NCBI GenBank assembly: GCA_965178125.1
Contig: OZ237737.1
Coordinates: 1,116,001-1,180,000 of the forward strand
Length of the DNA stretch: 64,000 nucleotides
Direction: 5' to 3'
DNA from: Bilabrum cf. latius
Taxonomy: Eukaryota
Part shown: in pieces, positions 1 to 64,000 of the stretch
How positions within the stretch are numbered: the stretch's first letter is position 1
How the letters are laid out: each line of letters starts with the position of its first letter
Program-made: the position numbers and the translations under genes
The notes under the pieces: model-generated
The model's database searches: none
What the model saw: only the letters and a program-made list of their open reading frames with translations
What the model was told of the DNA's origin: nothing

Positions 1-594
1 GCCTATTTGAGGGTATACAATCAAACGCCACAAAATACAACCAAGCAATCGCCAGATAATTTAGAGAGGGAGTATCTGGAGAACAAACAGAGTTCTGGAG
101 TGGATGCAGTTAGAAAAAGAATAAAGAAAAATGCAGGTGAACGTGCCAATGAGTAGCGGTTCAAAGTGGGCGATCAAGTAAGGGTTCGATTGCGATGGGG
201 ATCTAATGAGAAAAGGGGTGAAAACTGGTCTAAGGATGTGTATACTATAAGATAGGTGTTAAAACCGCGTATGCCGTGGAGTCCGTGGTCCTATTAGGTA
301 GAAGGATTGCCAACCAGATATTTTACAGAGGAATTGCAGAAGGTGGATGAGGTTGAAAATCCAATTACTTTGCCAGATTAGTATATTATTTCGAGTATTG
401 TGCGCCCTAGTGTGGTTAATGGGGAGCGTGGATTTGTGGTTCGATGGGTTGGATACAAGGTTCCAGAGTGGAACAGCTATGAAAACATGATCGAAGATGT
501 GCCCAAACTGGTTTAGGCATTTGAAAAGAAGCACAAAGTAGAATGGAAAAAGAATCCACGTACAAACAAATGGACGTTTACGTGGAAAAAGTAA
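1..594 (+). CDS. rve (retroviral-type) integrase, C-terminal part with chromo-like domain; 5'-partial
   Basis: Frame 1 is open except for five TAGs: YNQTPQNTTKQSP...*RFKVGDQVRV...ENWSKDVY...FVVRWVGY..PEWN...WTFTWKK-TAA; collinear with 14226-15431. Confidence 0.85.
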
Positions 595-704
595 TGTAAT
601 TTTCCTTTTAATCCCGTACTAAATTGATACGGATTAAAAGCAAAATGTGTATTTCTCTGAGTAGATGCCTAGGCATTTCACTAATATTTTAATTTTCATG
701 GGAT

Positions 705-2621
705 TTAATTCTGGCAGTATACCATACAGGCTGCTGGAAAGTAATCATAGGTAGCCTGATCTGGCTTTACTTTGGTGTAAAACACGGTTTTGAAGGCTTG
801 TTTTAAGGTTTCGATGATGCGTAGGAAACGGGGGATGCTCCTATCTACATCAAAACTATATTCTAACACCAGTTTTTGGATGCCATGGTGTTGGTAAGTT
901 GCTGGTTTAAGTGTTTCGAGGATCTCGATTTCAGCACCCTCGATATCCATTTTAATGCAGTTGCAATCAGCCCGTTCCAAAGCCTCAAAAATATTTTCTA
1001 CAGGGATATCAACAGTTGTACGCCCTCTTACGGGATGCAAGGTATGCCTGTATTTGTTGTAATCTCCTTTGCACAGGTAGAGTTTTTGAGTTCCAGTGGG
1101 TTTTGTAGAAACCCCTGATTCAACAATTTTCCATCCACCCCTAGGTTTAGGAAAGTTGAGTTCCAGGTTTTTTTGTAGTATTTCAAGGTTATCCCGTTCT
1201 GGTTCATAGCAGGTTACAGAGCACCCCCGCGATAAGGCAAGTAAGGCGAATGTGCCGATATTGGCACCAAGATCTAGCCATCGTTCCTTTGGATCAGATC
1301 CCACTTCGAACTAAACTTTTGGTTTATCGTAAGAGTTCCTGGTAAGCACCTCACCAATTACAGTTTGATCTGTGGTTTTGGGGCGAACCCAGAGTTTAAG
1401 ATCGAGTTTTCGTTTGGGTAAAACTACATCAATTAATTCTTGTGAGGCGGCTTTACTAGAAGGTTTGGATTGGGTACATTTTTGCATGTTTTCTCGGTAG
1501 TAGTAAACCATTGATAATCTGCACCAATCTGATCCATCTGGCACTATTTCTGTATTACAGTGCAACTGGTGAGGATCTATTAAGATAAAATCGCCGTGGC
1601 GAACATCAACACAAACGCCGAACTTAGGAAAACCCAGGTATCCGCCCTTGTAAGAATTCTTGCCATCCTCGGCAACTACTACAGCACTGTATCCATTGTG
1701 ATAATCACCTGAATCCTTGTGGCAAGCGGTTCGCCAGTTGTAATTTACGGTGATGGTAGAAAATGCAGTATCGTTGATTTGGTAATCGGGAGTTTTTTTA
1801 GCCATGCCGTGCTGTTCGTGATGGCGTTCTGGTTCGAACTCGCTGTATGCCTTATCAACCTAATTAATTAATGGTTTTAAGTTGTTCCATTTGGCTTGGT
1901 ATTTGCTGGTATAGCTGGTAGTTCTGCAGGGTACGAGTTTCTTGGCTAAGATTTCTCGTTTATCTCTGATTCGGGGTTTATCGTAGTAGCCAACAATCAT
2001 GCTGTGTACTTTGCCTTTGCCAATTCCGCCACCAGCAATGGATCGTGTATTGGAGGCACTTTTGGCTTCTGTTTTTAAACTATCTAGTGCTGTATCCAGA
2101 TGCGCTTGGGGGATTACCTTGCGGCGAAAGTAAAACAAAGCACGGCGCTTGCCAGATTTATCATAGTAGTAGCAATCACAATCATGATCAATTACCTGCT
2201 GGTAGTGATCTGCATTAACAAATTCACCAACCATTTTCTGTGCGGTTTGATCGGTTATTATAGGTTTAACTAGTATTTCTTGAGGTTTCGATTTTGCGGA
2301 GCTCATTATAGATTTACCTTTTTTCTTTTTGAGTGAGATTTTGGTTTTGGGGTTGATCTTGATCTTGATCTTGATCTTGGGGTTTGCACCTTCACCAGTA
2401 GCAGCAGTTTTGGGTTCATCTAGTGTTGAAGTGCTTGTAGGCTTTTTCAACACCGCATGATACGCTTTTATAATGCTATCTGCTTTCAAGTAATCAAGCC
2501 ACCAATCTGCACCAATATGTGTTCGCATCCACTGCTTTATAGTAGCCTCTGAAACTAATGTTTTGTAATCAGTTCCAAAGTGTGTTGATAGGTATTCATG
2601 TGCTTTAGTAGGGTATATCAT
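705..2621 (-). CDS. Fusion protein: small N-terminal domain + TET/JBP-like 2OG-Fe(II) dioxygenase + FkbM-family SAM methyltransferase
   Basis: ORFs 1860-2768, 1311-1805 and 705-1304 share one frame and are joined by TAGs at 1860 and 1311. Motifs: TACHKDSGD (HxD), QLHCNT, RLSMVYYYRE; then [20 protein letters not shown]. Start ATG 2621 chosen by homology with 3766; 2672 is an alternative. Confidence 0.8.
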
Positions 2622-2706
2622 TGTGATACTCCCCCTCCTATACCTGCGAGAAATAGGGTGAACGCGGTTCATTTTTCCGCTCCAAGCTTTTATAAAGCAA
2701 TCTAGT

Positions 2707-3330
2707 TTAAATGGATGGATGGTATTGTACACCATTTTTGTACCATTCATTTCGTCCATATGCTTCAATTACTGCGGGTTTATCATCATCTCTGTGTAAT
2801 TTACCATTTTTGTACCATTTTGTATCTCCATCTATTTCAATTATTGCGGGTTTATCACCATCTCTGTGCAATTCGCCATTCTTGTACCATTCATTTCCAT
2901 ATTCATTAATTACTGCGTATTTATCACCATCTCTATGTAATTTGCCATTCTTGTACCATTTTGTATCTCCATCTATTTCAATTATTGCGGGTTTATCACC
3001 ATCTCTGTGCAATACGCCATTCTTATACCAATATTTTCTATTTTCTGAATTGTACATGTACGCGGGCTGATCGCCATCTCTGTGTAATTGACCATTCTTG
3101 TAGTATCCGCGTACATTTAATGTAATTTCTGCGGGCTGATCACCATCTCTGTGTATTTTACCATTCTTGTACCAGTAGTTACCCTTCATACCAACTACTG
3201 CAGGTAGATCACCATCTCTGTGTATTTGACCATTCTTATACCAAAAGTGAGTACCATCTGGTTGAATAATTAGATCTTCATTTGAGACCGGTTTTTGGCA
3301 ACAAGGACATGTATTAAAATTCGAATTCAT
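2707..3330 (-). CDS. Repeat protein with WYKNGxLHRDGDxPA units (MORN-variant/YwqK-like, common in giant viruses); N-terminal CPCC
   Basis: Seven ~23-aa tandem repeats in the translation. Confidence 0.8.
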   Translation of the reverse strand: MNSNFNTCPCCQKPVSNEDLIIQPDGTHFWYKNGQIHRDGDLPAVVGMKGNYWYKNGKIHRDGDQPAEITLNVRGYYKNGQLHRDGDQPAYMYNSENRKYWYKNGVLHRDGDKPAIIEIDGDTKWYKNGKLHRDGDKYAVINEYGNEWYKNGELHRDGDKPAIIEIDGDTKWYKNGKLHRDDDKPAVIEAYGRNEWYKNGVQYHPSI

Positions 3331-3379
3331 TTATATTAGATTATAGGATTTTTTAAAAATCCTATAATCTAATATAAAT
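3329..3379. repeat. Perfect AT-rich palindrome, 25-bp arms
   Basis: ATTTATATTAGATTATAGGATTTTT-T-AAAAATCCTATAATCTAATATAAAT, overlapping the start codon of 2707-3330. Confidence 0.85.
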
Positions 3380-3409
3380 AAGATATCAGTAACTGCATTA
3401 ATCAATTTA

Positions 3410-3655
3410 TTTGTTGTTGTTCAAAATGTTGTTCAAAATAATTGGTTACGAATAATTATGTTGTTCAAAATGTTGTTCAAAATAAAGGTTTTGTTGTCGG
3501 AAAAGGTAGGGATGTTGTTCAAAACAAAGGAAATGAGATTTTTTCATTCTTAGAAAAAAATTGAAAATCAATATTTTTTTCAGTTGGCTGAGTTCTGAAA
3601 ATTTTTATGAAACCGAGTATTTTGAACAACATGAGATTTTTCTGAACAACATCCA
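3410..3655. repeat. Cluster of short TGTTGTTCAAAA repeats, direct and inverted
   Basis: Five direct copies at ~3413-3523 and inverted GAACAACA copies at ~3620-3651, in a non-coding gap. Confidence 0.6.
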
Positions 3656-3765
3656 AATAACTTTTTTTTTGATTGGGCAGTAAGATGTATACAGAACCTT
3701 TTAGGTAACAAAATGAATTCCCCTGAACCTATTTCGTGTGCGCATGTAAGGGAGAGGATATCAGT

Positions 3766-4431
3766 ATGAGATACCCACAGAAAGCACGAGAATATTTACA
3801 AAAACACTTTGGAAAAGGTTACAAATCACTTGTTTCGGAGTATGATATGAAGAAATGGATGCAAACCAATATTGGCACGGATTGGTGGCATGAGGGGAAG
3901 AAATCGGATAGCATAATCAGAGCATTTCATGCGGTGGTGAAGTAGCCGGAAGGCACATCACCACTTTGTGAATCTGGTGGAACTGCAGAACCTGATCAAG
4001 CACCAGCACCAGCACCAGCACCAGCACCAGCACCAGCACCAGCACCAGCACCACAAGAACCTAATTAGGTAACGCAACTGATGTTTGCAATGATGTAGAT
4101 GCAATAGAAATAGTATGATGCAATGGTGTAGATGCAGAAGGAGGATAAGAAGTAGCGTTCGGAAATGCTGAGCATTATGAAACACTTGCATAGTTTTGCA
4201 TAGCCTTATGCTTCTAAACCACGAATGCTAGGCACCGTAGATAGTGAAGGAGCACCAGCATCTGAATCTGGATCGGCACCAGCACCAGAACCTGAACCAG
4301 CACCTGAACCAGCACCTGAACCAGCACCAGCACCAGCACCAGCACCTGAACCAGCACCAGCACCTGAACCAGCACCTGCGTTGAAACAGCGAATTAAATT
4401 AAAATCAATGAAAGTGAAAAATGGAAAATGA
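3766..4431 (+). CDS. Hypothetical protein with AP/PE repeats and a Gln/Met-rich segment; N-terminus paralogous to that of 705-2621
   Basis: MRYPQKAREYLQKHFG...WMQTNIGTDWW; continuous through multiple TAGs (MM*MQ*K*YDAMV*MQ) to TGA at 4429-4431. Confidence 0.7.
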
Positions 4432-4720
4432 AAATGAGAATCCCTGTGATTTCTCAATGCAATATTAAATGAATTTTTGAACATCCCCCGCGTGGGGGAC
4501 CCCGCAGAATAATATGGAGACCCCCAAATTTCTCTCCTCTGCAAGAGGAATAGAACCCGAGATGTGAAACGTAGCAGTGTAACTCAGTGCGTAATTTTTA
4601 GGCAGTTGAAAATTTCACCTGCAAAAAAAATGATTTTTCAGCAACTTAAATTTCCACCCTCTACCCGTTTTATGGAAAGAATTACTTATAACAAAAGAAA
4701 AATGTACATAAAAAATACCC

Positions 4721-4791
4721 TACTCTCACACACCACATACCAGGGGGACCTCCAATTTGGAGGTCCCCCTGGTATGTGGTGTGTGAGAGTA
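4721..4791. repeat. Perfect palindrome (35-bp arms, 1-nt centre) at the right terminus of element A
   Basis: TACTCTCACACACCACATACCAGGGGGACCTCCAA-T-TTGGAGGTCCCCCTGGTATGTGGTGTGTGAGAGTA. Confidence 0.95.
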
Positions 4792-5742
4792 AATATGCGT
4801 CTACACACTAAGAACGCTGCACTCCAAGTTCCTCTCAGCACCAATTACGCCTACCCATGGGAAAAAACAATTCCTCATGAATTTCAGGGTAATACTGCTT
4901 TACTTGCTAATAGCGAAACCGTTGTCAGTATTCCCATCATCAGAGAAGACGTTGTTCCCGATATGTTTGTTCCTCATGTTGTGGTCAATCGTGGTGCTGA
5001 TGATTATGGTCCTGATATAACTCTACCTATTACTCACATAAGTTGCACCGTCGGCAATAAATTCAAACTTCTTGATGATCACAGCACTCGCGATCTTTAC
5101 GATTTAGCCGTTTCAAATGGCTACGTTGGTAGTTATGCCCAGTTTGCTGGTTTACTACTCAACCCCGCTGAAAGTACCCTTGCCAATTAGGTACTCGCCA
5201 ATTGGAGCATCTTACCTTTACGCCCCAGTTAGATGCCACTAGATGCCGAATTAATGAGTGGTGTCAAGAAAGAGTTTAGACTCACCAGCCTACAACTCAC
5301 CATTGCCAACCGCACAGCCAATGCAATCGCAGCCGGCGATTACACCATCCAAATCCCTTTCATGTATGGCGGATACATTGAATTTAAAAATGGACGCATT
5401 CAAGCCAAAGAGGTTGTTATTCCAGTAGCCAAAACACTCACCAGCGCTCCTGTGGTCTATCTTGAGGATGACAGCGAACATGCTATTCAAGGCGGACGCG
5501 GTGGACGCGGTTGGAAGAAATTCAAGAACTTCGTCAAGAAAGCTACACCATTTGTCCAAAAAGCCAGCAAATTTGTACGCAACCTACCAGGTGTAAACAA
5601 GGTCGCTGGTGATAGTACCGCTCTAGGACAGGTTATGAAAATGGCTGGTGCTGGTGTAAACCATGTTGGCGGTGGGGTTTAGATGGTTGGAGGTCAAGTG
5701 ATGAGTTCAAGCTAGGCAGATGCAATGGGAGGTTCTTACTAA
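4792..5742 (+). CDS. Virophage-type major capsid protein, C-terminal half (5' part separated by insertion of element A)
   Basis: One frame via TAGs at 5188, 5230, 5680 and 5713. LPITHISCTVGN..LL...STRDLYDLAVSNGYVGSYAQFAG resembles the second jelly-roll of virophage MCPs; Gly-rich/basic tail GGRGWKKFKNFVKKA. Confidence 0.7.
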
Positions 5743-5787
5743 TTAATAAATCCATTCTAAATTATATATCTCACTATGTAATATAGA

Positions 5788-7215
5788 ATGTTTGCTGGAA
5801 AGCGAAAAAAAGCCCGTAATTTAAACGAAGTCAGATAGTTGCAACACCTAGTCAAAGCCTCTGGGCAAGCCTATCAATCACCCAATGCCCGAACCACAAT
5901 AATCTCCAAACAAGGAAAATGGATGTATGTTCCCAGTTTAAGCGATAACAAACGAGCCGTCTATCGTAACGATAAAAATCAATATATTGTTGCTTTTCGA
6001 GGCACAGTTGTCAGCGATCCTGAGGATCTATTAGACGATGCTCGAATCATTAAAAACACACTTCCCAATGGAAATAGATTTCAACGAGAGAAAAAAAAGG
6101 TTGAGGAAATCAAACAACTTAGCAATGGACAAGTTGTGCTTACTGGACACTCATTAGGAGGTGCTTTAGCCAATTAGATTGGATAGCAATTAGGAATCGA
6201 AAGTGTGGGTTGGAATGCTGGAACAGCCCCTACCGCTCGAAACTTAGTTGGCAACACCATTCGACGATTTGCCACCCAAGGCAAAACCAAAAGTTACAAC
6301 GTTAGTAGCGATCCTATTTCTCTTGGAAATCCTTTTAGCAAACGCATCAATCGCAAAGCTGGTCTAGATCCACACAGTCTTGGAAACTTTGTAATTCAAG
6401 GCGGTAAAGCACAAACTGATCCCATTATTCGCAAATTCAACTTGTTTAACTTTGCTAAACCACTACTCAAAGTTGCCAATCTTTTAGAATTAGATAATAC
6501 CTCCAAACAATCCGTGATTGAACTTAAAGGTTCGCAAACCAATCCCGTTATTTCCTTGTACGCTAGTGATTACGATTTCTTTCAACAACTAACACAAAAA
6601 GATATTCCAATGTTTGTACCACACTTAATCCATCTAGTAGAATTATTGAGTTCCAAAAGTTCTCCCCTTCGACCAGTGGAACTTAAACTAGGTGGCAAAC
6701 ACTACAAACCCACAGTCAAAAATCTAAAACAGTTAGAACCCAGAATACAATCTATTATCAGCAAAGACCCTTTTGCCAAACTAGATTTAATCATGTTTGA
6801 TGGCAAATACTACCAAGAAATCACTGTGGTTTACCTATTCGAACCTCTTGCCAATCCCAAGGAAATCCAAACCCAACTACTAAACGATAGTCGGGAATAT
6901 CGCAAACAAGGAATGCGGTACAAAGCAAGTAAACGAGTGATTCAATCCAATAAAGGTACTCTCAAACAACGCCGAGCTGCCCTTAAAACACTCGAAAATC
7001 CTAAACTTGCACAAATCAATCACACCGCCAACCATTTAGAGGCGTTCTTACGTTTTCCAAACGCAAAGCGTACCTCGCTTCAATGGATAAAACAAGATTT
7101 ATCCAATGTACTCACTCGTAAACAACAAGCAGAGGTTAGCAAGTTACTCAATAAAGGAACTAAAGCAAACGTTAAACAAGTTATGGATTTATTAAAGCAA
7201 TGGAAATTAAGATAA
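5788..7215 (+). CDS. Class-3 lipase (alpha/beta hydrolase) fused to a possible nucleotidyltransferase-like domain
   Basis: IVAFRGT and TGHSLGGALA motifs; TAG read-through joins 5839-6177 to 6205-7215; second domain has KGS...YASDYD. Confidence 0.7.
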
Positions 7216-7241
7216 GAAAATAATATAGATTACAATAATAT

Positions 7242-7484
7242 ATGGATATCGATCTTCGAAAGATTAGCCTTAAACGCCTACACGAACTTGTTAAACTCAA
7301 GAAACAACAACTCAAGTAGAGACCCAAATAGAAACTCAGCAACTATAACCTGTTTGTAAAAGAAATGTACCCCGTTATGCGCAAAAAGGACCCCGAGCGA
7401 TACAAGAACGTCGGCAATTTTACCAAAGATGCTAGTTCCCACTCGTGGTTTGCCCAGTGGAAAAAAGAAAAGAAAATTGAATAA
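7242..7484 (+). CDS. Small basic HMG-box/YABBY-like protein
   Basis: RPK*KLSNYNLFVKEMYPVMRKKDP...AQWKKEK; two TAGs; absent from the ORF track. Confidence 0.55.
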
Positions 7485-7598
7485 TCCTCTGGATACTTAC
7501 ACAGACGAGTGTGATTTTACAATTAATTCCGTATTAATCGACTTGGTTTTAATACAGAAATAAATTAATTTGAAGATTGAGGTTTCAAGATTCAGGAT

Positions 7599-8732
7599 TC
7601 AATTACTACAATACAACATGACCTCATTTGGAAACACCCTCTTGTTTGCCATGGCTTCTCGCTTTGGTAGTCGTGCATGTTGTACCTTTTGAAAGAAAGT
7701 CTTTAATCTCTCTATTCGCCTCAATAACTCATCTAAATCTGGAGCATAGTTAACATGATAGGCTACTACCATCTTTTTCAATCCACTAAAATCACATTGA
7801 TCCAAGATCGGCAATTCTGCTCCCTCTATATCCATCTTAACACAATCACAACCCTCGATTGCTTTTTTAAAACTAATGGCTGGCACAATCACCCGTTTTC
7901 TTCCTCGCACCTTTCTTAAGGTGGTATGATTCCACTCTGATTTTGCTAGATACAAAGGGATTTCTCGGGTCTCACTATCCGCCACCACCGCTTGGTTAAA
8001 ACAATTATCGGGGGTTACAGAATTCTAAACCAATATATTATAATTACCTTCATCTGGTTCATAACTCTTGATTGCTATTCCATGCATCTAACATCTGGCT
8101 GTAAATGCACCAATATTTGCTCCGATATCACACCACTTCTCCCCTTTCTCCTACTTGAAAAACTGTGTATATTCCATCTTTTTTCCTAACAATTCCTTAA
8201 TCACCTTGCTATCAGTAGTTTGCGGTCTCTCTACCAAATGATGATGATGATTATAAAAAACCAAACTGTATCTAGTACCTGTGAACGGTGCTGTCCAATG
8301 CTCCTAACTGTGACCATAAAAGTAAAACGGTTTCCGATTAATATCGATTTGCTATTGAGTTCCATCCTAGTTTTTTACCACTAACTCTCCTCCTTTGTAA
8401 TTTCCAAAAGCCACAATCATGGTTATACCTTTGTTTAGGCTATCTGTATGAGGGGCACACAAAAAGTTTTTGTTGACGGTTATATTGCTGAAACGCAAAT
8501 TAGGATCAATCTAGCGCCCCAACTTCACCAGCATTTGATGAATCTCGGGATTCTTAACCATAACAGTACTTGGTTGCCAAGATTTATCTTTAGAAAACAT
8601 TTTCTAGACCAATCCAAAGTTACAAGTTGGTATACTTTTCTTTCCACCTGAAATCTTACGTCTTGTTTTTCCAACTGAAAAGGTAGGAAACTTCCACTGT
8701 TCTAAAGCATTAAATACGCTATCGTAATTCAT
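7599..8732 (-). CDS. 2OG-Fe(II) dioxygenase + FkbM-family methyltransferase fusion (second, divergent copy)
   Basis: ATG 8732 to TGA 7599 with eight TAGs: [17 protein letters not shown]...YKGGEL...[17 protein letters not shown], then [33 protein letters not shown]. Confidence 0.8.
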
Positions 8733-8771
8733 CTTAATCTTACGTGGCAAATTAAATCTAAGCTAATATAT

Positions 8772-9446
8772 ATGAACGCCAAAAACCAATTATGGTTGCA
8801 CGTTTTGTCTGTTGCTCAACAAACCTATCCTCACGATAAAGTTGCCCGTGACAAATACCTTGAATTAATGCGTAAAGAATTACGAATAGAACCCGATCTT
8901 GAACCCGAACCAGAACCCGAACCAGAACCAGTTCTTGAACCTGATAGCGATTCAGATGAACCAGAGCCTGAACCAGAGCCAGAACCTGAACCTGAACCAG
9001 AATCTAGACCTGCCACTCCACCATCTGCACCTAAACCCGAACCTGTTCCAAAACCTGAACCTAAACCTGCCATTCCACCATCTGTTGTGGATTTAAGCCC
9101 ACCTAAATTACAACGAGAGCGATAGGTTTCTTTTGTAATTCCAGGTTTCGGTGATCCCGAACCTGAACCCGAACCCGAACCCGAACCTGAACCATTTAAA
9201 GTCGAAGTGGTTGATAGTGATAAACCCGAATTTCGATGGATGGTACAAGAGCAGGAAAACGGTGAATGGATCTATTTTGGTGATAAAGGTGCTCTGACTG
9301 CCAAAGAAATGGTGGATCGTAAAATGTGCAGTTGGAGACGTGCTTATTCCCGAGTCCATAGATATCTTAAACAACACCGTCCGGTGTCTGATGGATCTCT
9401 CGATCGATGGAAATGGGAGCAAAAATACTACTTAGCACAAAACTAA
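8772..9446 (+). CDS. Hypothetical PE/PK-repeat protein
   Basis: 8772-9125 and 9207-9446 are in frame across a TAG at 9123; PEPEP repeats continue after it. Confidence 0.7.
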
Positions 9447-9501
9447 AAACTAAATTGTTACTATTAGTTAATTGTATAATTAAATAACAGTAATTATCAA
9501 C

Positions 9502-10032
9502 TTAAGAACTCTAAGGAAGAACCAAATAGTTGAAAGCATAATCCTCATTACCTGCTGCGTTACCGGATAGATGGACTGTAAACTCATCAGTTCCTGCAAC
9601 CACTTTCAAAAACTCAGTTGCCCCTCCTGTTGGTTCAGTAGTTGTAGTAATATGAACGTGATCACCTGCAACCACACCTGGGGCTGAAAAGGTCTAGGTT
9701 GCCAATGATGAACCACCAGTCCAACTGCCTGATCCATGGGCTTTAACTGCATTAGTGGAATTAACTGTGCCATTCAGATCAATATTACAATTCTCGCCAT
9801 CATTGCTAAACAATAATCTCATTCCAGCGGATAGTGCGTTTTTACCAAATCTAAGCTCATCTGCTTCTGAAAGGATGTAAGGTACTCCTATTGAGCCCTC
9901 AAATATAATACTTGAGTTGCCAACTAATACATCGCTTGGACCTAAAACTGGATTTAAGCGTAAAGTCTTTGCTCCCATTCTTGGGGCATAAAGGTTATTG
10001 GTATTTCTTGGGTCGGTCAGTATATCTGCCAT
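9502..10032 (-). CDS. Hypothetical, possibly a virion fibre/structural protein
   Basis: Extends through TAG 9694 to TAA 9502; G/T/S/N-rich, beta-like composition. Confidence 0.5.
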
Positions 10033-10091
10033 TATACTCTAAACCAGAAAATATTCCACCAATTCTTATTTTTTTTCTTATCTAGAGTATA

Positions 10092-10721
10092 ATGGAGATA
10101 AATACTTCCGTAGTAGCCACAGGATTAGTTTCTTTAGGCTATCATGCCGTTTGGTATCTTTATAAATATGTATTTGAACGCCCTCTTGATCAACGTAAAA
10201 AGCTAGTGCTCTTAATTCCCAGCAAATGTGGTAAGAGTTAGCTATGCAAGACGCTTCAATCACGCAACAAGAATCTTAGATTAGTTGATCTTGATGAATG
10301 TGTCAAAGCATCAGTATTTGGCAACGCTACCGAACAATTAAAATTAGCTTGGGGTGAACAACACCAAGATAAAGGGGTAAGTGCCGATATCCGGCGTAAG
10401 TTTGTGCTTCAAGCAATTGAAGATGTAAAACGTGAATGGTTGATCAACAAGGATCGTAAGGCAATATTCGTAACTAGTGATGTAGATGTAGCCCTCGAAC
10501 GCTTTAAGCGAACAAGTGTCTGTGTTGCCATTCCAAGCAAACGCTATTCTGAACAAATCAGAAAACAACTCAGTGATTCTGATAAACAAGTATTCGATCA
10601 CTCCAGAGAGCAATTTCGCCAGTTTGAGTTTGGTGGTGATGAATACGTAACTTTCGACAGCATTGGACAACTAGCCTCCGAGGTTATGGTTACCTATCGA
10701 TCACTCAAACACGCTGTCTAA
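10092..10721 (+). CDS. N-terminal membrane anchor + P-loop kinase-like domain
   Basis: Hydrophobic N-terminus, then LVLLIPSKCGKS*LCKTL...LVDLD; in frame with 10404-10721. Confidence 0.55.
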
Positions 10722-10765
10722 ACTAAAAACTATACTCTAGAAATAAAATTACTACTATTTCATAT

Positions 10766-11140
10766 ATGTATCAAAATGATATAGTAATAATAAAGAAAAG
10801 TCCCATTGCTGGTTATGGAGTATTTGCTAAACATAGCATCCCTAAAGGCACACCTATTGCTTATTTCTTTGGAATTGAAATGAGCACTGCTGATATTCGA
10901 CTCAAATATGGCAACTTTAGATGCTGTTTGCGTAGACCATTCCGCAAATGGATCTGTTCCAGAGAACTACCACACATTATTAACTTTGTAAATGGAGTGG
11001 GCTTTGGTAAGAGTGCCGATATGCAACCTAATTGCGTAATCAAACAACGATGGCTATTGCCAACTCGGGATATTAAACAAGGCGAAGAACTGCTACTAAA
11101 ATATCCAAAAGGGTACTTTAAAGACGTCGGATTGGAGTAA
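10766..11140 (+). CDS. Minimal SET-domain protein (vSET-like lysine methyltransferase)
   Basis: KSPIAGYGVFAK..IPKG, INFVN, PNC, TRDIKQGEELLLKY; canonical NH motif not intact. Confidence 0.8.
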   Translation: MYQNDIVIIKKSPIAGYGVFAKHSIPKGTPIAYFFGIEMSTADIRLKYGNFRCCLRRPFRKWICSRELPHIINFVNGVGFGKSADMQPNCVIKQRWLLPTRDIKQGEELLLKYPKGYFKDVGLE

Positions 11141-12151
11141 TTAAAACAAGAAGCACTTGCTTTGAGTGACCGCGTATCTATTAATCTTATCTATATAGAT
11201 CCATCGACTGGATTTAAACTAATCCTCTAAAAGATGAATCTGTTTTTTGCTTAAACTTAAGTATTTACATAGCATGAATTCGCGATCACGCTCGGGAGTC
11301 TATCTGTAAATAATATAACTCTAACACTCTCGATGCAACAAACGGGTTTTTCTGTAATCACTGGGAGAGTGCGTAACCCATATTACACTCGCTCCATGGG
11401 ATCTTCCTTTAACAAGTAAGTGTTCGGCTAAAAACATGGCTCTTGATTCTAGTTCCCCCTCGATATCATCAAACATCAACACACTTGGACGTTCTAGTAA
11501 TTTGTGCAATCCCGGTGTTAAAGTATATTTACCACCTCTTTTCATGGCAACTTTCATTCTATCCAAGGCTTTCTCACCCTCAATCCTTTGTTCTGGATCC
11601 ATGCCTTTCTTTGTATGTTTAAACTCAATTACTGCATCTCGATATAATCTTGCTGAATCGTCTGGAACAACCAGTTCATGAATCGGGACTTCTATCATTC
11701 CTAATTCTTTGAATCGAGATTCCTAGGGTTTTCCGTTTACTACTACAATCTACAAGTTTGGATTTAAGTTTCTCATTGTTTGCAATATCTCAATTCCAAG
11801 AGTCGTCTTGCCACTTCCAGACATTCCAAAGTTGTAAATACAACAACGAGGACTCTCTTTAGTCATCAAGGGGATGATCTTTCCACTCTAGTTTTTAAAT
11901 TTGTAGATTTTAAAACCCCTATCTCGTAACTCCTCCCAGTGCTTTGGTTGATTCTTGACGATTCTAGCCTTGCGTTCGCCGATCTTGTACCTTAGGTAAG
12001 CCTAATCTACTGTTTCTTCTTCTGAGTCTTCAGAATCGCTGTCGCTTACGTTTTCATAAACTTTCGGCATGAAATAAATCACCTTTCCATCTCCGTAAAG
12101 TGAATATGCTATTGGATTACTGTTTTCCTATCTCATGGTACTTAAACTCAT
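11141..12151 (-). CDS. A32/FtsK-HerA genome-packaging ATPase
   Basis: Walker A GMSGSGKTT, Walker B LMFDDIE, KGRSHG and WVTH; continuous only with TAG read-through. Confidence 0.85.
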
Positions 12152-12193
12152 ATATATAGACGTACATGAGAAATTATTTCTTGCCAAGTATAT

Positions 12194-13639
12194 ATGAGTA
12201 GTAATATCTCTACACAAGAACAAGAGCGATTGATGCTCCTTAAACTATTACAACAAAGTATCGCTGGTTCTGCAGGAATCGAGTAGGAACGAATCGGTGA
12301 ATTACAGCAAGATATCTAGGATCGCGTACAAGCCTTTAAACGTGCCGAGCGAACTAAGAAGTTACGTAAAGCAGGTTTCCTAAATGAGGAGGAAATGCGC
12401 GATAATCGCAGGGCAAAAGCCAGAATCAGTACTTTAATGACTCAACTAGAGCGAGAGGATGATGAAAATATGGATTCCATGATAAATATTGCTTCCAAAA
12501 TCGTTGAAACCCTTGGAATGCACGATATTGTTGATCCCAAATACATCGAGTCCCTAAATCGACGAGTTGACAAATTAACACCAAACCGTATAGGTGCTTT
12601 AGCCCAACTTGCATACGATGAAGCCATGGAATCTGCCAGTCAAGCTTTACTCAAGAAAGTTCAAGATCCCGAACTCAGACGCCGAGGAACACAAAGCAGT
12701 GCAACTGGTGGTCCTTCATCATCTATCAATCCCATTGATCTGGATGACGGTATCGGACCGGCTAGTGGTGCTGGACAAGGCGGCGATGGCGGAGATGATG
12801 TTGGTAAAGATGGAGGTGGAGATGATGATGATGATGATAGTGCAGATGATGATACCCAATATGTTGATGGAGCAAGCTTTTTCTCAAATAGCAACACCCA
12901 AGAGTCTAAAGCACAAACAGAATCCTCTAATCGTTAGGGCATATACAGACCAAGTATTGCATCACCTAAAAAATCAAAAGCTCTTAGGGCAAAATCCAGG
13001 ATTCCAATTAAACCAAAAGCCAAATCCAAACGGAAAATTAAAGTATCCGCTAAAGCACGTGCTAGTGCCGAACAAGGCAGCGCCGAAGGCAAAGCAGCTG
13101 CTCAAGGTGCTAGCGAGAGCGCAAGTGGTTCTGCAAGTGGTGCAAGTGGTGCAAGTGGTTCTAGTGAAGGTGCAAGTGGTGCTGCAAGTGGTTCTGCAAG
13201 TGGTGAGGTTAAAGGCAGAGGTGCTAAGCAACCAAGCAAGAAAAACTCCAGCAAACCCGATTCCATCCAGAAACGTGCCATGCAACTCGCTGGTGCTAAA
13301 CGCCGTGCATACGTGAACGCCACACAAGGCGAAGCTTTACGAGATGCGTATAATGTAATTAAAGGAGGCAAACCTTAGTTTCCTGTTGCTCAAGATAAAC
13401 AAGCAAGTAATTTGAAAGGCGGAGGCTTACTGCAAGAGGTTGGTAAACTAGCTTTTGATGGTTTAGTAGCTGGACCTTTACGCAAAGTAATTGGTGATAA
13501 GGGATTAAAAGCAGTTGCTCCAAAAGCACACAGGAGAATCAATGCTAATGAACGTCGTGCTGGCAAGCAAGGTTAGAAAGCATAGGATGAGCAATTACTA
13601 TTAGATCGATTAAGACGTCGAAGACGTGCTAATGGATGA
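12194..13639 (+). CDS. Low-complexity protein with acidic, basic and SG-rich tracts; possible core protein
   Basis: Single frame ATG 12194 to TGA 13637, broken only by TAGs; ends RLRRRRRANG. Confidence 0.6.
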
Positions 13640-13676
13640 GTTATGTTAAAAATAATAATATATAGAGAAATCATAT

Positions 13677-14087
13677 ATGTCAGATATTAATGGCGAACAA
13701 TGTCGTATTTGGAGGTATAAAGGTAGACTCCATAGAGTTGGCGGTCCAGCAATTGAATTTGTCAACGGTAGAAAGGAATGGTGGTCTCACGGAATACGCC
13801 ACCGAGCAGATGGTCCTGCTATTATCAACCCTGATGGCTCTGAGTATTGGTATAAGGAAGGAAAACGCCATAGAAAAGACGGACCTGCATCCACAGATTC
13901 AGAAGGTACTAAAATATGGTACTGGCATGACGTACGCCATAGAAAAGATGGACCAGCGTGTATTTATCCCAATGGAGCCCAAGTCTGGATGTTCAAAGGA
14001 AAACGCCATAGGGAAGATGGACCAGCGTGTATTGGGGCTGATGGTCGAAAGGAATGGTATATTCATGGAGAAGAACAAGATGTCTAA
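13677..14087 (+). CDS. Repeat protein with WYxxGxRHRxDGPA units
   Basis: Five tandem repeats, same family as 2707-3330. Confidence 0.8.
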   Translation: MSDINGEQCRIWRYKGRLHRVGGPAIEFVNGRKEWWSHGIRHRADGPAIINPDGSEYWYKEGKRHRKDGPASTDSEGTKIWYWHDVRHRKDGPACIYPNGAQVWMFKGKRHREDGPACIGADGRKEWYIHGEEQDV

Positions 14088-14225
14088 AAATATTTCTGAG
14101 AATTCCCTATTAATATCAATTAAATTAATACGGAATTATTCGCAAAATCACAGTTGTCTGTGTACTTATATAGAGAGAAATTTATTTTTAAAATACCAGT
14201 GGGAATTTATCTATGATAATATATA

Positions 14226-15431
14226 ATGAATAGTATCACAGATAAATAGCGAAAAATACTCAACCACTTGTACTACGATAAAAAGAGTTTTCTTGGACGG
14301 GATCGCTTTTGGAAACTTGCTTTGGATTTCGGTGTAGATCTACCACGACGAACCGTCTACTCTTGGCTGAGTAATCAAGAGGTGTATCAAATGCAAAAAC
14401 CAACACGCCAAGCCAAAAGTATTAAATCTACTCGATCCAAAGCACCATTCAACAAACTACAAATAGATCTAGTTGATATGAGTAGTAGCACAACAGCAAG
14501 AGGAGCAAATTGGTTACTAACTGCGATTGATGCCTATACCCGAAAAGCATACGCTTTGCCAATGAAAAATAAAAATGAAAAGACTGTTCTTGATAGTTTA
14601 GATCTTTTGCTGGATGAACTACCCAAATTACCCAAATCCATCTAGAGCGATAACGGTTCAGAGTTTATCAACAAGAAATTTAAAGCCCGTTTAAAATCCT
14701 TGAAAATTAAACAGATTTTGAGTACTGCAGGAAAGCCTTAGACCAATGGACTCGTTGAAAGATTCAATGGCACGCTCAAAAGATTTATTAAAAGCGATTT
14801 ACTGAGCACAGGCGAAAATGATTGGGATGTTAACTTGCCATTATATCTCAAAGCATACAATTCCACTCCACAAACTACCACGGGTAAAGCACCTGATAAA
14901 TTGGTTGAGGAATGGAAACAATCAAATATGAAAGAGGCTCCTGAAATCAAACAAGCATCCAAGCAAGATTTGGCAACCCAGCAATTCAAGATTGGCGATC
15001 AGGTACGAATTAAATTAGTCTAGAACCAAAACTAGAAACGTGCGGAAAATTGGTCCAAGGATTTATACCAGGTTGCCGAGGTGTTTAAGCCACGATAGCC
15101 TTGGAGTCCTTTCCAGTATCAAGTTAAGGATAGCCAGGGAGGCTTACTTAAAACCAAGTATGGCAACGAGGATTTGCAACAAATCAATGCGGTGGAAAAC
15201 AAGAGTAAATTAGCGGAGCGATTTGAACTTAGTAGCATTACACGTCCCAGTGTCCGAGATGGCGAATAGGGATACATTGTTAGATACAAAGGATACTCTA
15301 AACCGGAATGGAATAGCCTGAAAAATTTGGAATTGGATGTACCAAAAATGGTACGGCTATTTGATAAGCGACACAATGTGGTTTGGAAAAAAGACAAGAA
15401 AGACAAATGGACTTTCTCATGGAAAAAATAA
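14226..15431 (+). CDS. rve (DDE) integrase with C-terminal chromo-like domain, Polinton/mavirus type
   Basis: LQIDLVDM, AIDAYTRK, I*SDNGSEF, KP*TNGLVERFNGTLK, YNSTP, FKIGDQVRI, YIVRYKGY. Confidence 0.92.
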
Positions 15432-15517
15432 CAGTTAAATTTCATTGATCATATTATATGAGTTATGAATAGTATTTGAAGTATAAAAACACACGTATTA
15501 GCACGTTGCCATAGTAC

Positions 15518-16528
15518 ATGAGTTATCTTAAAAGTATATATAATGATGATTTATATAGAATCACTAACAACACACCAAAGTTAAAAGTTGGTACCGATTG
15601 TAGTGGCATAGATGCACCAATTCATTCCTTAAAAATCATGAATGTACCTTTTCAATATGAATTTGCATCAGATATAGATAAATCAGCTGAAGCCAGTATT
15701 AAATGCAACCACCTACCGCGCATATTTTATGATAATATAATGACACGTGATCATTCAAAATTACCCAAACTAGATTTATATTGTGCCGGATTTCCATGCC
15801 AATCATTTTCAACATTGGGCAAACGTCAGGGATTTGACGATAATAAAAACAGAGGAACTGTGTTTTTTCACTGTTACGAAACCATAAAACAAACTCAACC
15901 ACAAATGTTTATTCTAGAAAACGTTAAAGGACTGTTAAGCCATGATAAAGGCAAAACTTTTAAAACAATCATGGATCATCTTTCAGCATTAAAAGGATAC
16001 TATATTCATCACTAGGTTTACAACACACTGGATTATGGATTGCCGCAATCCAGAGATCGCGTTTACATAGTGGGTACAAAAGGATCATTTGTGCCGCCCG
16101 AGCCCATAAAATTACCCATAGGAATTAAGGAAATACTTGAACAAAATGTTAATGATCCATATTATTTTCAAATCACACCACACAAGAACCAATTAATCAA
16201 AGATTCTTTGTCCAATGGATTGATTGATAACATCAAGAATGATTGGGTAATGAATTTAAATGTATCATCATACAAAAGAACAGGTGCTTAGCTGGGAATA
16301 TCACCATGTTTACTTGCTGGAGGTGGTGGTAATTGCACATTTTTTATTACATCACTCATGCGCAAACTAACACCCCTAGAATATCTAAGATTGCAGGGAT
16401 TTCCTCCAGATTTTAAAATTTGCGTTAGTAGAGCACAGACATATAAACAGGTTGGAAATGCAATGTCGGTTAATGTGGTGTGTTTTATTCTAAAAAGCAT
16501 GCTGATGGGATTGAAAGGGGGAAAATGA
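15518..16528 (+). CDS. DNA (cytosine-5) methyltransferase
   Basis: DCSGI, AGFPCQSFS, ENVKGL, PQSRDRVYIVG, RKLTPLEYLRLQGFP and QVGNAM; TAGs at 16013 and 16289. Confidence 0.92.
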
Positions 16529-16616
16529 CGCGCTGTTAAAAGAACTGGATATCATTTATGCATTAAATCATTTACATAAAAAATGATTTAAGGCTAATTT
16601 ACATTAATTAGAATAT

Positions 16617-16940
16617 ATGGAATACAGTCAACTCCTTCCTTTTAAAATCATGTTTGATAAGAAATCCGATCGATTATTGCTTGGATGTGTGGAATTTCCA
16701 ATCGAAGAAATAGAAAGAATAGAACTATCTCGCATTAGCAAAAATGCCATCGATTTCCACCTGCCTTTACTTAAAAAAGAACTCGAGCTAATGGATATTG
16801 ATCCTAATCACTCTGATCTAAAATACAAAGCAGTTAAGCCTAGCACTGGTGGTCCATCCCTTTATCAATCACTCAATACCGAAAACAAAATTGAAGTGAT
16901 AAACCAAATCTTAGATACATTAAATCTAATTTCTACTTAA
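16617..16940 (+). CDS. Hypothetical protein
   Basis: Open frame preceded by the recurring AAATGATTTAAG motif. Confidence 0.55.
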   Translation: MEYSQLLPFKIMFDKKSDRLLLGCVEFPIEEIERIELSRISKNAIDFHLPLLKKELELMDIDPNHSDLKYKAVKPSTGGPSLYQSLNTENKIEVINQILDTLNLIST

Positions 16941-17101
16941 AGAAATATCTCAATATACTTTGTGCGATGAATCTTAAAAACGTTTCCTCCTTGTCATTCG
17001 AAATTTGAATTAGTTTTCATCGTACTAGTATAGGAAATACCATGGAAATACCTGTTTGTTAATCCATTGATTCTAAGTATTTACTCATTAAATTCATCAA
17101 T

Positions 17102-17172
17102 GGGATTATGTTGTAACGGTAGCATACTAGCCTCATTAGCTAGAGATTCAGGTTCGATTCCTGATAATCCAC
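17102..17172 (+). tRNA. tRNA-like gene, anticodon CAT (Met), with some non-canonical positions
   Basis: GGATTA/TAATCC acceptor stem, CTAGC-CTCATTA-GCTAG anticodon arm, TCAGG-TTCGATT-CCTGA T arm; mismatches at 1:72 and 10:25, pyrimidine at 37. Confidence 0.7.
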
Positions 17173-17197
17173 ATCCAAAGAAAACTAACAGCAATTA

Positions 17198-17290
17198 ATT
17201 TGCGTTCCACTCTGCAAATCTCGGTTCGATTCCGAGGTGATACCTAGTATCACTAGTCACAGCAGCGAGCAATGTTTTCTGCAAAAACAT
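17198..17290 (+). ncRNA. Second tRNA-like structure with rearranged arm order
   Basis: ATTTGC/GCAAAT hairpin, perfect T arm CTCGG-TTCGATT-CCGAG, then GTGATAC-CTA-GTATCAC. Confidence 0.4.
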
Positions 17291-17333
17291 CATTTGTTTC
17301 TGGGTTTCTTATTGTAAGAAACTCAAACTCAAA

Positions 17334-17930
17334 TTAACTAGCATTTTGTGTATTTCTTTTCACGAACACTGGTTTAATTTTACCTTTAACACCATTTTTG
17401 TACCATGTTTGTGTTCCATGAAAATTAATAACTGCTGGACCATCATCTCTGTGAAGTTTGCCATTTATGAACCATTTTTTAGATACATTACCTTGATGAT
17501 TTATAGTTTCTGCTGGTAGATCACCGTCTCTGTGACGTTTACCATTTTTGTACCATGTTTTAGTTGTACGATGCAGTAGTATCCATTTTTCAATAACTGC
17601 TGGACCATTTTCTCTGTGAAGTTTGCCATACTTATGCCACATCGTTGTGTCACGCCATATCGTGTTATTCCACCTAATTGATGGCAAATCATCAATTGAA
17701 TGTAACTTCCCCCTTAATATAAATATATAATTTGAACCCCAATGCAATCTTACAGATTGGCTATCAGTTCTTAGAATTGGTTGAGTTGCTGAATTAACTT
17801 GTCTACAAACTGGACACTTGGTTGTATCCAAAGAATTATGGCACTCATTACAAAACGTGCCATCTTTACAACATCCATTATGAACATATTTCCAATCATT
17901 TATATCCTATAAACAAATACAACATTGCAT
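17334..17930 (-). CDS. RING-like zinc finger + WYKNG/HRDGD repeat protein
   Basis: MQCCICL*D...GCC...FCNEC...KCPVCR followed by the repeats. Confidence 0.75.
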
Positions 17931-17952
17931 TATAATTAATGTTTGTATTTTT

Positions 17953-18333
17953 TTATACTGATTCTTGTTGTCTTGGTGCTGTTGATCCAATAGTTATTAT
18001 GTTTGGTTGATTTGGAACATTTGTCATCGGTCTTGGTCCTGAGGATTCTAATTGTTGAAGTCGTTCTTTCAACAACTCAATTTCTGGTCGTATTTCTTCA
18101 TTAATAGCACGAACACTAAACATTGACTACATAATGCTCATACAAATATATAAATATGAAAAAAAACCAAATATTCCAATACCTACCTTTACTGTCGTTG
18201 TGTATTCATCTTGTCCATAAAAATACATGAACAAACTTATGGCTGTTATAGCCGATAATCCTGTACATATTTCACTGTGACATCCATATACTTTTTTTAT
18301 TTTTATTTCTATTTCTGATTCTGATGTTCTCAT
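17953..18333 (-). CDS. Two-TM membrane protein with coiled-coil tail
   Basis: Two hydrophobic stretches; reads through TAG 18127 to TAA. Confidence 0.55.
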
Positions 18334-18388
18334 ATATTATAATATATCATTTTAATCTTAAATCATTTATTTAAAAAATGATTTATTA

Positions 18389-18943
18389 TTAATTCCAATC
18401 ATCCCGTTCATCAGTGGTTAAGCACCAATCTACCACTCTATTGGGATGCCATGCTTTTGCCATTAATTCCTGTTTAATCTATCTAGTTTGCATTCGAGTT
18501 TGATAACCACGTTGCTTGTTTAACAGTTCGTTGTAGGGTTTCCATTTGGAAATTAACAACTATTCAGAGTATATTTTTTGCATTATTAACCTATAAATTC
18601 TATCATTCAAATACTCATCATCACACAAAAACACAGGATCAAACAGTAAGGTACAACTGTGACTATCGTCAAATTCTAATATAGCATAAACATTCATTGT
18701 GTTAAAAGATATAGTCAGCTTAGTTATTTCTTCCATATCAAAAGTATATAATATAGCATATTGCATTCTTGGGTTTTCTAAGCATTTAGCAAATTTATTT
18801 GCTGATTCTTTCGTATCTATAAGTTCGAAACCATGTTCATACCACTCTCGATTCAATAACTGTTGCTTTTTTCGCTTTTTTCGCTCCTTTCGCTCTAAGT
18901 AACGAGCACGTTTCGACTATATGCGATGCCAATTTTTATCCAT
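18389..18943 (-). CDS. Hypothetical protein with C-terminal KQELMAKAWHPNRV motif of the kind seen in giant-virus proteins
   Basis: Continuous with three TAGs read through. Confidence 0.6.
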
Positions 18944-18998
18944 TTAATATTGTATAACATTTTAATCTTAAATCATTTTAGCGATAAATGATTTATTA

Positions 18999-19298
18999 TT
19001 AATCTTGAATAGGCACAAACACGTTTTGTTTATGTAAAGGCAACCAATCGATTGCTTTGGGTAAGCTTGCTAAATACTCAGGTCGCTATTCAACCTTGTA
19101 ATTAGTGATTGAATGAGGGTATTTGCCCAACTTAAGTTGGTTTAAAATCAATCGAGATACAGGATGTTGGTTTAGCACATCTGGATACTGTTGCTCTAGC
19201 AATTCCATAGCCTTATTGATATTGTAAACCAAATATGTATGCTAATCGCCTTGTAAATCCGTTACTGTTAAAATTATGTTATGAGTTCCTTTCGCCAT
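18999..19298 (-). CDS. Hypothetical protein, paralog of 22932-23216
   Basis: HNIILTVTDLQGD*HTY versus HNIVLKVIDLEGDQFMY. Confidence 0.65.
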
Positions 19299-19363
19299 TA
19301 TATATATAATAAATCAAATTAATCTTAAATCATTTAAGATTAAAATGATATCCAGTTGTTCAG

Positions 19364-19873
19364 TCATGATCCCCAATTAACGTACCAGTATCCATTTCTA
19401 GGATACAATCCTTCAAAATACTGATGATGGATATCAACACCACCAAACCATTTGGATTTCAATCTAGCCTCTTGTTCGAGTTCCAAAATACAATCGAGTA
19501 AGTAACGTGTGGTAAATCCGCCTTCCTTATTGCTATTGAATGATTTTAGGGTATCGAATGATTTAAGCCTGATCTTTTTTTCAGGGTAGACAATTTTATC
19601 AAGTAAATCATCTGGATAAGGAAGGAGTTTACTCTCATATTTATTTTCAAGAGTTGTAACATGAACCAACAATGGTGACCAATGGATTCCAGTTGGTACA
19701 GTACCTTCATCAACACGTTCGTTGTATAGAGTGCCGATGCGATGAACTGCTGATTTATCGATTTCAAATATCAGATTAGCAGAAACAGCTTCTAGCAAAC
19801 AATTTTTGTTTTGAATAGTTAATCGTGTATCGAAATCCTCTGGAATTGATTCATCGGAGTCGCTTCTTTCCAT
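19364..19873 (-). CDS. Hypothetical protein
   Basis: Open frame from MERSDSDE to FEGLY....WGS. Confidence 0.6.
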   Translation of the reverse strand: MERSDSDESIPEDFDTRLTIQNKNCLLEAVSANLIFEIDKSAVHRIGTLYNERVDEGTVPTGIHWSPLLVHVTTLENKYESKLLPYPDDLLDKIVYPEKKIRLKSFDTLKSFNSNKEGGFTTRYLLDCILELEQEARLKSKWFGGVDIHHQYFEGLYPRNGYWYVNWGS

Positions 19874-19946
19874 ATATACAAAGTAAATCAAATTAATCTT
19901 AAATGATTTCTTTTTTAAATAATATCCAGTTTAAAAGCGTGTCTCA

Positions 19947-20191
19947 GTTTTGTGTCTCACTTTTTACTTGGTTTAGTACGGATTTAATACGGAAGTTCTG
20001 TGTTCCATGTTTTTTCCACACTCTCTCTCAATAATTCATTTTTTACATTTCTCTCGAATTTCAAAATTATCATAATATCTGTGATTGTCAGAAAAAAGAA
20101 GGAAACATGGAACATTTCTTTTAATTTCTTTTAAATTATGGAACATAACTTAGAACAAACTTAGAACAACTCAAAAAAACTGAGAACATAC
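19947..20191 (-). repeat. ~250-bp dispersed repeat, copy 1 (inverted relative to copies 2 and 3)
   Basis: Near-identical reverse complement of 23224-23470 and 24279-24520. Confidence 0.9.
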
Positions 20192-20197
20192 TTATAA

Positions 20198-22498
20198 TTA
20201 AACCAAACACTCTTTATTCATCTTAATCTAGATCTTAATTCTTTCTGATGGTTGTACTATATCATCCTATGGATCCTCTACGCCTCCACTGGATTCCTCC
20301 TCAATTGCCATCAAACCCACATACACATAGGTAAGGTTTCCTGCTACTCTTGCTCGTTTCTTTGTAATACCCTAATTCTTTAACCATCGGGTTAGTTTAT
20401 TGGCAGACATGCCACATTTACTAAACTTTTCTTTTACTGTATTTACCAACTCTTGTTCGCTTTCCACCTGCTTGAAACATTTGGTAAACACCACGTATGG
20501 ATCACCCATCTAATCCGCCGTTAAATCATTCATCTCCTGCTAGAACTCTTTGGGTGGTACGAGATCTGCTCCACTGGATTCCTAGTATTGTTCAAATATT
20601 GCCCATGCCATTGCATCACCCAACCATGGTGTTTGATTGATCCATTGTTTAATATTTGGATCTCCTGCTTTAATGGTTTTGGTTGGGTTTAAGGAGGAAT
20701 CAAACTTAAAGGGAAATAGTACGATTCTGCCAGTATCCATAGCATCTGGAGGATTACTGGTGGGAATCTAATTAAAATTCATGAAACTTATACAGTTGTT
20801 GGAAACAGTAACCTCATTTTCTCTCATTTTACGGCACTAGAAACTATCACCACCACTAGCAATCACATTCTTTATAATGTTACCACTTAGCACAGCAGTT
20901 TTTTTGCTATCTCTGCTTTCGTTGGTAAATGCAATTCGTGCCTTGTGCATATTGGCAGTTAATACAAATCGTAAATCCATTGCCTAATCGGTAGAATTGA
21001 AATCTTTAGTAATCGGAGGATTGTACTGGGTTACATACTCTGCAAACGCTTTTTTGATTGCCTCCTATATTGTGCCTTTGCCACTATTTCTAGCACCCGT
21101 ACATAACCCAAAAAATTTATCACTAACACATCCTGAGATTGCTCTTGCAAACAATTTTAAGGTGTAATCTCTCTATTCATCGTTGCCAAACACATTCAAA
21201 ATACGTTCCTACAACTCGACGAGATGGGGGTGATCCCATCCTTGGTTTTCATACTATTCAAACAGTTTAACTGGAGCAGGGCGATTGATTCCTACAAGGC
21301 TGGTGGTGTTGCCTCTGGGTTGCCATTTGCGTTCGCTCATGTTCCAAACCTGATCGGAGAAAAAAACCAATCCGCGAGATTGATGATTGATGTTGGTTAA
21401 CCAAGTTGAACCCTAATCCTCTGCAAATGCTTTGATCATTTCGGCGATACGTTTAGCACCGCTTGCGTTGCGTGAAAAAGAGTTATCGTTTTTCCGTAAA
21501 TCTAAGTGGGCGATCATTCTAATTAAGGGGCTAACGCCTTCTTCCCAGATTCCTTTGTTGTTTAAGATATAGAAACTATCGCCTGAACGAACAAACTGTT
21601 TATTGTAATAATCTAAGAATATCTATGCACCATCCGTATCATCATCAATGGATTGCCCAATCACTGATTGGTTTTTCACAAGTTCCTCAGGATCTAGTGA
21701 ATGCAGAGGTTTCTCTACAATTTTCACCTTGTATCCCGTTTCTTGTTCAATAAACTATTCCATTTCGGGGATTTTAGAAGCACTCATATTACCCAATAAA
21801 CATCCATCATGAATTAAAGCGCCCACCTCAACTTGGTTTTGAGTGCACCACTTATACATTGCCATCAATGCATGGCGCTCTAAACTCTAAACAATTGTAG
21901 AACAATAGTGTCGGTATTTATCATGGCGTTTTTTGCTGGTTTTGCAACTATCAAGTTCCTTTTGCCATTTTTCTTGTTCTGAGATAAGTTTTTTCATGAT
22001 GGGATCAAGTTCGGATTTAAGTTTATGGAAAAACTGGGGAGCATCAGATTCTAATCCACCACCATTTAACAATCTCAAAACTTGGTTTTTGGTTGGTTTC
22101 CACTTTTTCCTAAGGAGTTGTACATTGGCACAATACAAATCCAATTGAGGGCATTCAATCTCACGTTTCGATAAATACTGGGAAAGCAAGTGGGGGTGGC
22201 AGTTTTGAATATCATAATCGTGGTAGATACCTTGAGCCAGTAATCCCCTAATTGGAGTGTACATTTGGGTGTAACAAAAACCAGTGTTGAATCTGCCTCC
22301 AAACTCATTATCATCGGTTGTGTATACCTATCGAATGGTGGCGATTGAAGGGTTATCACTCAAAGGTTTTGCACGTTTAATCCATTTGAGAAATGGTTTA
22401 AACTATCCTTCGGCACTACCAAATGATGCTCTACTGCTTTTGAGTTGTTTGGCATAATCCAGATTAATCTTGCTATCAATAGTTACTTTTGTGGTCAT
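20198..22498 (-). CDS. PolA-like (TVpol) primase-polymerase fused to D5/SF3 helicase
   Basis: GGRF, DYDIQNCHP, LIHDG; Walker A GARNSGKGT, IAFTNES, IASGGD; 767 codons interrupted only by TAG as far as read. Confidence 0.82.
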
Positions 22499-22567
22499 CT
22501 TATATTATATAACATATAAAATTCTATAATTCATTTTTTTTTAAAAACGAATTATGATTCAGTAATA

Positions 22568-22855
22568 TTAAAAGTATTGTTGATGAAGATCGAAAAGGTA
22601 TTTTTGTTGTTTAGGGGAAAGGCGTTTAGGGGATTGGGAGATACTCTGGATAAACTAGCGATGCCGATCGGGAAGGGAGTTGCTTTGGAGTAAATCTTGG
22701 ATGCATTGGTTTTGTTTGGCGAGTAAGTTAGCAGTTTTGGGATTGGGGAGCCATTTTAGCCATTTTCCACAATCGGCACAAACACGTTTACCATAGTGAA
22801 TACTATTTTCTAAGATAATCGAGGTTTGAGAGGTGTGAGTGCATTTATTTATCAT
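22568..22855 (-). CDS. Small Zn-ribbon protein
   Basis: CTH...HYGKRVCADCGKWLKWLP; extends past TAG 22655. Confidence 0.65.
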
Positions 22856-22931
22856 ATATTATAGGGTTAGAAATAATTCTTAAACTATTTTTTGGAAAAA
22901 TGAATTAAAAAATACAGGATAGATTATAGAA

Positions 22932-23216
22932 ATGAGTAAACATAATATTGTATTGAAAGTGATAGATTTAGAAGGCGACCAGTTTATGTATTAGGTTAGG
23001 AATTGTAATATTGTGCCAGAACTGTTGAAAGAATTGCACTCGGAACTGTATAAAAAACATTCAATCAGTAGAATTACTGTAAACCTGCTGAAAAAAGGAA
23101 CTTACAAAGTAAAAGATAGTAGTGAAGGTGTCTCAAAACATTACAAAGTAGAACCAGTATCGCCGGATTTATTGCCGATGCGAAAACCATGGAAATGGTT
23201 AAAGATTAGTAGTTAA
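22932..23216 (+). CDS. Hypothetical protein, paralog of 18999-19298
   Basis: ATG 22932, one TAG, in frame with ORF 23013-23216. Confidence 0.65.
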
Positions 23217-23223
23217 GTTTATT

Positions 23224-23485
23224 GTATGTTCTCAGTTTTTTTTGAGTTGTTCTAAGTTTGTTCTAAGTTATGTTCCATAATTTAAAAGAAATTAAAAGAA
23301 ATGTTCCATGTTTCCATGTTTTCTCTGACAACCACAGATTTTATGATAAATTTGAAATTCGAGAGAAATGTGAAAAATGAAATAATGAGAGAGATTGTGA
23401 AAAAAACATGGAACACAGAACTTCCGTATTAAATCCGTACTAAACCAAGTAAAAAAGTGAGACACAAAATGTGGAACTCTTTTAA
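23224..23485 (+). repeat. ~250-bp dispersed repeat, copy 2
   Basis: TGTTCTCAGTTTTTTT...GTGAGACACAAAATGTGGAACTCTTTTAA. Confidence 0.9.
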
Positions 23486-24226
23486 TTAAAAGAGAGCAAT
23501 ATCGATAACGGTTTGCATTAGTACTTTGGTCAAGGCAGGAGGTATGGTATACAGGACTTCAGTGGGTGTTTGAGTGTGCATTCCAACAATCTACCGCATC
23601 ATTTGCCACATGATTTTTTGAGATCGATAACCTTTTGATGGTCCACTAGCGATTGAGTAATGGTGCTTTAGGTTACCTTTGGTGGTGATTGATGAATGTG
23701 GACAATGATCGCTTTTACAGCATACTTTTAGCTTTGGCAGGAGTTGATCGATAAGATTGGCACTACCCCAGAATCTAGTTTTCTTGGCATAGATGTAGCC
23801 GTACATACAGTAACAAGCATCAACGTATGGTATGCCAGCAACCACATCACGTGTCTTTAAACAACCTGTAGAGGGGTTTTCCATGGTCCAAGCCGAAGGT
23901 TTGTAAAAATCAATTATGTCCAACACTCGCTACACCATCTTATCTGATTCTTTCCGGTTGGCTTCTAGATTGCTCTTATCCCGTACCATTCTTTTACCCA
24001 TACTATAATAGTGGCAAACTGGGGATGCGTGTATAAAATCAAAGTATCCCACAGGGAACGCTTGTTTGTAATCCCATTGCATGATATCAGTGCAGATGGT
24101 GGGTTTATATTTTTGTTCGATATCTAGTGAGACAACCTCGACTCTATTACCAAGTAGTTTGTGTAGTGCTTTGCTGATTGACTTTGTGCCACAAAACAAT
24201 TCCAAAACTCGAAGTTTCGGTTTCAT
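23486..24226 (-). CDS. Short cytosine-C5 methyltransferase-like protein
   Basis: LRVLELFCGTKS, SLDI, IHASPVC, MENP, YCMYG..YAKKTRFW; TAGs at 23930 and 23591. Confidence 0.75.
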
Positions 24227-24278
24227 TATAGTTAGTCCAAAGATTAAAATGATTTTGTTTTGAGTATATTATAAGTGT

Positions 24279-24535
24279 GTTCTCAGTTTTTTTGAGTTGT
24301 TCTAAGTTTGTTCTAAGTTATGTTCCATAATTTAAAAGAAATTAAAAGAAATGTTCCATGTTTCCTTCTTTTTTCTGACAACCACAGATATTATGATAAA
24401 TTTGAAAATTCGAGAGAAATGTGAAAAATGAAATATTGAGAGAGATTGTGAAAAAAACATGGAACACAGAACTTCCGTATTAAATCCGTACTAAACCAAA
24501 TAAAAAGTGAGACACAAAATGTGGAACTCTTTTAA
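24279..24535 (+). repeat. ~250-bp dispersed repeat, copy 3
   Basis: Direct repeat of copy 2. Confidence 0.9.
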
Positions 24536-25764
24536 ATTTCAAGTAAATCCATGATTGTTTTGTATTGATCTCTAGATAACCCTTTGTAATTGATTTGTAG
24601 GTTGTACAACCCATCTTGTTTAGATAAGAGAACCGAAGGTTCAGGTGGAGTAGGTTTGTTAGGAGATTGAGTTTTCATTTTTTCATCGCTTTCAATCTCG
24701 ATCACAGGTAGAGTGGATTGTTTGTTATGTTTAGGTTTAATAGGCTTAAGTATAGGTTCAGGCGATTTTATTTCCACTATAGGTAGTGAGATCTGCTTGG
24801 GTTTGATCTTGATCTTGGGTTTAGGTTTGGGCGATTTCAATCCCAGTACAGGTAGATCGCATCCATTTAGATGCTCCTATTCCTCACTGGTTCTGTACTC
24901 CTAATAGTAGGTTTTTTGGGTTTTCTTAGAATGCCCCATGGCACTGCACAGTGCTTTGCGTTGATCGAGTGATAAACCACGTGCCATCTGGGAACTCCAG
25001 ATCTTGCGGATATCTTGGGGTGAAACGTAGCACTCCAGCCACTTGAGGCTGTAGGGTTTTACAAGCCGACTGGTGAAATTCTTTGAACCACTGCCCCACA
25101 AGGGTGTATCATCGGATAGTAGACTGGCAATCTCCACTACACGATCGTTGATGGGCATATCTCGCTCCTAGGATGTGCCAATGACCACCCCCTTGTCGCT
25201 GCCCACCACCAGCACCTTGCGATCGAGATCGATTCGATTGGGAAAAGATGGATCTGTGCTGATAACTAATTGGCACAGAGCAGATGGTCTGATTGGAGAT
25301 ATGTAGTAGAGTATGGTTAGAAACAAGAGTGCCACCTGCTCGGGCTGCTTGAGCCCAGTGGCATCCACAGCACCTAACCGCTCTTGAGCCTGCTAAAGGG
25401 TGAGAGGCAGATCCTTTTTGGGTTGCTCTTCGCGATCTGATTGAAACTTGAGCGCCCATTCGCCTTTGGTTTTGCATAGCAGGTGAAAGCGCTCGCTCTG
25501 GCAGCCTTGGCATCCGAGGTAGGCTGTTAGGTGGTGCAGGGCGTAGTAGCATCGCATCGAAGCATAGGTGCTGTTGAGTTGTTTCATGGCGGTATCTATT
25601 TGTTCTTGGGATAGAGGGGCATCGGGGTTGCATCCAATCTTTTGGAGTAGGGAGCGGAGAACGGTGTTGCACTCGCGATGGTAGTTGCCCAAGGTTTTGG
25701 GATTGTGGTACTGTGTGGCTAGCCATGCTTTGATTTCTTGTACTAGTGTGTTAGTAGAACTCAT
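24532..25764 (-). CDS. Tyrosine recombinase-family protein
   Basis: Four ORF-track pieces in one frame joined by TAGs; SPIRP (Arg I), PQDIRKIW (Arg II), MGHSKKTQKTYY (His/Tyr). Confidence 0.75.
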
Positions 25765-25791
25765 ATACTATAATAATGGTAGAAAAAAGGT

Positions 25792-25799
25792 TTCAATTT
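25792..25799 (-). promoter_or_regulatory. AAAATTGA, Mimiviridae-type early promoter motif upstream of the recombinase
   Basis: TCAATTTT on the + strand about 30 nt upstream of ATG 25764. Confidence 0.45.
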
Positions 25800-26472
25800 T
25801 ATGAAATGTAAAAATGTAAAGGTTGCAGATTGCACTTGTAGTTGTGAGAAATTTGCGAGGGGTATCACTCGTTAAGGAAAGAGGTTAGAGAGCAGGGTGC
25901 AACACAATAGGTGGATAGTATAGTAAATGATATAATGGTCTGGGTAGAAGTTTAATTGTTGCTCTTGATTGGCAAGGAGAGGCACGAGGAAATGGTGAGG
26001 CACCTCCGATCTACAAAGGAAAGTGCTCCGGTCTACATAGGAACGGAGCAATGCCTCACGGTTGATGCCTCACGACCAATTCAGGGGCGAATGGATCAAA
26101 GCATTAGATCCTTGAACATTATACACATGTGTAAGAGATCAAACCATACTAGTGCTAAGCAGGAAAGGGAGGGCATGGCGGAAAGATCATAAATCAGGGG
26201 TGCAAAGAGAGGTATCGAGGACCTGAACCACGCGCTGCGCACGTGCGCTCCGCGACCGCCCCTCGCCCGTTTGAAACCCCTAGAGAAGTAAATTATATCC
26301 ATTAAGGAATTGCGGAATCCACAGCAACTCGCAGGAGAATCTGTTCGCGCCCAGCAACACTCTCTCCCGATCCATCTCTGCACGTACAGAATAACCCATT
26401 CAGAAATTTCGACTCTTGTACAATTCATGGAAAGTAATTACTTTTAACAAAAGTAAAATCCCCTATACTCTA

Positions 26473-26530
26473 CTCTCGCAGTCCATATGAAACCCGTAGT
26501 ATACTACGGGTTTCATATGGACTGCGAGAG
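26473..26530. repeat. Perfect 58-bp palindrome at the right terminus of element B
   Basis: CTCTCGCAGTCCATATGAAACCCGTAGTA|TACTACGGGTTTCATATGGACTGCGAGAG, followed directly by host coding sequence. Confidence 0.95.
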
Positions 26531-26531
26531 C

Positions 26532-29500
26532 CGGTTTGGTGGGCGAGGGTAGAAAGACAGCAATTGCGGCGGGCTGTGCCCTGCCGGGTTCTACTGCCCC
26601 CTGCAGACTACCGACTCGTCTGGCTCCCGGCCTCCGAAGCAGTGTGGTGGCAGCAGCTACTACTGCCCTGAAGGCAGCGGCAGTCGCAAGTGAGACTAAA
26701 TGTGCAAAGCATGCTGCACCTTGACTCTTAGTCTAGGCGTCCATTGCAATTCAATAATTCTGCTGGATTGTATGCCTATCTGCTACTACCAAGTATCGAC
26801 CTCGATCCCTTGCACTTGCTTGCAGCACGGTGTCCACCGGATACTACACGGTTGGCGGGCCCGACTCGCGGTTCCGGTCGAGCCAGCTCATCTGCGACAA
26901 GGGCCACTACTGCTCCAGCGGGGTCAAGTACCAGTGTCCTGCGGGCAAGTACGGCAGCTCCACCCGGCTGTCCTCCAACAACTGCAACGGCGGGTGCACG
27001 GCCGGGTACTTCTGTCCCGCTGGTTCCATCAGCAGCAGACAGGAGACTTGTGGGTCTGCACAGTACTATTGCCCGGCCGGCACCACCTCCCGTCGCACGG
27101 TCCAGAGCGGGTACTACAGCACCCCCGAGAGCGTGGAGCCCTGGAGGCGCACGGGACAGGCGCGCTGCTCCTCGTCTGAGGTGTGCGTGGAGGGCGAGAG
27201 GAGGCCTCGGCTTGAGTGGACCACCGGGTGCAACCAGGCCACGGGCACCGGCAGCGCCACCGTGAATGAGAGGTCCACTGCCGGCACGAACCTGGGCAAG
27301 CTAGCTCAGGCCCGCAGCAACGTGGGTCGCAGCATTTCCTACACAATGACCTCCTAGGCACCCGCTTCCGGGGTGTCTGGGTGCCCGACCCGGACCCCAT
27401 TCAGCGTGTCGAGCGACGGCACGTTCTCCGTCAAGAGCGGATCTGCCATGCTGGACTACGAGAAATGCCCGAGGTACACCGTCGGCATGCGCGTGACGGA
27501 TGCGCAGGTGACAATCACGTGCTCGCTGACTGTGAACCTGCGCGACCGCAATGACCCGCCTGTGCTGGAGAGCAGCCCAGTGCGATCAGTGGAGGAGGGC
27601 TCCGAGATCGACACCCCCGTGGGCGACAAGATCGGAGCGTCGGACGAGGACCGATTCCAGGAGCTACTATTCTCCATCGTGTCGGGCAACGACGACGGCT
27701 TCTTTCGGATCAGTCGGTGCTCTGGGCTGATCAGTGTGGCCAAAGAGGGCCTGGACTTCGAGACGGTGAATCGATACTCGCTGGTGGTCAGGGTGGTGGA
27801 CGACGGGAATCCCGAGCTGTCTGCCCAGACCACGGTGACGATCAACATCATCAACCGCAACGAGCCGCCCACGTGGGTGCGCACCAACTACGTGTTCAGC
27901 GCCATCGAGACGTGCTCGGACGGCGACGGCCTATCCTCCACGGACAAGGGCGTGCAGGCCACTGACGCTGATGCCGGCACCACGATCACGTACAGCATTT
28001 CGCGGAATGACCGCAGCGCGTTTGCCATCGGCAGCTCGACAGGCACCATAACGGTGGCCGACTGCTCCCAACTCAACTACGAGATCCAGGGCGAGCGCAC
28101 CTTTTCGATCGAGGTGGAGGCGAACGACGGAGAGATCGGCATCAAGCAGTCCGTCACCATCACGGCACTCAATGGAAACGAGGCGCCGGTGTTCACGCCC
28201 ATCACGCTCATCGGCCTCAAGATCAGCGAGGGCGCCAACTAGGGAGGCGAGGTGGGCACCGTGTCTGCTGACGACGAAGACGACCCAAGCACGCTGACAT
28301 ACTCGATTTCGGGTGGCAGTCAGGCCAGCTTTTTCGCGATTGATTCTTCCACGGGGCGGATCACCGTCTCGAGCGCGGGAGCGGTGGATGGTGCAGGCAC
28401 CCAGGGCCTGGACTTCGAGACGGCAGCATCGCACGAGATCGACATCACGGTGCAGGACTCTGGGCTGGACAACGACAACTCGAACCGTCTGTCCACGACC
28501 ACCAGCGTGACCATTGCGGTGACCGCGGTGAACGAGGATCCAGTGCTGATGCCGCAGGGCGTCACCGTGCACGAGACGCTGGGCGTGGGCGATGTAGTGG
28601 GTGCTGCTGTGAATTTCACGGACCCTGACAACGAGGGCCGCTTCCTGACCACTACCCCCAAGCAGCAGTCGCACACCCTGCGCGTGCTGAGCATTGATGC
28701 AGGGGGTTTTGTGATGGCGGATCAGCCGTTTCTGGTAGACTAGGACACTCGCACTCTTCGGCTGGGCCAAGAGCTGGACTTCGAGACATCTGCCTACCAC
28801 CGCGTTACCCTCGAGCTTGAGGACAGCCAGGGAGCCAAGGTGTCTGCACCCTTCAACATCACGGTGCTGAACGTGAACGAGGCTCCATCGGTCACGGAGG
28901 ATTAGTCCTATAACGTGGATGAGAACGACGCTCCCCCTGTCACCCTTGGCACCGTGGTGGGCACTGATCCTGACGGGGCATCCGATACGTCCGGCCTCAC
29001 CTTCGAGATCGACACGGATGCCAACAACACCCAGGCCTCTGACTTTGCAATCAGCAGCTCCGGTGTGCTGACGCTGCAGACAAACGCCGCATCTGGTGGC
29101 ACGGTGCCGGTCGGAGGGTACGACTTTGAGAGCAGCGGGGTGTTCAAGTCGGTGTCCATCATCGCCACGGATCCGCAGGGAGCCAAGAGTAACCCGGTCC
29201 TCGTCACAGTCATCGTGGATGACGTGAACGAGAACCCGTGGTTGCCATACCACAACATCGGAGTGCGAGAGCAGACCGCGGTTGAGACGGAGCTGGCCCC
29301 TCGCTTGCAGGGAGAAGACGTTGACAACAGATACAACGTGCCTCACCGGTCCAACTTGAACTACACGATCGTCACCAAGCATGTTGACCTGACCTGGATC
29401 TCGCTCCGTCCTGACGGCACGGTGTACCTGAGCGCAGAAGCCCCCAGCTTCACTTCCAGTGTGCTCAAGGCTTGGAACATGACAGTGCGAGTCACGGATC

Positions 29501-32500
29501 CAGAGGGGCTCTCGGGCGAGGGCACCGTGCAGATCCGACTGCTGGACAGCAACTTCAACCCGGACGTCACATCGCGGGAGGTCACCTTCCCCGAGTCCAC
29601 GCTCACTGGCACCGTGCTGCTGAACGGCGAGCCCGCGGGCAGCACACCCCTGGGTACGGACCAGGACAACGATAACCTGGACTTCCTCCTGGATAGAGTG
29701 GAGCCAAACGCCGGCACTTCATTATTTGAACTGACACGGTCTGGGCAGCTGATGCTTGCTGGAACCGGGTTGAATTTTGAGGACGAGACGTTCTACCGGG
29801 TGTTCTTCACAGCGCAGGACGACGGTGATGGGCGGCTGCAGACTGCTGGCCATGTGAACATCACAGTGACCGACGTGGCCGAGTATCCTTCTGTGGGTGG
29901 CGGCGCCTTCTCTCTCCTGGAGAATGCCACTGCCTCCACTGCTGTGGGCACTGTAGACATCCGGGATGAAGACTTGAACACTGCCCTGACCCTGAGGCTG
30001 CTGGATCCGACCACCAACATGCAGCCGTCTGTGTGCTTTGGTCTGTCATCCGCGAGTCGCACTACGGGTGCAGGCGTGTCCCCCACGGAGTGGACCACTA
30101 CGGTGAGCCTGCTGTCGGCGGACTGCATCAACCACGAGGAGCGCGAGGAGCATGCGCTGGCAGTGGAGGCCAAGGATGAGGGCAACCTGTACGATTTCGG
30201 CAACATCACCATCACGATCGTGGACATCAACGAGCGACCCACCCTGCAGGATGCGTCCTTCACGCTGGAGGAGAACCCAGATGCCTCGCAGGCGGAGTCC
30301 GTGGGTCAGTTGGTGGCAGCTGATGTGGATTCAGGCACGATCTTCACGTACACGATCGTGTCAGGCAACGAGAACAACGCTTTCTCCGTTGGCAACGACG
30401 GTATGCTGCAAGCAGCCGTGCCCCAACTGATCGACCGAGAGAACATCACGTCGTACACCCTTGGCGTGACGGTGACGGACTCCTTCTCCCAGGGCGCAGA
30501 TGCCCCGCTGACTTCGACCGTGGCCACGGTGTCTGTGACTGTGTCGAACGAGGAGGACATGTCTCTGATCCAGGTGTCTGGTCCTCGCCATGATACTAGG
30601 GGCACAACCGCGGCGCAGCGGGCAGCTGGCAACGTGACCATCATCGACGGCAGCAACATCGGACCCACTGCGTACCGCCGCAGCACGGCCAGCGGCAGCG
30701 CCACTGTCACTGCCACCATGCTGCGCGCGCTGCTGCCGAGCGAGACTGGCTTCCCTGGCACGATGGATCTGACATCGCCGGGGTGCACCATTGGGGCCAC
30801 CGACCTTGACGTGGACCGGGACCCGTCGGAGGGCGGAGCTCCTGCCCGCGGCAACACGAGGCTGACGTGCGAGGCTCCAGTGGGCACGGGCGCTGGGTTC
30901 GTGTGGACGATCCGCGTGGTGGACGACCTGAGTGTGTCTGAGACGGTTGTGCTGGATGGCGAGGACCAGTTCCAGACGTCGTACGAGGTACCTGTGATCG
31001 GGAGCGTGACCGCCGCCACGTCTGCGTCTGATAACCTGGTGTCGAGCGGACTGGTGCTGCCCACGGCTGGCGGGGGGCGCATCGTGATCGACGGAGACTT
31101 CTTCGGGCCCGTTGGGTGGCCGTCCGTGCCGATCGTGCGCGCTCATGCTACTGGCAACGAGTTCGCATATCGCACGTCGGATGGATCATCAGTGGTGTAC
31201 ACGCTGCGGAACTGCGCTGTGACGGCTTCGCATTCCCGTGTGGAGTGCGAGATGCCCGAGGGAATCGGCAGCGAGTTGTCGTTCGAGGTGGAGATCGCGG
31301 GCCAGGTGTCGCGCCCCATGGTGACTCAGATCGGATTCGCGCTGCCTTCTTTGTAGTCTGTGGAGGTGGTGGCCCTTGGGTGGGTGAGGGAGGTGTTCGC
31401 TGAGCACAAGGCCCAGCAGGTGTCTCGTGGGATCGGGAACGGGACTCTATCCGAGGACCCGCTGGTGACGGATGACTTGCTGGCGGAGCGCACCCGCCGG
31501 CTGTCCACCACTGGCGGCGAGGAGGTGATCCTCAGAGGCAGCAACCTGGGCCGCGGCACACGCACCGGTGTAATCGAGCCTCTGACCGCAATGTACGGCC
31601 CTGCCGGTGCCCCTCTGGAAGGCTTCCTGTACGAGGCCATGCAGTGCCGGGTGACCGTGGCTCACGTCGAGATGCGGTGCCAATCTGTGGCAGGCGTGGG
31701 TACCGGGCATCTGTGGAGAGTGGAGGTGGGCGGTTTGCCTTCGGACATCCCCACATCTCCTACTTCCTACGATTAGCAGCTCCTCCGGACGGACTACAGG
31801 CCCCCAGTGCTGGTCGCAGTGGGCGGTCCTGGCAGGGACGGTGGCCCAACTCGCGGTGGCCAGGTAGTCTCTGTGGAGGCTCACCAGCTGGGACCGCTGG
31901 GTGGTGCTGCCTTCGGTGGTGCATCGCCTGTGCTGAGCTATGGCGGACAGGAGGTGCAGGGGTCGTGGTGGATGCACTACGAGGGCGTGCTATGTAACGT
32001 GACCGCTGCATCTGTGCAGGCACAGTGCTTCACACAGGCGGGCACAGGAAGGGATCATGCAGTTCGTGTGACGATCGCTGGCCAGCGATCCAACGCCCTG
32101 CTGCGGGAGGTGAGCTACGCGCCTCCGGTGATCACTCAGTTCCCTCGTGTGATCGAAGGCATCAACGGCACTCAGGTGATCGTCAGCGGTGCTCGCGATG
32201 CCGACACCCGCGGGTGGCAGAAGGTGGTGGTGCTCGGCGACAACTTCGGTACCGGTGTGGATGGCGAGATGGGTGACCTCGAGCTGGTGACGTACTCGCG
32301 GCCGTTCACGAGTCTGGCTGGCGAGGACGAGGAGGTGGGATCCACGTCGTCTGATGGATCCACTGTGCTGCCCCCGCCAGTGGTGTTCACTGCGAGGGAC
32401 TGCTACGTGAGTGTGGCCCATGTTGAGGTGACGTGCATGACCACGGAGGGTGCTGGCGAGGACCTCCGGTGGACCGTGGTGGTGGACAACCAGACCAGTG

Positions 32501-35500
32501 TGCAGCCCGCCACGGACTACGGCGTGCCCGAGATCCACTCGGTGGATGGGCCAGGAGCCAGGCAGGCATCGACGGACGGCAGGCAGATGTTGTACATCCG
32601 CGGCAAGAACTTCGGGCCAGTCACGTCTTTGTACGGGCGCGACTTCCTGGATTATGTCACGTACGGTCCATCTGGGCAGGAGTACACGGCAACTGAGTGC
32701 GAGGTGATGAGCCACACGATGATCCGGTGCGTGACTGCTCCTGGAGTGGGGGCGTCCGTGAGGTGGATCGTGAGCGTGGAGGGGCAGGCGTCGCTGCCGT
32801 CGGATCCTCGCGCGCCTGTGGGCGTGGGTGGGTACGTCGGGCCCGGCGCTGGAGGCGTGGGCGTGCCGTCTGGTGGTGGTGTGAGCAACAACACCGCGGC
32901 TGGATACGCTGCTCCGAACATCGGGTCCGTGAGCCCGGATGGTCGGGTGACTGCGGAGGAGGCCGCGGCCGCTGGGGCCGGTGGTTCTGTGCAGGTGTTC
33001 CTGGGAGTGGAGGACGTGCCCACTGCGGGCGGTGTCCCGATCGAGATCATCGGCCGGGACTTTGGCCTCCGCGACCCCGCCGCCCGTGTGGACGTTGTGC
33101 TGAACGGGGTGGTGCTGCTGCCAGATGCTGTGCTGTTCACGGACGCGGCTCACCGGATCGACTCCAATGCATCTCCCAACCGCACCGTGTCGATGCAGTT
33201 CGGCAACTTCTCTGTGGATGCGAGCGGCAAGGTGCTGGATGATGCCCAGAAGGCCGTGCTGGTCACATCGGCCAAGGCCTCAGATGATGCTAGGCGGGCT
33301 GCTGTCGCTGCGGAGGCGGCGGGCGAGCCTGTGCAGGACGGGGTGGTTCCCCCTGGGGGACAGCTGCCTATCCCTGTTGGGTATGGATTCCCCATCCGGT
33401 CTTACTGGGTGCATGAAGAGACCGGCGCGGACGATGCCCCGGCACTGCGCAGCGGAGAGCGGTTTCTGCGGCGCGTGATCATGGAGCCCGTGTTCAGCAG
33501 CACGTCGGACCCTCGCGTGTCTCGTGATGCCCCCAACCCGCTTGGTGGCGCTGCCCAGCAGCCCGATGCATGGAGGGTGACGGAGACGTGGTATCGCCAG
33601 AGGCATTTGGTGCGTGTGCAGCTCCCGGCTGGAGAGGGAGGCCCTCTGGACCTGGTCGTGTCGACCGGACCAGATGACACTCCTCGCACGGCCGGGCCGG
33701 TGACCGGTGTGGATCGCCAGTTCTCCGTGCCTGCCGAGCTGAGGTACAACGAGCCTCTGATTGAGGCTGTCCGTGTGGGCAAGCTGGCTGGTGACGACAC
33801 TGTGCTGCTGCTGGAGATCGAGGGTCGGGATCTGGGCCTTGTGCCCCGCGTGGTGCTGATGGGCGAGGATGGGTCGGTGCACGATGCCCTGGCCACTGGC
33901 GAGGACGACGATGAGGCTGCCCCGGCCGACCTGCTGAGCTCGCTCCGGTGCGACCCGCCCAAGGAGCATACGATGGTCAACTGCACGTACAGGCTGCTGG
34001 AGCGCGGCGCGGCCACGCAGGGCCGCCGCAGCGGCAACATCACAATCGTGGACCGCACTGGGCGCCGCAGTCCGGCTGCGCAGTTCACGGACTTCCCGGC
34101 CGAGCTGCTTCCGTCCCTGCGCGACGGCCTGGAGGAGCAGAGCATCCTGTACTCCAACGGCACGTACGTGCTGGAGCTGCGCGGTCGCTTCTTCGGAGCC
34201 CGAGCATCCATCACTGTGGACGGCGCACGGTGCATCCCGCCACCGGACGGCCGGACATTCTGCAGCGACTGCTCGCTTGACGAGTCGTTGTGCCCTTCGT
34301 GCGACCACCGCATCGGACAGTCGGGCACGCCCACCGCGATGCCTCGCGCGTACCTTCCGCAGACTGTGGAGACCGTGGGTCCCGGTGATGAGATCTACAC
34401 GGTGCGATGCGAGGTGCCGCGCGGCTTCGGTCGGTCTCGCGCCGTGCAGGTGCTGTCCGACACGCAGCCGGGCGAGCGCATCACGGTGCATTTCCGGGAG
34501 CCTCGTCTGGGCGAGGTGAGCGTGCCATCGCAGGGCAGCGGCACCGCGACCGTGGCTTGGATGGCCGGCTCGACTGGGCCCGGTAGCGCCAGCTCGCCCA
34601 TTGTGATCCGTACATCTGGCACAGTGGCATCGGGCACTGCATCGAGCCGGCTGCTGTTCGCGCGGTAGCTGAACAACGACAGCAGCACGTCTGGCTCTGG
34701 CTCGGGCTCTGGCTCAGGCTCGTCTGGATCCTCCACGCCAGTGCCCACGCTGACACAGGTGGGCTTCGTGGCGACCGACCCTGCCATGCCTGACGCTCCC
34801 GTCGAGGGAACAGCTAGGACTCTCATCACGATCCGCGGACAGGACTTCGGCAACTGGTCTGCGATTGACGCGCAGTGCCGCTCTGGCACGTTCGACCCTG
34901 CTTCACCCGGCACTGGCGCCCGCATGTGGCCAGGTGGGTGCGCCGTGTCTTCAGGATGCGAGCAGTTCGTGGTGGCTCCCACTGGCGGGCCCGGCGGAGG
35001 TCCCGTGCTTGGCTGCCGCGCCCGCTGCCGCTTCCCTGACTGCGTGTGGCGCGCTGACTCGGCCTCTCCTGGGTCCGTCGGTCTGCCGTCTGCCGAGTCC
35101 ACACAGGCTCTGAGCCCCCCTCTGGGTCGACTGGCACTGGTGAAGCAGTTCCCTGGGCGTGCATCCGAGACGCGGAACTATCTGCGCGTGGTGTCCTGGA
35201 CAGATGATGCCGTGACTGCGGAGCTGCCAGCTGGGCAGGGCACTGGATGGCGACTGGTGATGGATGTGGGCCTGCCTCAGCTGGCCCCTCTGGAGGACGG
35301 CTTCTCGTTGTCATCTGCTGCTGGCTTCGGTGGTCCTCTGGCGTCATCTGAGGACAACCGTGTGGGCGGCACTGGCCCACCTGCGCCCCCGCCCAGTCCG
35401 CGCTTCGACTACATGCGGCCTCGCGTGGACAGTGTGACTGTGAGCGCCCCCGATACCGGGGATGAGGCATACCATGGCAGCCGAACGGGCGGGTCTGGGT

Positions 35501-38500
35501 CTGGTGACTTTGACATCGCAACGTACCCGACCGAGTCGGGCGATCGCGTGACGCTGGTGATCGACGGTGACGGCTTTGGCCGCGACTGGGCCAGCGTGGC
35601 AGCTGGCACCGAGGCCGCCGAGGTGTTCGGGCCTGCTGTGGTAGAGTTGTGCGACCTGGATGCCCAGCCGCAGAGCGCACGGGACCAGCCCGGCGTGGCA
35701 CCGTCCACGATGGAGGAGTGCCTGCCCATGCAGGTGGTGATGCACACGGATCGGCGCCTGGTGGTGCAGCTGCCTGAGGGCGCAGGCGACCAGAAGTGGG
35801 TGCGCGTGTCTGTGCAGGGCCAGAGCTCTAGCCCCGTTGATGCTGGTGCTCGGTTTGCATATGCACCACCGGTGCTGCAGGCCCTGGATCGCGCTGCTAT
35901 CCCATCTGGTATGGTGCAGCGGCTGACCCCTGGCGCACCCCCGACCCGCGTGCCAGTGAACCTCACCTTGGAGGGCCGGTCATTCGCCTCGCCCGCAGCG
36001 CTGGCGCACCTGCGTCGCATCGGAAGCCTTCAGTCGGCCATGCTGTGGTCTGAGCTGGAGGCAAGGAGGCCTGATCTGCAGGCTGGAGAGAACTCTGGGC
36101 TAGGCACTCAGCTGGCACTGGGCTCCGGTACCCTGACTGTGCTGGATGCCGAGCAGGCATACGCTGCAGGGGCGGTCGCTGTGCGAGTAGTGGGCACGGA
36201 CCAGGCCGACCCCACTCCTCGCTATGCCCGCGTGGTGTCCCACTCCCACCGCCGCGTGGTGGTGGAAGTGCCCGAGGGCGAGGGCCGCACCAACCGCGTA
36301 TGGATCACGTCCGCCGGGCTGGAATCACCCGACTCGCTGCCTCTGTCGTACCAGCCTCCCAAGGTGCTCGGCGTGTACGACGACCGCGGTGATCCGCTGG
36401 GCGCCAACCTGGGCTGCTGCGCGACCACGGGTGGATTCCGCATCCGGATCCGGGGCGAGTCGCTTGGTATGCAGAGAGCCAACGAGGCCTTGGTGCCCGG
36501 CATCTCGGGCGATGATGACGCGGGCAGCAGCCGCAGGGAGCTGCAGTCCGTCCCAGTCGCAGACACGTCGCCCGTGGCGCAGGCTCGCCGCGCGCGCTAC
36601 CTGTACCGTTTCAGGCGCCGTGTGCTGATCGCGCACAACGAGCAGCGCGATGCCACGGTGTTCGACCCCACTGACATCGATGGCGGTCGCTTCCCGGCTC
36701 GTTGGAAGGAGTGCGTGGAGGACCAGCCTGCGGGGCTGGTGCCGTCTTGGGGCCATGACGAGATCGAGTGCACGATGCCGGACGGGGTCGGCACGATGCT
36801 GGCCATCGCGGTATTCACCGGGTACGATGCCCCGCAGCGATCCAACCGGCTGCTGGATTCCGATGGATCGGTGATCGACTTTTCGTACGATCCGCCCCGC
36901 ATCGACTACATGAGCCCGTTCCCGGCGGATGCCAGCGGAGACACAGTGACATTCTACGGTGCGAACTTTGCCGATGCCACCGGCACGATCCTGGCCGCGA
37001 ATCTGTCGGTGATGGTGGGCGGGCTGAAGTGCTCCGAGGTGCGCGATGTGTCGGCCGATGCTGCTGCCAGGCAGGCCCGGGCATCGAATGGTGCCACTGC
37101 CCAGGACTCTTCTGGCAGCGGGCCCCCGCCAGGTGCCGTGGCCGCAGGTCGCGCGTTGGTGTGCGATGCGCCTCGGGACACTGTGGGACTGAAGAACATC
37201 AGCATGGACGTGGCAGCGCAGGCGGTGCAGCTGTCTGTGGACTCTGACGAGAACACGCTGGCGACTGGGTCGAGCTTCGTGTACTGGGCGAGGTGCCAGG
37301 GCGGCTCTGTGGACTGGGGCCAGTATGACCAGGCGTACTCTCTCGCGCTCCAGGAGTACGGCTTCAGCGAGGACGAGCTGCTGGGCCTTGTAGCGCAGCA
37401 GGCTGGGCAGGAGCAGGCGTTGGGTGGCGCAAACGGCAGCAGCACGACGCCTCCCCCTTCGGTCCTCAACGCGGCCCAGACCACTGCCCTGAGCATGGCC
37501 AAGGCGGCCGGCATCCAGGCTGGCGTGACCCCTGGCACCGGCTTCTACGGTCGTGCCGGCGAGCTGTGCGTGCCGTGTCCCGAGGGTGGCGCATGCTTCG
37601 AGGACCACGACTACCTGCCCGTGGCCACGGCTGGGTGGTGGCTGTACCTGGATCCCGCGAACTCGGAGCGGGGCAACATCTACTGCCCCGATGAGCGGGC
37701 ACGGTTTGGGCCTGACTATGTGTGCCATGTGGTGCTGGCGTGCGAGCCGCAGGACGCGTGCGTGGGGAACAACATGTGCGCCAGCAACTACGCCGGAGAG
37801 CGGTGCTCGCAGTGCGCCCCCAACCACTACAAGCTGGCCGGTCGGTGCGCCAAGTGCCCCCAGAACCCCGAGATCATCGTGGCGGTGTTCGTGGTGGGTG
37901 CAATCCTGGCGTGCTCGCTGGGGTACTACCTGAACAAGCGCAACCTGACGCTGTCCACTCTGATGATCGCCGTGGACTACATGCAGGTGCTGGCCATCTT
38001 CAGCACGTCTCGCATTGCCTTCCCTAACCTGCTGCGCGACCTGTTCACGATCCTGTCAGCGTTCAATCTGAACCTGGAGATCACGGCCCCCGAGTGCATG
38101 GTACCGAGCCTGAGCTTCGGTCTGAAGTGGGCGGCGCTGATGCTGCTACCCGTGGCGGCACTGGCCATTCTGATGGTGGTGCACGTGATTCTGTCTCTGA
38201 ACAAGCTGCTGCTCATGGGCCGCAAGCTGCAGGAGAGCTGCTGCACGCACATGGACAAGCTTGTGTCTGTGTTCACGACGGGCTGCTTCGTGCTGTACCT
38301 GATGCTGACTCAGAGCGTGTTTTCGATCTTCAACTGCAACCCCACGGACCCCGCCGAGCTGAACCCCGACGGCAGCGAGAAGCTGTACATGGACGACGTG
38401 TTTGAGCCTTGCTACGAGCGCGGTGGGCTGCACTTGCAGCTGCTGCCGTTCGCCATCATTGGCTTTGTGGTGTACACGGTGGGCTTCCCTCTGTTCGTGT

Positions 38501-40065
38501 CTATCCTGCTGTGGCGCAACTACCGCGTGATGCAGGAGGACCAGCTGCTGCGGGCATACGGTCTGGGCGATGACACACTGACCGGGCCCAACACGAACTT
38601 GCTGCGCAGGAGCGTGGGTCGGCTGTACTACTACTTCCAGATCAACTTCATCTACTGGAACCTGGTGATCATCGCGCGAAAGTTCTGCATCGCCGTGACC
38701 GCGCTGCTGTTCCGGCGCAACGTTGTGTTCCAGCTGGCGGTGCTTCTGCTGGTGCTGATCTGCTGCTACGCTTTGCATGTGAGGTACTTGCCGTACATGG
38801 CGGGTCAAGCCACGAAGGACAACGTGGTGAAGCAGCATCGCGTGATGGTGGAGCAGCAGCACGACGCGCTGCACAGCTTGCTGGCCAACAACATCTCCAA
38901 GGTGCTGCGAGACCAGAAGCGGCTGGAGATGCACCGCAACCTGTGGAGGCGGGCGCAGGAGGGCAAGCCGCTGGGCACGCTTGCGAGCGAGGTGGCATTC
39001 GATGCCAACACGGTGGAGGCTGTGCTGCTGTTCAGCTGCATCCTGGTGTGCCTGGCCGGCATCATCTTCGAGTCGGAGTACCTGCAGCGTCCGGGCTTCG
39101 AGGCCCAGCGCGACTCCGCTGCGATCCTGACGATGGTCATCGTGATCACGAGTCTGGTGTACCTGGCCATCGTGCTGTTCTACGAGTTCAGCAATGCGCT
39201 GTGTCCGGACGTGGCCCGCAACACGTTCAGCTGCGAGTCGGCTGAGGAGAAGGCCAAGCGCGAGAAGTCGATGCGCTTCACGGGTGACCGTGGCAAGTCC
39301 GGCGGGAAGGATGCGCCGGAAGATCTGGAGGTGGGTGCCGCGGCACAGACGAACCCGATGTTCTTGAAGGCCCAGAGGAAGGCCAAGCAGCAGGCGCAGT
39401 CGGGTGGCGAGACCGAGTTCCACGCCGAGGATGTGGAGATCGACCAAGTGCTGATGGCCTAGACGGGCGAGCACGGGTGGCCAGAGGCACTGAGCTGGCC
39501 CGTGGTGCAGGACCTGCTGAGGAGGCAGCAGGAGGCCAACGAAATGTACAAGCGGAAGGCTCGAGCCGCTGATATGAAGGGCTCCAGACGTCAGTCGTTG
39601 ATGATGGGCGGCATGGCACGCGGAGGAGCCAAGGGCGGTGAGGCTGCCTCGTCGAGTGGCAGCTTCGGCCGATCTTCTTCCGCTCGCAAGAGGCTGGCAG
39701 GTCGTAGCGGTAGAAAAGCTCAGTTCACGCCCACGCTCGGAAACCGCCCCAGTCAGCGCAACCTGGGAGACAAGTCGTCTGGTTCCGGTGCCAAGTCCGC
39801 CAAGGGCCGCAGGGCGCCTCGTAGATCCAAGGCACCCGAGGGGGGAGCCACGGAGGACAGCTCGACGCAGAACCCGATGGCAGCAGCAGCGGCAGCCTCC
39901 GGGTCTCCTTCGGGCGGCTCGGACCGTGCACAGCTGCTCGGCAGCGGCGGCATGGGTCCTCGCCGCATGTCATCGAAGCAAGGCCTGAGCCTGTCTTAGC
40001 TTGAGGAGGTGCGCACCGAGGCCGCAGCTGCTGAGGCCGAGAGTAAGGCTGCTGAGGAGAGCTGA
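26532..40065 (+). CDS. Giant host cell-surface protein (CPAGxYCP Cys-rich repeats, cadherin repeats, IPT/TIG-like repeats, Cys-rich region, multi-pass TM domain); 5' part cut off by the viral insertion
   Basis: Exon 26532-26689, GT-AG intron 26690-26825, then a single frame 26826-40065 broken only by nine TAGs; cadherin motifs DRNDPP, LDFE, DxD, DVNE. Confidence 0.85.
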
Positions 40066-40642
40066 GACATCTGAGCATGCTCTTTGTCGAGTGCAAGGGG
40101 TGGGCCAGTCGCGATGGCTAATGTCGGGAGGGGGCTTGCGGCGTTTTTTGAATCATTGCAGGCGGGGCTGTTTTCCCGCCTGTCTTTTTGCTTGCTTGCG
40201 ACCAGCGTTGCAATCCTAGGCGTGTGCATGCCCTTCTGTTTCGAGTGTCCCGGCTGTGTGGTCAGTGCATGTCATCCCCTTGTGGGGGTGCTGTAGTTGT
40301 CTGCCGGGAGCATTGAATTGAGTGGGCTTAGCCGTCTGAGACTGGATGTGCTGCGTTTCGTGTGATATGCTCGCTTGTATGCTGCTGTGGCGGCTCTGCC
40401 TCTACTGAGACAAGACGCCGGAGGCCACAGTCGCATCGCTTGCGTGTTATGTTAGGCGCTTTGACACCCAGGCCCTCTTGCGCTGGTATTGCGTGGTCGC
40501 CCGTACAATCTTTTCCACATTAGTTCAAGATTAATATATCCTCGTTCTGTGTTAACAATCCATATGGATCAATTAGGTACTACATCGTCCATCACTACTC
40601 ACAGTCGGCTGAGATAGGCCCACGCTGCAATGGGGCTCTTTC

Positions 40643-42187
40643 TCACTGCGTCATCGGCTCAGAAGCGCCGCCACTGGCCGCCTGTGCCGCTGCCGCCTCC
40701 TTCATGGCAGCCTCTCTGCGCGCCCTCTTCTGCTTCATCTCCTCCTCCTCAGCAATCACGGAAGCCAGCCTGCCGGGCGTGTATCCGTTGCCGAAGACGG
40801 CATCGGCGGAGGCCGCCGCCCCGCGCTCAGGTACCCTTCCGTCAGTGCCAAGCGATTTCTCGGATGCCCCCTTAGCCTTGGCAGCCTCTTTGTCAGCCCT
40901 GAGCCACTTCTCCACGGTGCGCAGGAGAGGGGCGCTGCTGCCAGACTTGCGGATGGCCTGGAAATCCTCGCACTCGTCGCGGGTCTGAAAGCGGTTGAGG
41001 GAGCCATCCGCGATGTAGCCGATGTGAGTGAACCACTCGGCGAGCCCGTCGAAGATGTGCGTGGCGTAGATAATAGTCACGCCCCTCTGCTCCGACTCGT
41101 CCTTGAGGAACTGGAGGAAATCCGACCTCGTGATCACGTCGAGATCCACGGTGACCTCGTCCAGCAGAAAAATCTCGACGGGCCGCAGCAGCTGCAGGAA
41201 AATCTGCACCCTCCTTCGCTGCCCATCCGAAACCTGATGCATGCGCCAGTCCATGTTCACGCCGAGGAGATCGACGAGCATCTGCTTCCTGTCCTTGAAC
41301 TGCTCCTGCAGGTCCTTCATCATGTCCTTCACGGCAATGTCGGCTTGCAGAGGGCACCCATACCCCGCAAACGCTACGGTGTGCCTGCCCCAATCGCTGG
41401 CCATGAAAGCACGGTGATGTGCCAGGCCCAGGTCATGGAAAGCGCTCCTGCCCAGCAGCTGGGCCTTGTTGCGCTCGTGCATGTGCTTTCCCGCTAGGAT
41501 CCTCAGCATTGTTGTCTTTCCTGCGACGGTGCGACTTCTTGGAGAGAACTCACGAACAGGGTGGAACACCAAAGGATAGAAAGCACACGGGGGCAGCTCA
41601 GTGTAGTCATCGCCACATCGCATACTTCTGCACAACACTTAGGAAGGGCCGCGGCAATATCAATCCTTTCAAAGAAGCTATAATTAGCAAGATTTCAACA
41701 CGAATTTGCCATGCCTCCGCGAAATAGAGCTTGTTCCCACGACTGAAAACGTCCAGTCAGCACACTAAAGCAACTCAGTCTCGGGTTCACAGGCAAACAA
41801 CGAACCTCATGATGAATCACAGCAATGGGTATGCAAGTCATAAGAATATTTCAAACTAAGCACCCGCATGCGATACTTAATATCCACACAGCACCACTTC
41901 ATTACTAAGCGCTGGTTTGGATGATAACACGAAATTTGGACGACAGTACTTGATTGAATTACATGGCGAAACCGGTAGATTAATACTCATATAACATATA
42001 ATAACTTACCAGCACCATTGTCGCCGCACAGCAACAGACGCTGCCCTCTCTTTAGCTTGAAGTCAACTCCATGAAGAATAGTCGGCAGCCTCGTGTCATA
42101 CCTGAAGTCGAGCTTGTCCATTACCACCGTGTACTCAGGCCCATCTTCCTTCTTGCTAGCATCACCTGCTCCACTTACTGCAGCCAT
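40643..42187 (-). CDS. Soluble ABC ATPase, ABC-I19/20/21 / CAF16-like
   Basis: Exons 42187-42010 and 41520-40643; GT-AG intron splits Walker A GDNGAG|KTT; VSDGQRRRVQ, LLDEVTVDLD, YATHIFDG. Confidence 0.9.
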
Positions 42188-42451
42188 TTCTTTGCTTCTG
42201 GAAGATTTATTGTGACATGAAAGTCCACGTCACACCCTCGATGATGGTTTTGTAGAGTGCTGTTTAACACCGTGAGACTGCATTATTGACCACTGCATCT
42301 ACAAAATTCTTCGATCATGGCGGCGCAAGCCTTCTACACCTCGTGCTTTCGAGAAAGCATAATTTCCAAAGTGATTGCATTTATCCGTTCGTAGTCCGTT
42401 CGTAGTCGCTTTAGTTGGGCATCATACATGAACATGTGACTCATGATGTGA

Positions 42452-42600
42452 GTTGACTAGATCCGCGAGATGGACAAGAACAGGGACAGGATGATCGCCA
42501 AGGCGGAGTTCCTGGCATGGTGGTCCGGTGACCTGAGGTCCGGGGGCGAGTGGATGTCTGCCATGCAGGCCATCGCGACTGGCGAAGACATTCCCGAGGA
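42452..42600 (+). pseudogene. Isolated EF-hand-like coding fragment
   Basis: IREMDKNRDRMIAKAEFLAWW; no coherent flanking frame. Confidence 0.4.
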
Positions 42601-43247
42601 GGGGGGGCAGAATGGGGGGCGGATCATCGAGGGGCTTCCGGTGGGGGGGTGGGGTGGATTCCCAGTCGGCGATGGCGATGGACTTCAAGGAGGCCTTCTC
42701 CGTGGATGCGCTGGCGGCCCAGCTGAAGCGGTCCGACGAGGCCCTGATCAAGGGCAAGGCGTGGAGGGAGAAGCGGGCGGGGGCGCAGCAGCAGCAGCAG
42801 CAGGCGCGCATGGAGAGGGCGGAGAAAGCGTCTGGCGAAGGAGGGGCAGTGAGCAAGAACGGCGCATCTCCGTGAGGAGGGATGTGGTGGGTTGCGCATG
42901 GTCTGGTTGCTTCCTGTGAAGCTGATGTTCCTAGTGAGCGAGGCTGCCACGCCAGGCCCAGCACCTTCAAGGTGTGAAGATGAAAACAGCCTGAACCGGA
43001 CTAGAATGGATCGATCTCACCGATTCGTTGTCAGTTTCATCGATACTGTTTCGACTGTAGTATCTCCGACTAAAGCCTTTCTAGGTACAGGGTTGGGTTG
43101 GAGCGAATCAGAACTGGCCGTCGAACAGGTACACAAGAAAAGGGCGTGCATAGTAAAGCTCGTATTCCCTGTCATTCTGTAGTCGGCAGCCACCTGGCTG
43201 GCTACGTATCAGGAGTCGATACTGGATATAATTACTGCCAGGAAGCC

Positions 43248-44987
43248 ATGGAGCAAGCAGCAGGTGCATGCTCAGGGGAGGTGATCGATCTCGTCAGCGG
43301 CGACTCAAGCGACAGCGACGCTGGTGGAAGCGATGTCAAAGTTTCCGACCGTCGCATAAGCACGATGGCTGCATCGCTATCATTGACTAGCAGTCGCTAG
43401 TGGGGCAGGCGAGAGGCAGGTGGGAAAGGTAGGGCACGAGATCGAGCCAGCGATCGAGCCAAAGCTGTTCCCACGTCCATCGTGGCGTCGGGACACTCCA
43501 GCAGCAGCGCAATGTTGCCGCAAGAAGTGCAATCTTCAATGCAGTCAACCTCAGGGGTAGATGCAAGCGGCGGCACCGATACCTCTTTGGGCCAGAAGCG
43601 AGACAGGCAGGCAGAGGCGAGGTCAGCAGCAGACAGCTATAGCGGATCGAGGGGAAAGAGACGGCGTGGGCAGGCAGGCAAAATCGGGGTAGGACATCGT
43701 TGCAACGTGTGCGGGCAGACATTCCGACAGGCAGGCGATCTCAGGACGCACATGAGGACTGTGCATCTGGGCGAGCGCAAGCACGAGTGCAGTGTGTGCG
43801 GCAAGTCATTCGGACAGGCAGGCTCACTCAGGACGCACATGAGGACTGTGCATCTGGGCGAGCGCAAGCACGAGTGCAGTGTGTGCGGCAAGTCATTCGG
43901 ACAGGCAGGCTCACTCAGGACGCACATGTCCACTGTGCATCTTGGGATGCGCAAGCACGAGTGCAGTGTGTGCGGCAAGTCATTCGGTGCGGCAAGCAAT
44001 CTCAGGAGGCACATGAGGACTGTGCATCTGGGCGAGCGCAAGCACGAGTGCAGTGTGTGCGGCAAGTCATTCGGACAGGCAGGCGATCTCAGGACGCACA
44101 TGAGGACTGTGCACCTGGGCGAGCGCAAGCACGAGTGCAGTGTGTGCGGCAAGTCATTCGGACAGGCAGGCTCACTCAGGACGCACATGAGGACTGTGCA
44201 CCTGGGCGAGCGCAAGCACGAGTGCAGTGTGTGCGGCAAGTCATTCGGACAGGCAGGCTCACTCAGGACGCACATGTCCACTGTGCATCTTGGGATGCGC
44301 AAGCACGAGTGCAGTGTGTGCGGCAAGTCATTCGGTGCGGCAAGCAATCTCAGGAGGCACATGAGGACTGTGCATCTGGGCGAGCGCAAGCACGAGTGCA
44401 GTGTGTGCGGCAAGTCATTCGGACAGGCAGGCGATCTCAGGACGCACATGAGGACTGTGCATCTGGGCGAGCGCAAGCACGAGTGCAGTGTGTGCGGGCA
44501 GACATTCGGGGAGGCAAGCAATCTCAGGAGGCACGTGAGGACTGTGCATCTGGGCGAGCGCAAGCACGAGTGCAGTGTGTGCGGCAAGTCATTCGGACAG
44601 GCAGGCTCACTCAGGACGCACATGTCCACTGTGCATCTTGGGATGCGCAAGCACGAGTGCAGTGTGTGCGGCAAGTCATTCGGACAGGCAGGCGATCTCA
44701 GGACGCACATGAGGACTGTGCATCTGGGCGAGCGCAAGCACGAGTGCAGTGTGTGCGGCAAGTCATTCGGACAGGCAGGCTCACTCAGGAGGCACATGTC
44801 CACTGTGCATCTGGGCGAGCGCAAGCACGAGTGCAGTGTGTGCGGCAAGTCATTCGGGCGGGCAGGCTCACTCAGGACGCACATGAGGACTGTGCATCTG
44901 GGCGAGCGAAAGCACGAGTGCAGTGTGTGCGGCAAGTCATTCGGGGAGGCAGGCAGTCTCAGGAGGCACGCGCGAGGTTGCCTTTGA
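43248..44987 (+). CDS. C2H2 zinc-finger array protein, 15 fingers
   Basis: 29-aa (87-bp) repeats HECSVCGKSFGxAxxLRxHMRTVHLGERK; ATG 43248 with TAG 43398 read through; start uncertain. Confidence 0.85.
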
Positions 44988-45314
44988 TTCGCTTGTATTC
45001 CGCATCGAGTGGCTCGGTGCTTGATATTGGATTGTGCACGCTGCATGAATAAAGGGTGATGCTTAGGAAGTCAGGAGCAGATATCCTGCACGCAGACTTC
45101 TTGTTCCATCATGCTCACTTAGGTACGATGCTACGTACTCATGCCTGGCAGGACCTTGACACTCGACTGCTGTTATATGTACTCGGACATCAGGATTGAA
45201 GCGACGGGGAGCAGAGGTGAGACGGAAGACGGGGCGGGCGCAGGAGGACAGGAGGTGGAGAAGAAGAAGGGGACACCGGCACAGGCGACGACAGTGCGGC
45301 GTCAACAGGGAGAA

Positions 45315-46816
45315 CACAGTCCGAGGCTCTTCGGGGACCTCATCCGCACCGCGCAGTAGAAGCCCGAGGATTCCAAGGCGAAATCCATGGGCGTCCGCAT
45401 CTCAAGCTCTCGGCAGTTCCGGGCGGTGCCGGTGCTCCTACCTACTCAGTCCGCGCTCACTGTGCGCCTGCCGGCTGGAGGAGCTTCAGGGGCTGCATCC
45501 GCGGCTGCAACGGCTGCCGCGGGCAGCGGTGCGGGCGGTGCATACCAGGCTGGGCATGGCGCGCTGGCAGGCTTCCCCCCGGCGGGGGTGCGCCCCACGA
45601 TTGACCAGTTTGAGCAGCGAGCCAAGGTAATATCGAGCAAGGAGAAGCCCAAGCAGCTGACTGCCGTGGGCTCAGACGGTCGCAGGTACCACTTCTGTGC
45701 AAGCAGGAGCTCTCGGGCGACTTGCGCAAGGACGCCCGCATGATGGAGCACTCCACGGTGGTGAACCGGCTGCTGGCGTCGGACCACGAGGCCAGCAGGC
45801 GCGCGCTCCGGCTGCGCACCTACAGCGTGATCGTGACGAGCGAGAGCACGGGGCTCATGGAGTGGGTGGAAAACTGCACGCCGTTGCGCTTCGCCGTCAA
45901 GGAGGTCTACAATGACCTGGGCGTTGACAGTCCCATGCACCTAACGCTCCGTGTCATGAATACGCTGCAGAAGAACCAGGACAACTAGAACCAGACCACT
46001 GCAGCCACGGCAAGGTTCTTCGCCTCTGAGGTGCAGCCACAGTTCCCTGCGGTGCTGCACAGTTACCATCTGAAGCGTTTCGCCGATCCGGAGCGGTGGC
46101 TTCGGGCTCGGCAGCGGTTCACACGAAGCACGGCCTGCTGGGCCATGGTGGGTCATCTGCTTGGGCTGGGCGATCGCCACGGAGACAACCTGCTAATTGA
46201 CGACACGAGCGGGGATCAGGTGCACGTGGACTTTGACTGCCTGTTTGACAAGGGACTGTCCCTGTCACGGCCCGAGGTGGTGCCCTTCCGCCTCACCGCC
46301 AACGTGCTGGATACGATGGGCCTTTGAGGGTACGAGGGAGGCATGCGCCGGTCCAGCGAGGCGTGCATGGCGGTGCTACGTGCGAACGGGAGCACGCTGC
46401 TGGGCGTGCTGGAGTCCTTTGTGTACGATCCACTGGTGGAGTGGACTCGAAGCAAGAGCAAGGGAGGGAGGCACTCTTCATCCTCGTCCTCATCTTCGTC
46501 CTCGTCGGCGGCCGCGGGTGGCGCGGTGCTGCCGACCGACGAGGTGCCCAGCACGGCGGTGGAGGGCGAGATGGAGAACATCGCCGGTGTGGCGATTGTG
46601 AGGCACATCAAGGAGAGGCTGCGGGGAGGGTACAACGTGCGGCCGCCGCACCGGGACAAGTACAACGTGAGGACGCGGAGGCACGCTGCGGACGATGGCA
46701 GACTTGTGGAAGGTCGCACCATCGGGGTGCAGGCGCAGGTACACCGGCTGATCTCCGAGGCGTCATCGGTGGAGAGTCTGGCCTAGATGTACGTTGGGTG
46801 GATGCCGTTCTTGTAA
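45315..46816 (+). pseudogene. ATR: 5'-truncated ATR-like PIKK kinase + FATC fragment, copy 1
   Basis: KEKPK...GSDG..Y, DLRKDARMME, LGLGDRHGDN, HVDFDCLF, VPFRLT, LA*MYVGWMPFL; 1-nt frameshift near 45695 and in-frame TGA at 46325. Confidence 0.8.
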
Positions 46817-47801
46817 AGTTGAGCGCTTCTGATCTGGGGTCTTGGGTCGGGGAGGAAGGCGCTGCAGTGCACTGCACTGCGCCTTCTCCCGTGGGGCCGT
46901 AGGTGCTTAAGCTGCAGTTTGGAGTGCAGACTAGGATTGCGAGGGAGTCGGGATCGGGCTGCTATCCGTTCACTCTGCCTTGATTCCGATACGAGGCATC
47001 TCGACCGCAATCGCCTAACTGCTTCCGGATTCGTGCACAGGCTGAGGGGAAGCGCGCGGCGTGTGCCTGACGGGAGGGGGGCCGTCGCAGCCGTGGCACA
47101 TGCCAAGCAAGAGAAGATCGGGAATCCGGGGCTCGAGATCTGGCGCCGCGGCGGGGGCCGGTGCGGGTGCGGGTGGAGTGGGCGGTTCCGTGGGTGATGG
47201 TGGCTCTGGGCTGGGGCAGGGGTCCGCGGCATCCACCAAGGAGGCCTTCTCCGTGGACGCGCTGGCGGCCCAGCTGAAGCGGTCCGACGAGGCCCTGATC
47301 AAGGGCAAGGCGTGGAGGGAGAAGCGGGCGGGGGCGCAGCAGCAGAAGCAGCAGCAGGCGCGCATGGAGGGGGCGGAGAAAGCGTCTGGCGAAGGAGGGG
47401 CAGTGAGCAAGAACGGCGCATCTCCGTGAGGAGGGATGTGGTGGGTTGCGCATGGTCTGGTTGCTTCCTGTGAAGCTGATGTTCCTAGTGAGCGAGGCTG
47501 CCACGCCAGGCCCAGCACCTTCAAGGTGTGAAGATGAAAACAGCCTGAACCGGACTAGAATGGATCGATCTCACCGATTCGTTGTCAGTTTCATCGATAC
47601 TGTTTCGACTGTAGTATCTCCGACTAAAGCCTTTCTAGGTACAGGGTTGGGTTGGAGCGAATCAGAACTGGCCGTCGAACAGGTACACAAGAAAAGGGCG
47701 TGCATAGTAAAGCTCGTATTCCCTGTCATTCTGTAGTCGGCAGCCACCTGGCTGGCTACGTATCAGGAGTCGATACTGGATATAATTACTGCCAGGAAGC
47801 C

Positions 47802-49538
47802 ATGGAGCAAGCAGCAGGTGCATGCTCAGGGGAGGTGATCGATCTCGTCAGCGGCGACTCAAGCGACAGCGACGCTGGTGGAAGCGATGTCAAGGTTTCC
47901 GACCGTCGCATAAGCACGATGGCTGCATCGCTATCATTGACTAGCAGTCGCTAGTGGGGCAGGCGAGAGGCAGGTGGGAAAGGTAGGGCACGAGATCGAG
48001 CCAGCGATCGAGCCAAAGCTGTTCCCACGTCCATCGTGGCGTCGGGACACTCCAGCAGCAGCGCAATGTTGCCGCAAGAAGTGCAATCTTCAATGCAGTC
48101 AACCTCAGGGGTAGATGCAAGCGGCGGCACCGATACCTCTTTGGGCCAGAAGCGAGACAGGCAGGCAGAGGCGAGGTCAGCAGACAGCTATAGCGGATCG
48201 AGGGGAAAGAGACGGCGTGGGCAGGCAGGCAAAATCGGGGTAGGACATCGTTGCAACGTGTGCGGGCAGACATTCCGACAGGCAGGCGATCTCAGGACGC
48301 ACATGAGGACTGTGCATCTGGGCGAGCGCAAGCACGAGTGCAGTGTGTGCGGCAAGTCATTCGGACAGGCAGGCTCACTCAGGACGCACATGAGGACTGT
48401 GCATCTGGGCGAGCGCAAGCACGAGTGCAGTGTGTGCGGCAAGTCATTCGGACAGGCAGGCTCACTCAGGACGCACATGTCCACTGTGCATCTTGGGATG
48501 CGCAAGCACGAGTGCAGTGTGTGCGGCAAGTCATTCGGTGCGGCAAGCAATCTCAGGAGGCACATGAGGACTGTGCATCTGGGCGAGCGCAAGCACGAGT
48601 GCAGTGTGTGCGGCAAGTCATTCGGACAGGCAGGCTCACTCAGGACGCACATGAGGACTGTGCACCTGGGCGAGCGCAAGCACGAGTGCAGTGTGTGCGG
48701 CAAGTCATTCGGACAGGCAGGCTCACTCAGGACGCACATGAGGACTGTGCACCTGGGCGAGCGCAAGCACGAGTGCAGTGTGTGCGGCAAGTCATTCGGA
48801 CAGGCAGGCTCACTCAGGACGCACATGTCCACTGTGCATCTTGGGATGCGCAAGCACGAGTGCAGTGTGTGCGGCAAGTCATTCGGTGCGGCAAGCAATC
48901 TCAGGAGGCACATGAGGACTGTGCATCTGGGCGAGCGCAAGCACGAGTGCAGTGTGTGCGGCAAGTCATTCGGACAGGCAGGCGATCTCAGGACGCACAT
49001 GAGGACTGTGCATCTGGGCGAGCGCAAGCACGAGTGCAGTGTGTGCGGGCAGACATTCGGGGAGGCAAGCAATCTCAGGAGGCACGTGAGGACTGTGCAT
49101 CTGGGCGAGCGCAAGCACGAGTGCAGTGTGTGCGGCAAGTCATTCGGACAGGCAGGCTCACTCAGGACGCACATGTCCACTGTGCATCTTGGGATGCGCA
49201 AGCACGAGTGCAGTGTGTGCGGCAAGTCATTCGGACAGGCAGGCGATCTCAGGACGCACATGAGGACTGTGCATCTGGGCGAGCGCAAGCACGAGTGCAG
49301 TGTGTGCGGCAAGTCATTCGGACAGGCAGGCTCACTCAGGAGGCACATGTCCACTGTGCATCTGGGCGAGCGCAAGCACGAGTGCAGTGTGTGCGGCAAG
49401 TCATTCGGGCGGGCAGGCTCACTCAGGACGCACATGAGGACTGTGCATCTGGGCGAGCGAAAGCACGAGTGCAGTGTGTGCGGCAAGTCATTCGGGGAGG
49501 CAGGCAGTCTCAGGAGGCACGCGCGAGGTTGCCTTTGA
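47802..49538 (+). CDS. C2H2 zinc-finger array protein, 15 fingers
   Basis: As copy 1; finger 5 is QAGS instead of QAGD. Confidence 0.85.
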
Positions 49539-49865
49539 TTCGCTTGTATTCCGCATCGAGTGGCTCGGTGCTTGATATTGGATTGTGCACGCTGCATGAA
49601 TAAAGGGTGATGCTTAGGAAATCAGGAGAAGATATCCTGCACGCAGACTTCTTGTTCCATCATGCTCACTTAGGTACGATGCTACGTACTCATGCCTGGC
49701 AGGACCTTGACACTCGACTGCTGTTATATGTACTCGGACATCAGGATTGAAGCGACGGGGAGCAGAGGTGAGACGGAAGACGGGGCGGGCGCAGGAGGAC
49801 AGGAGGTGGAGAAGAAGAAGGGGACACCGGCACAGGCGACGACAGTGCGGTGTCAACAGGGAGTA

Positions 49866-51367
49866 CACAGTCCGAGGCTCTTCGGGGACCTCATCCGCAC
49901 CGCGCAGTAGAAGCCCGAGGATTCCAAGGCGAAATCCATGGGCGTCCGCATCTCAAGCTCTCGGCAGTTCCGGGCGGTGCCGGTGCTCCTACCTACTCAG
50001 TCCGCGCTCACTGTGCGCCTGCCGGCTGGAGGAGCTTCAGGGGCTGCATCCGCGGCTGCAACGGCTGCCGCGGGCAGCGGTGCGGGCGGTGCATACCAGG
50101 CTGGGCATGGCGCGCTGGCAGGCTTCCCCCCGGCGGGGGTGCGCCCCACGATTGACCAGTTTGAGCAGCGAGCCAAGGTAATATCGAGCAAGGAGAAGCC
50201 CAAGCAGCTGACTGCCGTGGGCTCAGACGGTCGCAGGTACCACTTCTGTGCAAGCAGGAGCTCTCGGGCGACTTGCGCAAGGACGCCCGCATGATGGAGC
50301 ACTCCACGGTGGTGAACCGGCTGCTGGCGTCGGACCACGAGGCCAGCAGGCGCGCGCTCCGGCTGCGCACCTACAGCGTGATCGTGACGAGCGAGAGCAC
50401 GGGGCTCATGGAGTGGGTGGAAAACTGCACGCCGTTGCGCTTCGCCGTCAAGGAGGTCTACAATGACCTGGGCGTTGACAGTCCCATGCACCTAACGCTC
50501 CGTGTCATGAATACGCTGCAGAAGAACCAGGACAACTAGAACCAGACCACTGCAGCCACGGCAAGGTTCTTCGCCTCTGAGGTGCAGCCACAGTTCCCTG
50601 CGGTGCTGCACAGTTACCATCTGAAGCGTTTCGCCGATCCGGAGCGGTGGCTTCGGGCTCGGCAGCGGTTCACACGAAGCACGGCCTGCTGGGCCATGGT
50701 GGGTCATCTGCTTGGGCTGGGCGATCGCCACGGAGACAACCTGCTAATTGACGACACGAGCGGGGATCAGGTGCACGTGGACTTTGACTGCCTGTTTGAC
50801 AAGGGACTGTCCCTGTCACGGCCCGAGGTGGTGCCCTTCCGCCTCACCGCCAACGTGCTGGATACGATGGGCCTTTGAGGGTACGAGGGAGGCATGCGCC
50901 GGTCCAGCGAGGCGTGCATGGCGGTGCTACGTGCGAACGGGAGCACGCTGCTGGGCGTGCTGGAGTCCTTTGTGTACGATCCACTGGTGGAGTGGACTCG
51001 AAGCAAGAGCAAGGGAGGGAGGCACTCTTCATCCTCGTCCTCATCTTCGTCCTCGTCGGCGGCCGCGGGTGGCGCGGTGCTGCCGACCGACGAGGTGCCC
51101 AGCACGGCGGTGGAGGGCGAGATGGAGAACATCGCCGGTGTGGCGATTGTGAGGCACATCAAGGAGAGGCTGCGGGGAGGGTACAACGTGCGGCCGCCGC
51201 ACCGGGACAAGTACAACGTGAGGACGCGGAGGCACGCTGCGGACGATGGCAGACTTGTGGAAGGTCGCACCATCGGGGTGCAGGCGCAGGTACACCGGCT
51301 GATCTCCGAGGCGTCATCGGTGGAGAGTCTGGCCTAGATGTACGTTGGGTGGATGCCGTTCTTGTAA
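49866..51367 (+). pseudogene. ATR: ATR-like kinase/FATC fragment, copy 2
   Basis: Same frameshift and TGA as copy 1. Confidence 0.8.
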
Positions 51368-52356
51368 AGTTGAGCGCTTCTGATCTGGGGTCTTGGGTCG
51401 GGGAGGAAGGCGCTGCAGTGCACTGCACTGCGCCTTCTCCCGTGGGGCCGTAGGTGCTTAAGCTGCAGTTTGGAGTGCAGACTAGGATTGCGAGGGAGTC
51501 GGGATCGGGCTGCTATCCGTTCACTCTGCCTTGATTCCGATACGAGGCATCTCGACCGCAATCGCCTAACTGCTTCCGGATTCGTGCACAGGCTGAGGGG
51601 AAGCGCGCGGCGTGTGCCTGACGGGAGGGGGGCCGTCGCAGCCGTGGCACATGCCAAGCAAGAGAAGATCGGGAATCCGGGGCTCGAGATCTGGCGCCGC
51701 GGCGGGGGCCGGTGCGGGTGCGGGTGGAGTGGGCGGTTCCGTGGGTGATGGTGGCTCTGGGCTGGGGCAGGGGTCCGCGGCATCCACCAAGGAGGCCTTC
51801 TCCGTGGGTGCGCTGGCGGCCCAGCTGAAGCGGTCCGACGAGGCCCTGATCAAGGGCAAGGCGTGGAGGGAGAAGCGGGCGGGGGCGCAGCAGCAGCAGC
51901 AGCAGCAGGCGCGCATGGAGAGGGCGGAGAAAGCGTCTGGCGAAGGAGGGGCAGCGAGTGAGAACGGCGCATCTCCGTGAGGAGGGATGTGGTGGGTTGC
52001 GCATGGTCTGGTTGCTTCCTGTGAAGCTGATGTTCCTAGTGAGCGAGGCTGCCACGCCAGGCCCAGCCAGCACCTTCAAGGTGTGAAGATGAAAACAGCC
52101 TGAACCGGACTAGAATGGATCGATCTCACCGATTCGTTGTCAGTTTCATCGATACTGTTTCGACTGTAGTATCTCCGACTAAAGCCTTTCTAGGTACAGG
52201 GTTGGGTTGGAGCGAATCAGAACTGGCCGTCGAACAGGTACACAAGAAAAGGGCGTGCATAGTAAAGCTCGTATTCCCTGTCATTCTGTAGTCGGCAGCC
52301 ACCTGGCTGGCTACGTATCAGGAGTCGATACTGGATATAATTACTGCCAGGAAGCC

Positions 52357-53832
52357 ATGGAGCAAGCAGCAGGTGCATGCTCAGGGGAGGTGATCGATCT
52401 CGTCAGCGGCGACTCAAGCGACAGCGACGCTGGTGGAAGCGATGTCGAGGTTTCCGACCGTCGCATAAGCACGATGGCTGCATCGCTATCATTGACTAGC
52501 AGTCGCTAGTGGGGCAGGCGAGAGGCAGGTGGGAAAGGTAGGGCACGAGATCGAGCCAGCGATCGAGCCAAAGCTGTTCCCACGTCCATCGTGGCGTCGG
52601 GACACTCCAGCAGCAGCGCAATGTTGCCGCAAGAAGTGCAATCTTCAATGCAGTCAACCTCAGGGGTAGATGCAAGCGGCGGCACCGATACCTCTTTGGG
52701 CCAGAAGCGAGACAGGCAGGCAGAGGCGAGGTCAGCAGACAGCTATAGCGGATCGAGGGGAAAGAGACGGCGTGGGCAGGCAGGCAAAATCGGGGTAGGA
52801 CATCGTTGCAACGTGTGCGGGCAGACATTCCGACAGGCAGGCGATCTCAGGACGCACATGAGGACTGTGCATCTTGGGGAGCGCAAGCACGAGTGCAGTG
52901 TGTGCGGCAAGTCATTCGGACAGGCAGGCTCACTCAGGACGCACATGAGGACTGTGCATCTGGGCGAGCGCAAGCACGAGTGCAGTGTGTGCGGCAAGTC
53001 ATTCGGTGTGGCAGGCTCACTCAGGACGCACATGAGGACGGTGCATCTGGGCGAGCGCAAGCACGAGTGCAGTGTGTGCGGGCAGTCATTCGGTGCGGCA
53101 AGCAATCTCAGGAGGCACATGAGGACTGTGCATCTGGGCGAGCGCAAGCACGAGTGCAGTGTGTGCGGCAAGTCATTCGGTGTGGCAGGCGATCTCAGGA
53201 CGCACATGAGGACGGTGCATCTGGGCGAGCGCAAGCACGAGTGCAGTGTGTGCGGGCAGACATTCGGGGAGGCAAGCAATCTCAGGAGGCACGTGAGGAC
53301 TGTGCATCTGGGCGAGCGCAAGCACGAGTGCAGTGTGTGCGGCAAGTCATTCGGACAGGCAGGCTCACTCAGGACGCACATGAGGACTGTGCATCTGGGC
53401 GAGCGCAAGCACGAGTGCAGTGTGTGCGGCAAGTCATTCGGACAGGCAGGCGATCTCAGGACGCACATGAGGACGGTGCATCTGGGCGAGCGCAAGCACG
53501 AGTGCAGTGTGTGCGGCAAGTCATTCGGACTGGCAGGCTCACTCAGGAGGCACATGTCCACTGTGCATCTGGGCGAGCGCAAGCACGAGTGCAGTGTGTG
53601 CGGCAAGTCATTCGGGCGGGCAGGCTCACTCAGGACGCACATGAGGACTGTGCATCTTGGGGAGCGCAAGCACGAGTGCAGTGTGTGCGGCAAGTCATTC
53701 GGACTGGCAGGCTCACTCAGGAGGCACATGTCTACTGTGCATCTGGGCGAGCGCAAGCACGAGTGCAGTGTGTGCGGCAAGTCATTCGGGGAGGCAGGCA
53801 GTCTCAGGAGGCACGCGCGAGGTTGCCTTTGA
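52357..53832 (+). CDS. C2H2 zinc-finger array protein, 12 fingers
   Basis: Includes VAGS, VAGD and LAGS finger variants absent from copies 1 and 2. Confidence 0.85.
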
Positions 53833-54159
53833 TTCGCTTGTATTCCGCATCGAGTGGCTCGGTGCTTGATATTGGATTGTGCACGCTGCATGAATAAAGG
53901 GTGATGCTTAGGAAGTCAGGAGCAGATATCCTGCACGCAGACTTCTTGTTCCATCATGCTCACTTAGGTACGATGCTACGTACTCATGCCTGGCAGGACC
54001 TTGACACTCGACTGCTGTTATATGTACTCGGACATCAGGATTGAAGCGACGGGGAGCAGAGGTGAGACGGAAGACGGGGCGGGCGCAGGAGGACAGGAGG
54101 TGGAGAAGAAGAAGGGGACACCGGCACAGGCGACGACAGTGCGGCGTCAACAGGGAGAA

Positions 54160-55659
54160 CACAGTCCGAGGCTCTTCGGGGACCTCATCCGCACCGCGCA
54201 GTAGAAGCCCGAGGATTCCAAGGCGAAATCCATGGGCGTCCGCATCTCAAGCTCTCGGCAGTTCCGGGCGGTGCCGGTGCTCCTACCCACTCAGTCCGCG
54301 CTCTGTGCGCCTACCGGCTGGCGGAGCTTCAGGGGCTGCATCCGCGGCTGCAACGGCTGCCGCGGGCAGCGGTGCGGGCGGTGCATACCAGGCTGGGCAT
54401 GGCGCGCTGGCAGGCTTCCCCCCGGCGGGAGTGCGCCCCACGATCGACTAGTTTGAGCAGCGAGCCAAGGTGATGTCGAGCAAGGAGAAGCCCAAGCAGC
54501 TGACTGCCGTGGGCTCAGACGGTCGCAGGTACCACTTCTGTGCAAGCAGGAGCTCTCGGGCGACCTGCGCAAGGACGCCCGCGTGATGGAGCACTCCACG
54601 GTGGTGAACCACCTGCTGGCGTCGGACCACGAGGCCAGCAGGCGCGCGCTCCGGCTGCGCACCTACAGCGTGATCGTGACGAGCGAGAGCACGGGGCTCA
54701 TGGAGTGGATGGAAAACTGCACGCCGTTGCGCTTCGCCGTCAAGGAGGTCTACAATGACCTGGGCGTTGACAGTCCCATGCACCTAACGCTCCGTGTCAT
54801 GAATACGCTGCAGAAGAACCAGGACAACCAGAACCAGACCACTGCAGCCACGGCAAGGTTCTTCGCCTCTGAGGTGCAGCCACAGTTCCCTGCGGTGCTG
54901 CACAGTTACCATCTGAAGCGTTTCGCCGATCCGGAGCGGTGGCTTCGGGCTCGGCAGCGGTTCACACGAAGCACGGCCTGCTGGGCCATGGTGGGTCATC
55001 TGCTTGGGCTGGGCGATCGCCACGGAGACAACCTGCTAATTGACGACACGAGCGGGGATCAGGTGCACGTGGACTTTGACTGCCTATTTGACAAGGGACT
55101 GTCCCTGTCACGGCCCGAGGTGGTGCCCTTCCGCCTCACCGCCAACGTGCTGGATACGATGGGCCTTTGGGGGTACGAGGGAGGCATGCGCCAGTCCAGC
55201 GAGGCGTGCATGGCGGTGCTACGTGCGAACGGGAGCACGCTGCTGGGCGTGCTGGAGTCCTTTGTGTACGATCCACTGGTGGAGTGGACTCGAAGCAAGA
55301 GCAAGGGAGGGAGGCACTCTTCATCCTCGTCCTCATCTTCGTCCTCGTCGGCGGCCGCGGGTGGCGCGGTGCTGCCGACCGACGAGGTGCCCAGCACGGC
55401 GGTGGAGGGCGAGATGGAGAACATCGCCGGTGTGGCGATTGTGAGGCACATCAAGGAGAGGCTGCGGGGAGGGTACAACGTGCGGCCGCCGCACCGGGAC
55501 AAGTACAACGTGAGGACGCGGAGGCACGCTGCGGACGATGGCAGACTTGTGGAAGGTCGCACCATCGGGGTGCAGGCGCAGGTACACCGGCTGATCTCCG
55601 AGGCGTCATCGGTGGAGAGTCTGGCCTAGATGTACGTTGGGTGGATGCCGTTCTTGTAA
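54160..55659 (+). pseudogene. ATR: ATR-like kinase/FATC fragment, copy 3
   Basis: Upstream frameshifts, but open from 54583 to the FATC end (TGG where copies 1 and 2 have TGA). Confidence 0.75.
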
Positions 55660-56667
55660 AGTTGAGCGCTTCTGATCTGGGGTCTTGGGTCGGGGAGGAA
55701 GGCGCTGCAGTGCACTGCACTGCGCCTTCTCCCGTGGGGCCGTAGGTGCTTAAGCTGCAGTTTGGAGTGCAGACTAGGATTGCGAGGGAGTCGGGATCGG
55801 GCTGCTATCCGTTCACTCTGCCTTGATTCCGATACGAGGCATCTCGACCGCAATCGCCTAACTGCCTCCGGATTCGTGCACAGGCTGAGGGGAAGCGCGC
55901 GGCGTGTGCCTGACGGGAGGGGGGCCGTCGCAGCCGTGGCACATGCCAAGCAAGAGAAGATCGGGAATCCGGGGCTCGAGATCTGGCGCCGCGGCGGGGG
56001 CCGGTGCGGGTGCGGGTGGAGTGGGCGGTTCCGTGGGTGATGGTGGCTCTGGGCTGGGGCAGGGGTCCGCGGCATCCACCAAGGAGGCCTTCTCCGTGGA
56101 TGCGCTGGCGGCCCAGCTGAAGCGGTCCGACGAGGCCCTGATCAAGGGCCAGGCGTGGAGGGAGAAGCGGGCGGGGGCGCAGCAGCAGCAGCAGCAGCAG
56201 AAGCAGAAGCAGATCACAAGCGCGCATGGAGAGGGCGGAGAAAGCGTCTGGCGAAGGAGGGGCAGCGAGTGAGAACGGCGCATCTCCGTGAGGAGGGATG
56301 TGGTGGGTTGCGCATGGTCTGGTTGCTTCCTGTGAAGCTGATGTTCCTAGTGAGCGAGGCTGCCACGCCAGGCCCAGCCAGCACCTTCAAGGTGTGAAGA
56401 TGAAAACAGCCTGAACCGGACTAGAATGGATCGATCTCACCGATTCGTTGTCAGTTTCATCGATACTGTTTCGACTGTAGTATCTCCGACTAAAGCCTTT
56501 CTAGGTACAGGGTTGGGTTGGAGCGAATCAGAACTGGCCGTCGAACAGGTACACAAGAAAAGGGCGTGCATAGTAAAGCTCGTATTCCCTGTCATTCTGT
56601 AGTCGGCAGCCACCTGGCTGGCTACGTATCAGGAGTCGATACTGGATATAATTACTGCCAGGAAGCC

Positions 56668-58317
56668 ATGGAGCAAGCAGCAGGTGCATGCTCAGGGGAG
56701 GTGATCGATCTCGTCAGCGGCGACTCAAGCGACAGCGACGCTGGTGGAAGCGATGTCGAGGTTTCCGACCGTCGCATAAGCACGATGGCTGCATCGCTAT
56801 CATTGACTAGCAGTCGCTAGTGGGGCAGGCGAGAGGCAGGTGGGAAAGGTAGGGCACGAGATCGAGCCAGCGATCGAGCCAAAGCTGTTCCCACGTCCAT
56901 CGTGGCGTCGGGACACTCCAGCAGCAGCGCAATGTTGCCGCAAGAAGTGCAATCTTCAATGCAGTCAACCTCAGGGGTAGATGCAAGCGGCGGCACCGAT
57001 ACCTCTTTGGGCCAGAAGCGAGACAGGCAGGCAGAGGCGAGGTCAGCAGACAGCTATAGCGGATCGAGGGGAAAGAGAAGGCGTGGGCAGGCAGGCAAAA
57101 TCGGGGTAGGACATCGTTGCAACGTGTGCGGGCAGACATTCCGACAGGCAGGCGATCTCAGGACGCACATGAGGACTGTGCATCTTGGGGAGCGCAAGCA
57201 CGAGTGCAGTGTGTGCGGCAAGTCATTCGGTGTGGCAGGCTCACTCAGGACGCACATGAGGACGGTGCATCTGGGCGAGCGCAAGCACGAGTGCAGTGTG
57301 TGCGGGCAGTCATTCGGTGCGGCAAGCAATCTCAGGAGGCACATGAGGACTGTGCATCTGGGCGAGCGCAAGCACGAGTGCAGTGTGTGCGGCAAGTCAT
57401 TCGGACAGGCAGGCTCACTCAGGACGCACATGAGGACTGTGCATCTGGGCGAGCGCAAGCACGAGTGCAGTGTGTGCGGCAAGTCATTCGGTGTGGCAGG
57501 CTCACTCAGGACGCACATGAGGACGGTGCATCTGGGCGAGCGCAAGCACGAGTGCAGTGTGTGCGGGCAGTCATTCGGTGCGGCAAGCAATCTCAGGAGG
57601 CACATGAGGACTGTGCATCTGGGCGAGCGCAAGCACGAGTGCAGTGTGTGCGGCAAGTCATTCGGACAGGCAGGCGATCTCAGGACGCACATGAGGACGG
57701 TGCATCTGGGCGAGCGCAAGCACGAGTGCAGTGTGTGCGGGCAGACATTCGGGGAGGCAAGCAATCTCAGGAGGCACGTGAGGACTGTGCATCTGGGCGA
57801 GCGCAAGCACGAGTGCAGTGTGTGCGGCAAGTCATTCGGACAGGCAGGCTCACTCAGGACGCACATGAGGACTGTGCATCTGGGCGAGCGCAAGCACGAG
57901 TGCAGTGTGTGCGGCAAGTCATTCGGACAGGCAGGCGATCTCAGGACGCACATGAGGACGGTGCATCTGGGCGAGCGCAAGCACGAGTGCAGTGTGTGCG
58001 GCAAGTCATTCGGACTGGCAGGCTCACTCAGGAGGCACATGTCCACTGTGCATCTGGGCGAGCGCAAGCACGAGTGCAGTGTGTGCGGCAAGTCATTCGG
58101 GCGGGCAGGCTCACTCAGGACGCACATGAGGACTGTGCATCTTGGGGAGCGCAAGCACGAGTGCAGTGTGTGCGGCAAGTCATTCGGACTGGCAGGCTCA
58201 CTCAGGAGGCACATGTCCACTGTGCATCTGGGCGAGCGCAAGCACGAGTGCAGTGTGTGCGGCAAGTCATTCGGGGAGGCAGGCAGTCTCAGGAGGCACG
58301 CGCGAGGTTGCCTTTGA
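56668..58317 (+). CDS. C2H2 zinc-finger array protein, 14 fingers
   Basis: Same subfamily as copy 3. Confidence 0.85.
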
Positions 58318-58644
58318 TTCGCTTGTATTCCGCATCGAGTGGCTCGGTGCTTGATATTGGATTGTGCACGCTGCATGAATAAAGGGTGATGCTTAGGAAG
58401 TCAGGAGCAGATATCCTGCACGCAGACTTCTTGTTCCATCATGCTCACTTAGGTACGATGCTACGTACTCATGCCTGGCAGGACCTTGACACTCGACTGC
58501 TGTTATATGTACTCGGACATCAGGATTGAAGCGACGGGGAGCAGAGGTGAGACGGAAGACGGGGCGGGCGCAGGAGGACAGGAGGTGGAGAAGAAGAAGG
58601 GGACACCGGCACAGGCGACGACAGTGCGGCGTCAACAGGGAGAA

Positions 58645-60144
58645 CACAGTCCGAGGCTCTTCGGGGACCTCATCCGCACCGCGCAGTAGAAGCCCGAGGA
58701 TTCCAAGGCGAAATCCATGGGCGTCCGCATCTCAAGCTCTCGGCAGTTCCGGGCGGTGCCGGTGCTCCTACCCACTCAGTCCGCGCTCTGTGCGCCTGCC
58801 GGCTGGAGGAGCTTCAGGGGCTGCATCCGCGGCTGCAACGGCTGCCGCGGGCAGCGGTGCGGGCGGTGCATACCAGGCTGGGCATGGCGCGCTGGCAGGC
58901 TTCCCCCCGGCGGGAGTGCGCCCCACGATCGACTAGTTTGAGCAGCGAGCCAAGGTGATGTCGAGCAAGGAGAAGCCCAAGCAGCTGACTGCCGTGGGCT
59001 CAGACGGTCGCAGGTACCACTTCTGTGCAAGCAGGAGCTCTCGGGCGACCTGCGCAAGGACGCCCGCGTGATGGAGCACTCCACGGTGGTGAACCACCTG
59101 CTGGCGTCGGACCACGAGGCCAGCAGGCGCGCGCTCCGGCTGCGCACCTACAGCGTGATCGTGACGAGCGAGAGCACGGGGCTCATGGAGTGGATGGAAA
59201 ACTGCACGCCGTTGCGCTTCGCCGTCAAGGAGGTCTACAATGACCTGGGCGTTGACAGTCCCATGCACCTAACGCTCCGTGTCATGAATACGCTGCAGAA
59301 GAACCAGGACAACCAGAACCAGACCACTGCAGCCACGGCAAGGTTCTTCGCCTCTGAGGTGCAGCCACAGTTCCCTGCGGTGCTGCACAGTTACCATCTG
59401 AAGCGTTTCGCCGATCCGGAGCGGTGGCTTCGGGCTCGGCAGCGGTTCACACGAAGCACGGCCTGCTGGGCCATGGTGGGTCATCTGCTTGGGCTGGGCG
59501 ATCGCCACGGAGACAACCTGCTAATTGACGACACGAGCGGGGATCAGGTGCACGTGGACTTTGACTGCCTATTTGACAAGGGACTGTCCCTGTCACGGCC
59601 CGAGGTGGTGCCCTTCCGCCTCACCGCCAACGTGCTGGATACGATGGGCCTTTGGGGGTACGAGGGAGGCATGCGCCAGTCCAGCGAGGCGTGCATGGCG
59701 GTGCTACGTGCGAACGGGAGCACGCTGCTGGGCGTGCTGGAGTCCTTTGTGTACGATCCACTGGTGGAGTGGACTCGAAGCAAGAGCAAGGGAGGGAGGC
59801 ACTCTTCATCCTCGTCCTCATCTTCGTCCTCGTCGGCGGCCGCGGGTGGCGCGGTGCTGCCGACCGACGAGGTGCCCAGCACGGCGGTGGAGGGCGAGAT
59901 GGAGAACATCGCCGGTGTGGCGATTGTGAGGCACATCAAGGAGAGGCTGCGGGGAGGGTACAACGTGCGGCCGCCGCACCGGGACAAGTACAACGTGAGG
60001 ACGCGGAGGCACGCTGCGGACGATGGCAGACTTGTGGAAGGTCGCACCATCGGGGTGCAGGCGCAGGTACACCGGCTGATCTCCGAGGCGTCATCGGTGG
60101 AGAGTCTGGCCTAGATGTACGTTGGGTGGATGCCGTTCTTGTAA
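58645..60144 (+). pseudogene. ATR: ATR-like kinase/FATC fragment, copy 4
   Basis: As copy 3. Confidence 0.75.
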
Positions 60145-61483
60145 AGTTGAGCGCTTCTGATCTGGGGTCTTGGGTCGGGGAGGAAGGCGCTGCAGTGCAC
60201 TGCACTGCGCCTTCTCCCGTGGGGCCGTAGGTGCTTAAGCTGCAGTTTGGAGTGCAGACTAGGATTGCGAGGGAGTCGGGATCGGGCTGCTATCCGTTCA
60301 CTCTGCCTTGATTCCGATACGAGGCATCTCGACCGCAATCGCCTAACTGCCTCCGGATTCGTGCACAGGCTGAGGGGAAGCGCGCGGCGTGTGCCTGACG
60401 GGAGGGGGGCCGTCGCAGCCGTGGCACATGCCAAGCAAGAGAAGATCAGGAATCCGGGGCTCGAGATCTGGCGCCGCGGCGGGGGCCGGTGCGGGTGCGG
60501 GTGGAGTGGGCGGTTCCGTGGGTGATGGTGGCTCTGGGCTGGGGCAGGGGTCCGCGGCATCCACCAAGGAGGCCTTCTCCGTGGGTGCGCTGGCGGCCCA
60601 GCTGAAGCGGTCCGACGAGGCCCTGATCAAGGGCAAGGCGTGGAGGGAGAAGCGGGCGGGGGCGCAGCAGCAGCAGAAGCAGCAGGCGCGCATGGAGAGG
60701 GCGGAGAAAGCGTCTGGCGAAGGAGGGGCAGTGAGCAAGAACGGCGCATCTCCGTGAGGAGGGATGTGGTGGGTTGCGCATGGTCTGGTTGCTTCCTGTG
60801 AAGCTGATGTTCCTAGTGAGCGAGGCTGCCACGCCAGGCCCAGCACCTTCAAGGTGTGAAGATGAAAACAGCCTGAACCGGACTAGAATGGATCGATCTC
60901 ACCGATTCGTTGTCAGTTACAGCGACTCAAGCGACAGCGACGCTGGTGGAAGCGATGTCGAGGTTTCCGACCGTCGCATGAACGCGATTGCTGCATCGCT
61001 ATCATTGACCAGCAGTCGCTAGTGGGGCAGGCGAGAGGCAGGTAGGAAAGGTAGGGCCCGTAGAAAAGTGGTCATATTGTGTAAGGCAAGTCTTGTTCTA
61101 CTAGCTGCTTGTAAAGTCGGCCCAATTTTATAGGATGCAAGTGGGTGCGTGCACGCCATCCGCACGCAGCGGAAACACCCGCTGCTAACCGCCGTTTTGC
61201 GCCTATTGCAGAGCTCCGGCGGCAGCGGCAGGTGTGGTGGGTTGCAAGCATCCATCCAAAGTGGACAAACAAATCAGCAAAGCAATAGTCCATAGAGGTA
61301 CACACAAACAGCCGGTCGCTCCAGTCCTCGACGAGCCAGCCAGTGCACATGGCAACGAAGATGTCACAATCACAGACTGTGCGAGCCTGATCAAAGGCAA
61401 GACAACCAGCCAAACCGCAAAGCATCACACAATCTTCTCGCCCCTTATGCACTGAGAATACTCTATGTCGAAGGTCAGCTCTC

Positions 61484-64000
61484 TTAAGTGGCCTTGCTCT
61501 CGGCCTCAGCAGCTGCGGCGTCATCTTGCAGCTCGCGCAGCTGAGACAGGCTCAGGCCTTGCTTCGATGACATGCGGCGAGGACCCATGCCGCCGCTGCC
61601 GAGCAGTTGTGCACGGTCCGAGCCGCCCGAAGGAGACCCGGAGGCTGCCGCTGCTGCTGCCATCGGGTTCTGCGTCGAGCTGTCCTCCGTGGCTCCCCCC
61701 TCGGGTGCCTTGGATCTACGAGGCGCCCTGCGGCCCTTGGCGGACTTGGCACCGGAACCAGACGACTTGTCTCCCAGGTTGCGCTGACTGGGGCGGTTTC
61801 CAAGCGTGGGTGTGAACTGAGCTTTCTTGCCACCACGACCACCAAGGCGCTTTCTGCCTGCAGTAGATCGCCCGAAAGTGTTACTAGAACCCCCAGATGC
61901 ACCTCCTTGCGCTCCGCCGCGCACCATGCCGCCCATCATCAACGACTGACGCCTGGAGCCCTTCATATCAGCGGCTCGAGCCTTCCGCTTGTACATTTCG
62001 TTGGCCTCCTGCTGCCTCCTCAGCAGGTCCTGCACCACGGGCCAGCTCAGTGCCTCGGGCCACCCGTGCTCGCCCGTCTAGGCCATCAGCACTTGGTCGA
62101 TCTCCACATCCTCGGCGTGGAACTCGGTCTCGCCACCCGACTGCGCCAGCTGCTTGGCCTTCCTCTGGGCCTTCAAGAACATCGGGTTCGTCTGCGCCGC
62201 GGCACCCACCTCCAGATCATCTGGCGCATCCTTACCGCCGGACTTGCCACGGTCACCCGTGAAGCGCATCGACTTCTCGCGCTTGGCCTTCTCCTCAGCC
62301 GACTCGCAGCTGAACGTGTTGCGGGCCACGTCCGGACACAGCGCATTGCTGAACTCGTAGAACAGCACGATGGCCAGGTACACCAGACTCGTGATCACGA
62401 TGACCATCGTCAGGATCGCAGCGGAGTCGCGCTGGGCCTCGAAGCCCGGACGCTGCAGGTACTCCGACTCGAAGATGATGCCGGCCAGGCACACCAGGAT
62501 GCAGCTGAACAGCAGCACAGCCTCCACCGTGTTGGCGTCGAAAGCCACCTCGCTCGCAAGCGTGCCCAGCGGCTTGCCCTCCTGCGCCCGCCTCCACAGG
62601 TTGCGGTGCATCTCCAGCCGCTTCTGGTCTCGCAGTACCTTGGAGATGTTGTTGGCCAGCAAGCTGTGCAGCGCGTCGTGCTGCTGCTCCACCATCACGC
62701 GATGCTGCTTCACCACGTTGTCCTTCGTGGCTTGACCCGCCATGTACGGCAAGTACCTCACATGCAAAGCGTAGCAGCAGATCAGCACCAGCAGAAGCAC
62801 CGCCAGCTGGAACACAACGTTGCGCCGGAACAGCAGCGCGGTCACGGCGATGCAGAACTTTCGCGCGATGATCACCAGGTTCCAGTAGATGAAGTTGATC
62901 TGGAAGTAGTAGTACAGCCGACCCACGCTCCTGCGCAGCAAGTTCGTGTTGGGCCCGGTCAGTGTGTCATCGCCCAGACCGTATGCCCGCAACAGCTGGT
63001 CCTCCTGCATCACGCGGTAGTTGCGCCACAGCAGGATAGACACGAACAGAGGGAAGCCCACCGTGTACACCACAAAGCCAATGATGGCGAACGGCAGCAG
63101 CTGCAAGTGCAGCCCACCGCGCTCGTAGCAAGGCTCAAACACGTCGTCCATATACAGCTTCTCGCTGCCGTCGGGGTTCAGCTCGGCGGGGTCCGTGGGG
63201 TTGCAGTTGAAGATCGAAAACACGCTCTGAGTCAGCATCAGGTACAGCACGAAGCAGCCCGTCGTGAACACAGACACAAGCTTGTCCATGTGCGTGCAGC
63301 AGCTCTCCTGCAGCTTGCGGCCCATGAGTAGCAGCTTGTTCAGAGACAGCATCACGTGCACCACCATCAGAATGGCCAGTGCCGCCACGGGTAGCAGCAT
63401 CAGCGCCGCCCACTTCAGACCGAAGCTCAGGCTCGGTACCATGCACTCGGGGGCCGTGATCTCCAGGTTGAGGTTGAACGCTGACAGGATCGTGAACAGG
63501 TCGCGCAGCAGGTTAGGGAAAGCAATGCGAGACGTGCTGAAGATGGCCAGCACCTGCATATAGTCCACGGCGATCATCAGAGTGGACAGCGTCAGGTTGC
63601 GCTTGTTCAGGTAGTACCCCAGCGAGCATGCCAGGATTGCACCCACCACGAACACCGCCACGATGATCTCGGGGTTCTGGGGGCACTTGGCGCACCGACC
63701 GGCCAGCTTGTAGTGGTTGGGGGCGCACTGCGAGCACCGCTCTCCGGCGTAGTTGCTGGCGCACATGTTGTTCCCCACGCACGCGTCCTGCGGCTCGCAA
63801 GCCAGCACCACATGGCACACATAGTCAGGCCCAAACCGTGCCCGCTCATCGGGGCAGTAGATGTTGCCCCGCTCCGAGTTCGCGGGATCCAGGTACAGCC
63901 ACCACCCAGCCGTGGCCACGGGCAGGTAGTCGTGGTCCTCGAAGCATGCGCCACCCTCGGGACACGGCACGCACAGCTCGCCGGCACGGCCGTAGAAGCC
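61484..64000 (-). CDS. 3' end of an inverted paralog of the giant cadherin/TM gene; continues beyond the window
   Basis: Near-identical to ~37541-40050; shared TAG at 62078; ends TAA at 61484. Confidence 0.9.

What the first reader, a model, noticed from the sequence alone, without database searches (positions are those of the whole stretch)
1..64000. TAG is read as glutamine in both the host nuclear genes and the endogenous viruses; TAA and TGA remain stops
Seen: the 13.2-kb host exon 26826-40065 is broken only by nine TAGs. Its paralog has CAG (61541-61543, minus strand) where it has TAG (39997). The FATC end reads LA*MYVGWMPFL. Array copies swap TAG and CAG reciprocally (45986 vs 54829; 45606 vs 54449). 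In the virus, TAG falls in the integrase motifs I*SDNGSEF (14643) and P*TNGLVER (14739), and paralogs align GD* with GDQ. Every reconstructed gene ends in TAA or TGA. Known: nuclear codes usually reassign UAA and UAG together, so UAG-only Gln is rare. Inference: a protist lineage with this code, and viruses adapted to it that use TAG much more densely than the host does.
Basis: partly seen in the sequence, partly recalled or inferred. Interest (0 to 1): 0.9.

Follow-up and report, generated by a model that had tools for sequence, protein, structure and literature searches.

The report
TAG read as glutamine, host and viruses
A GC-rich protist, probably a relative of the flagellate Cafeteria, and the virophage-like DNA integrated in its genome both read the stop codon TAG as glutamine while keeping TAA and TGA as stops, a rare variant of the genetic code.

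Summary

**TAG is a sense codon.**
- Host: the exon 26826-40065 has 9 in-frame TAG, 0 TAA and 0 TGA in 4412 codons. It is under purifying selection (dN/dS about 0.05). Spliced contigs from three runs keep the TAGs.
- Virus: 10 ORFs have 64 TAG, 0 TAA and 0 TGA in 4324 codons.

**TAG means Gln.**
- A syntenic metagenome relative (L001) has TAG where 110 of 113 CAF16 homologs have Q.
- In the cadherin ortholog, TAG faces Q 8 times in 14 (lnL Q -22.8, K -42.6).
- In the viral primase-helicase, 12 TAG columns score Q 11.7 and E 2.0. None of 20000 random column sets reaches that score.

**Caveats.**
- The ATR/FATC array units are truncated, frameshifted fragments that also swap TGA and TGG.
- The viruses' higher TAG density is what their base composition predicts.

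UAG-only Gln is already known in four lineages. I found no report for a stramenopile. This is a new member of a known kind.

The parts
1..594 (+). C-terminal part of a second rve integrase (another viral copy running off the window); 5 in-frame TAG, ends TAA
   Evidence: 48% identical to residues 209-403 of the integrase at 14220-15431; both end ...WKK + TAA
705..2768 (-). viral Tet/JBP oxygenase fused to FkbM-type methyltransferase; 2 TAG, ends TAA
   Evidence: Pfam Tet_JBP 8e-25, Methyltransf_21 1.7e-07; codon counts
4513..5742 (+). virophage-type major capsid protein, C-terminal jelly-roll only; 4 TAG, ends TAA; a perfect 35-nt palindrome lies at 4721-4791
   Evidence: Pfam MCP_V20_C 9.3e-12; PDB 6g45 8e-07 and 3j26 (capsid protein V20) 2e-06, matching only their C-terminal halves; palindrome
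7599..8789 (-). second Tet/JBP-FkbM gene; 9 TAG, ends TGA
   Evidence: Pfam; 34% identical to 705-2768 over 228 aa
11141..12247 (-). packaging ATPase (Walker A GMSGSGKTT); 9 TAG, ends TAA
   Evidence: PHROG 2666 'terminase large subunit' 1.7e-06; codon counts
14220..15431 (+). rve integrase with C-terminal chromodomain-like part; 7 TAG, including 14643 and 14739
   Evidence: Pfam rve 1.4e-16; TAG 14739 aligns to the Q of Ty3 'hpQtdgqser' and PFV 'hpQssgkver'
15449..16528 (+). C5 cytosine DNA methyltransferase; 4 TAG, ends TGA
   Evidence: Pfam DNA_methylase 6.7e-62; aligned to M.HhaI up to 10 residues from its end
17102..17172 (+). tRNA with anticodon CAT inside the AT-rich viral island; not a suppressor
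   Evidence: ARAGORN; Rfam tRNA 48 bits
20198..22504 (-). primase-helicase (D5-like); 19 TAG, 7 CAG, 22 CAA; ends TAA
   Evidence: Pfam DUF5906; 2462 homologs; column analysis gives Q; a 94% identical fragment, P0141, has Q at TAG codon 364
26530..26689 (+). upstream Cys-rich exon of the host cadherin/TIG gene, followed by a 136-nt GT..AG intron (26690-26825)
   Evidence: Joint 26689 to 26826 in contigs of X3, X4 and X6 but not X1; the spliced frame is open and continues the CPxG repeat
26826..40065 (+). 13.2-kb host exon: cadherin and IPT/TIG repeats plus a multi-pass membrane region; TAG at 27355, 28240, 28741, 28903, 31354, 31774, 34666, 39460, 39997; stop TGA
   Evidence: selection; ortholog in L001
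40643..42184 (-). host CAF16-like ABC ATPase, two exons (42184-42005 and 41524-40643); no TAG here; stop TGA
   Evidence: Pfam ABC_tran; 60% identical to the Cafeteria roenbergensis protein; the L001 ortholog has TAG at a column that is Q in 110 of 113 homologs
43074..61480 (+). four tandem units of about 4.3-4.55 kb, each with a C2H2 zinc-finger array (87-nt period) and a truncated, frameshifted ATR-like kinase+FATC fragment ending TAA
61484..64000 (-). inverted paralog of the 3' end of the cadherin/TIG gene (97% identical); CAG at 61541-61543 where copy A has TAG; shares the TAG at the position of 39460; stop TAA

Best explanation
The window is nuclear DNA of a GC-rich protist. On present evidence it is a stramenopile related to Cafeteria. 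It carries AT-rich integrated virophage-type elements in positions 1 to about 26200.

In this organism UAG is decoded as glutamine, and UAA and UGA remain the terminators. This is the assignment of NCBI table 15 (table number recalled). Because the integrated viruses are translated by the host's machinery, they use the same code.

TAG behaves as an ordinary synonym of CAG. Its share of Gln codons follows base composition: rare in the GC-rich host, commoner than CAG in the AT-rich virus.

**Shown here**
- TAG is a sense codon in selected, transcribed host genes and in viral genes.
- Its meaning is Gln.
- TAA and TGA never occur in frame in the ORFs examined, and they close the genes at positions where homologs also end.

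**Inferred, not shown**
- A tRNA-Gln with anticodon CUA, one base change away from CUG.
- An eRF1 that no longer recognises UAG efficiently.
For: **Host**
- The exon has 4412 codons with 9 TAG, 0 TAA and 0 TGA. Its off-frames hold 141 and 81 TGA.
- The two paralogous 3' ends differ at 21 sites in 37551-39588. Of these, 18 are synonymous, so dN/dS is about 0.05. One TAG (39997) faces CAG and one TAG (39460) is shared.
- Of the variant rows shown for other runs (40 shown, 165 not shown), 21 fall in the exon. Of these, 18 are synonymous if TAG 27355 to CAG (run X4) is counted as synonymous.
- Contigs of X3, X4 and X6 lack the 136-nt GT..AG intron, so they derive from spliced RNA. They keep TAG at 27355 (X6), 28240 (X4), 28741 and 28903 (X3, X4) and 39460 (X3, X4).

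**Relative L001** (syntenic metagenome contig, 72-79% nucleotide identity in the syntenic segments)
- Its CAF16 has TAG where the window has CAG and where 110 of 113 homologs have Q.
- In the cadherin ortholog, the 14 TAG codons of either species face Q 8, R 3, A 1, D 1 and S 1 times. lnL is -22.8 for Q and -42.6 for the next best, K. Canonical Q is conserved 70% in the same alignment.

**Virus**
- Ten ORFs hold 64 TAG, 0 TAA and 0 TGA in 4324 codons. Their off-frames hold 158 TAG, 262 TAA and 211 TGA.
- In the primase-helicase aligned with 141 homologs, 12 TAG columns score Q 11.7, E 2.0 and T -2.5 nats. All 10 control codon families gave their own residue. None of 20000 random sets of non-Q columns reaches the Q score.
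- Integrase TAG 14739 aligns to the Q of the PQ(T/S)xG motif.
- A 94% identical fragment has Q at a TAG codon.

**Stops**
- 95 of 120 ATR homologs end at the same alignment column as the TAA after the FATC.
- The window and L001 CAF16 genes end at the same residue, both with TGA.
- Both integrase copies end WKK + TAA.
- If TAA were a synonym of CAA, the AT-rich virus should be full of in-frame TAA, given that TTA/(TTA+CTA) is 0.63 there. It has none.
Against: - No tRNA-Gln(CUA) and no eRF1 could be examined. The only tRNA in the window has anticodon CAT, there are none in L001-L004, and no genome is held.
- There is no peptide evidence.
- Only a handful of gene ends were seen, so occasional use of TAG as a terminator cannot be excluded.
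- The runs are Logan contigs whose RNA status is a guess by the tool. I infer RNA from the removed intron. For 4 of the 9 host TAGs, retention could not be read from the output: the differences were unlisted or the place was not covered.
- The ATR/FATC evidence comes from probable pseudogene fragments.
- In low-identity viral paralog pairs, TAG faces many residues: Q 3, R 3, K 3, E 2 and 6 others.
- The 9-of-9 TAG count in the host exon is only P = 0.02-0.04 by itself.
Confidence: 0.88

Rival explanations
1. TAG is ambiguous. It is read as Gln inside genes but still terminates some genes, depending on context, as in ciliates with context-dependent codes.
For: Only about 15 gene ends were seen in the window and L001. 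Genome-wide stop usage is unknown because no genome is held.
Against: None of the gene ends examined needs TAG as a terminator. TAGs lie as close as 9 and 22 codons before real ends (FATC 55630; 39997), and there they face Q in homologs, in the paralog and in the ortholog.
Confidence: 0.07
2. The TAGs are nonsense mutations in decaying pseudogenes and dead viral copies, or assembly errors. The organism uses the standard code.
For: - TAG is the most reachable stop from GC-rich codons (0.66-0.70 of one-step nonsense changes), so 9 of 9 has P = 0.02-0.04.
- The array ATR fragments really are broken: a frameshift in all four units and a TGA in two.
- The MCP is 5'-truncated.
Against: - dN/dS is about 0.05 between the paralogs, and 18 of 21 strain variants are synonymous.
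- There is no frameshift in 13.2 kb, and the gene is spliced and transcribed.
- The same pattern holds in a species 72-79% identical, with TAG at different sites, 8 of 14 facing Q.
- The viral ORFs have 64 in-frame TAG and no TAA or TGA in AT-rich DNA.
Confidence: 0.02
3. TAG is a sense codon for another residue (Lys, Arg, Glu, Leu, Ser), as UAG = Leu or Ser in other lineages.
For: In low-identity viral paralog alignments TAG faces K and R as often as Q. In M.HhaI the two alignable MTase TAGs face K and T.
Against: - Ortholog likelihood: Q -22.8 against K -42.6, R -45.7 and E -52.0.
- The CAF16 column is Q in 110 of 113 homologs.
- The primase-helicase columns score Q 11.7 against E 2.0.
- All four within-genome or between-strain swaps are with CAG.
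Confidence: 0.02
4. Both TAA and TAG are reassigned to Gln (the common UAR = Gln code), and only TGA is a stop.
For: This is the commonest variant in eukaryotes (PMC11687900, introduction).
Against: - There is no in-frame TAA in 5581 host and 4324 viral codons.
- TAA closes 8 of 10 viral ORFs, the FATC end (95 of 120 homologs end at that column) and paralog B.
- In the AT-rich virus CAA is the commonest Gln codon (127), so a synonymous TAA should be abundant.
Confidence: 0.01

Closest known systems
UAG = Gln with UAA and UGA as stops in Iotanema spirale (Fornicata) (PMC5304391, abstract read)
   Same: The same assignment: UAG is glutamine and UAA and UGA terminate.
   Different: An unrelated lineage (an anaerobic metamonad), known from a transcriptome. 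Here the organism is a GC-rich, apparently Cafeteria-related one, seen in genomic DNA together with integrated viruses.
UAG = Gln in the ciliates Hartmannula sinica, Trochilia petrani and Protocruzia tuzeti (PMC11687900: abstract, introduction and discussion passages read)
   Same: UAG alone is reassigned to Gln, and UAA is kept as a stop. Those authors propose a tRNA-Sup(CUA) that should read only UAG.
   Different: Those are ciliates. The window has a 136-nt GT..AG intron and 62% GC, and its best-matching named proteins are from stramenopiles. No suppressor tRNA could be looked for here.
Endogenous polinton-like viruses of Streblomastix strix that use the host's TAA/TAG = Gln code (PMC10120064, passages read)
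   Same: Integrated capsid-encoding DNA viruses share the non-standard code of their protist host, which points to a long association.
   Different: There both TAA and TAG are Gln. Here only TAG is, and the elements have a virophage-type capsid protein (matches to PDB 6g45 and 3j26 V20).
TAG = Gln recoding ('code 15') in crAss-like and other gut phages (PMC9523058, search listing and start of abstract only)
   Same: The same codon and the same amino acid.
   Different: Those phages differ in code from their hosts. Here host genes use TAG too, and no suppressor tRNA is encoded in the viral island.

Membership tests
Nuclear code with UAG = Gln and UAA/UGA = stop | In-frame UAG in conserved, selected, transcribed nuclear genes | tested here: met
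   9 TAG in a 4412-codon exon with dN/dS about 0.05; TAG kept in spliced contigs; TAG also in the CAF16 and cadherin orthologs of L001
Nuclear code with UAG = Gln and UAA/UGA = stop | UAG positions correspond to Gln in homologs | tested here: met
   CAF16 column Q in 110 of 113 homologs; ortholog partners Q 8 of 14, lnL Q -22.8 against K -42.6; viral columns Q 11.7 against E 2.0, 0 of 20000 random sets reach it
Nuclear code with UAG = Gln and UAA/UGA = stop | UAA and UGA absent in frame and used as terminators at homologous C-termini | tested here: met
   0 TAA and 0 TGA in 5581 host and 4324 viral codons; ends coincide with those of homologs. The sample is limited to this window and L001.
Nuclear code with UAG = Gln and UAA/UGA = stop | A tRNA-Gln with anticodon CUA | not testable with these tools
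   No genome is held. The only tRNA in the window has anticodon CAT, and there are none in L001-L004.
Nuclear code with UAG = Gln and UAA/UGA = stop | eRF1 altered in stop-codon recognition; peptides spanning UAG | not testable with these tools
   eRF1 is not in the window, and there are no proteomic data.
Virophage / polinton-like integrated virus | Double jelly-roll major capsid protein | tested here: inconclusive
   Only the C-terminal jelly-roll matches (Pfam MCP_V20_C 9.3e-12; PDB 6g45 residues 329-576 and 3j26 residues 268-470). The N-terminal half was not found, and a palindrome sits at 4721-4791.
Virophage / polinton-like integrated virus | Packaging ATPase, rve integrase, primase-helicase | tested here: met
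   PHROG 2666 1.7e-06; rve 1.4e-16; DUF5906 and 2462 homologs
Virophage / polinton-like integrated virus | Minor capsid (penton) protein and cysteine protease | not tested
   No ORF gave such a match. No structure prediction was run.
Host = stramenopile related to Cafeteria (Bicosoecida) | Phylogenetic placement with bicosoecids | tested here: inconclusive
   In the CAF16 tree, window + L001 are sister to Cafeteria + 2 unnamed rows with support 86/82. The best named hits are Cafeteria, at 60% (CAF16) and 47% (ATR). The ATR tree is unresolved, with a long branch. There is no rRNA in the window.

The most novel reading that the evidence does not exclude
An independent and so far unreported UAG-to-Gln reassignment arose in a Cafeteria-related stramenopile lineage. 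The lineage comprises at least two species: the window's organism and the organism of L001, which is 72-79% identical in DNA.

Its integrated virophage-type elements have drifted so far into the new code that TAG is commoner than CAG in them, at 28% of all Gln codons. They can therefore no longer be expressed in any host with the standard code. That would be a code-based lock on viral host range. It implies that the giant viruses these elements depend on must also be compatible with UAG = Gln.
Probability: 0.45. Interest if true: 0.8.

Novelty: new member of a known kind. Interest (0 to 1): 0.66.

Why it matters
Codes in which UAG and UAA differ in meaning are few. They are the test cases for how the two codons can be uncoupled, through a tRNA with anticodon CUA and changes in eRF1 specificity (PMC5304391 abstract; PMC11687900 introduction).

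A further, non-ciliate lineage would add an independent replicate. It has DNA data and apparently RNA data from several strains, and a second species in metagenomes.

There are practical consequences. Standard gene callers truncate this organism's genes: P0274 and P0141 are such fragments. Integrated viruses of this kind would be scored as degraded.

The TAG-rich viruses also raise the question of whether a code change acts as a barrier to viral host switching.

Tried and rejected
- That Atlas search gave no useful taxon.
- **Sequencing runs.** No RNA holder is listed on record. RNA origin of X3, X4 and X6 is inferred only from the removed intron.
- **C5 methyltransferase against M.HhaI**. The TAGs fall in variable columns (K, T), so this is uninformative.
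- **Internal cadherin repeats**. The TAG columns are variable, so this is uninformative.
- **Packaging ATPase homolog search**. No hit.
- **IMG/VR scans** with the integrase, primase-helicase and MCP. No close relative was found. L004 is a 27-residue match and was ignored.
- **ATR tree**. The query sits on a long branch and is unresolved.
- **Low-threshold ARAGORN with introns**. It gave 139 calls, which I treated as noise. They include a 'tRNA-Pyl(cta)' with a 607-nt intron, which I do not accept.
- **Virus-only recoding by a viral suppressor tRNA.** Rejected, because host genes carry TAG and the only viral tRNA has anticodon CAT.
- **Literature.** Six searches found no report of a non-standard nuclear code in a stramenopile or bicosoecid. 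The library lacks most subscription journals. Supplementary tables could not be opened, for example the Codetta results of PMC12220804.


Full report
**1. What is in the window**

Bases 1 to about 26200 are AT-rich (GC 0.33-0.41). The rest is GC-rich (0.56-0.67).

Read with TAG as a sense codon, the AT-rich part encodes the following genes:
- a virophage-type capsid protein, C-terminal jelly-roll only. Pfam MCP_V20_C scores 9.3e-12, and PDB 6g45 and 3j26 V20 match;
- a packaging ATPase (PHROG 2666, 1.7e-06);
- an rve integrase;
- a C5 DNA methyltransferase (6.7e-62);
- two Tet/JBP-FkbM fusions;
- a lipase-like protein;
- a primase-helicase.

The 3' end of a second integrase lies at 1-594.

The GC-rich part holds:
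- a 13.2-kb exon of a cadherin/IPT-TIG membrane protein;
- a two-exon CAF16-like ABC ATPase on the minus strand;
- four tandem units, each with a C2H2 zinc-finger array and an ATR-like kinase fragment;
- an inverted, 97% identical copy of the 3' end of the cadherin gene.

**2. The observation**

The exon 26827-40062 has 4412 codons with 9 TAG, 0 TAA and 0 TGA. Its two off-frames hold 141 and 81 TGA.

Ten viral ORFs with family support hold 64 TAG, 0 TAA and 0 TGA in 4324 codons. Their off-frames hold 158 TAG, 262 TAA and 211 TGA in 8628 codons. In frame, TAG is therefore about as frequent as out of frame, while the other two stops are excluded.

**3. Is the host gene alive?**

The count of 9 of 9 TAG is weak on its own. 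From GC-rich codons, TAG makes up 0.66-0.70 of one-step nonsense changes, which gives P = 0.02-0.04.

The gene is, however, clearly under selection:
- Between the two paralogous 3' ends, 18 of 21 differences in 37551-39588 are synonymous. With 505 synonymous and 1556 non-synonymous sites, dN/dS is about 0.05.
- Of the 21 variants listed for other runs inside the exon, 18 are synonymous. The output showed 40 rows and left 165 out.

Contigs of runs X3, X4 and X6 skip exactly 26690-25825's neighbour, the segment 26690-26825 (136 nt, GT..AG). This joins an open Cys-rich upstream exon in frame. The source-like run X1 does not skip it. I take those contigs to be RNA-derived, although the tool calls this a guess.

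The same contigs keep TAG at 27355 (X6), 28240 (X4), 28741 and 28903 (X3, X4) and 39460 (X3, X4). This follows from records whose differences are all listed in the output. X4 has CAG at 27355. For the other four TAGs the output does not allow a statement.

So the TAGs are neither spliced out nor edited, at least at those five sites.

**4. What TAG means in the host**

Within the genome, TAG 39997 faces CAG in the paralog, and TAG 39460 is shared by both copies.

A metagenome contig, L001 (Ga0136560_1001381), is syntenic with the window. It has CAF16 convergent with the cadherin gene and is 72-79% identical in DNA across the syntenic segments. It is therefore a related species.
- Its CAF16 has one in-frame TAG. 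The window has CAG there, and 110 of 113 aligned homologs have Q. Of the 120 listed hits, 7 of 450 residues or more were left out of that alignment.
- The database protein P0274 is the piece after that TAG, as a standard-code gene caller would cut it.
- In the cadherin ortholog (78% identity over 2261 residues, 74% over 569), the TAG codons of the two species lie at different sites. They face Q 8, R 3, A 1, D 1 and S 1 times, and one more faces a gap.
- Using substitution frequencies from the same alignment, lnL is -22.8 for Q, -42.6 for K and -45.7 for R. Canonical Q is conserved 70% there and most often changes to R.

**5. What TAG means in the virus**

The primase-helicase (19 TAG) found 2462 homologs. 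I aligned the 141 hits of at least 450 residues among the best 150.
- Twelve TAG columns are occupied in at least 70 homologs. Their summed log-odds are Q 11.7, E 2.0 and T -2.5.
- The same score recovered the right residue for all ten control codon families.
- None of 20000 random sets of 12 non-Q columns reached 11.7.

Further support:
- Integrase TAG 14739 aligns with the Q of Ty3 'hpQtdgqser' and foamy-virus 'hpQssgkver'.
- A 94% identical fragment, P0141, has Q at TAG codon 364 and ends just before TAG 417.

In distant viral paralog pairs (34-48% identity) TAG faces Q 3, R 3, K 3, E 2 and single W, M, S, F, L and P. That fits Q but is not decisive.

**6. TAA and TGA**

Neither occurs in frame in the ORFs above.
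- The TAA after '...GWMPFL' lies at the alignment column where 95 of 120 ATR homologs end.
- CAF16 ends at the same residue, with TGA, in both the window and L001.
- Both integrase copies end WKK + TAA.

If TAA were Gln, the AT-rich virus should hold many in-frame TAA, because CAA is its commonest Gln codon (127) and its TTA/(TTA+CTA) is 0.63. It holds none.

**7.

(a) The array is weak evidence.
- Each unit matches only residues 425-830 of the 830-residue Cafeteria ATR-family protein P0005, that is, about its last 400 residues.
- The frame changes within 'GSDGRRYHF / LLCKQ' in all four units.
- Units 1 and 2 have TGA where units 3 and 4 have TGG, and there is a 2-bp indel. In all, the four units differ by 21 substitutions over about 1950 columns.
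- These are most likely dead fragments, so their TAG/CAG swaps could be plain mutations.
- Still, the FATC TAG sits at a column that is Q in 63 of 120 homologs (K 16, R 14), and Q in human ATR.

(b) The higher TAG density of the virus needs no special adaptation.
- TAG is 14.8 per 1000 codons and 28% of Gln codons in the virus, against 1.8 per 1000 and 4.4% in the host.
- TAG/(TAG+CAG) is 0.63 in the virus and 0.05 in the host.
- This runs parallel to TTG/(TTG+CTG), at 0.79 and 0.09, and to TTA/(TTA+CTA), at 0.63 and 0.08.
- TAG simply drifts as a synonym of CAG.

**8. Who is the host?**

There is no rRNA in the window.
- The best named hits are Cafeteria roenbergensis: CAF16 at 60% and the ATR fragment at 47%. 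Oomycetes and other stramenopiles follow.
- In a CAF16 tree, window + L001 (support 100/100) are sister to Cafeteria plus two unnamed sequences (86/82).
- The ATR tree is unresolved.

I read this as 'probably a stramenopile near the bicosoecids', not as shown.

**9. Mechanism**

Shown: the decoding rule. Inferred from what is established for other UAG-only codes (PMC11687900 introduction; PMC5304391 abstract):
- a tRNA-Gln with anticodon CUA, which should read UAG but not UAA;
- weakened recognition of UAG by eRF1.

Neither could be looked for. The tRNA in the viral island has anticodon CAT.

**10. Comparison and novelty**

The same code is reported for Iotanema spirale, Protocruzia tuzeti, Hartmannula sinica and Trochilia petrani. 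Integrated viruses that share a host's variant code are reported for Streblomastix strix, where TAA and TAG are both Gln.

Six literature searches found no stramenopile case. The library is incomplete and supplements were closed.

It is a new member of a known kind.

Noticed in passing
window 17102-17172 (+): A tRNA gene with anticodon CAT (42% GC, Rfam 48 bits) lies inside the AT-rich viral island, between the C5 methyltransferase and a MORN-repeat ORF. It looks virus-encoded. I did not determine whether it is an initiator, an elongator Met or an Ile2-like tRNA.
   Followed up: partly
window 4721-4791: A perfect 35-nt inverted repeat with a 1-nt spacer lies inside the 5' part of the capsid ORF. 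The capsid homology covers only the C-terminal jelly-roll, so the gene may be truncated at a fold-back junction. The junction could be real or an assembly artefact.
   Followed up: partly
window 19948-20207, 23237-23455, 24259-24519: Inverted repeats of about 120-260 nt (94-95% complementary) bracket the primase-helicase module. A contig of run X1 joins 23485 directly to 26227. This looks like a TIR-bounded sub-element, or alternative ends of the viral copies.
   Followed up: no
window 16540-16620, 18344-18392, 18951-19002, 19306-19360: A recurring intergenic hairpin-like motif (AAATCATTT ... AAATGATTT) lies between viral genes. It could be a viral promoter or terminator signal.
   Followed up: no
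window 705-2768, 7599-8789, 15449-16528, 23486-24268: The viral island carries two Tet/JBP oxygenase-FkbM methyltransferase fusions, a C5 DNA methyltransferase and a second weak C5-methylase-like ORF. Together they form a DNA-modification module, with a 5mC writer and a TET-like oxidiser.
   Followed up: no
window 2710-3330 (-), 13659-14084 (+), 17337-17993 (-): Three viral ORFs are made of MORN-like repeats (WYKNGKLHRDGDKPA). They are mutually similar.
   Followed up: no
window 43074-61480: There are four tandem units of about 4.3-4.55 kb. Each has 11-15 C2H2 fingers with an unusual 29-residue (87-nt) period and an ATR kinase+FATC fragment. The fragment has a shared one-base frame change, and units 1 and 2 also have a TGA.
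   Followed up: partly
window 26215-26530: The spliced contigs of X3, X4 and X6 continue upstream of 26215 or 26530 into sequence that is not in 20101-26530. The viral island may therefore sit inside an intron of the cadherin/TIG gene, or be absent from those strains.
   Followed up: no
L001 4603-4798 and 5158-5290; window 37985, 38346: The orthologous gene in L001 has two extra segments (about 196 and 133 nt, presumably introns) where the window's gene is one uninterrupted 13.2-kb exon.
   Followed up: no
window 39617-39714 versus 61826-61923: There is a short block of dense, mostly non-synonymous differences between the two otherwise 97% identical paralogs. Contigs of three runs skip 39629-39715. 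It is a hypervariable Ser/Gly-rich tail segment.
   Followed up: no

What the first reader, a model, noticed from the sequence alone, without database searches (positions are those of the whole stretch)
24532..26530. Tyrosine recombinase next to the terminal palindrome, alongside an intact rve integrase: possible telomere resolvase
Seen: element B has both a complete DDE integrase (14226-15431) and a tyrosine recombinase, which is its last gene, about 700 bp from the 58-bp palindrome. The recombinase lacks the His of HxxR (QDIRKIW) and has MGHSKKTQKTYY. Known: protelomerases such as N15 TelN belong to the tyrosine-recombinase fold, lack that His, and resolve an adjacent palindrome of similar size into hairpin ends. 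Inference: integrase handles insertion while the recombinase handles excision or hairpin formation. Ordinary viral recombinases have similar motifs, so this is only a hypothesis.
Basis: inference. Interest (0 to 1): 0.7.

Follow-up and report, generated by a model that had tools for sequence, protein, structure and literature searches.

The report
Hairpin-ended virophage with ordinary recombinase
This is a small virus lodged in a protist chromosome whose ends look like opened DNA hairpins, and the recombinase gene beside one end looks like the usual virophage recombinase rather than the hairpin-making enzyme first proposed.

Summary
Observation confirmed, with a correction: the terminal palindrome is 56 bp (26474-26529), followed by a 5-bp target duplication. 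Element B is an endogenous virophage read with TAG=Gln, with intact rve integrase and a 410-aa tyrosine recombinase (YR).

The telomere-resolvase reading is weakly supported. The YR family profile hits XerA and Tn1549 Int, not TelN/TelK/TelA/ResT. Protelomerases rank below Xer/Cre/topoisomerase IB in fold searches. The missing His is a family-wide trait (Gln here; Lys in TelN, Tyr in TelA). Palindromes and YR sequences do not co-vary. Sister family F has palindromic ends but no YR was found in it. rve+YR virophages and terminal palindromes are both in print.

Not found in my searches: flip/flop isomers at the ends of three sister families (F: 14:12 of 26 ends), which point to hairpin-ended free genomes that rve opens and inserts. 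YR occurs only in palindrome-ended families (3 of 4 versus 0 of 4; p=0.07, confounded by integrase clade), so a hairpin-related role remains possible (about 0.25).

The parts
24532..25764 (-). Tyrosine recombinase, 410 aa under TAG=Gln. Core-binding plus catalytic domain (about 1-295) and a Lys/Pro-rich tail; R159, K191, Q250 (His position), R253, H278, Y287
26227..26529 (.). Right terminal inverted repeat of element B (303 bp; partner at G000:C3:1089237 onward)
26474..26529 (.). 56-bp perfect terminal palindrome (28-bp arms, centre GTATAC); inferred opened hairpin end
26530..26534 (+). 5-bp target site duplication GCCGG; the insertion lies in an exon of a host Cys-rich repeat gene
14226..15431 (+). 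rve (DDE) integrase, 401 aa, intact under TAG=Gln
20198..22498 (-). 766-aa replication protein with a helicase-like C-terminal part (DUF5906, E=4e-4, under the cut-off). The PolA/TVpol-like N-terminal part is inferred from motifs by eye. No pPolB hit among the 19 window proteins scanned
4794..5742 (+). 3' part of element B's virophage major capsid gene, interrupted by nested element A
   Evidence: Pfam MCP_V20_C E=5e-12
4724..4788 (.). Right terminal palindrome of nested element A (65 bp, one-base centre that is A or T among copies); target duplication GTAAA at 4789-4793
11141..12151 (-). Putative packaging ATPase (weak Pox_A32 match, E=0.09)

Best explanation
Element B is an endogenous virophage of the pPolB-less kind. 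Its free genome is most likely linear DNA with hairpin ends (inferred). The rve integrase joins the 3' end at the base of each hairpin to host DNA with a 5-bp stagger. Host repair then copies the unfolded hairpin, leaving a palindrome flush with the duplication. The product is shown; the steps are inferred, and insertion of an already opened end would give the same product. Hairpins are regenerated during replication by a step that inverts them (flip/flop), most simply by resolving the cruciform at head-to-head junctions, perhaps with a helper giant-virus Holliday-junction resolvase (inferred). The YR is the ordinary Xer/Int-like recombinase of virophages, PLVs and giant viruses. It travels with this integrase and replication module but is dispensable for hairpin ends. 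Its most likely job is four-strand site-specific recombination, i.e. entry into or exit from helper-virus DNA or resolution of circular or dimer forms (inferred; no site identified).
For: Ends: 5-bp duplication beside a palindrome in 5 of 5 B copies and 3 of 3 A copies. Flip/flop: family F 101-nt imperfect palindrome 14:12 of 26 ends, with mixed ends in 4 of 11 two-ended copies; A centre A:T = 3:3 of 6 ends; D copy on C1 has opposite centres at its two ends. Palindromic ends follow the integrase clade (A, B, D, F together, 100/100) and the absence of pPolB; 6 of 6 sampled E/H/C/G copies have none. YR family: profile hits XerA E=3.5e-8 and Tn1549 Int E=0.002, no protelomerase at E<=10; PHROG integrase for 2 of 11 members; hhalign against TelN 0.9% and against 6 phage protelomerases 0.2%. 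Catalytic-domain model: topoisomerase IB Z 11.4, XerA 11.3, versus TelA 8.4, TelK 8.2, ResT 4.9. Nearest viral folds are mostly giant-virus proteins, top hit a named YR. F: no YR in 2 of 2 copies read whole, and three genome-wide YR searches hit only A, B and D. No co-variation: A-type YRs are 68% identical with identical palindromes; D-type YRs are 94-96% identical with different palindromes, centres and parity.
Against: YR is present in 3 of 4 palindrome-ended families and 0 of 4 others (one-sided p=0.07), and all mid-GC, pPolB-less EMALEs carry one. The three YR families have perfect palindromes that change symmetrically on both arms, as centre-cutting would enforce, while the YR-less family has an imperfect one. 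B itself cannot show flip/flop. No free genome or raw read was seen (one search gave contigs only). Only 2 of about 15 F copies were read whole. No YR target site was found.
Confidence: 0.58

Rival explanations
1. The YR is a telomere resolvase, evolved independently from a Xer-like enzyme. It cuts the palindrome centre with a short stagger and reseals hairpins, resolving replicated junctions and excising the integrated copy.
For: YR is next to a TIR in A and B. It occurs only in palindrome-ended families (3 of 4 versus 0 of 4), and those three have perfect, symmetrically changing arms. B's site is 56 bp like N15 telRL, and its centre GTATAC equals the presumed VHML centre (a 1-in-64 coincidence is possible). 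Resolvases and recombinases are interconvertible by mutation (PMC12270096).
Against: No profile match to protelomerases and lower fold scores. All known protelomerases cut 6 bp apart with strict centre requirements, yet A and two of three D variants have odd centres, and D enzymes 94-96% identical sit beside centres of different sequence and parity. F keeps an imperfect flip/flop end without YR, which centre-cutting cannot maintain (inference). Halocafeteria PLV subtype 4 has palindromes while its PLVs lack Yrec. No solo palindromes or half-site scars for A or B. In D the YR lies beside rve, not at a TIR.
Confidence: 0.13
2. The YR helps make hairpin ends but not as a protelomerase. It resolves the four-way junction of the extruded cruciform at replicated ends and religates it, replacing a helper resolvase that YR-less elements borrow.
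For: Fits the restriction of YR to pPolB-less, palindrome-ended elements and tolerates odd centres and flip/flop. The catalytic domain is as close to topoisomerase IB as to XerA. Holliday-junction intermediates are normal for YRs.
Against: No direct evidence. F shows the YR is not required. The co-occurrence is confounded by shared integrase and replication modules.
Confidence: 0.12
3. The palindromes are only fold-back primers on an excised single strand or open linear end (the Halocafeteria preprint's model). No covalently closed form exists, and YR is unrelated to the ends.
For: Proposed in 10.64898/2026.07.28.741278 for 52-nt palindromes of non-pPolB elements. Fold-back copying would also keep the arms perfect.
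Against: Needs an added nick-and-copy step to give the near 1:1 flip/flop at F ends, at which point it converges on a hairpin-ended replicon.
Confidence: 0.14
4. The flip/flop forms are assembly artefacts or occasional copying errors in the chromosome and say nothing about the free genome.
For: Raw reads were not available. Single-base centres in A and D could be polishing errors.
Against: In F a whole 26-nt/19-nt asymmetric block is exactly reverse-complemented at 12 of 26 independent ends, each with its own flank, which is not a rare error.
Confidence: 0.05

Closest known systems
Mid-GC EMALEs (types 5-7) of Cafeteria burkhardae (PMC8547959; passages read)
   Same: Endogenous virophage with TIRs and target duplication; rve integrase plus YR; no pPolB, long primase/helicase-polymerase ORF; a separate rve clade; Ngaro retrotransposon insertions.
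   Different: The paper's main text has no 'palindrom' or 'hairpin'; YR is proposed for integration into giant-virus genomes. Here the elements read TAG as Gln and end in palindromes with flip/flop forms.
Halocafeteria seosinensis endogenous virophage subtypes 1, 2, 5, 6 and PLV subtype 4 (bioRxiv 10.64898/2026.07.28.741278; Results section read whole, figures and supplements not seen)
   Same: [quoted passage not shown]
   Different: Proposes hairpin priming; the Results text read reports no flip/flop isomers and does not link Yrec to the palindromes. Which subtypes carry Yrec is in figures I could not see.
OLV11-like tyrosine recombinases of virophages, PLVs and giant viruses (PMC4642659; passages)
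   Same: Xer/Int-like YR in Preplasmiviricota and giant viruses. Fold hits include Aureococcus anophagefferens virus, which the paper names as an OLV11-like carrier. A D-family relative falls among Preplasmiviricota clusters at 0.97.
   Different: Not compared with OLV11 or PgVV ORF3 directly. There it is usually the only integrase candidate; here it accompanies rve.
Protelomerases TelN (N15), TelK, TelA, ResT; phaeovirus telomere resolvase (PMC3558466, PMC13236599; passages and one section)
   Same: Same catalytic fold with R-K-x-R-H-Y; non-His residue at the HxxR position; gene near a 56-bp inverted repeat (N15: 165 bp away).
   Different: Lys (TelN) or Tyr (TelA, ResT) at that position against Gln here; no profile similarity; TelN is 631 aa. 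The N15 site is a single internal, imperfect repeat, whereas here identical palindromes cap both ends of an rve-integrated element.
Poxvirus flip-and-flop mismatched hairpin telomeres (mechanism recalled; named in passages and a reference title in PMC12085832)
   Same: Incompletely paired terminal hairpins in two reverse-complement forms, as in family F.
   Different: Those genomes are not inserted by an rve integrase; no resolvase gene was recognised in family F.

Membership tests
Telomere resolvases (TelN/TelK/TelA/ResT, PF16684) | Tyrosine-recombinase/topoisomerase IB catalytic fold with R, K, R, H, Y | tested here: met
   R159 K191 R253 H278 Y287; TelA Z 8.4, rmsd 3.9, 164 aligned
Telomere resolvases (TelN/TelK/TelA/ResT, PF16684) | Sequence-profile membership | tested here: not met
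   No PF16684 hit for 11 of 11 family members at E<=10 or in the genome (control found 1 of 14); hhalign 0.9% and 0.2%; PDB profile search gives Xer/Int only
Telomere resolvases (TelN/TelK/TelA/ResT, PF16684) | Lys or Tyr at the first position of HxxR | tested here: not met
   Gln here; Q,Q,Q,S,N,N,N,M,T,A,R across 11 relatives; TelN KDSR; TelA/ResT Tyr
Telomere resolvases (TelN/TelK/TelA/ResT, PF16684) | Closest solved folds are protelomerases | tested here: inconclusive
   They rank about 3-5 Z units below XerA, Brujita Int and topoisomerase IB, but on shallow-alignment models (pLDDT 72 and 80), and fold rank does not show function
Telomere resolvases (TelN/TelK/TelA/ResT, PF16684) | Cognate palindrome with a symmetric, conserved 6-bp centre | tested here: inconclusive
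   Met in B (GTATAC in both variants); not met in A and in 2 of 3 D variants, which have odd centres
Telomere resolvases (TelN/TelK/TelA/ResT, PF16684) | Cuts 6 bp apart and reseals two hairpins | not testable with these tools
   Needs an in vitro assay
Virophage/PLV (OLV11-like) tyrosine recombinases | Xer/Int-like core-binding plus catalytic domains | tested here: met
   N-terminal 1-103 matches integrase core-binding domain 3nrw Z 8.0, rmsd 3.2; whole chain Brujita Int Z 11.8, XerA 11.4; XerA E=3.5e-8
Virophage/PLV (OLV11-like) tyrosine recombinases | Nearest relatives in Preplasmiviricota and giant viruses | tested here: met
   BFVD top rows; Atlas clusters for a D-family relative, not for this protein; same family near rve in 2 metagenome contigs
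Virophage/PLV (OLV11-like) tyrosine recombinases | Direct similarity to OLV11 or PgVV ORF3 | not tested
   Reference sequences were not retrieved
Endogenous virophage, mid-GC EMALE-like | Virophage-type major capsid protein | tested here: met
   MCP_V20_C E=5e-12
Endogenous virophage, mid-GC EMALE-like | TIRs, target duplication, rve plus YR, no pPolB | tested here: met
   (pPolB absence rests on 19 window proteins scanned and the ORF lists)
Endogenous virophage, mid-GC EMALE-like | Penton, maturation protease, packaging ATPase | tested here: inconclusive
   ATPase weak (E=0.09); B's protease- and penton-like ORFs lie outside the window and were not scanned

The most novel reading that the evidence does not exclude
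The widespread virophage/PLV tyrosine recombinase is a hairpin-telomere resolvase that arose independently of the TelN family. With rve it forms a two-enzyme cycle: rve opens and inserts hairpin ends, and the YR cuts the resulting palindromes to release a closed linear genome.
Probability: 0.15. Interest if true: 0.8.

Novelty: new variant of a known kind. Interest (0 to 1): 0.48.

Why it matters
How virophages and polinton-like viruses without a protein-primed polymerase replicate their ends is open, and so is what their second integrase does. Flip/flop ends in this genome are sequence evidence for hairpin-ended replicons, and they imply a retroviral-type integrase working on such ends. The genome offers natural controls (palindrome with YR, palindrome without YR, pPolB without palindrome) and a 56-bp candidate substrate, so both questions become directly testable. 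The recombinase itself is a known kind.

Tried and rejected
Relatives are scarce. Protein searches gave 1, 3 and 2 hits and 5 representatives. Viral-contig scans found no YR relative and no close rve relative; an rve alignment gave 3 viral and 80 metagenome loci. Of these 83 loci, 2 carry this YR family; no terminal palindrome was seen in the 11 whose ends were inspected, so co-occurrence could not be tested outside this genome. The 5-sequence profile found nothing in the PDB, and tblastn of a YR relative against phages gave one chance hit.

Sequencing runs: no RNA holder listed. The four runs laid were contigs only and showed no strand-change joint at the palindrome, which is uninformative. 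The joint 24537-26227 matches the left end of copies on C3, C5 and C9, not loss of the YR gene.

The C14 element (YR plus rve) is broken up by retrotransposons and its ends were not resolved; it was not counted as a separate family. The other end of the C36 copy was not found. More whole F copies could not be read.

Rejected: 'missing His marks a protelomerase'; '58-bp site' (56 bp plus 1 bp of duplication); pseudogene or frameshift readings of the TAG codons (a host exon also has an in-frame TAG). Literature searches listed no paper whose title or abstract start proposes a virophage YR as telomere resolvase or reports flip/flop virophage ends; the library lacks most subscription papers.

Full report
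WHAT IS THERE. The window is G000:C3:1116001-1180000 of a 48.6-Mb genome in 111 contigs. Its first 26.5 kb are AT-rich against about 60-68% GC beyond. The AT-rich genes open only when TAG is read as Gln, and a host exon beside the insertion also carries an in-frame TAG. Element B runs from C3:1089237 to window 26529, with element A nested in its capsid gene. B has a virophage capsid gene (MCP_V20_C, E=5e-12), an rve integrase (E=1.4e-16) and a helicase-like replication protein; none of 19 window proteins scanned hit pPolB.

THE OBSERVATION. The YR ORF (24532-25764, minus strand, 410 aa) and both motifs are as described. Four B copies have the 410-aa ORF and the C25 copy a 386-aa one; dN/dS between window and C25 is 0.14 over 289 codons. 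The palindrome is 56 bp, not 58: in 5 of 5 copies the element ends there and a 5-bp duplication follows. It caps both ends; the genome holds exactly 10 such palindromes and no solo copy. A 5-bp duplication with palindromes at both ends is an rve footprint, not a YR one (established knowledge).

IS THE YR A PROTELOMERASE? An 11-member family alignment has R159, K191, R253 and Y287 invariant and H278 nearly so. The His position of HxxR reads Q,Q,Q,S,N,N,N,M,T,A,R. TelN has Lys there, and TelA and ResT have Tyr (PMC3558466, passages), so the missing His is a family trait and not a protelomerase mark. The family profile finds XerA (E=3.5e-8) and Tn1549 Int (0.002) in the PDB and no protelomerase at E<=10. 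Profile-profile probabilities against TelN and against six phage protelomerases are 0.9% and 0.2%. PF16684 hits none of 11 members and nothing in the genome.

Two AlphaFold models (pLDDT 72 and 80) show a core-binding plus catalytic architecture. Whole chain: Brujita Int Z 11.8, XerA 11.4, Cre 10.6, TelA 6.8, TelK 6.3. Catalytic domain: variola topoisomerase IB 11.4 (rmsd 3.2, 162 aligned), XerA 11.3 (3.7, 158), TelA 8.4 (3.9, 164), TelK 8.2 (4.4, 168), ResT 4.9. The best viral folds are mostly giant-virus proteins, the top one a named YR, and a D-family relative sits among Preplasmiviricota clusters. This is the known virophage/PLV recombinase type, probably OLV11-like (PMC4642659, passages; not compared directly). 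Failing membership does not exclude a resolvase-like activity, since TelA can be mutated into a recombinase (PMC12270096, passages).

THE GENOME AS ITS OWN CONTROL. A capsid search gave 63 matches, which I grouped by score tiers into eight families. A (3 copies), B (5) and D (4 copies, plus a fragmented relative on C14) end in perfect palindromes of 56-69 bp and carry the YR. F ends in a 101-nt imperfect palindrome (26 ends). No YR was found in the 2 F copies read whole. A profile scan of 5201 open frames in 74 loci hit only A, B and D, and found both halves of genes split across locus borders. E, H, C and G (2, 2, 1 and 1 copies read) have no terminal palindrome and no YR. They carry pPolB-like genes: Pfam hits for G (above cut-off) and H (just under), motifs by eye for E and C. 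The integrase tree puts A, B, D and F in one clade and E, H and C in another, both 100/100 (G not included; F is a long branch). Palindromes therefore track the integrase clade and the lack of pPolB. YR tracks them in 3 of 4 versus 0 of 4 families (one-sided p=0.07), which the shared clade confounds.

Enzyme and site do not co-vary. A-type YRs are 68% identical beside identical palindromes. D-type YRs are 94-96% identical beside palindromes that differ by 4-6 substitutions per arm, an indel, the centre sequence and odd versus even parity. Known protelomerases all cut 6 bp apart and are strict about the centre (PMC3558466 section 10). On the other side, the three YR families keep perfect arms through these changes (4 symmetric changes between B variants), as centre-cutting would enforce, and only the YR-less family is imperfect.

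FLIP/FLOP ENDS. In F the asymmetric inner block appears in two exact reverse-complement forms at 14 and 12 of 26 ends. Among 11 copies with both ends paired, 4 are mixed, 4 flip/flip and 3 flop/flop. In A the single central base is A at 3 ends and T at 3. In D the C1 copy has opposite centres at its two ends and the C40 copy has the same. B's even, perfect palindrome cannot show it. Such isomers are the signature of hairpin-ended replicons such as poxviruses (recalled). An earlier scan note on an IS91 hairpin blamed a rare loop inversion on copying error; a near 1:1 ratio does not fit that. Raw reads were not available to exclude an assembly effect.

HOW IT MOST LIKELY WORKS. Shown: duplication-palindrome-TIR at each end, two end isomers, an intact rve and a conserved YR. 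Inferred: the free genome has hairpin ends. rve joins the 3' end at the hairpin base (CA in D and F, GA in A and B) to the host, and repair unfolds and copies the hairpin; inserting an already opened end gives the same product. Replication through the hairpins and resolution of the junction cruciform inverts them. An imperfect flip/flop end cannot be kept by cutting at the centre, so F needs another route, and an A22-like resolvase is present in about 75% of giant viruses (PMC13236599, passage). The YR most likely performs ordinary site-specific recombination, for instance with helper-virus DNA as proposed for EMALEs. I put 0.58 on this reading, 0.13 on a centre-cutting resolvase, 0.12 on a cruciform-resolving role, 0.14 on fold-back priming without closed ends, and 0.05 on artefact.

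WHAT IS KNOWN. All mid-GC EMALEs of Cafeteria lack pPolB and carry a YR, types 5-7 with rve (PMC8547959, passages). Halocafeteria virophages and one PLV subtype have palindromes next to the duplication, tied to non-pPolB replication; some virophages but no PLVs have RVE+Yrec (bioRxiv 10.64898/2026.07.28.741278, Results read whole). Its figures and supplements, which say which subtypes carry Yrec, were not visible and bear directly on the co-occurrence question. A real protelomerase acts at an internal site in phaeoviruses. PgVV is linear with TIRs, Yrec and TVpol (10.1101/2022.07.28.501842, passages). Searches turned up no report of flip/flop virophage ends or of a virophage YR as resolvase.

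VERDICT. A real feature and a new variant of a known kind. The recombinase is ordinary by family and probably not the hairpin maker, though a hairpin-related role keeps about one chance in four. The more valuable result is the evidence for hairpin-ended, rve-integrated virophages, with built-in controls. Interest 0.48.

Noticed in passing
window 26530-26690 and whole element: The host appears to read TAG as Gln too (in-frame TAG in the interrupted exon). Families A, B, E, F and H use TAG freely, while family D's rve, capsid and YR genes contain none, suggesting recent arrival from a standard-code host.
   Followed up: partly
G000 family F ends, e.g. L099, L100, L078, L081: 101-nt imperfect terminal palindrome in flip and flop forms (14:12 of 26 ends) in a virophage family with Prim-Pol/helicase and rve, with no pPolB and no YR found.
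   Followed up: yes
window 19930-20207, 23207-23485, 24259-24537 and beside the left TIR (L005 1827-2106): A 250-280-bp block repeated four times (85-95% alike) flanks accessory genes such as the methylase at 23486-24226; it could be a promoter cassette or a recombination site for the YR.
   Followed up: no
window 705-2759 and 7599-8732: Both elements encode a Tet/JBP-type 2OG-Fe(II) oxygenase fused to an FkbM methyltransferase; B also has two C5 methylases and a SET protein. Possible DNA-modification system.
   Followed up: no
L031 6729-7820: Element A carries a T4 Rnl1-type RNA ligase gene (E=6e-15) next to its YR.
   Followed up: no
L047 4643-5584, L112, L115, L071: In four D-family copies the YR has Asn in place of the His of the (L/M)GH motif; activity may be reduced or altered.
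   Followed up: partly
window 3329-3379: A 51-bp AT-rich perfect hairpin inside element A, also found about 1.4 kb from a terminal palindrome in the C2 and C20 copies.
   Followed up: no
window 43600-60800: Host region with four roughly 4.3-4.6-kb tandem units, each holding an array of 87-bp repeats (54 copies in all).
   Followed up: no
window 37540-40065 and 61475-64000: A 2.5-kb inverted repeat (97%) in the GC-rich part, probably copies of a retrotransposon.
   Followed up: no
L034, L035, L046-L048, L072, L079: GC-rich retrotransposons with a YR-like ORF (Ngaro-like by recall) and their solo repeats are inserted in many virophage copies, as in Cafeteria.
   Followed up: no
window 25063-25646, runs X9 and X10: Two salt-lake metagenomes hold contigs covering part of the YR gene with about 51-52 differences over 395 bases, so relatives exist in the environment.
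   Followed up: partly

Follow-up and report, generated by a model that had tools for sequence, protein, structure and literature searches.

Mavirus, the EMALE virophages and the Polintons carry the protein-primed polymerase pPolB and have protein-primed ends. How the ends of linear genomes are copied in virophages and PLVs without such a polymerase has been addressed in one 2026 preprint, in which hairpin priming was proposed from palindromes alone. That study, of July 2026, describes terminal palindromes adjoining the target-site duplications (TSDs) of non-pPolB virophage and PLV subtypes in Halocafeteria seosinensis and puts hairpin priming forward as a proposal (bioRxiv 10.64898/2026.07.28.741278). 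Vaccinia virus shows random flip/flop at both ends, given by cruciform resolution (PMC8956199), and in AAV flip and flop arise from terminal resolution (PMC11575299).

Here, we describe two virophages, A and B, integrated in the genome of Bilabrum cf. latius. Their terminal palindromes are of the kind just described in Halocafeteria; what is new is the evidence from isomers. As far as the main text of the preprint presents the Halocafeteria elements, they resemble A and B in having a palindrome in the terminal inverted repeat (TIR) next to the TSD (16/16 A and B ends) and a non-pPolB replicase. The Halocafeteria host has a genome of 39 Mb with 47% GC, whereas the present one has 48.6 Mb, ~60% GC and TAG as a sense codon. 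The word 'flip' is absent from that main text, and so is any mention of isomers, of solo palindromes or of where a nick falls; the model given there, excision followed by fold-back, would by our reasoning not invert the tip on its own. No report of flip/flop ends or solo palindromes in virophages or PLVs was found in the openly accessible papers and preprint main texts searched. Virophage morphogenesis genes, an rve integrase, TIRs and a 5-6-bp TSD are shared with mavirus, the EMALE virophages and Polintons, and a V21-type protein with mavirus, which gave its best structural match; those elements carry pPolB, whereas A and B have none.

As read from integrated copies and contigs, the likeness to poxvirus and AAV hairpin ends extends in the former to imperfect terminal palindromes in two complementary forms, in equal numbers and scrambled between the ends, and to a conserved element, the CRS, beside the hairpin, comparable in position to a subterminal block of A and B (PMC8956199). 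With AAV and the parvoviruses it extends to flip and flop that are independent at the two ends, a hairpin primer and a nick at the palindrome border (PMC11575299). Poxviruses have giant non-integrating genomes and a dedicated Holliday-junction resolvase, whereas A and B integrate with a 5-bp TSD and no resolvase was identified in them; AAV has an ssDNA genome, a Rep nickase and T-shaped ends, whereas double jelly-roll virophage genes and simple stems are seen here and no Rep was found. The telRL site of the N15/phaeovirus type, as described in PMC13236599, is likewise a 56-bp palindrome, the precursor of closed ends, and a recombinase-like gene is present here too, but the telRL site is internal and cut at its centre, whereas the present palindromes are terminal, doubled and may be bulged.

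Two nested virophages and their genes

The window, that is, the whole stretch of 64,000 nucleotides analysed (G000:C3:1116001-1180000), belongs to a host assembly of 48.6 Mb in 111 contigs. GC content per kb is 30-48% from base 1 to ~26,500 and a host-like 52-68% beyond. The window is occupied by the right part of virophage B, with a second virophage, A, nested in the capsid gene of B. In the host DNA, four tandem units of ~4.4 kb, with an 87-bp repeat array in each, lie at 43600-61000, flanked by a 2.5-kb inverted repeat (37540-40065/61475-64000).

Frameshift decay was ruled out as the reason for the short open reading frames of the virophages, since in-frame TAG codons caused all nine of the breaks checked. 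Coding cover rose from 33% to 81% once TAG was counted as sense. A glutamine in a motif of the A integrase aligns with TAG in B, and TAG was present in 7 of 15 rows of host chaperonin matches, the one TAG examined being at a variable position. Most virophage families, like the host chaperonin genes, read TAG as sense, most likely for glutamine (window 1-26500; L072-L081); the integrase and capsid matches of a further family, C, are free of in-frame TAG. No suppressor tRNA was found in the virophages, and the literature search returned no paper on TAG recoding together with virophages. Genes for tRNA-Met and tRNA-Pro are located within virophages (L054:678-748, 994-1064; L063:7622-7692; L066:1918-1990; L069:7085-7157).

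Read with TAG as sense, A and B are intact-looking virophages with genes for a major capsid protein (MCP) and an rve integrase and with protease-, penton- and ATPase-like genes; capsid protein, protease, penton and ATPase are markers of Lavidaviridae-like virophages. The preliminary description had set their ends against those of classical Polintons, and Polinton features are present (rve integrase, TIRs, 5-bp TSD); the elements are virophages and not Polinton-like viruses, as the MCPs of 573-575 aa match PF22031 over the cut-off in both A (E 3.8e-15) and B (E 1.7e-11). Open reading frames of fitting size, order and motifs, with no specific Pfam match, are candidates for the cysteine maturation protease, penton and packaging ATPase; the protease and ATPase candidates are common to all nine elements compared. 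The window begins in the 3' part of the A integrase (1..594, plus strand; Pfam rve with E 1.7e-19 on the C20 copy). In B, we identified the 3' part of the MCP gene interrupted by A (4789..5742, plus strand; PF22031), a gene that joins a lipase-like domain to a nucleotidyltransferase-fold domain of the V21/L544 type (5788..7215, plus strand; fold taken from the family C homologue), a putative packaging ATPase (11141..12151, minus strand; P-loop motif and context, with a weak P-loop match in Pfam) and the rve integrase (14226..15431, plus strand; PF00665, E 1.4e-16). The gene at 24532..25764 (minus strand), which is tyrosine-recombinase-like by motif, has no match in Pfam or PHROG; two copies of A, C20 and C2, contain a GC-richer version of it. 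Searches of viral_contigs with the B and family C integrases gave no confirmed relatives.

No pPolB had been seen in the window, and none of the 28 PF03175 matches in the genome falls in a copy of A, B, C or another palindrome-bearing family, F. The replicases of A, B and C are SF3-type helicase fusions. Of the label 'PolA-like primase-helicase' first given to the B gene at 20198..22498 (minus strand), the helicase part was borne out (D5/SF3-type), but the PolA part is given by motif, with a single-sequence model at pLDDT 37, and by a weak lead from the family C homologue (Atlas lead 0.81; PF00476 on 16% of members); TV-Pol, which the N-terminus resembles by motif, is a PolA-like primase-polymerase in which the palm and fingers are of PolA type and are joined to a D5-like helicase (PMC2579912). 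Nor does the label hold for the C25 copy of B, which like family F has a Prim-Pol and an SF2/origin-binding helicase and has palindrome ends of the same kind. Copies of B with integrases 98% identical carry three different replicases (window 20198-22498; L065:5125-7671; L064:237-3146), which argues that the replication module was swapped and the end kept.

Several other features were observed in these elements. Two minus-strand genes (705-2759 and 7599-8732) encode a 2OG-Fe(II) oxygenase fused to an FkbM-type methyltransferase, the first with a Tet/JBP match, and together with C5 DNA methyltransferases at 15458-16528 and 23486-24226 they constitute a base-modification kit in a virophage. GC-rich stretches (50-60%) within some A and B copies (L058:3000-8400; L061; L070-L071) are candidates for inserted mobile DNA or exchange. 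AT-rich intergenic hairpins and inverted repeats of 120-220 bp between genes (window 16540-19360, 19948-24519 and 3329-3379) are possibly transcription-end hairpins or gene-swap borders.

Terminal palindromes and target-site duplications

The two inverted repeats of the preliminary description are present. Their arms measure 29 nt at 26473-26501/26502-26530, where they meet without a loop, and 35 nt at 4721-4755/4757-4791, where a 1-nt loop separates them; complementarity is 100% in both cases. Folded as ssDNA they reach z = -15 (B) and -14 (A), and for neither did any of 200 shuffles fold as well. Their lengths of 58 bp and 71 nt are real, but the element-encoded part is 56 bp in B (26474..26529, even, no loop, ending GAGA-3') and 65 nt in A (4724..4788, unpaired central base 4756). 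The borders, which were set by comparing the ends of all A and B copies found with the two window ends, were trimmed because the extra bases belong to the 5-bp TSDs: the target duplications GCCGG (26530..26534, plus strand) and GTAAA (4789..4793, plus strand, in the B capsid gene) open with G26530 and with GTA at 4789-4791, respectively, and the pairing of these bases is due to chance. Similarly, the shared ends originally given as (TA)CTCTC and GAGAG contain the true termini 5'-TCTC...GAGA-3', with CTAC just inside the borders of A and B, but the base that follows outward is G at no more than 6 of the 16 ends. Retroviral ends are CA-3'; A and B differ in ending GA-3', whereas C and F keep CA-3'.

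The palindrome at the virus/host junction is the terminus of B: the other copy of GCCGG is located just outside the left end (G000:C3:1089237), and an empty target in a host paralogue (L009) holds it once, which confirms the junction. Outside the TSD follows the rest of the cysteine-rich repeat gene interrupted by B (26535..27200 as far as read, plus strand). The palindrome ascribed to an A/B junction is also a terminus, but that of the right end of A nested in the B capsid gene, and GTAAA is single in two uninterrupted B copies (L062 and L068). In total, we found five copies of B (C3, C5, C7, C9 and C25), with the palindrome at 10/10 ends, and three of A (C2, C3 and C20), with the palindrome at both ends of each. 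Across these eight copies, left ends included, it lies exactly at the boundary in 16/16 ends, and an exact 5-bp duplication stands directly outside it in 8/8. All lie in TIRs, which in most copies measure 301-364 bp and in the C25 copy reach 627 bp; the right TIRs in the window comprise 26227..26529 in B (303 bp, 99.7% identical to the left one) and 4425..4788 in A (364 bp, 98.6%). The palindromes are thus element-encoded, of fixed length and flush with the TSD.

Relative to the other B subfamily, the palindrome of the C25 copy carries four mirrored substitution pairs. Symmetry is therefore kept while the sequence differs, as originally noted, but the selection on structure read from this need not follow, since hairpin copying or mismatch repair makes mirrored substitutions itself. 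In data from other studies, a contig of run X5 (study P2) passes from the host flank into the left B palindrome as far as its centre, and run X7 (study P3) contains a diverged B end and an empty site; runs X1 and X4, which may be the source sample, were left out of the independent support. The B palindrome arm had 0 matches in metagenome_contigs.

Both palindromes are preceded by a shared motif, which was confirmed to start at 4672 in A (4672-4701) and 26427 in B (26427-26458). It is part of a 58-column block common to the A and B repeats (4648..4703 and 26404..26459, plus strand) that scored 51; the best of 2000 shuffles scored 31. The exact motif pattern has 13 matches in the genome, 13/13 at element ends, and a control pattern has 0. 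We consider the block a candidate protein-binding or resolution site. It was not detected in the repeats of families F, D and E and is marginal in C (12/500 shuffles, against A). A role of the motif as gene promoter was rejected, as elsewhere in the window it has only matches with three mismatches (4 vs 1.1 expected). The motif matched 110 times in viral_contigs; 2 of the 80 sequences fetched have a hairpin of 16-nt arms, taken as chance.

Flip and flop isomers

Flip/flop variants exist in two families, at the central base in A and as a bulged palindrome in F, which like the other families was examined from among the 48 virophage-MCP matches of the genome. The unpaired centre of A (4756) occurs in both orientations, 3:3 in a count of six ends and one base only; the C3 copy is mixed, and the C20 and C2 copies are each uniform and opposite to one another. 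These ends are otherwise identical over 300 bp, save two private differences at one end. The B palindrome is perfectly symmetric and shows no readable flip/flop, so the argument for hairpins in B draws on A and F.

The F tip is a bulged 101-nt palindrome, TG...CA. We found 28 F ends, 26 of them intact, and these are exact mirrors in 12 flip and 14 flop forms (binomial p 0.85). Ten copies are complete, all with a 5-bp TSD (10/10), and divide into 3 flip/flip, 4 mixed and 3 flop/flop (p 0.82 vs 1:2:1). Eight F ends identical over 1 kb show the isomers at 4:4, and in the copies C2a and C38 the 1-kb repeats are identical at both ends and the tips opposite. When sites were tested against the isomer in a four-gamete test, 17 of 29 informative ones showed all four combinations, one of them 3 bases inside the palindrome border. 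No half-corrected palindrome was present among the 26 intact ends; the remaining two of the 28 have lost part of the outer arm. Two F ends have an outer flank in common and may be one event. Asymmetric tips thus occur as two exact mirror isomers at ~1:1, independently at both ends. Contigs of other runs break at palindrome centres and cannot distinguish flip from flop.

Families with and without pPolB

Family C has palindromes of 67-70 nt at the single end found in each of four copies. As a control, both ends of four pPolB elements (two D, one E and one on C12), out of ~20 such loci in the genome, were examined, and no palindrome was present at the eight tips; the D tips folded at z -0.2 and the E tips at z 1.3. 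In the host genome, pPolB families begin with G-runs or AGTAG. The C12 element (G000:C12:907311-939362) starts AGTAG, has a 6-bp flanking repeat and contains an imperfect 51-nt hairpin ~10 bases inside the tip; a 3.7-kb insertion splits its left repeat. Among the families examined in the host genome, the tip palindrome goes with absence of pPolB. The two groups differ also in their minor-capsid cluster, so that this correlation reflects few independent events and is a weak test. An AT-rich element on C14 showed no palindrome; a host inverted duplication of ~9 kb, 99% identical, adjoins it (G000:C14:1109324-1118554; L117-L119).

Discussion

Integrated copies are snapshots of single genome ends, and those described here show the 1:1, end-independent pattern that marks hairpin telomeres. 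Because the tips invert faster than they acquire point mutations, at 1:1 and independently at each end, as in vaccinia virus and AAV, they read as unfolded hairpins. Boundary position, TSDs and flip/flop support, at the sequence level, the reading as opened hairpin telomeres or fold-back primers with which the preliminary description had ended, and the palindromes are in our judgement probably hairpin tips, now unfolded, of linear genomes from virophages without a protein-primed polymerase. With the isomers, the hairpin proposal becomes a model that can be tested and that predicts where the nick falls.

The strands of the free genome, a linear duplex, would fold back at both of its ends. The primase/polymerase-helicase would replicate it into TIR-palindrome-TIR junctions, head to head, and cutting these at the border of the palindrome would regenerate the ends and invert the tip about every second time. 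This border corresponds to GAGA/GTAG in A and B and to CA/NN in C and F. Most economically, a nick after GAGA on each strand, at the base of a cruciform, would leave a fold-back 3'-OH that could act as primer for strand-displacement synthesis. Alternatively, the rve integrase could join this end to host DNA with a 5-bp stagger; gap repair by the host would then copy through the hairpin and leave the opened palindrome as seen. An AAV-like variant, with the nick on the other strand, copying outward and blunt palindromic ends joined unprocessed, would fit equally well. By our reasoning, a single-junction circle alone would always give mixed ends, which does not fit F, and excision with simple fold-back alone would keep one orientation and does not fit either.

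The strongest of the rival explanations, though an unlikely one, is that the palindromes are ordinary dsDNA binding, origin or attachment sites whose centres invert by template switching or arm recombination, in the chromosome or during copying. Centre inversions are known for inverted repeats, and integrated palindromes do rearrange, as the partial loss of an outer arm at 2/28 F ends shows; against this, inversion outpaces point mutation (the ends identical over 1 kb are at 4:4, and C2a and C38 have opposite tips), the ratio is 1:1, and partly corrected forms were not seen. It seems less probable still that, by the N15/phaeovirus route, the tyrosine recombinase is a telomere resolvase that cuts the palindrome centre and seals the hairpins. 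A recombinase-like gene is indeed present in A, B and C, the N15 site also measures 56 bp, and this route has been proposed for Ectocarpus viruses (PMC13236599) and a like idea raised for an entomopoxvirus-associated PLV (PMC11296320). A cut at the centre would, as we reason, make fully paired stems and could not keep the bulged F tips; moreover, F has no tblastn match to the recombinases of A, B and C, and no match to telomere-resolvase families was obtained.

That the palindromes are instead by-products of insertion or break repair (P-nucleotide-like, or from accidental annealing) and not viral is very improbable, even though accidental annealing is the alternative named in the Halocafeteria preprint (bioRxiv 10.64898/2026.07.28.741278). 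Length and sequence are the same from one independent insertion to the next, the TSDs outside being intact, and the B subfamilies differ by the four mirrored substitution pairs; copy-to-copy identity thus largely refutes this explanation. An assembly or chimera artefact has the least to recommend it, with a probability that we consider negligible. Palindromes can trouble sequencing and assembly, and short-read contigs break at the palindrome centres, but the 16 ends, which agree with one another, are spread over seven contigs and have distinct TSDs, a paralogous site is empty, the X5 contig enters the B palindrome from the host flank, and X7 holds a diverged B end and an empty site.

As to the enzyme that would nick the hairpin, blastp comparison (E 1e-4, open reading frames of at least 100 aa) revealed none of resolvase or Rep-nickase type that all of A, B, C and F share. 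The nucleotidyltransferase-fold gene present in exactly the four palindrome families was considered as an end-processing enzyme and rejected, because it belongs to the V21/L544 family, which also occurs in mavirus, its best structural match, and is not specific. Since the joining point of the rve integrase is the palindrome border, this integrase is our first guess, with a chance somewhat short of even. Going further, a single integrase cut at the border of the terminal hairpin could suffice for a whole lineage of virophages, the same fold-back 3'-OH being primer, resolution product (flip/flop) and host-joined end; we hold this as a doubtful, though possible, extension. For the enzyme, the 'viral end' to be gripped would be the hairpin stem, with the genome hanging on as flank, and GA-3' would be accepted besides CA-3'. 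The model implies an integrase acting on hairpin or palindromic ends, and we know of no retroviral-type integrase that works on such ends.

If the integrase is the nickase, solo-palindrome scars analogous to solo LTRs would be expected, as a palindrome also repeats itself in direct orientation. Host DNA contains two isolated A-like palindromes (82-88% identity), one with a 4-bp flanking repeat (C30:320216-320276, L039) and one with flanks that match at 4/5 (C11:1135083-1135142, L038). Because the tips are direct as well as inverted repeats, recombination between them could leave a solo palindrome, and the two loci are suggestive of elements lost in this way; a search for an empty site of the C30 palindrome did not find one. 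A decayed F-like half was observed at C29:434674. In addition, a dispersed repeat of 69-70 nt has TCTCGCA...TGCGAGA borders like the B tip, with a non-palindromic interior and GC-rich surroundings, and is located in G000 at C4:1360963, C5:1453231, C8:614138, C11:385450, C14:440190, C24:92432, C31:671104 and C33:126680.
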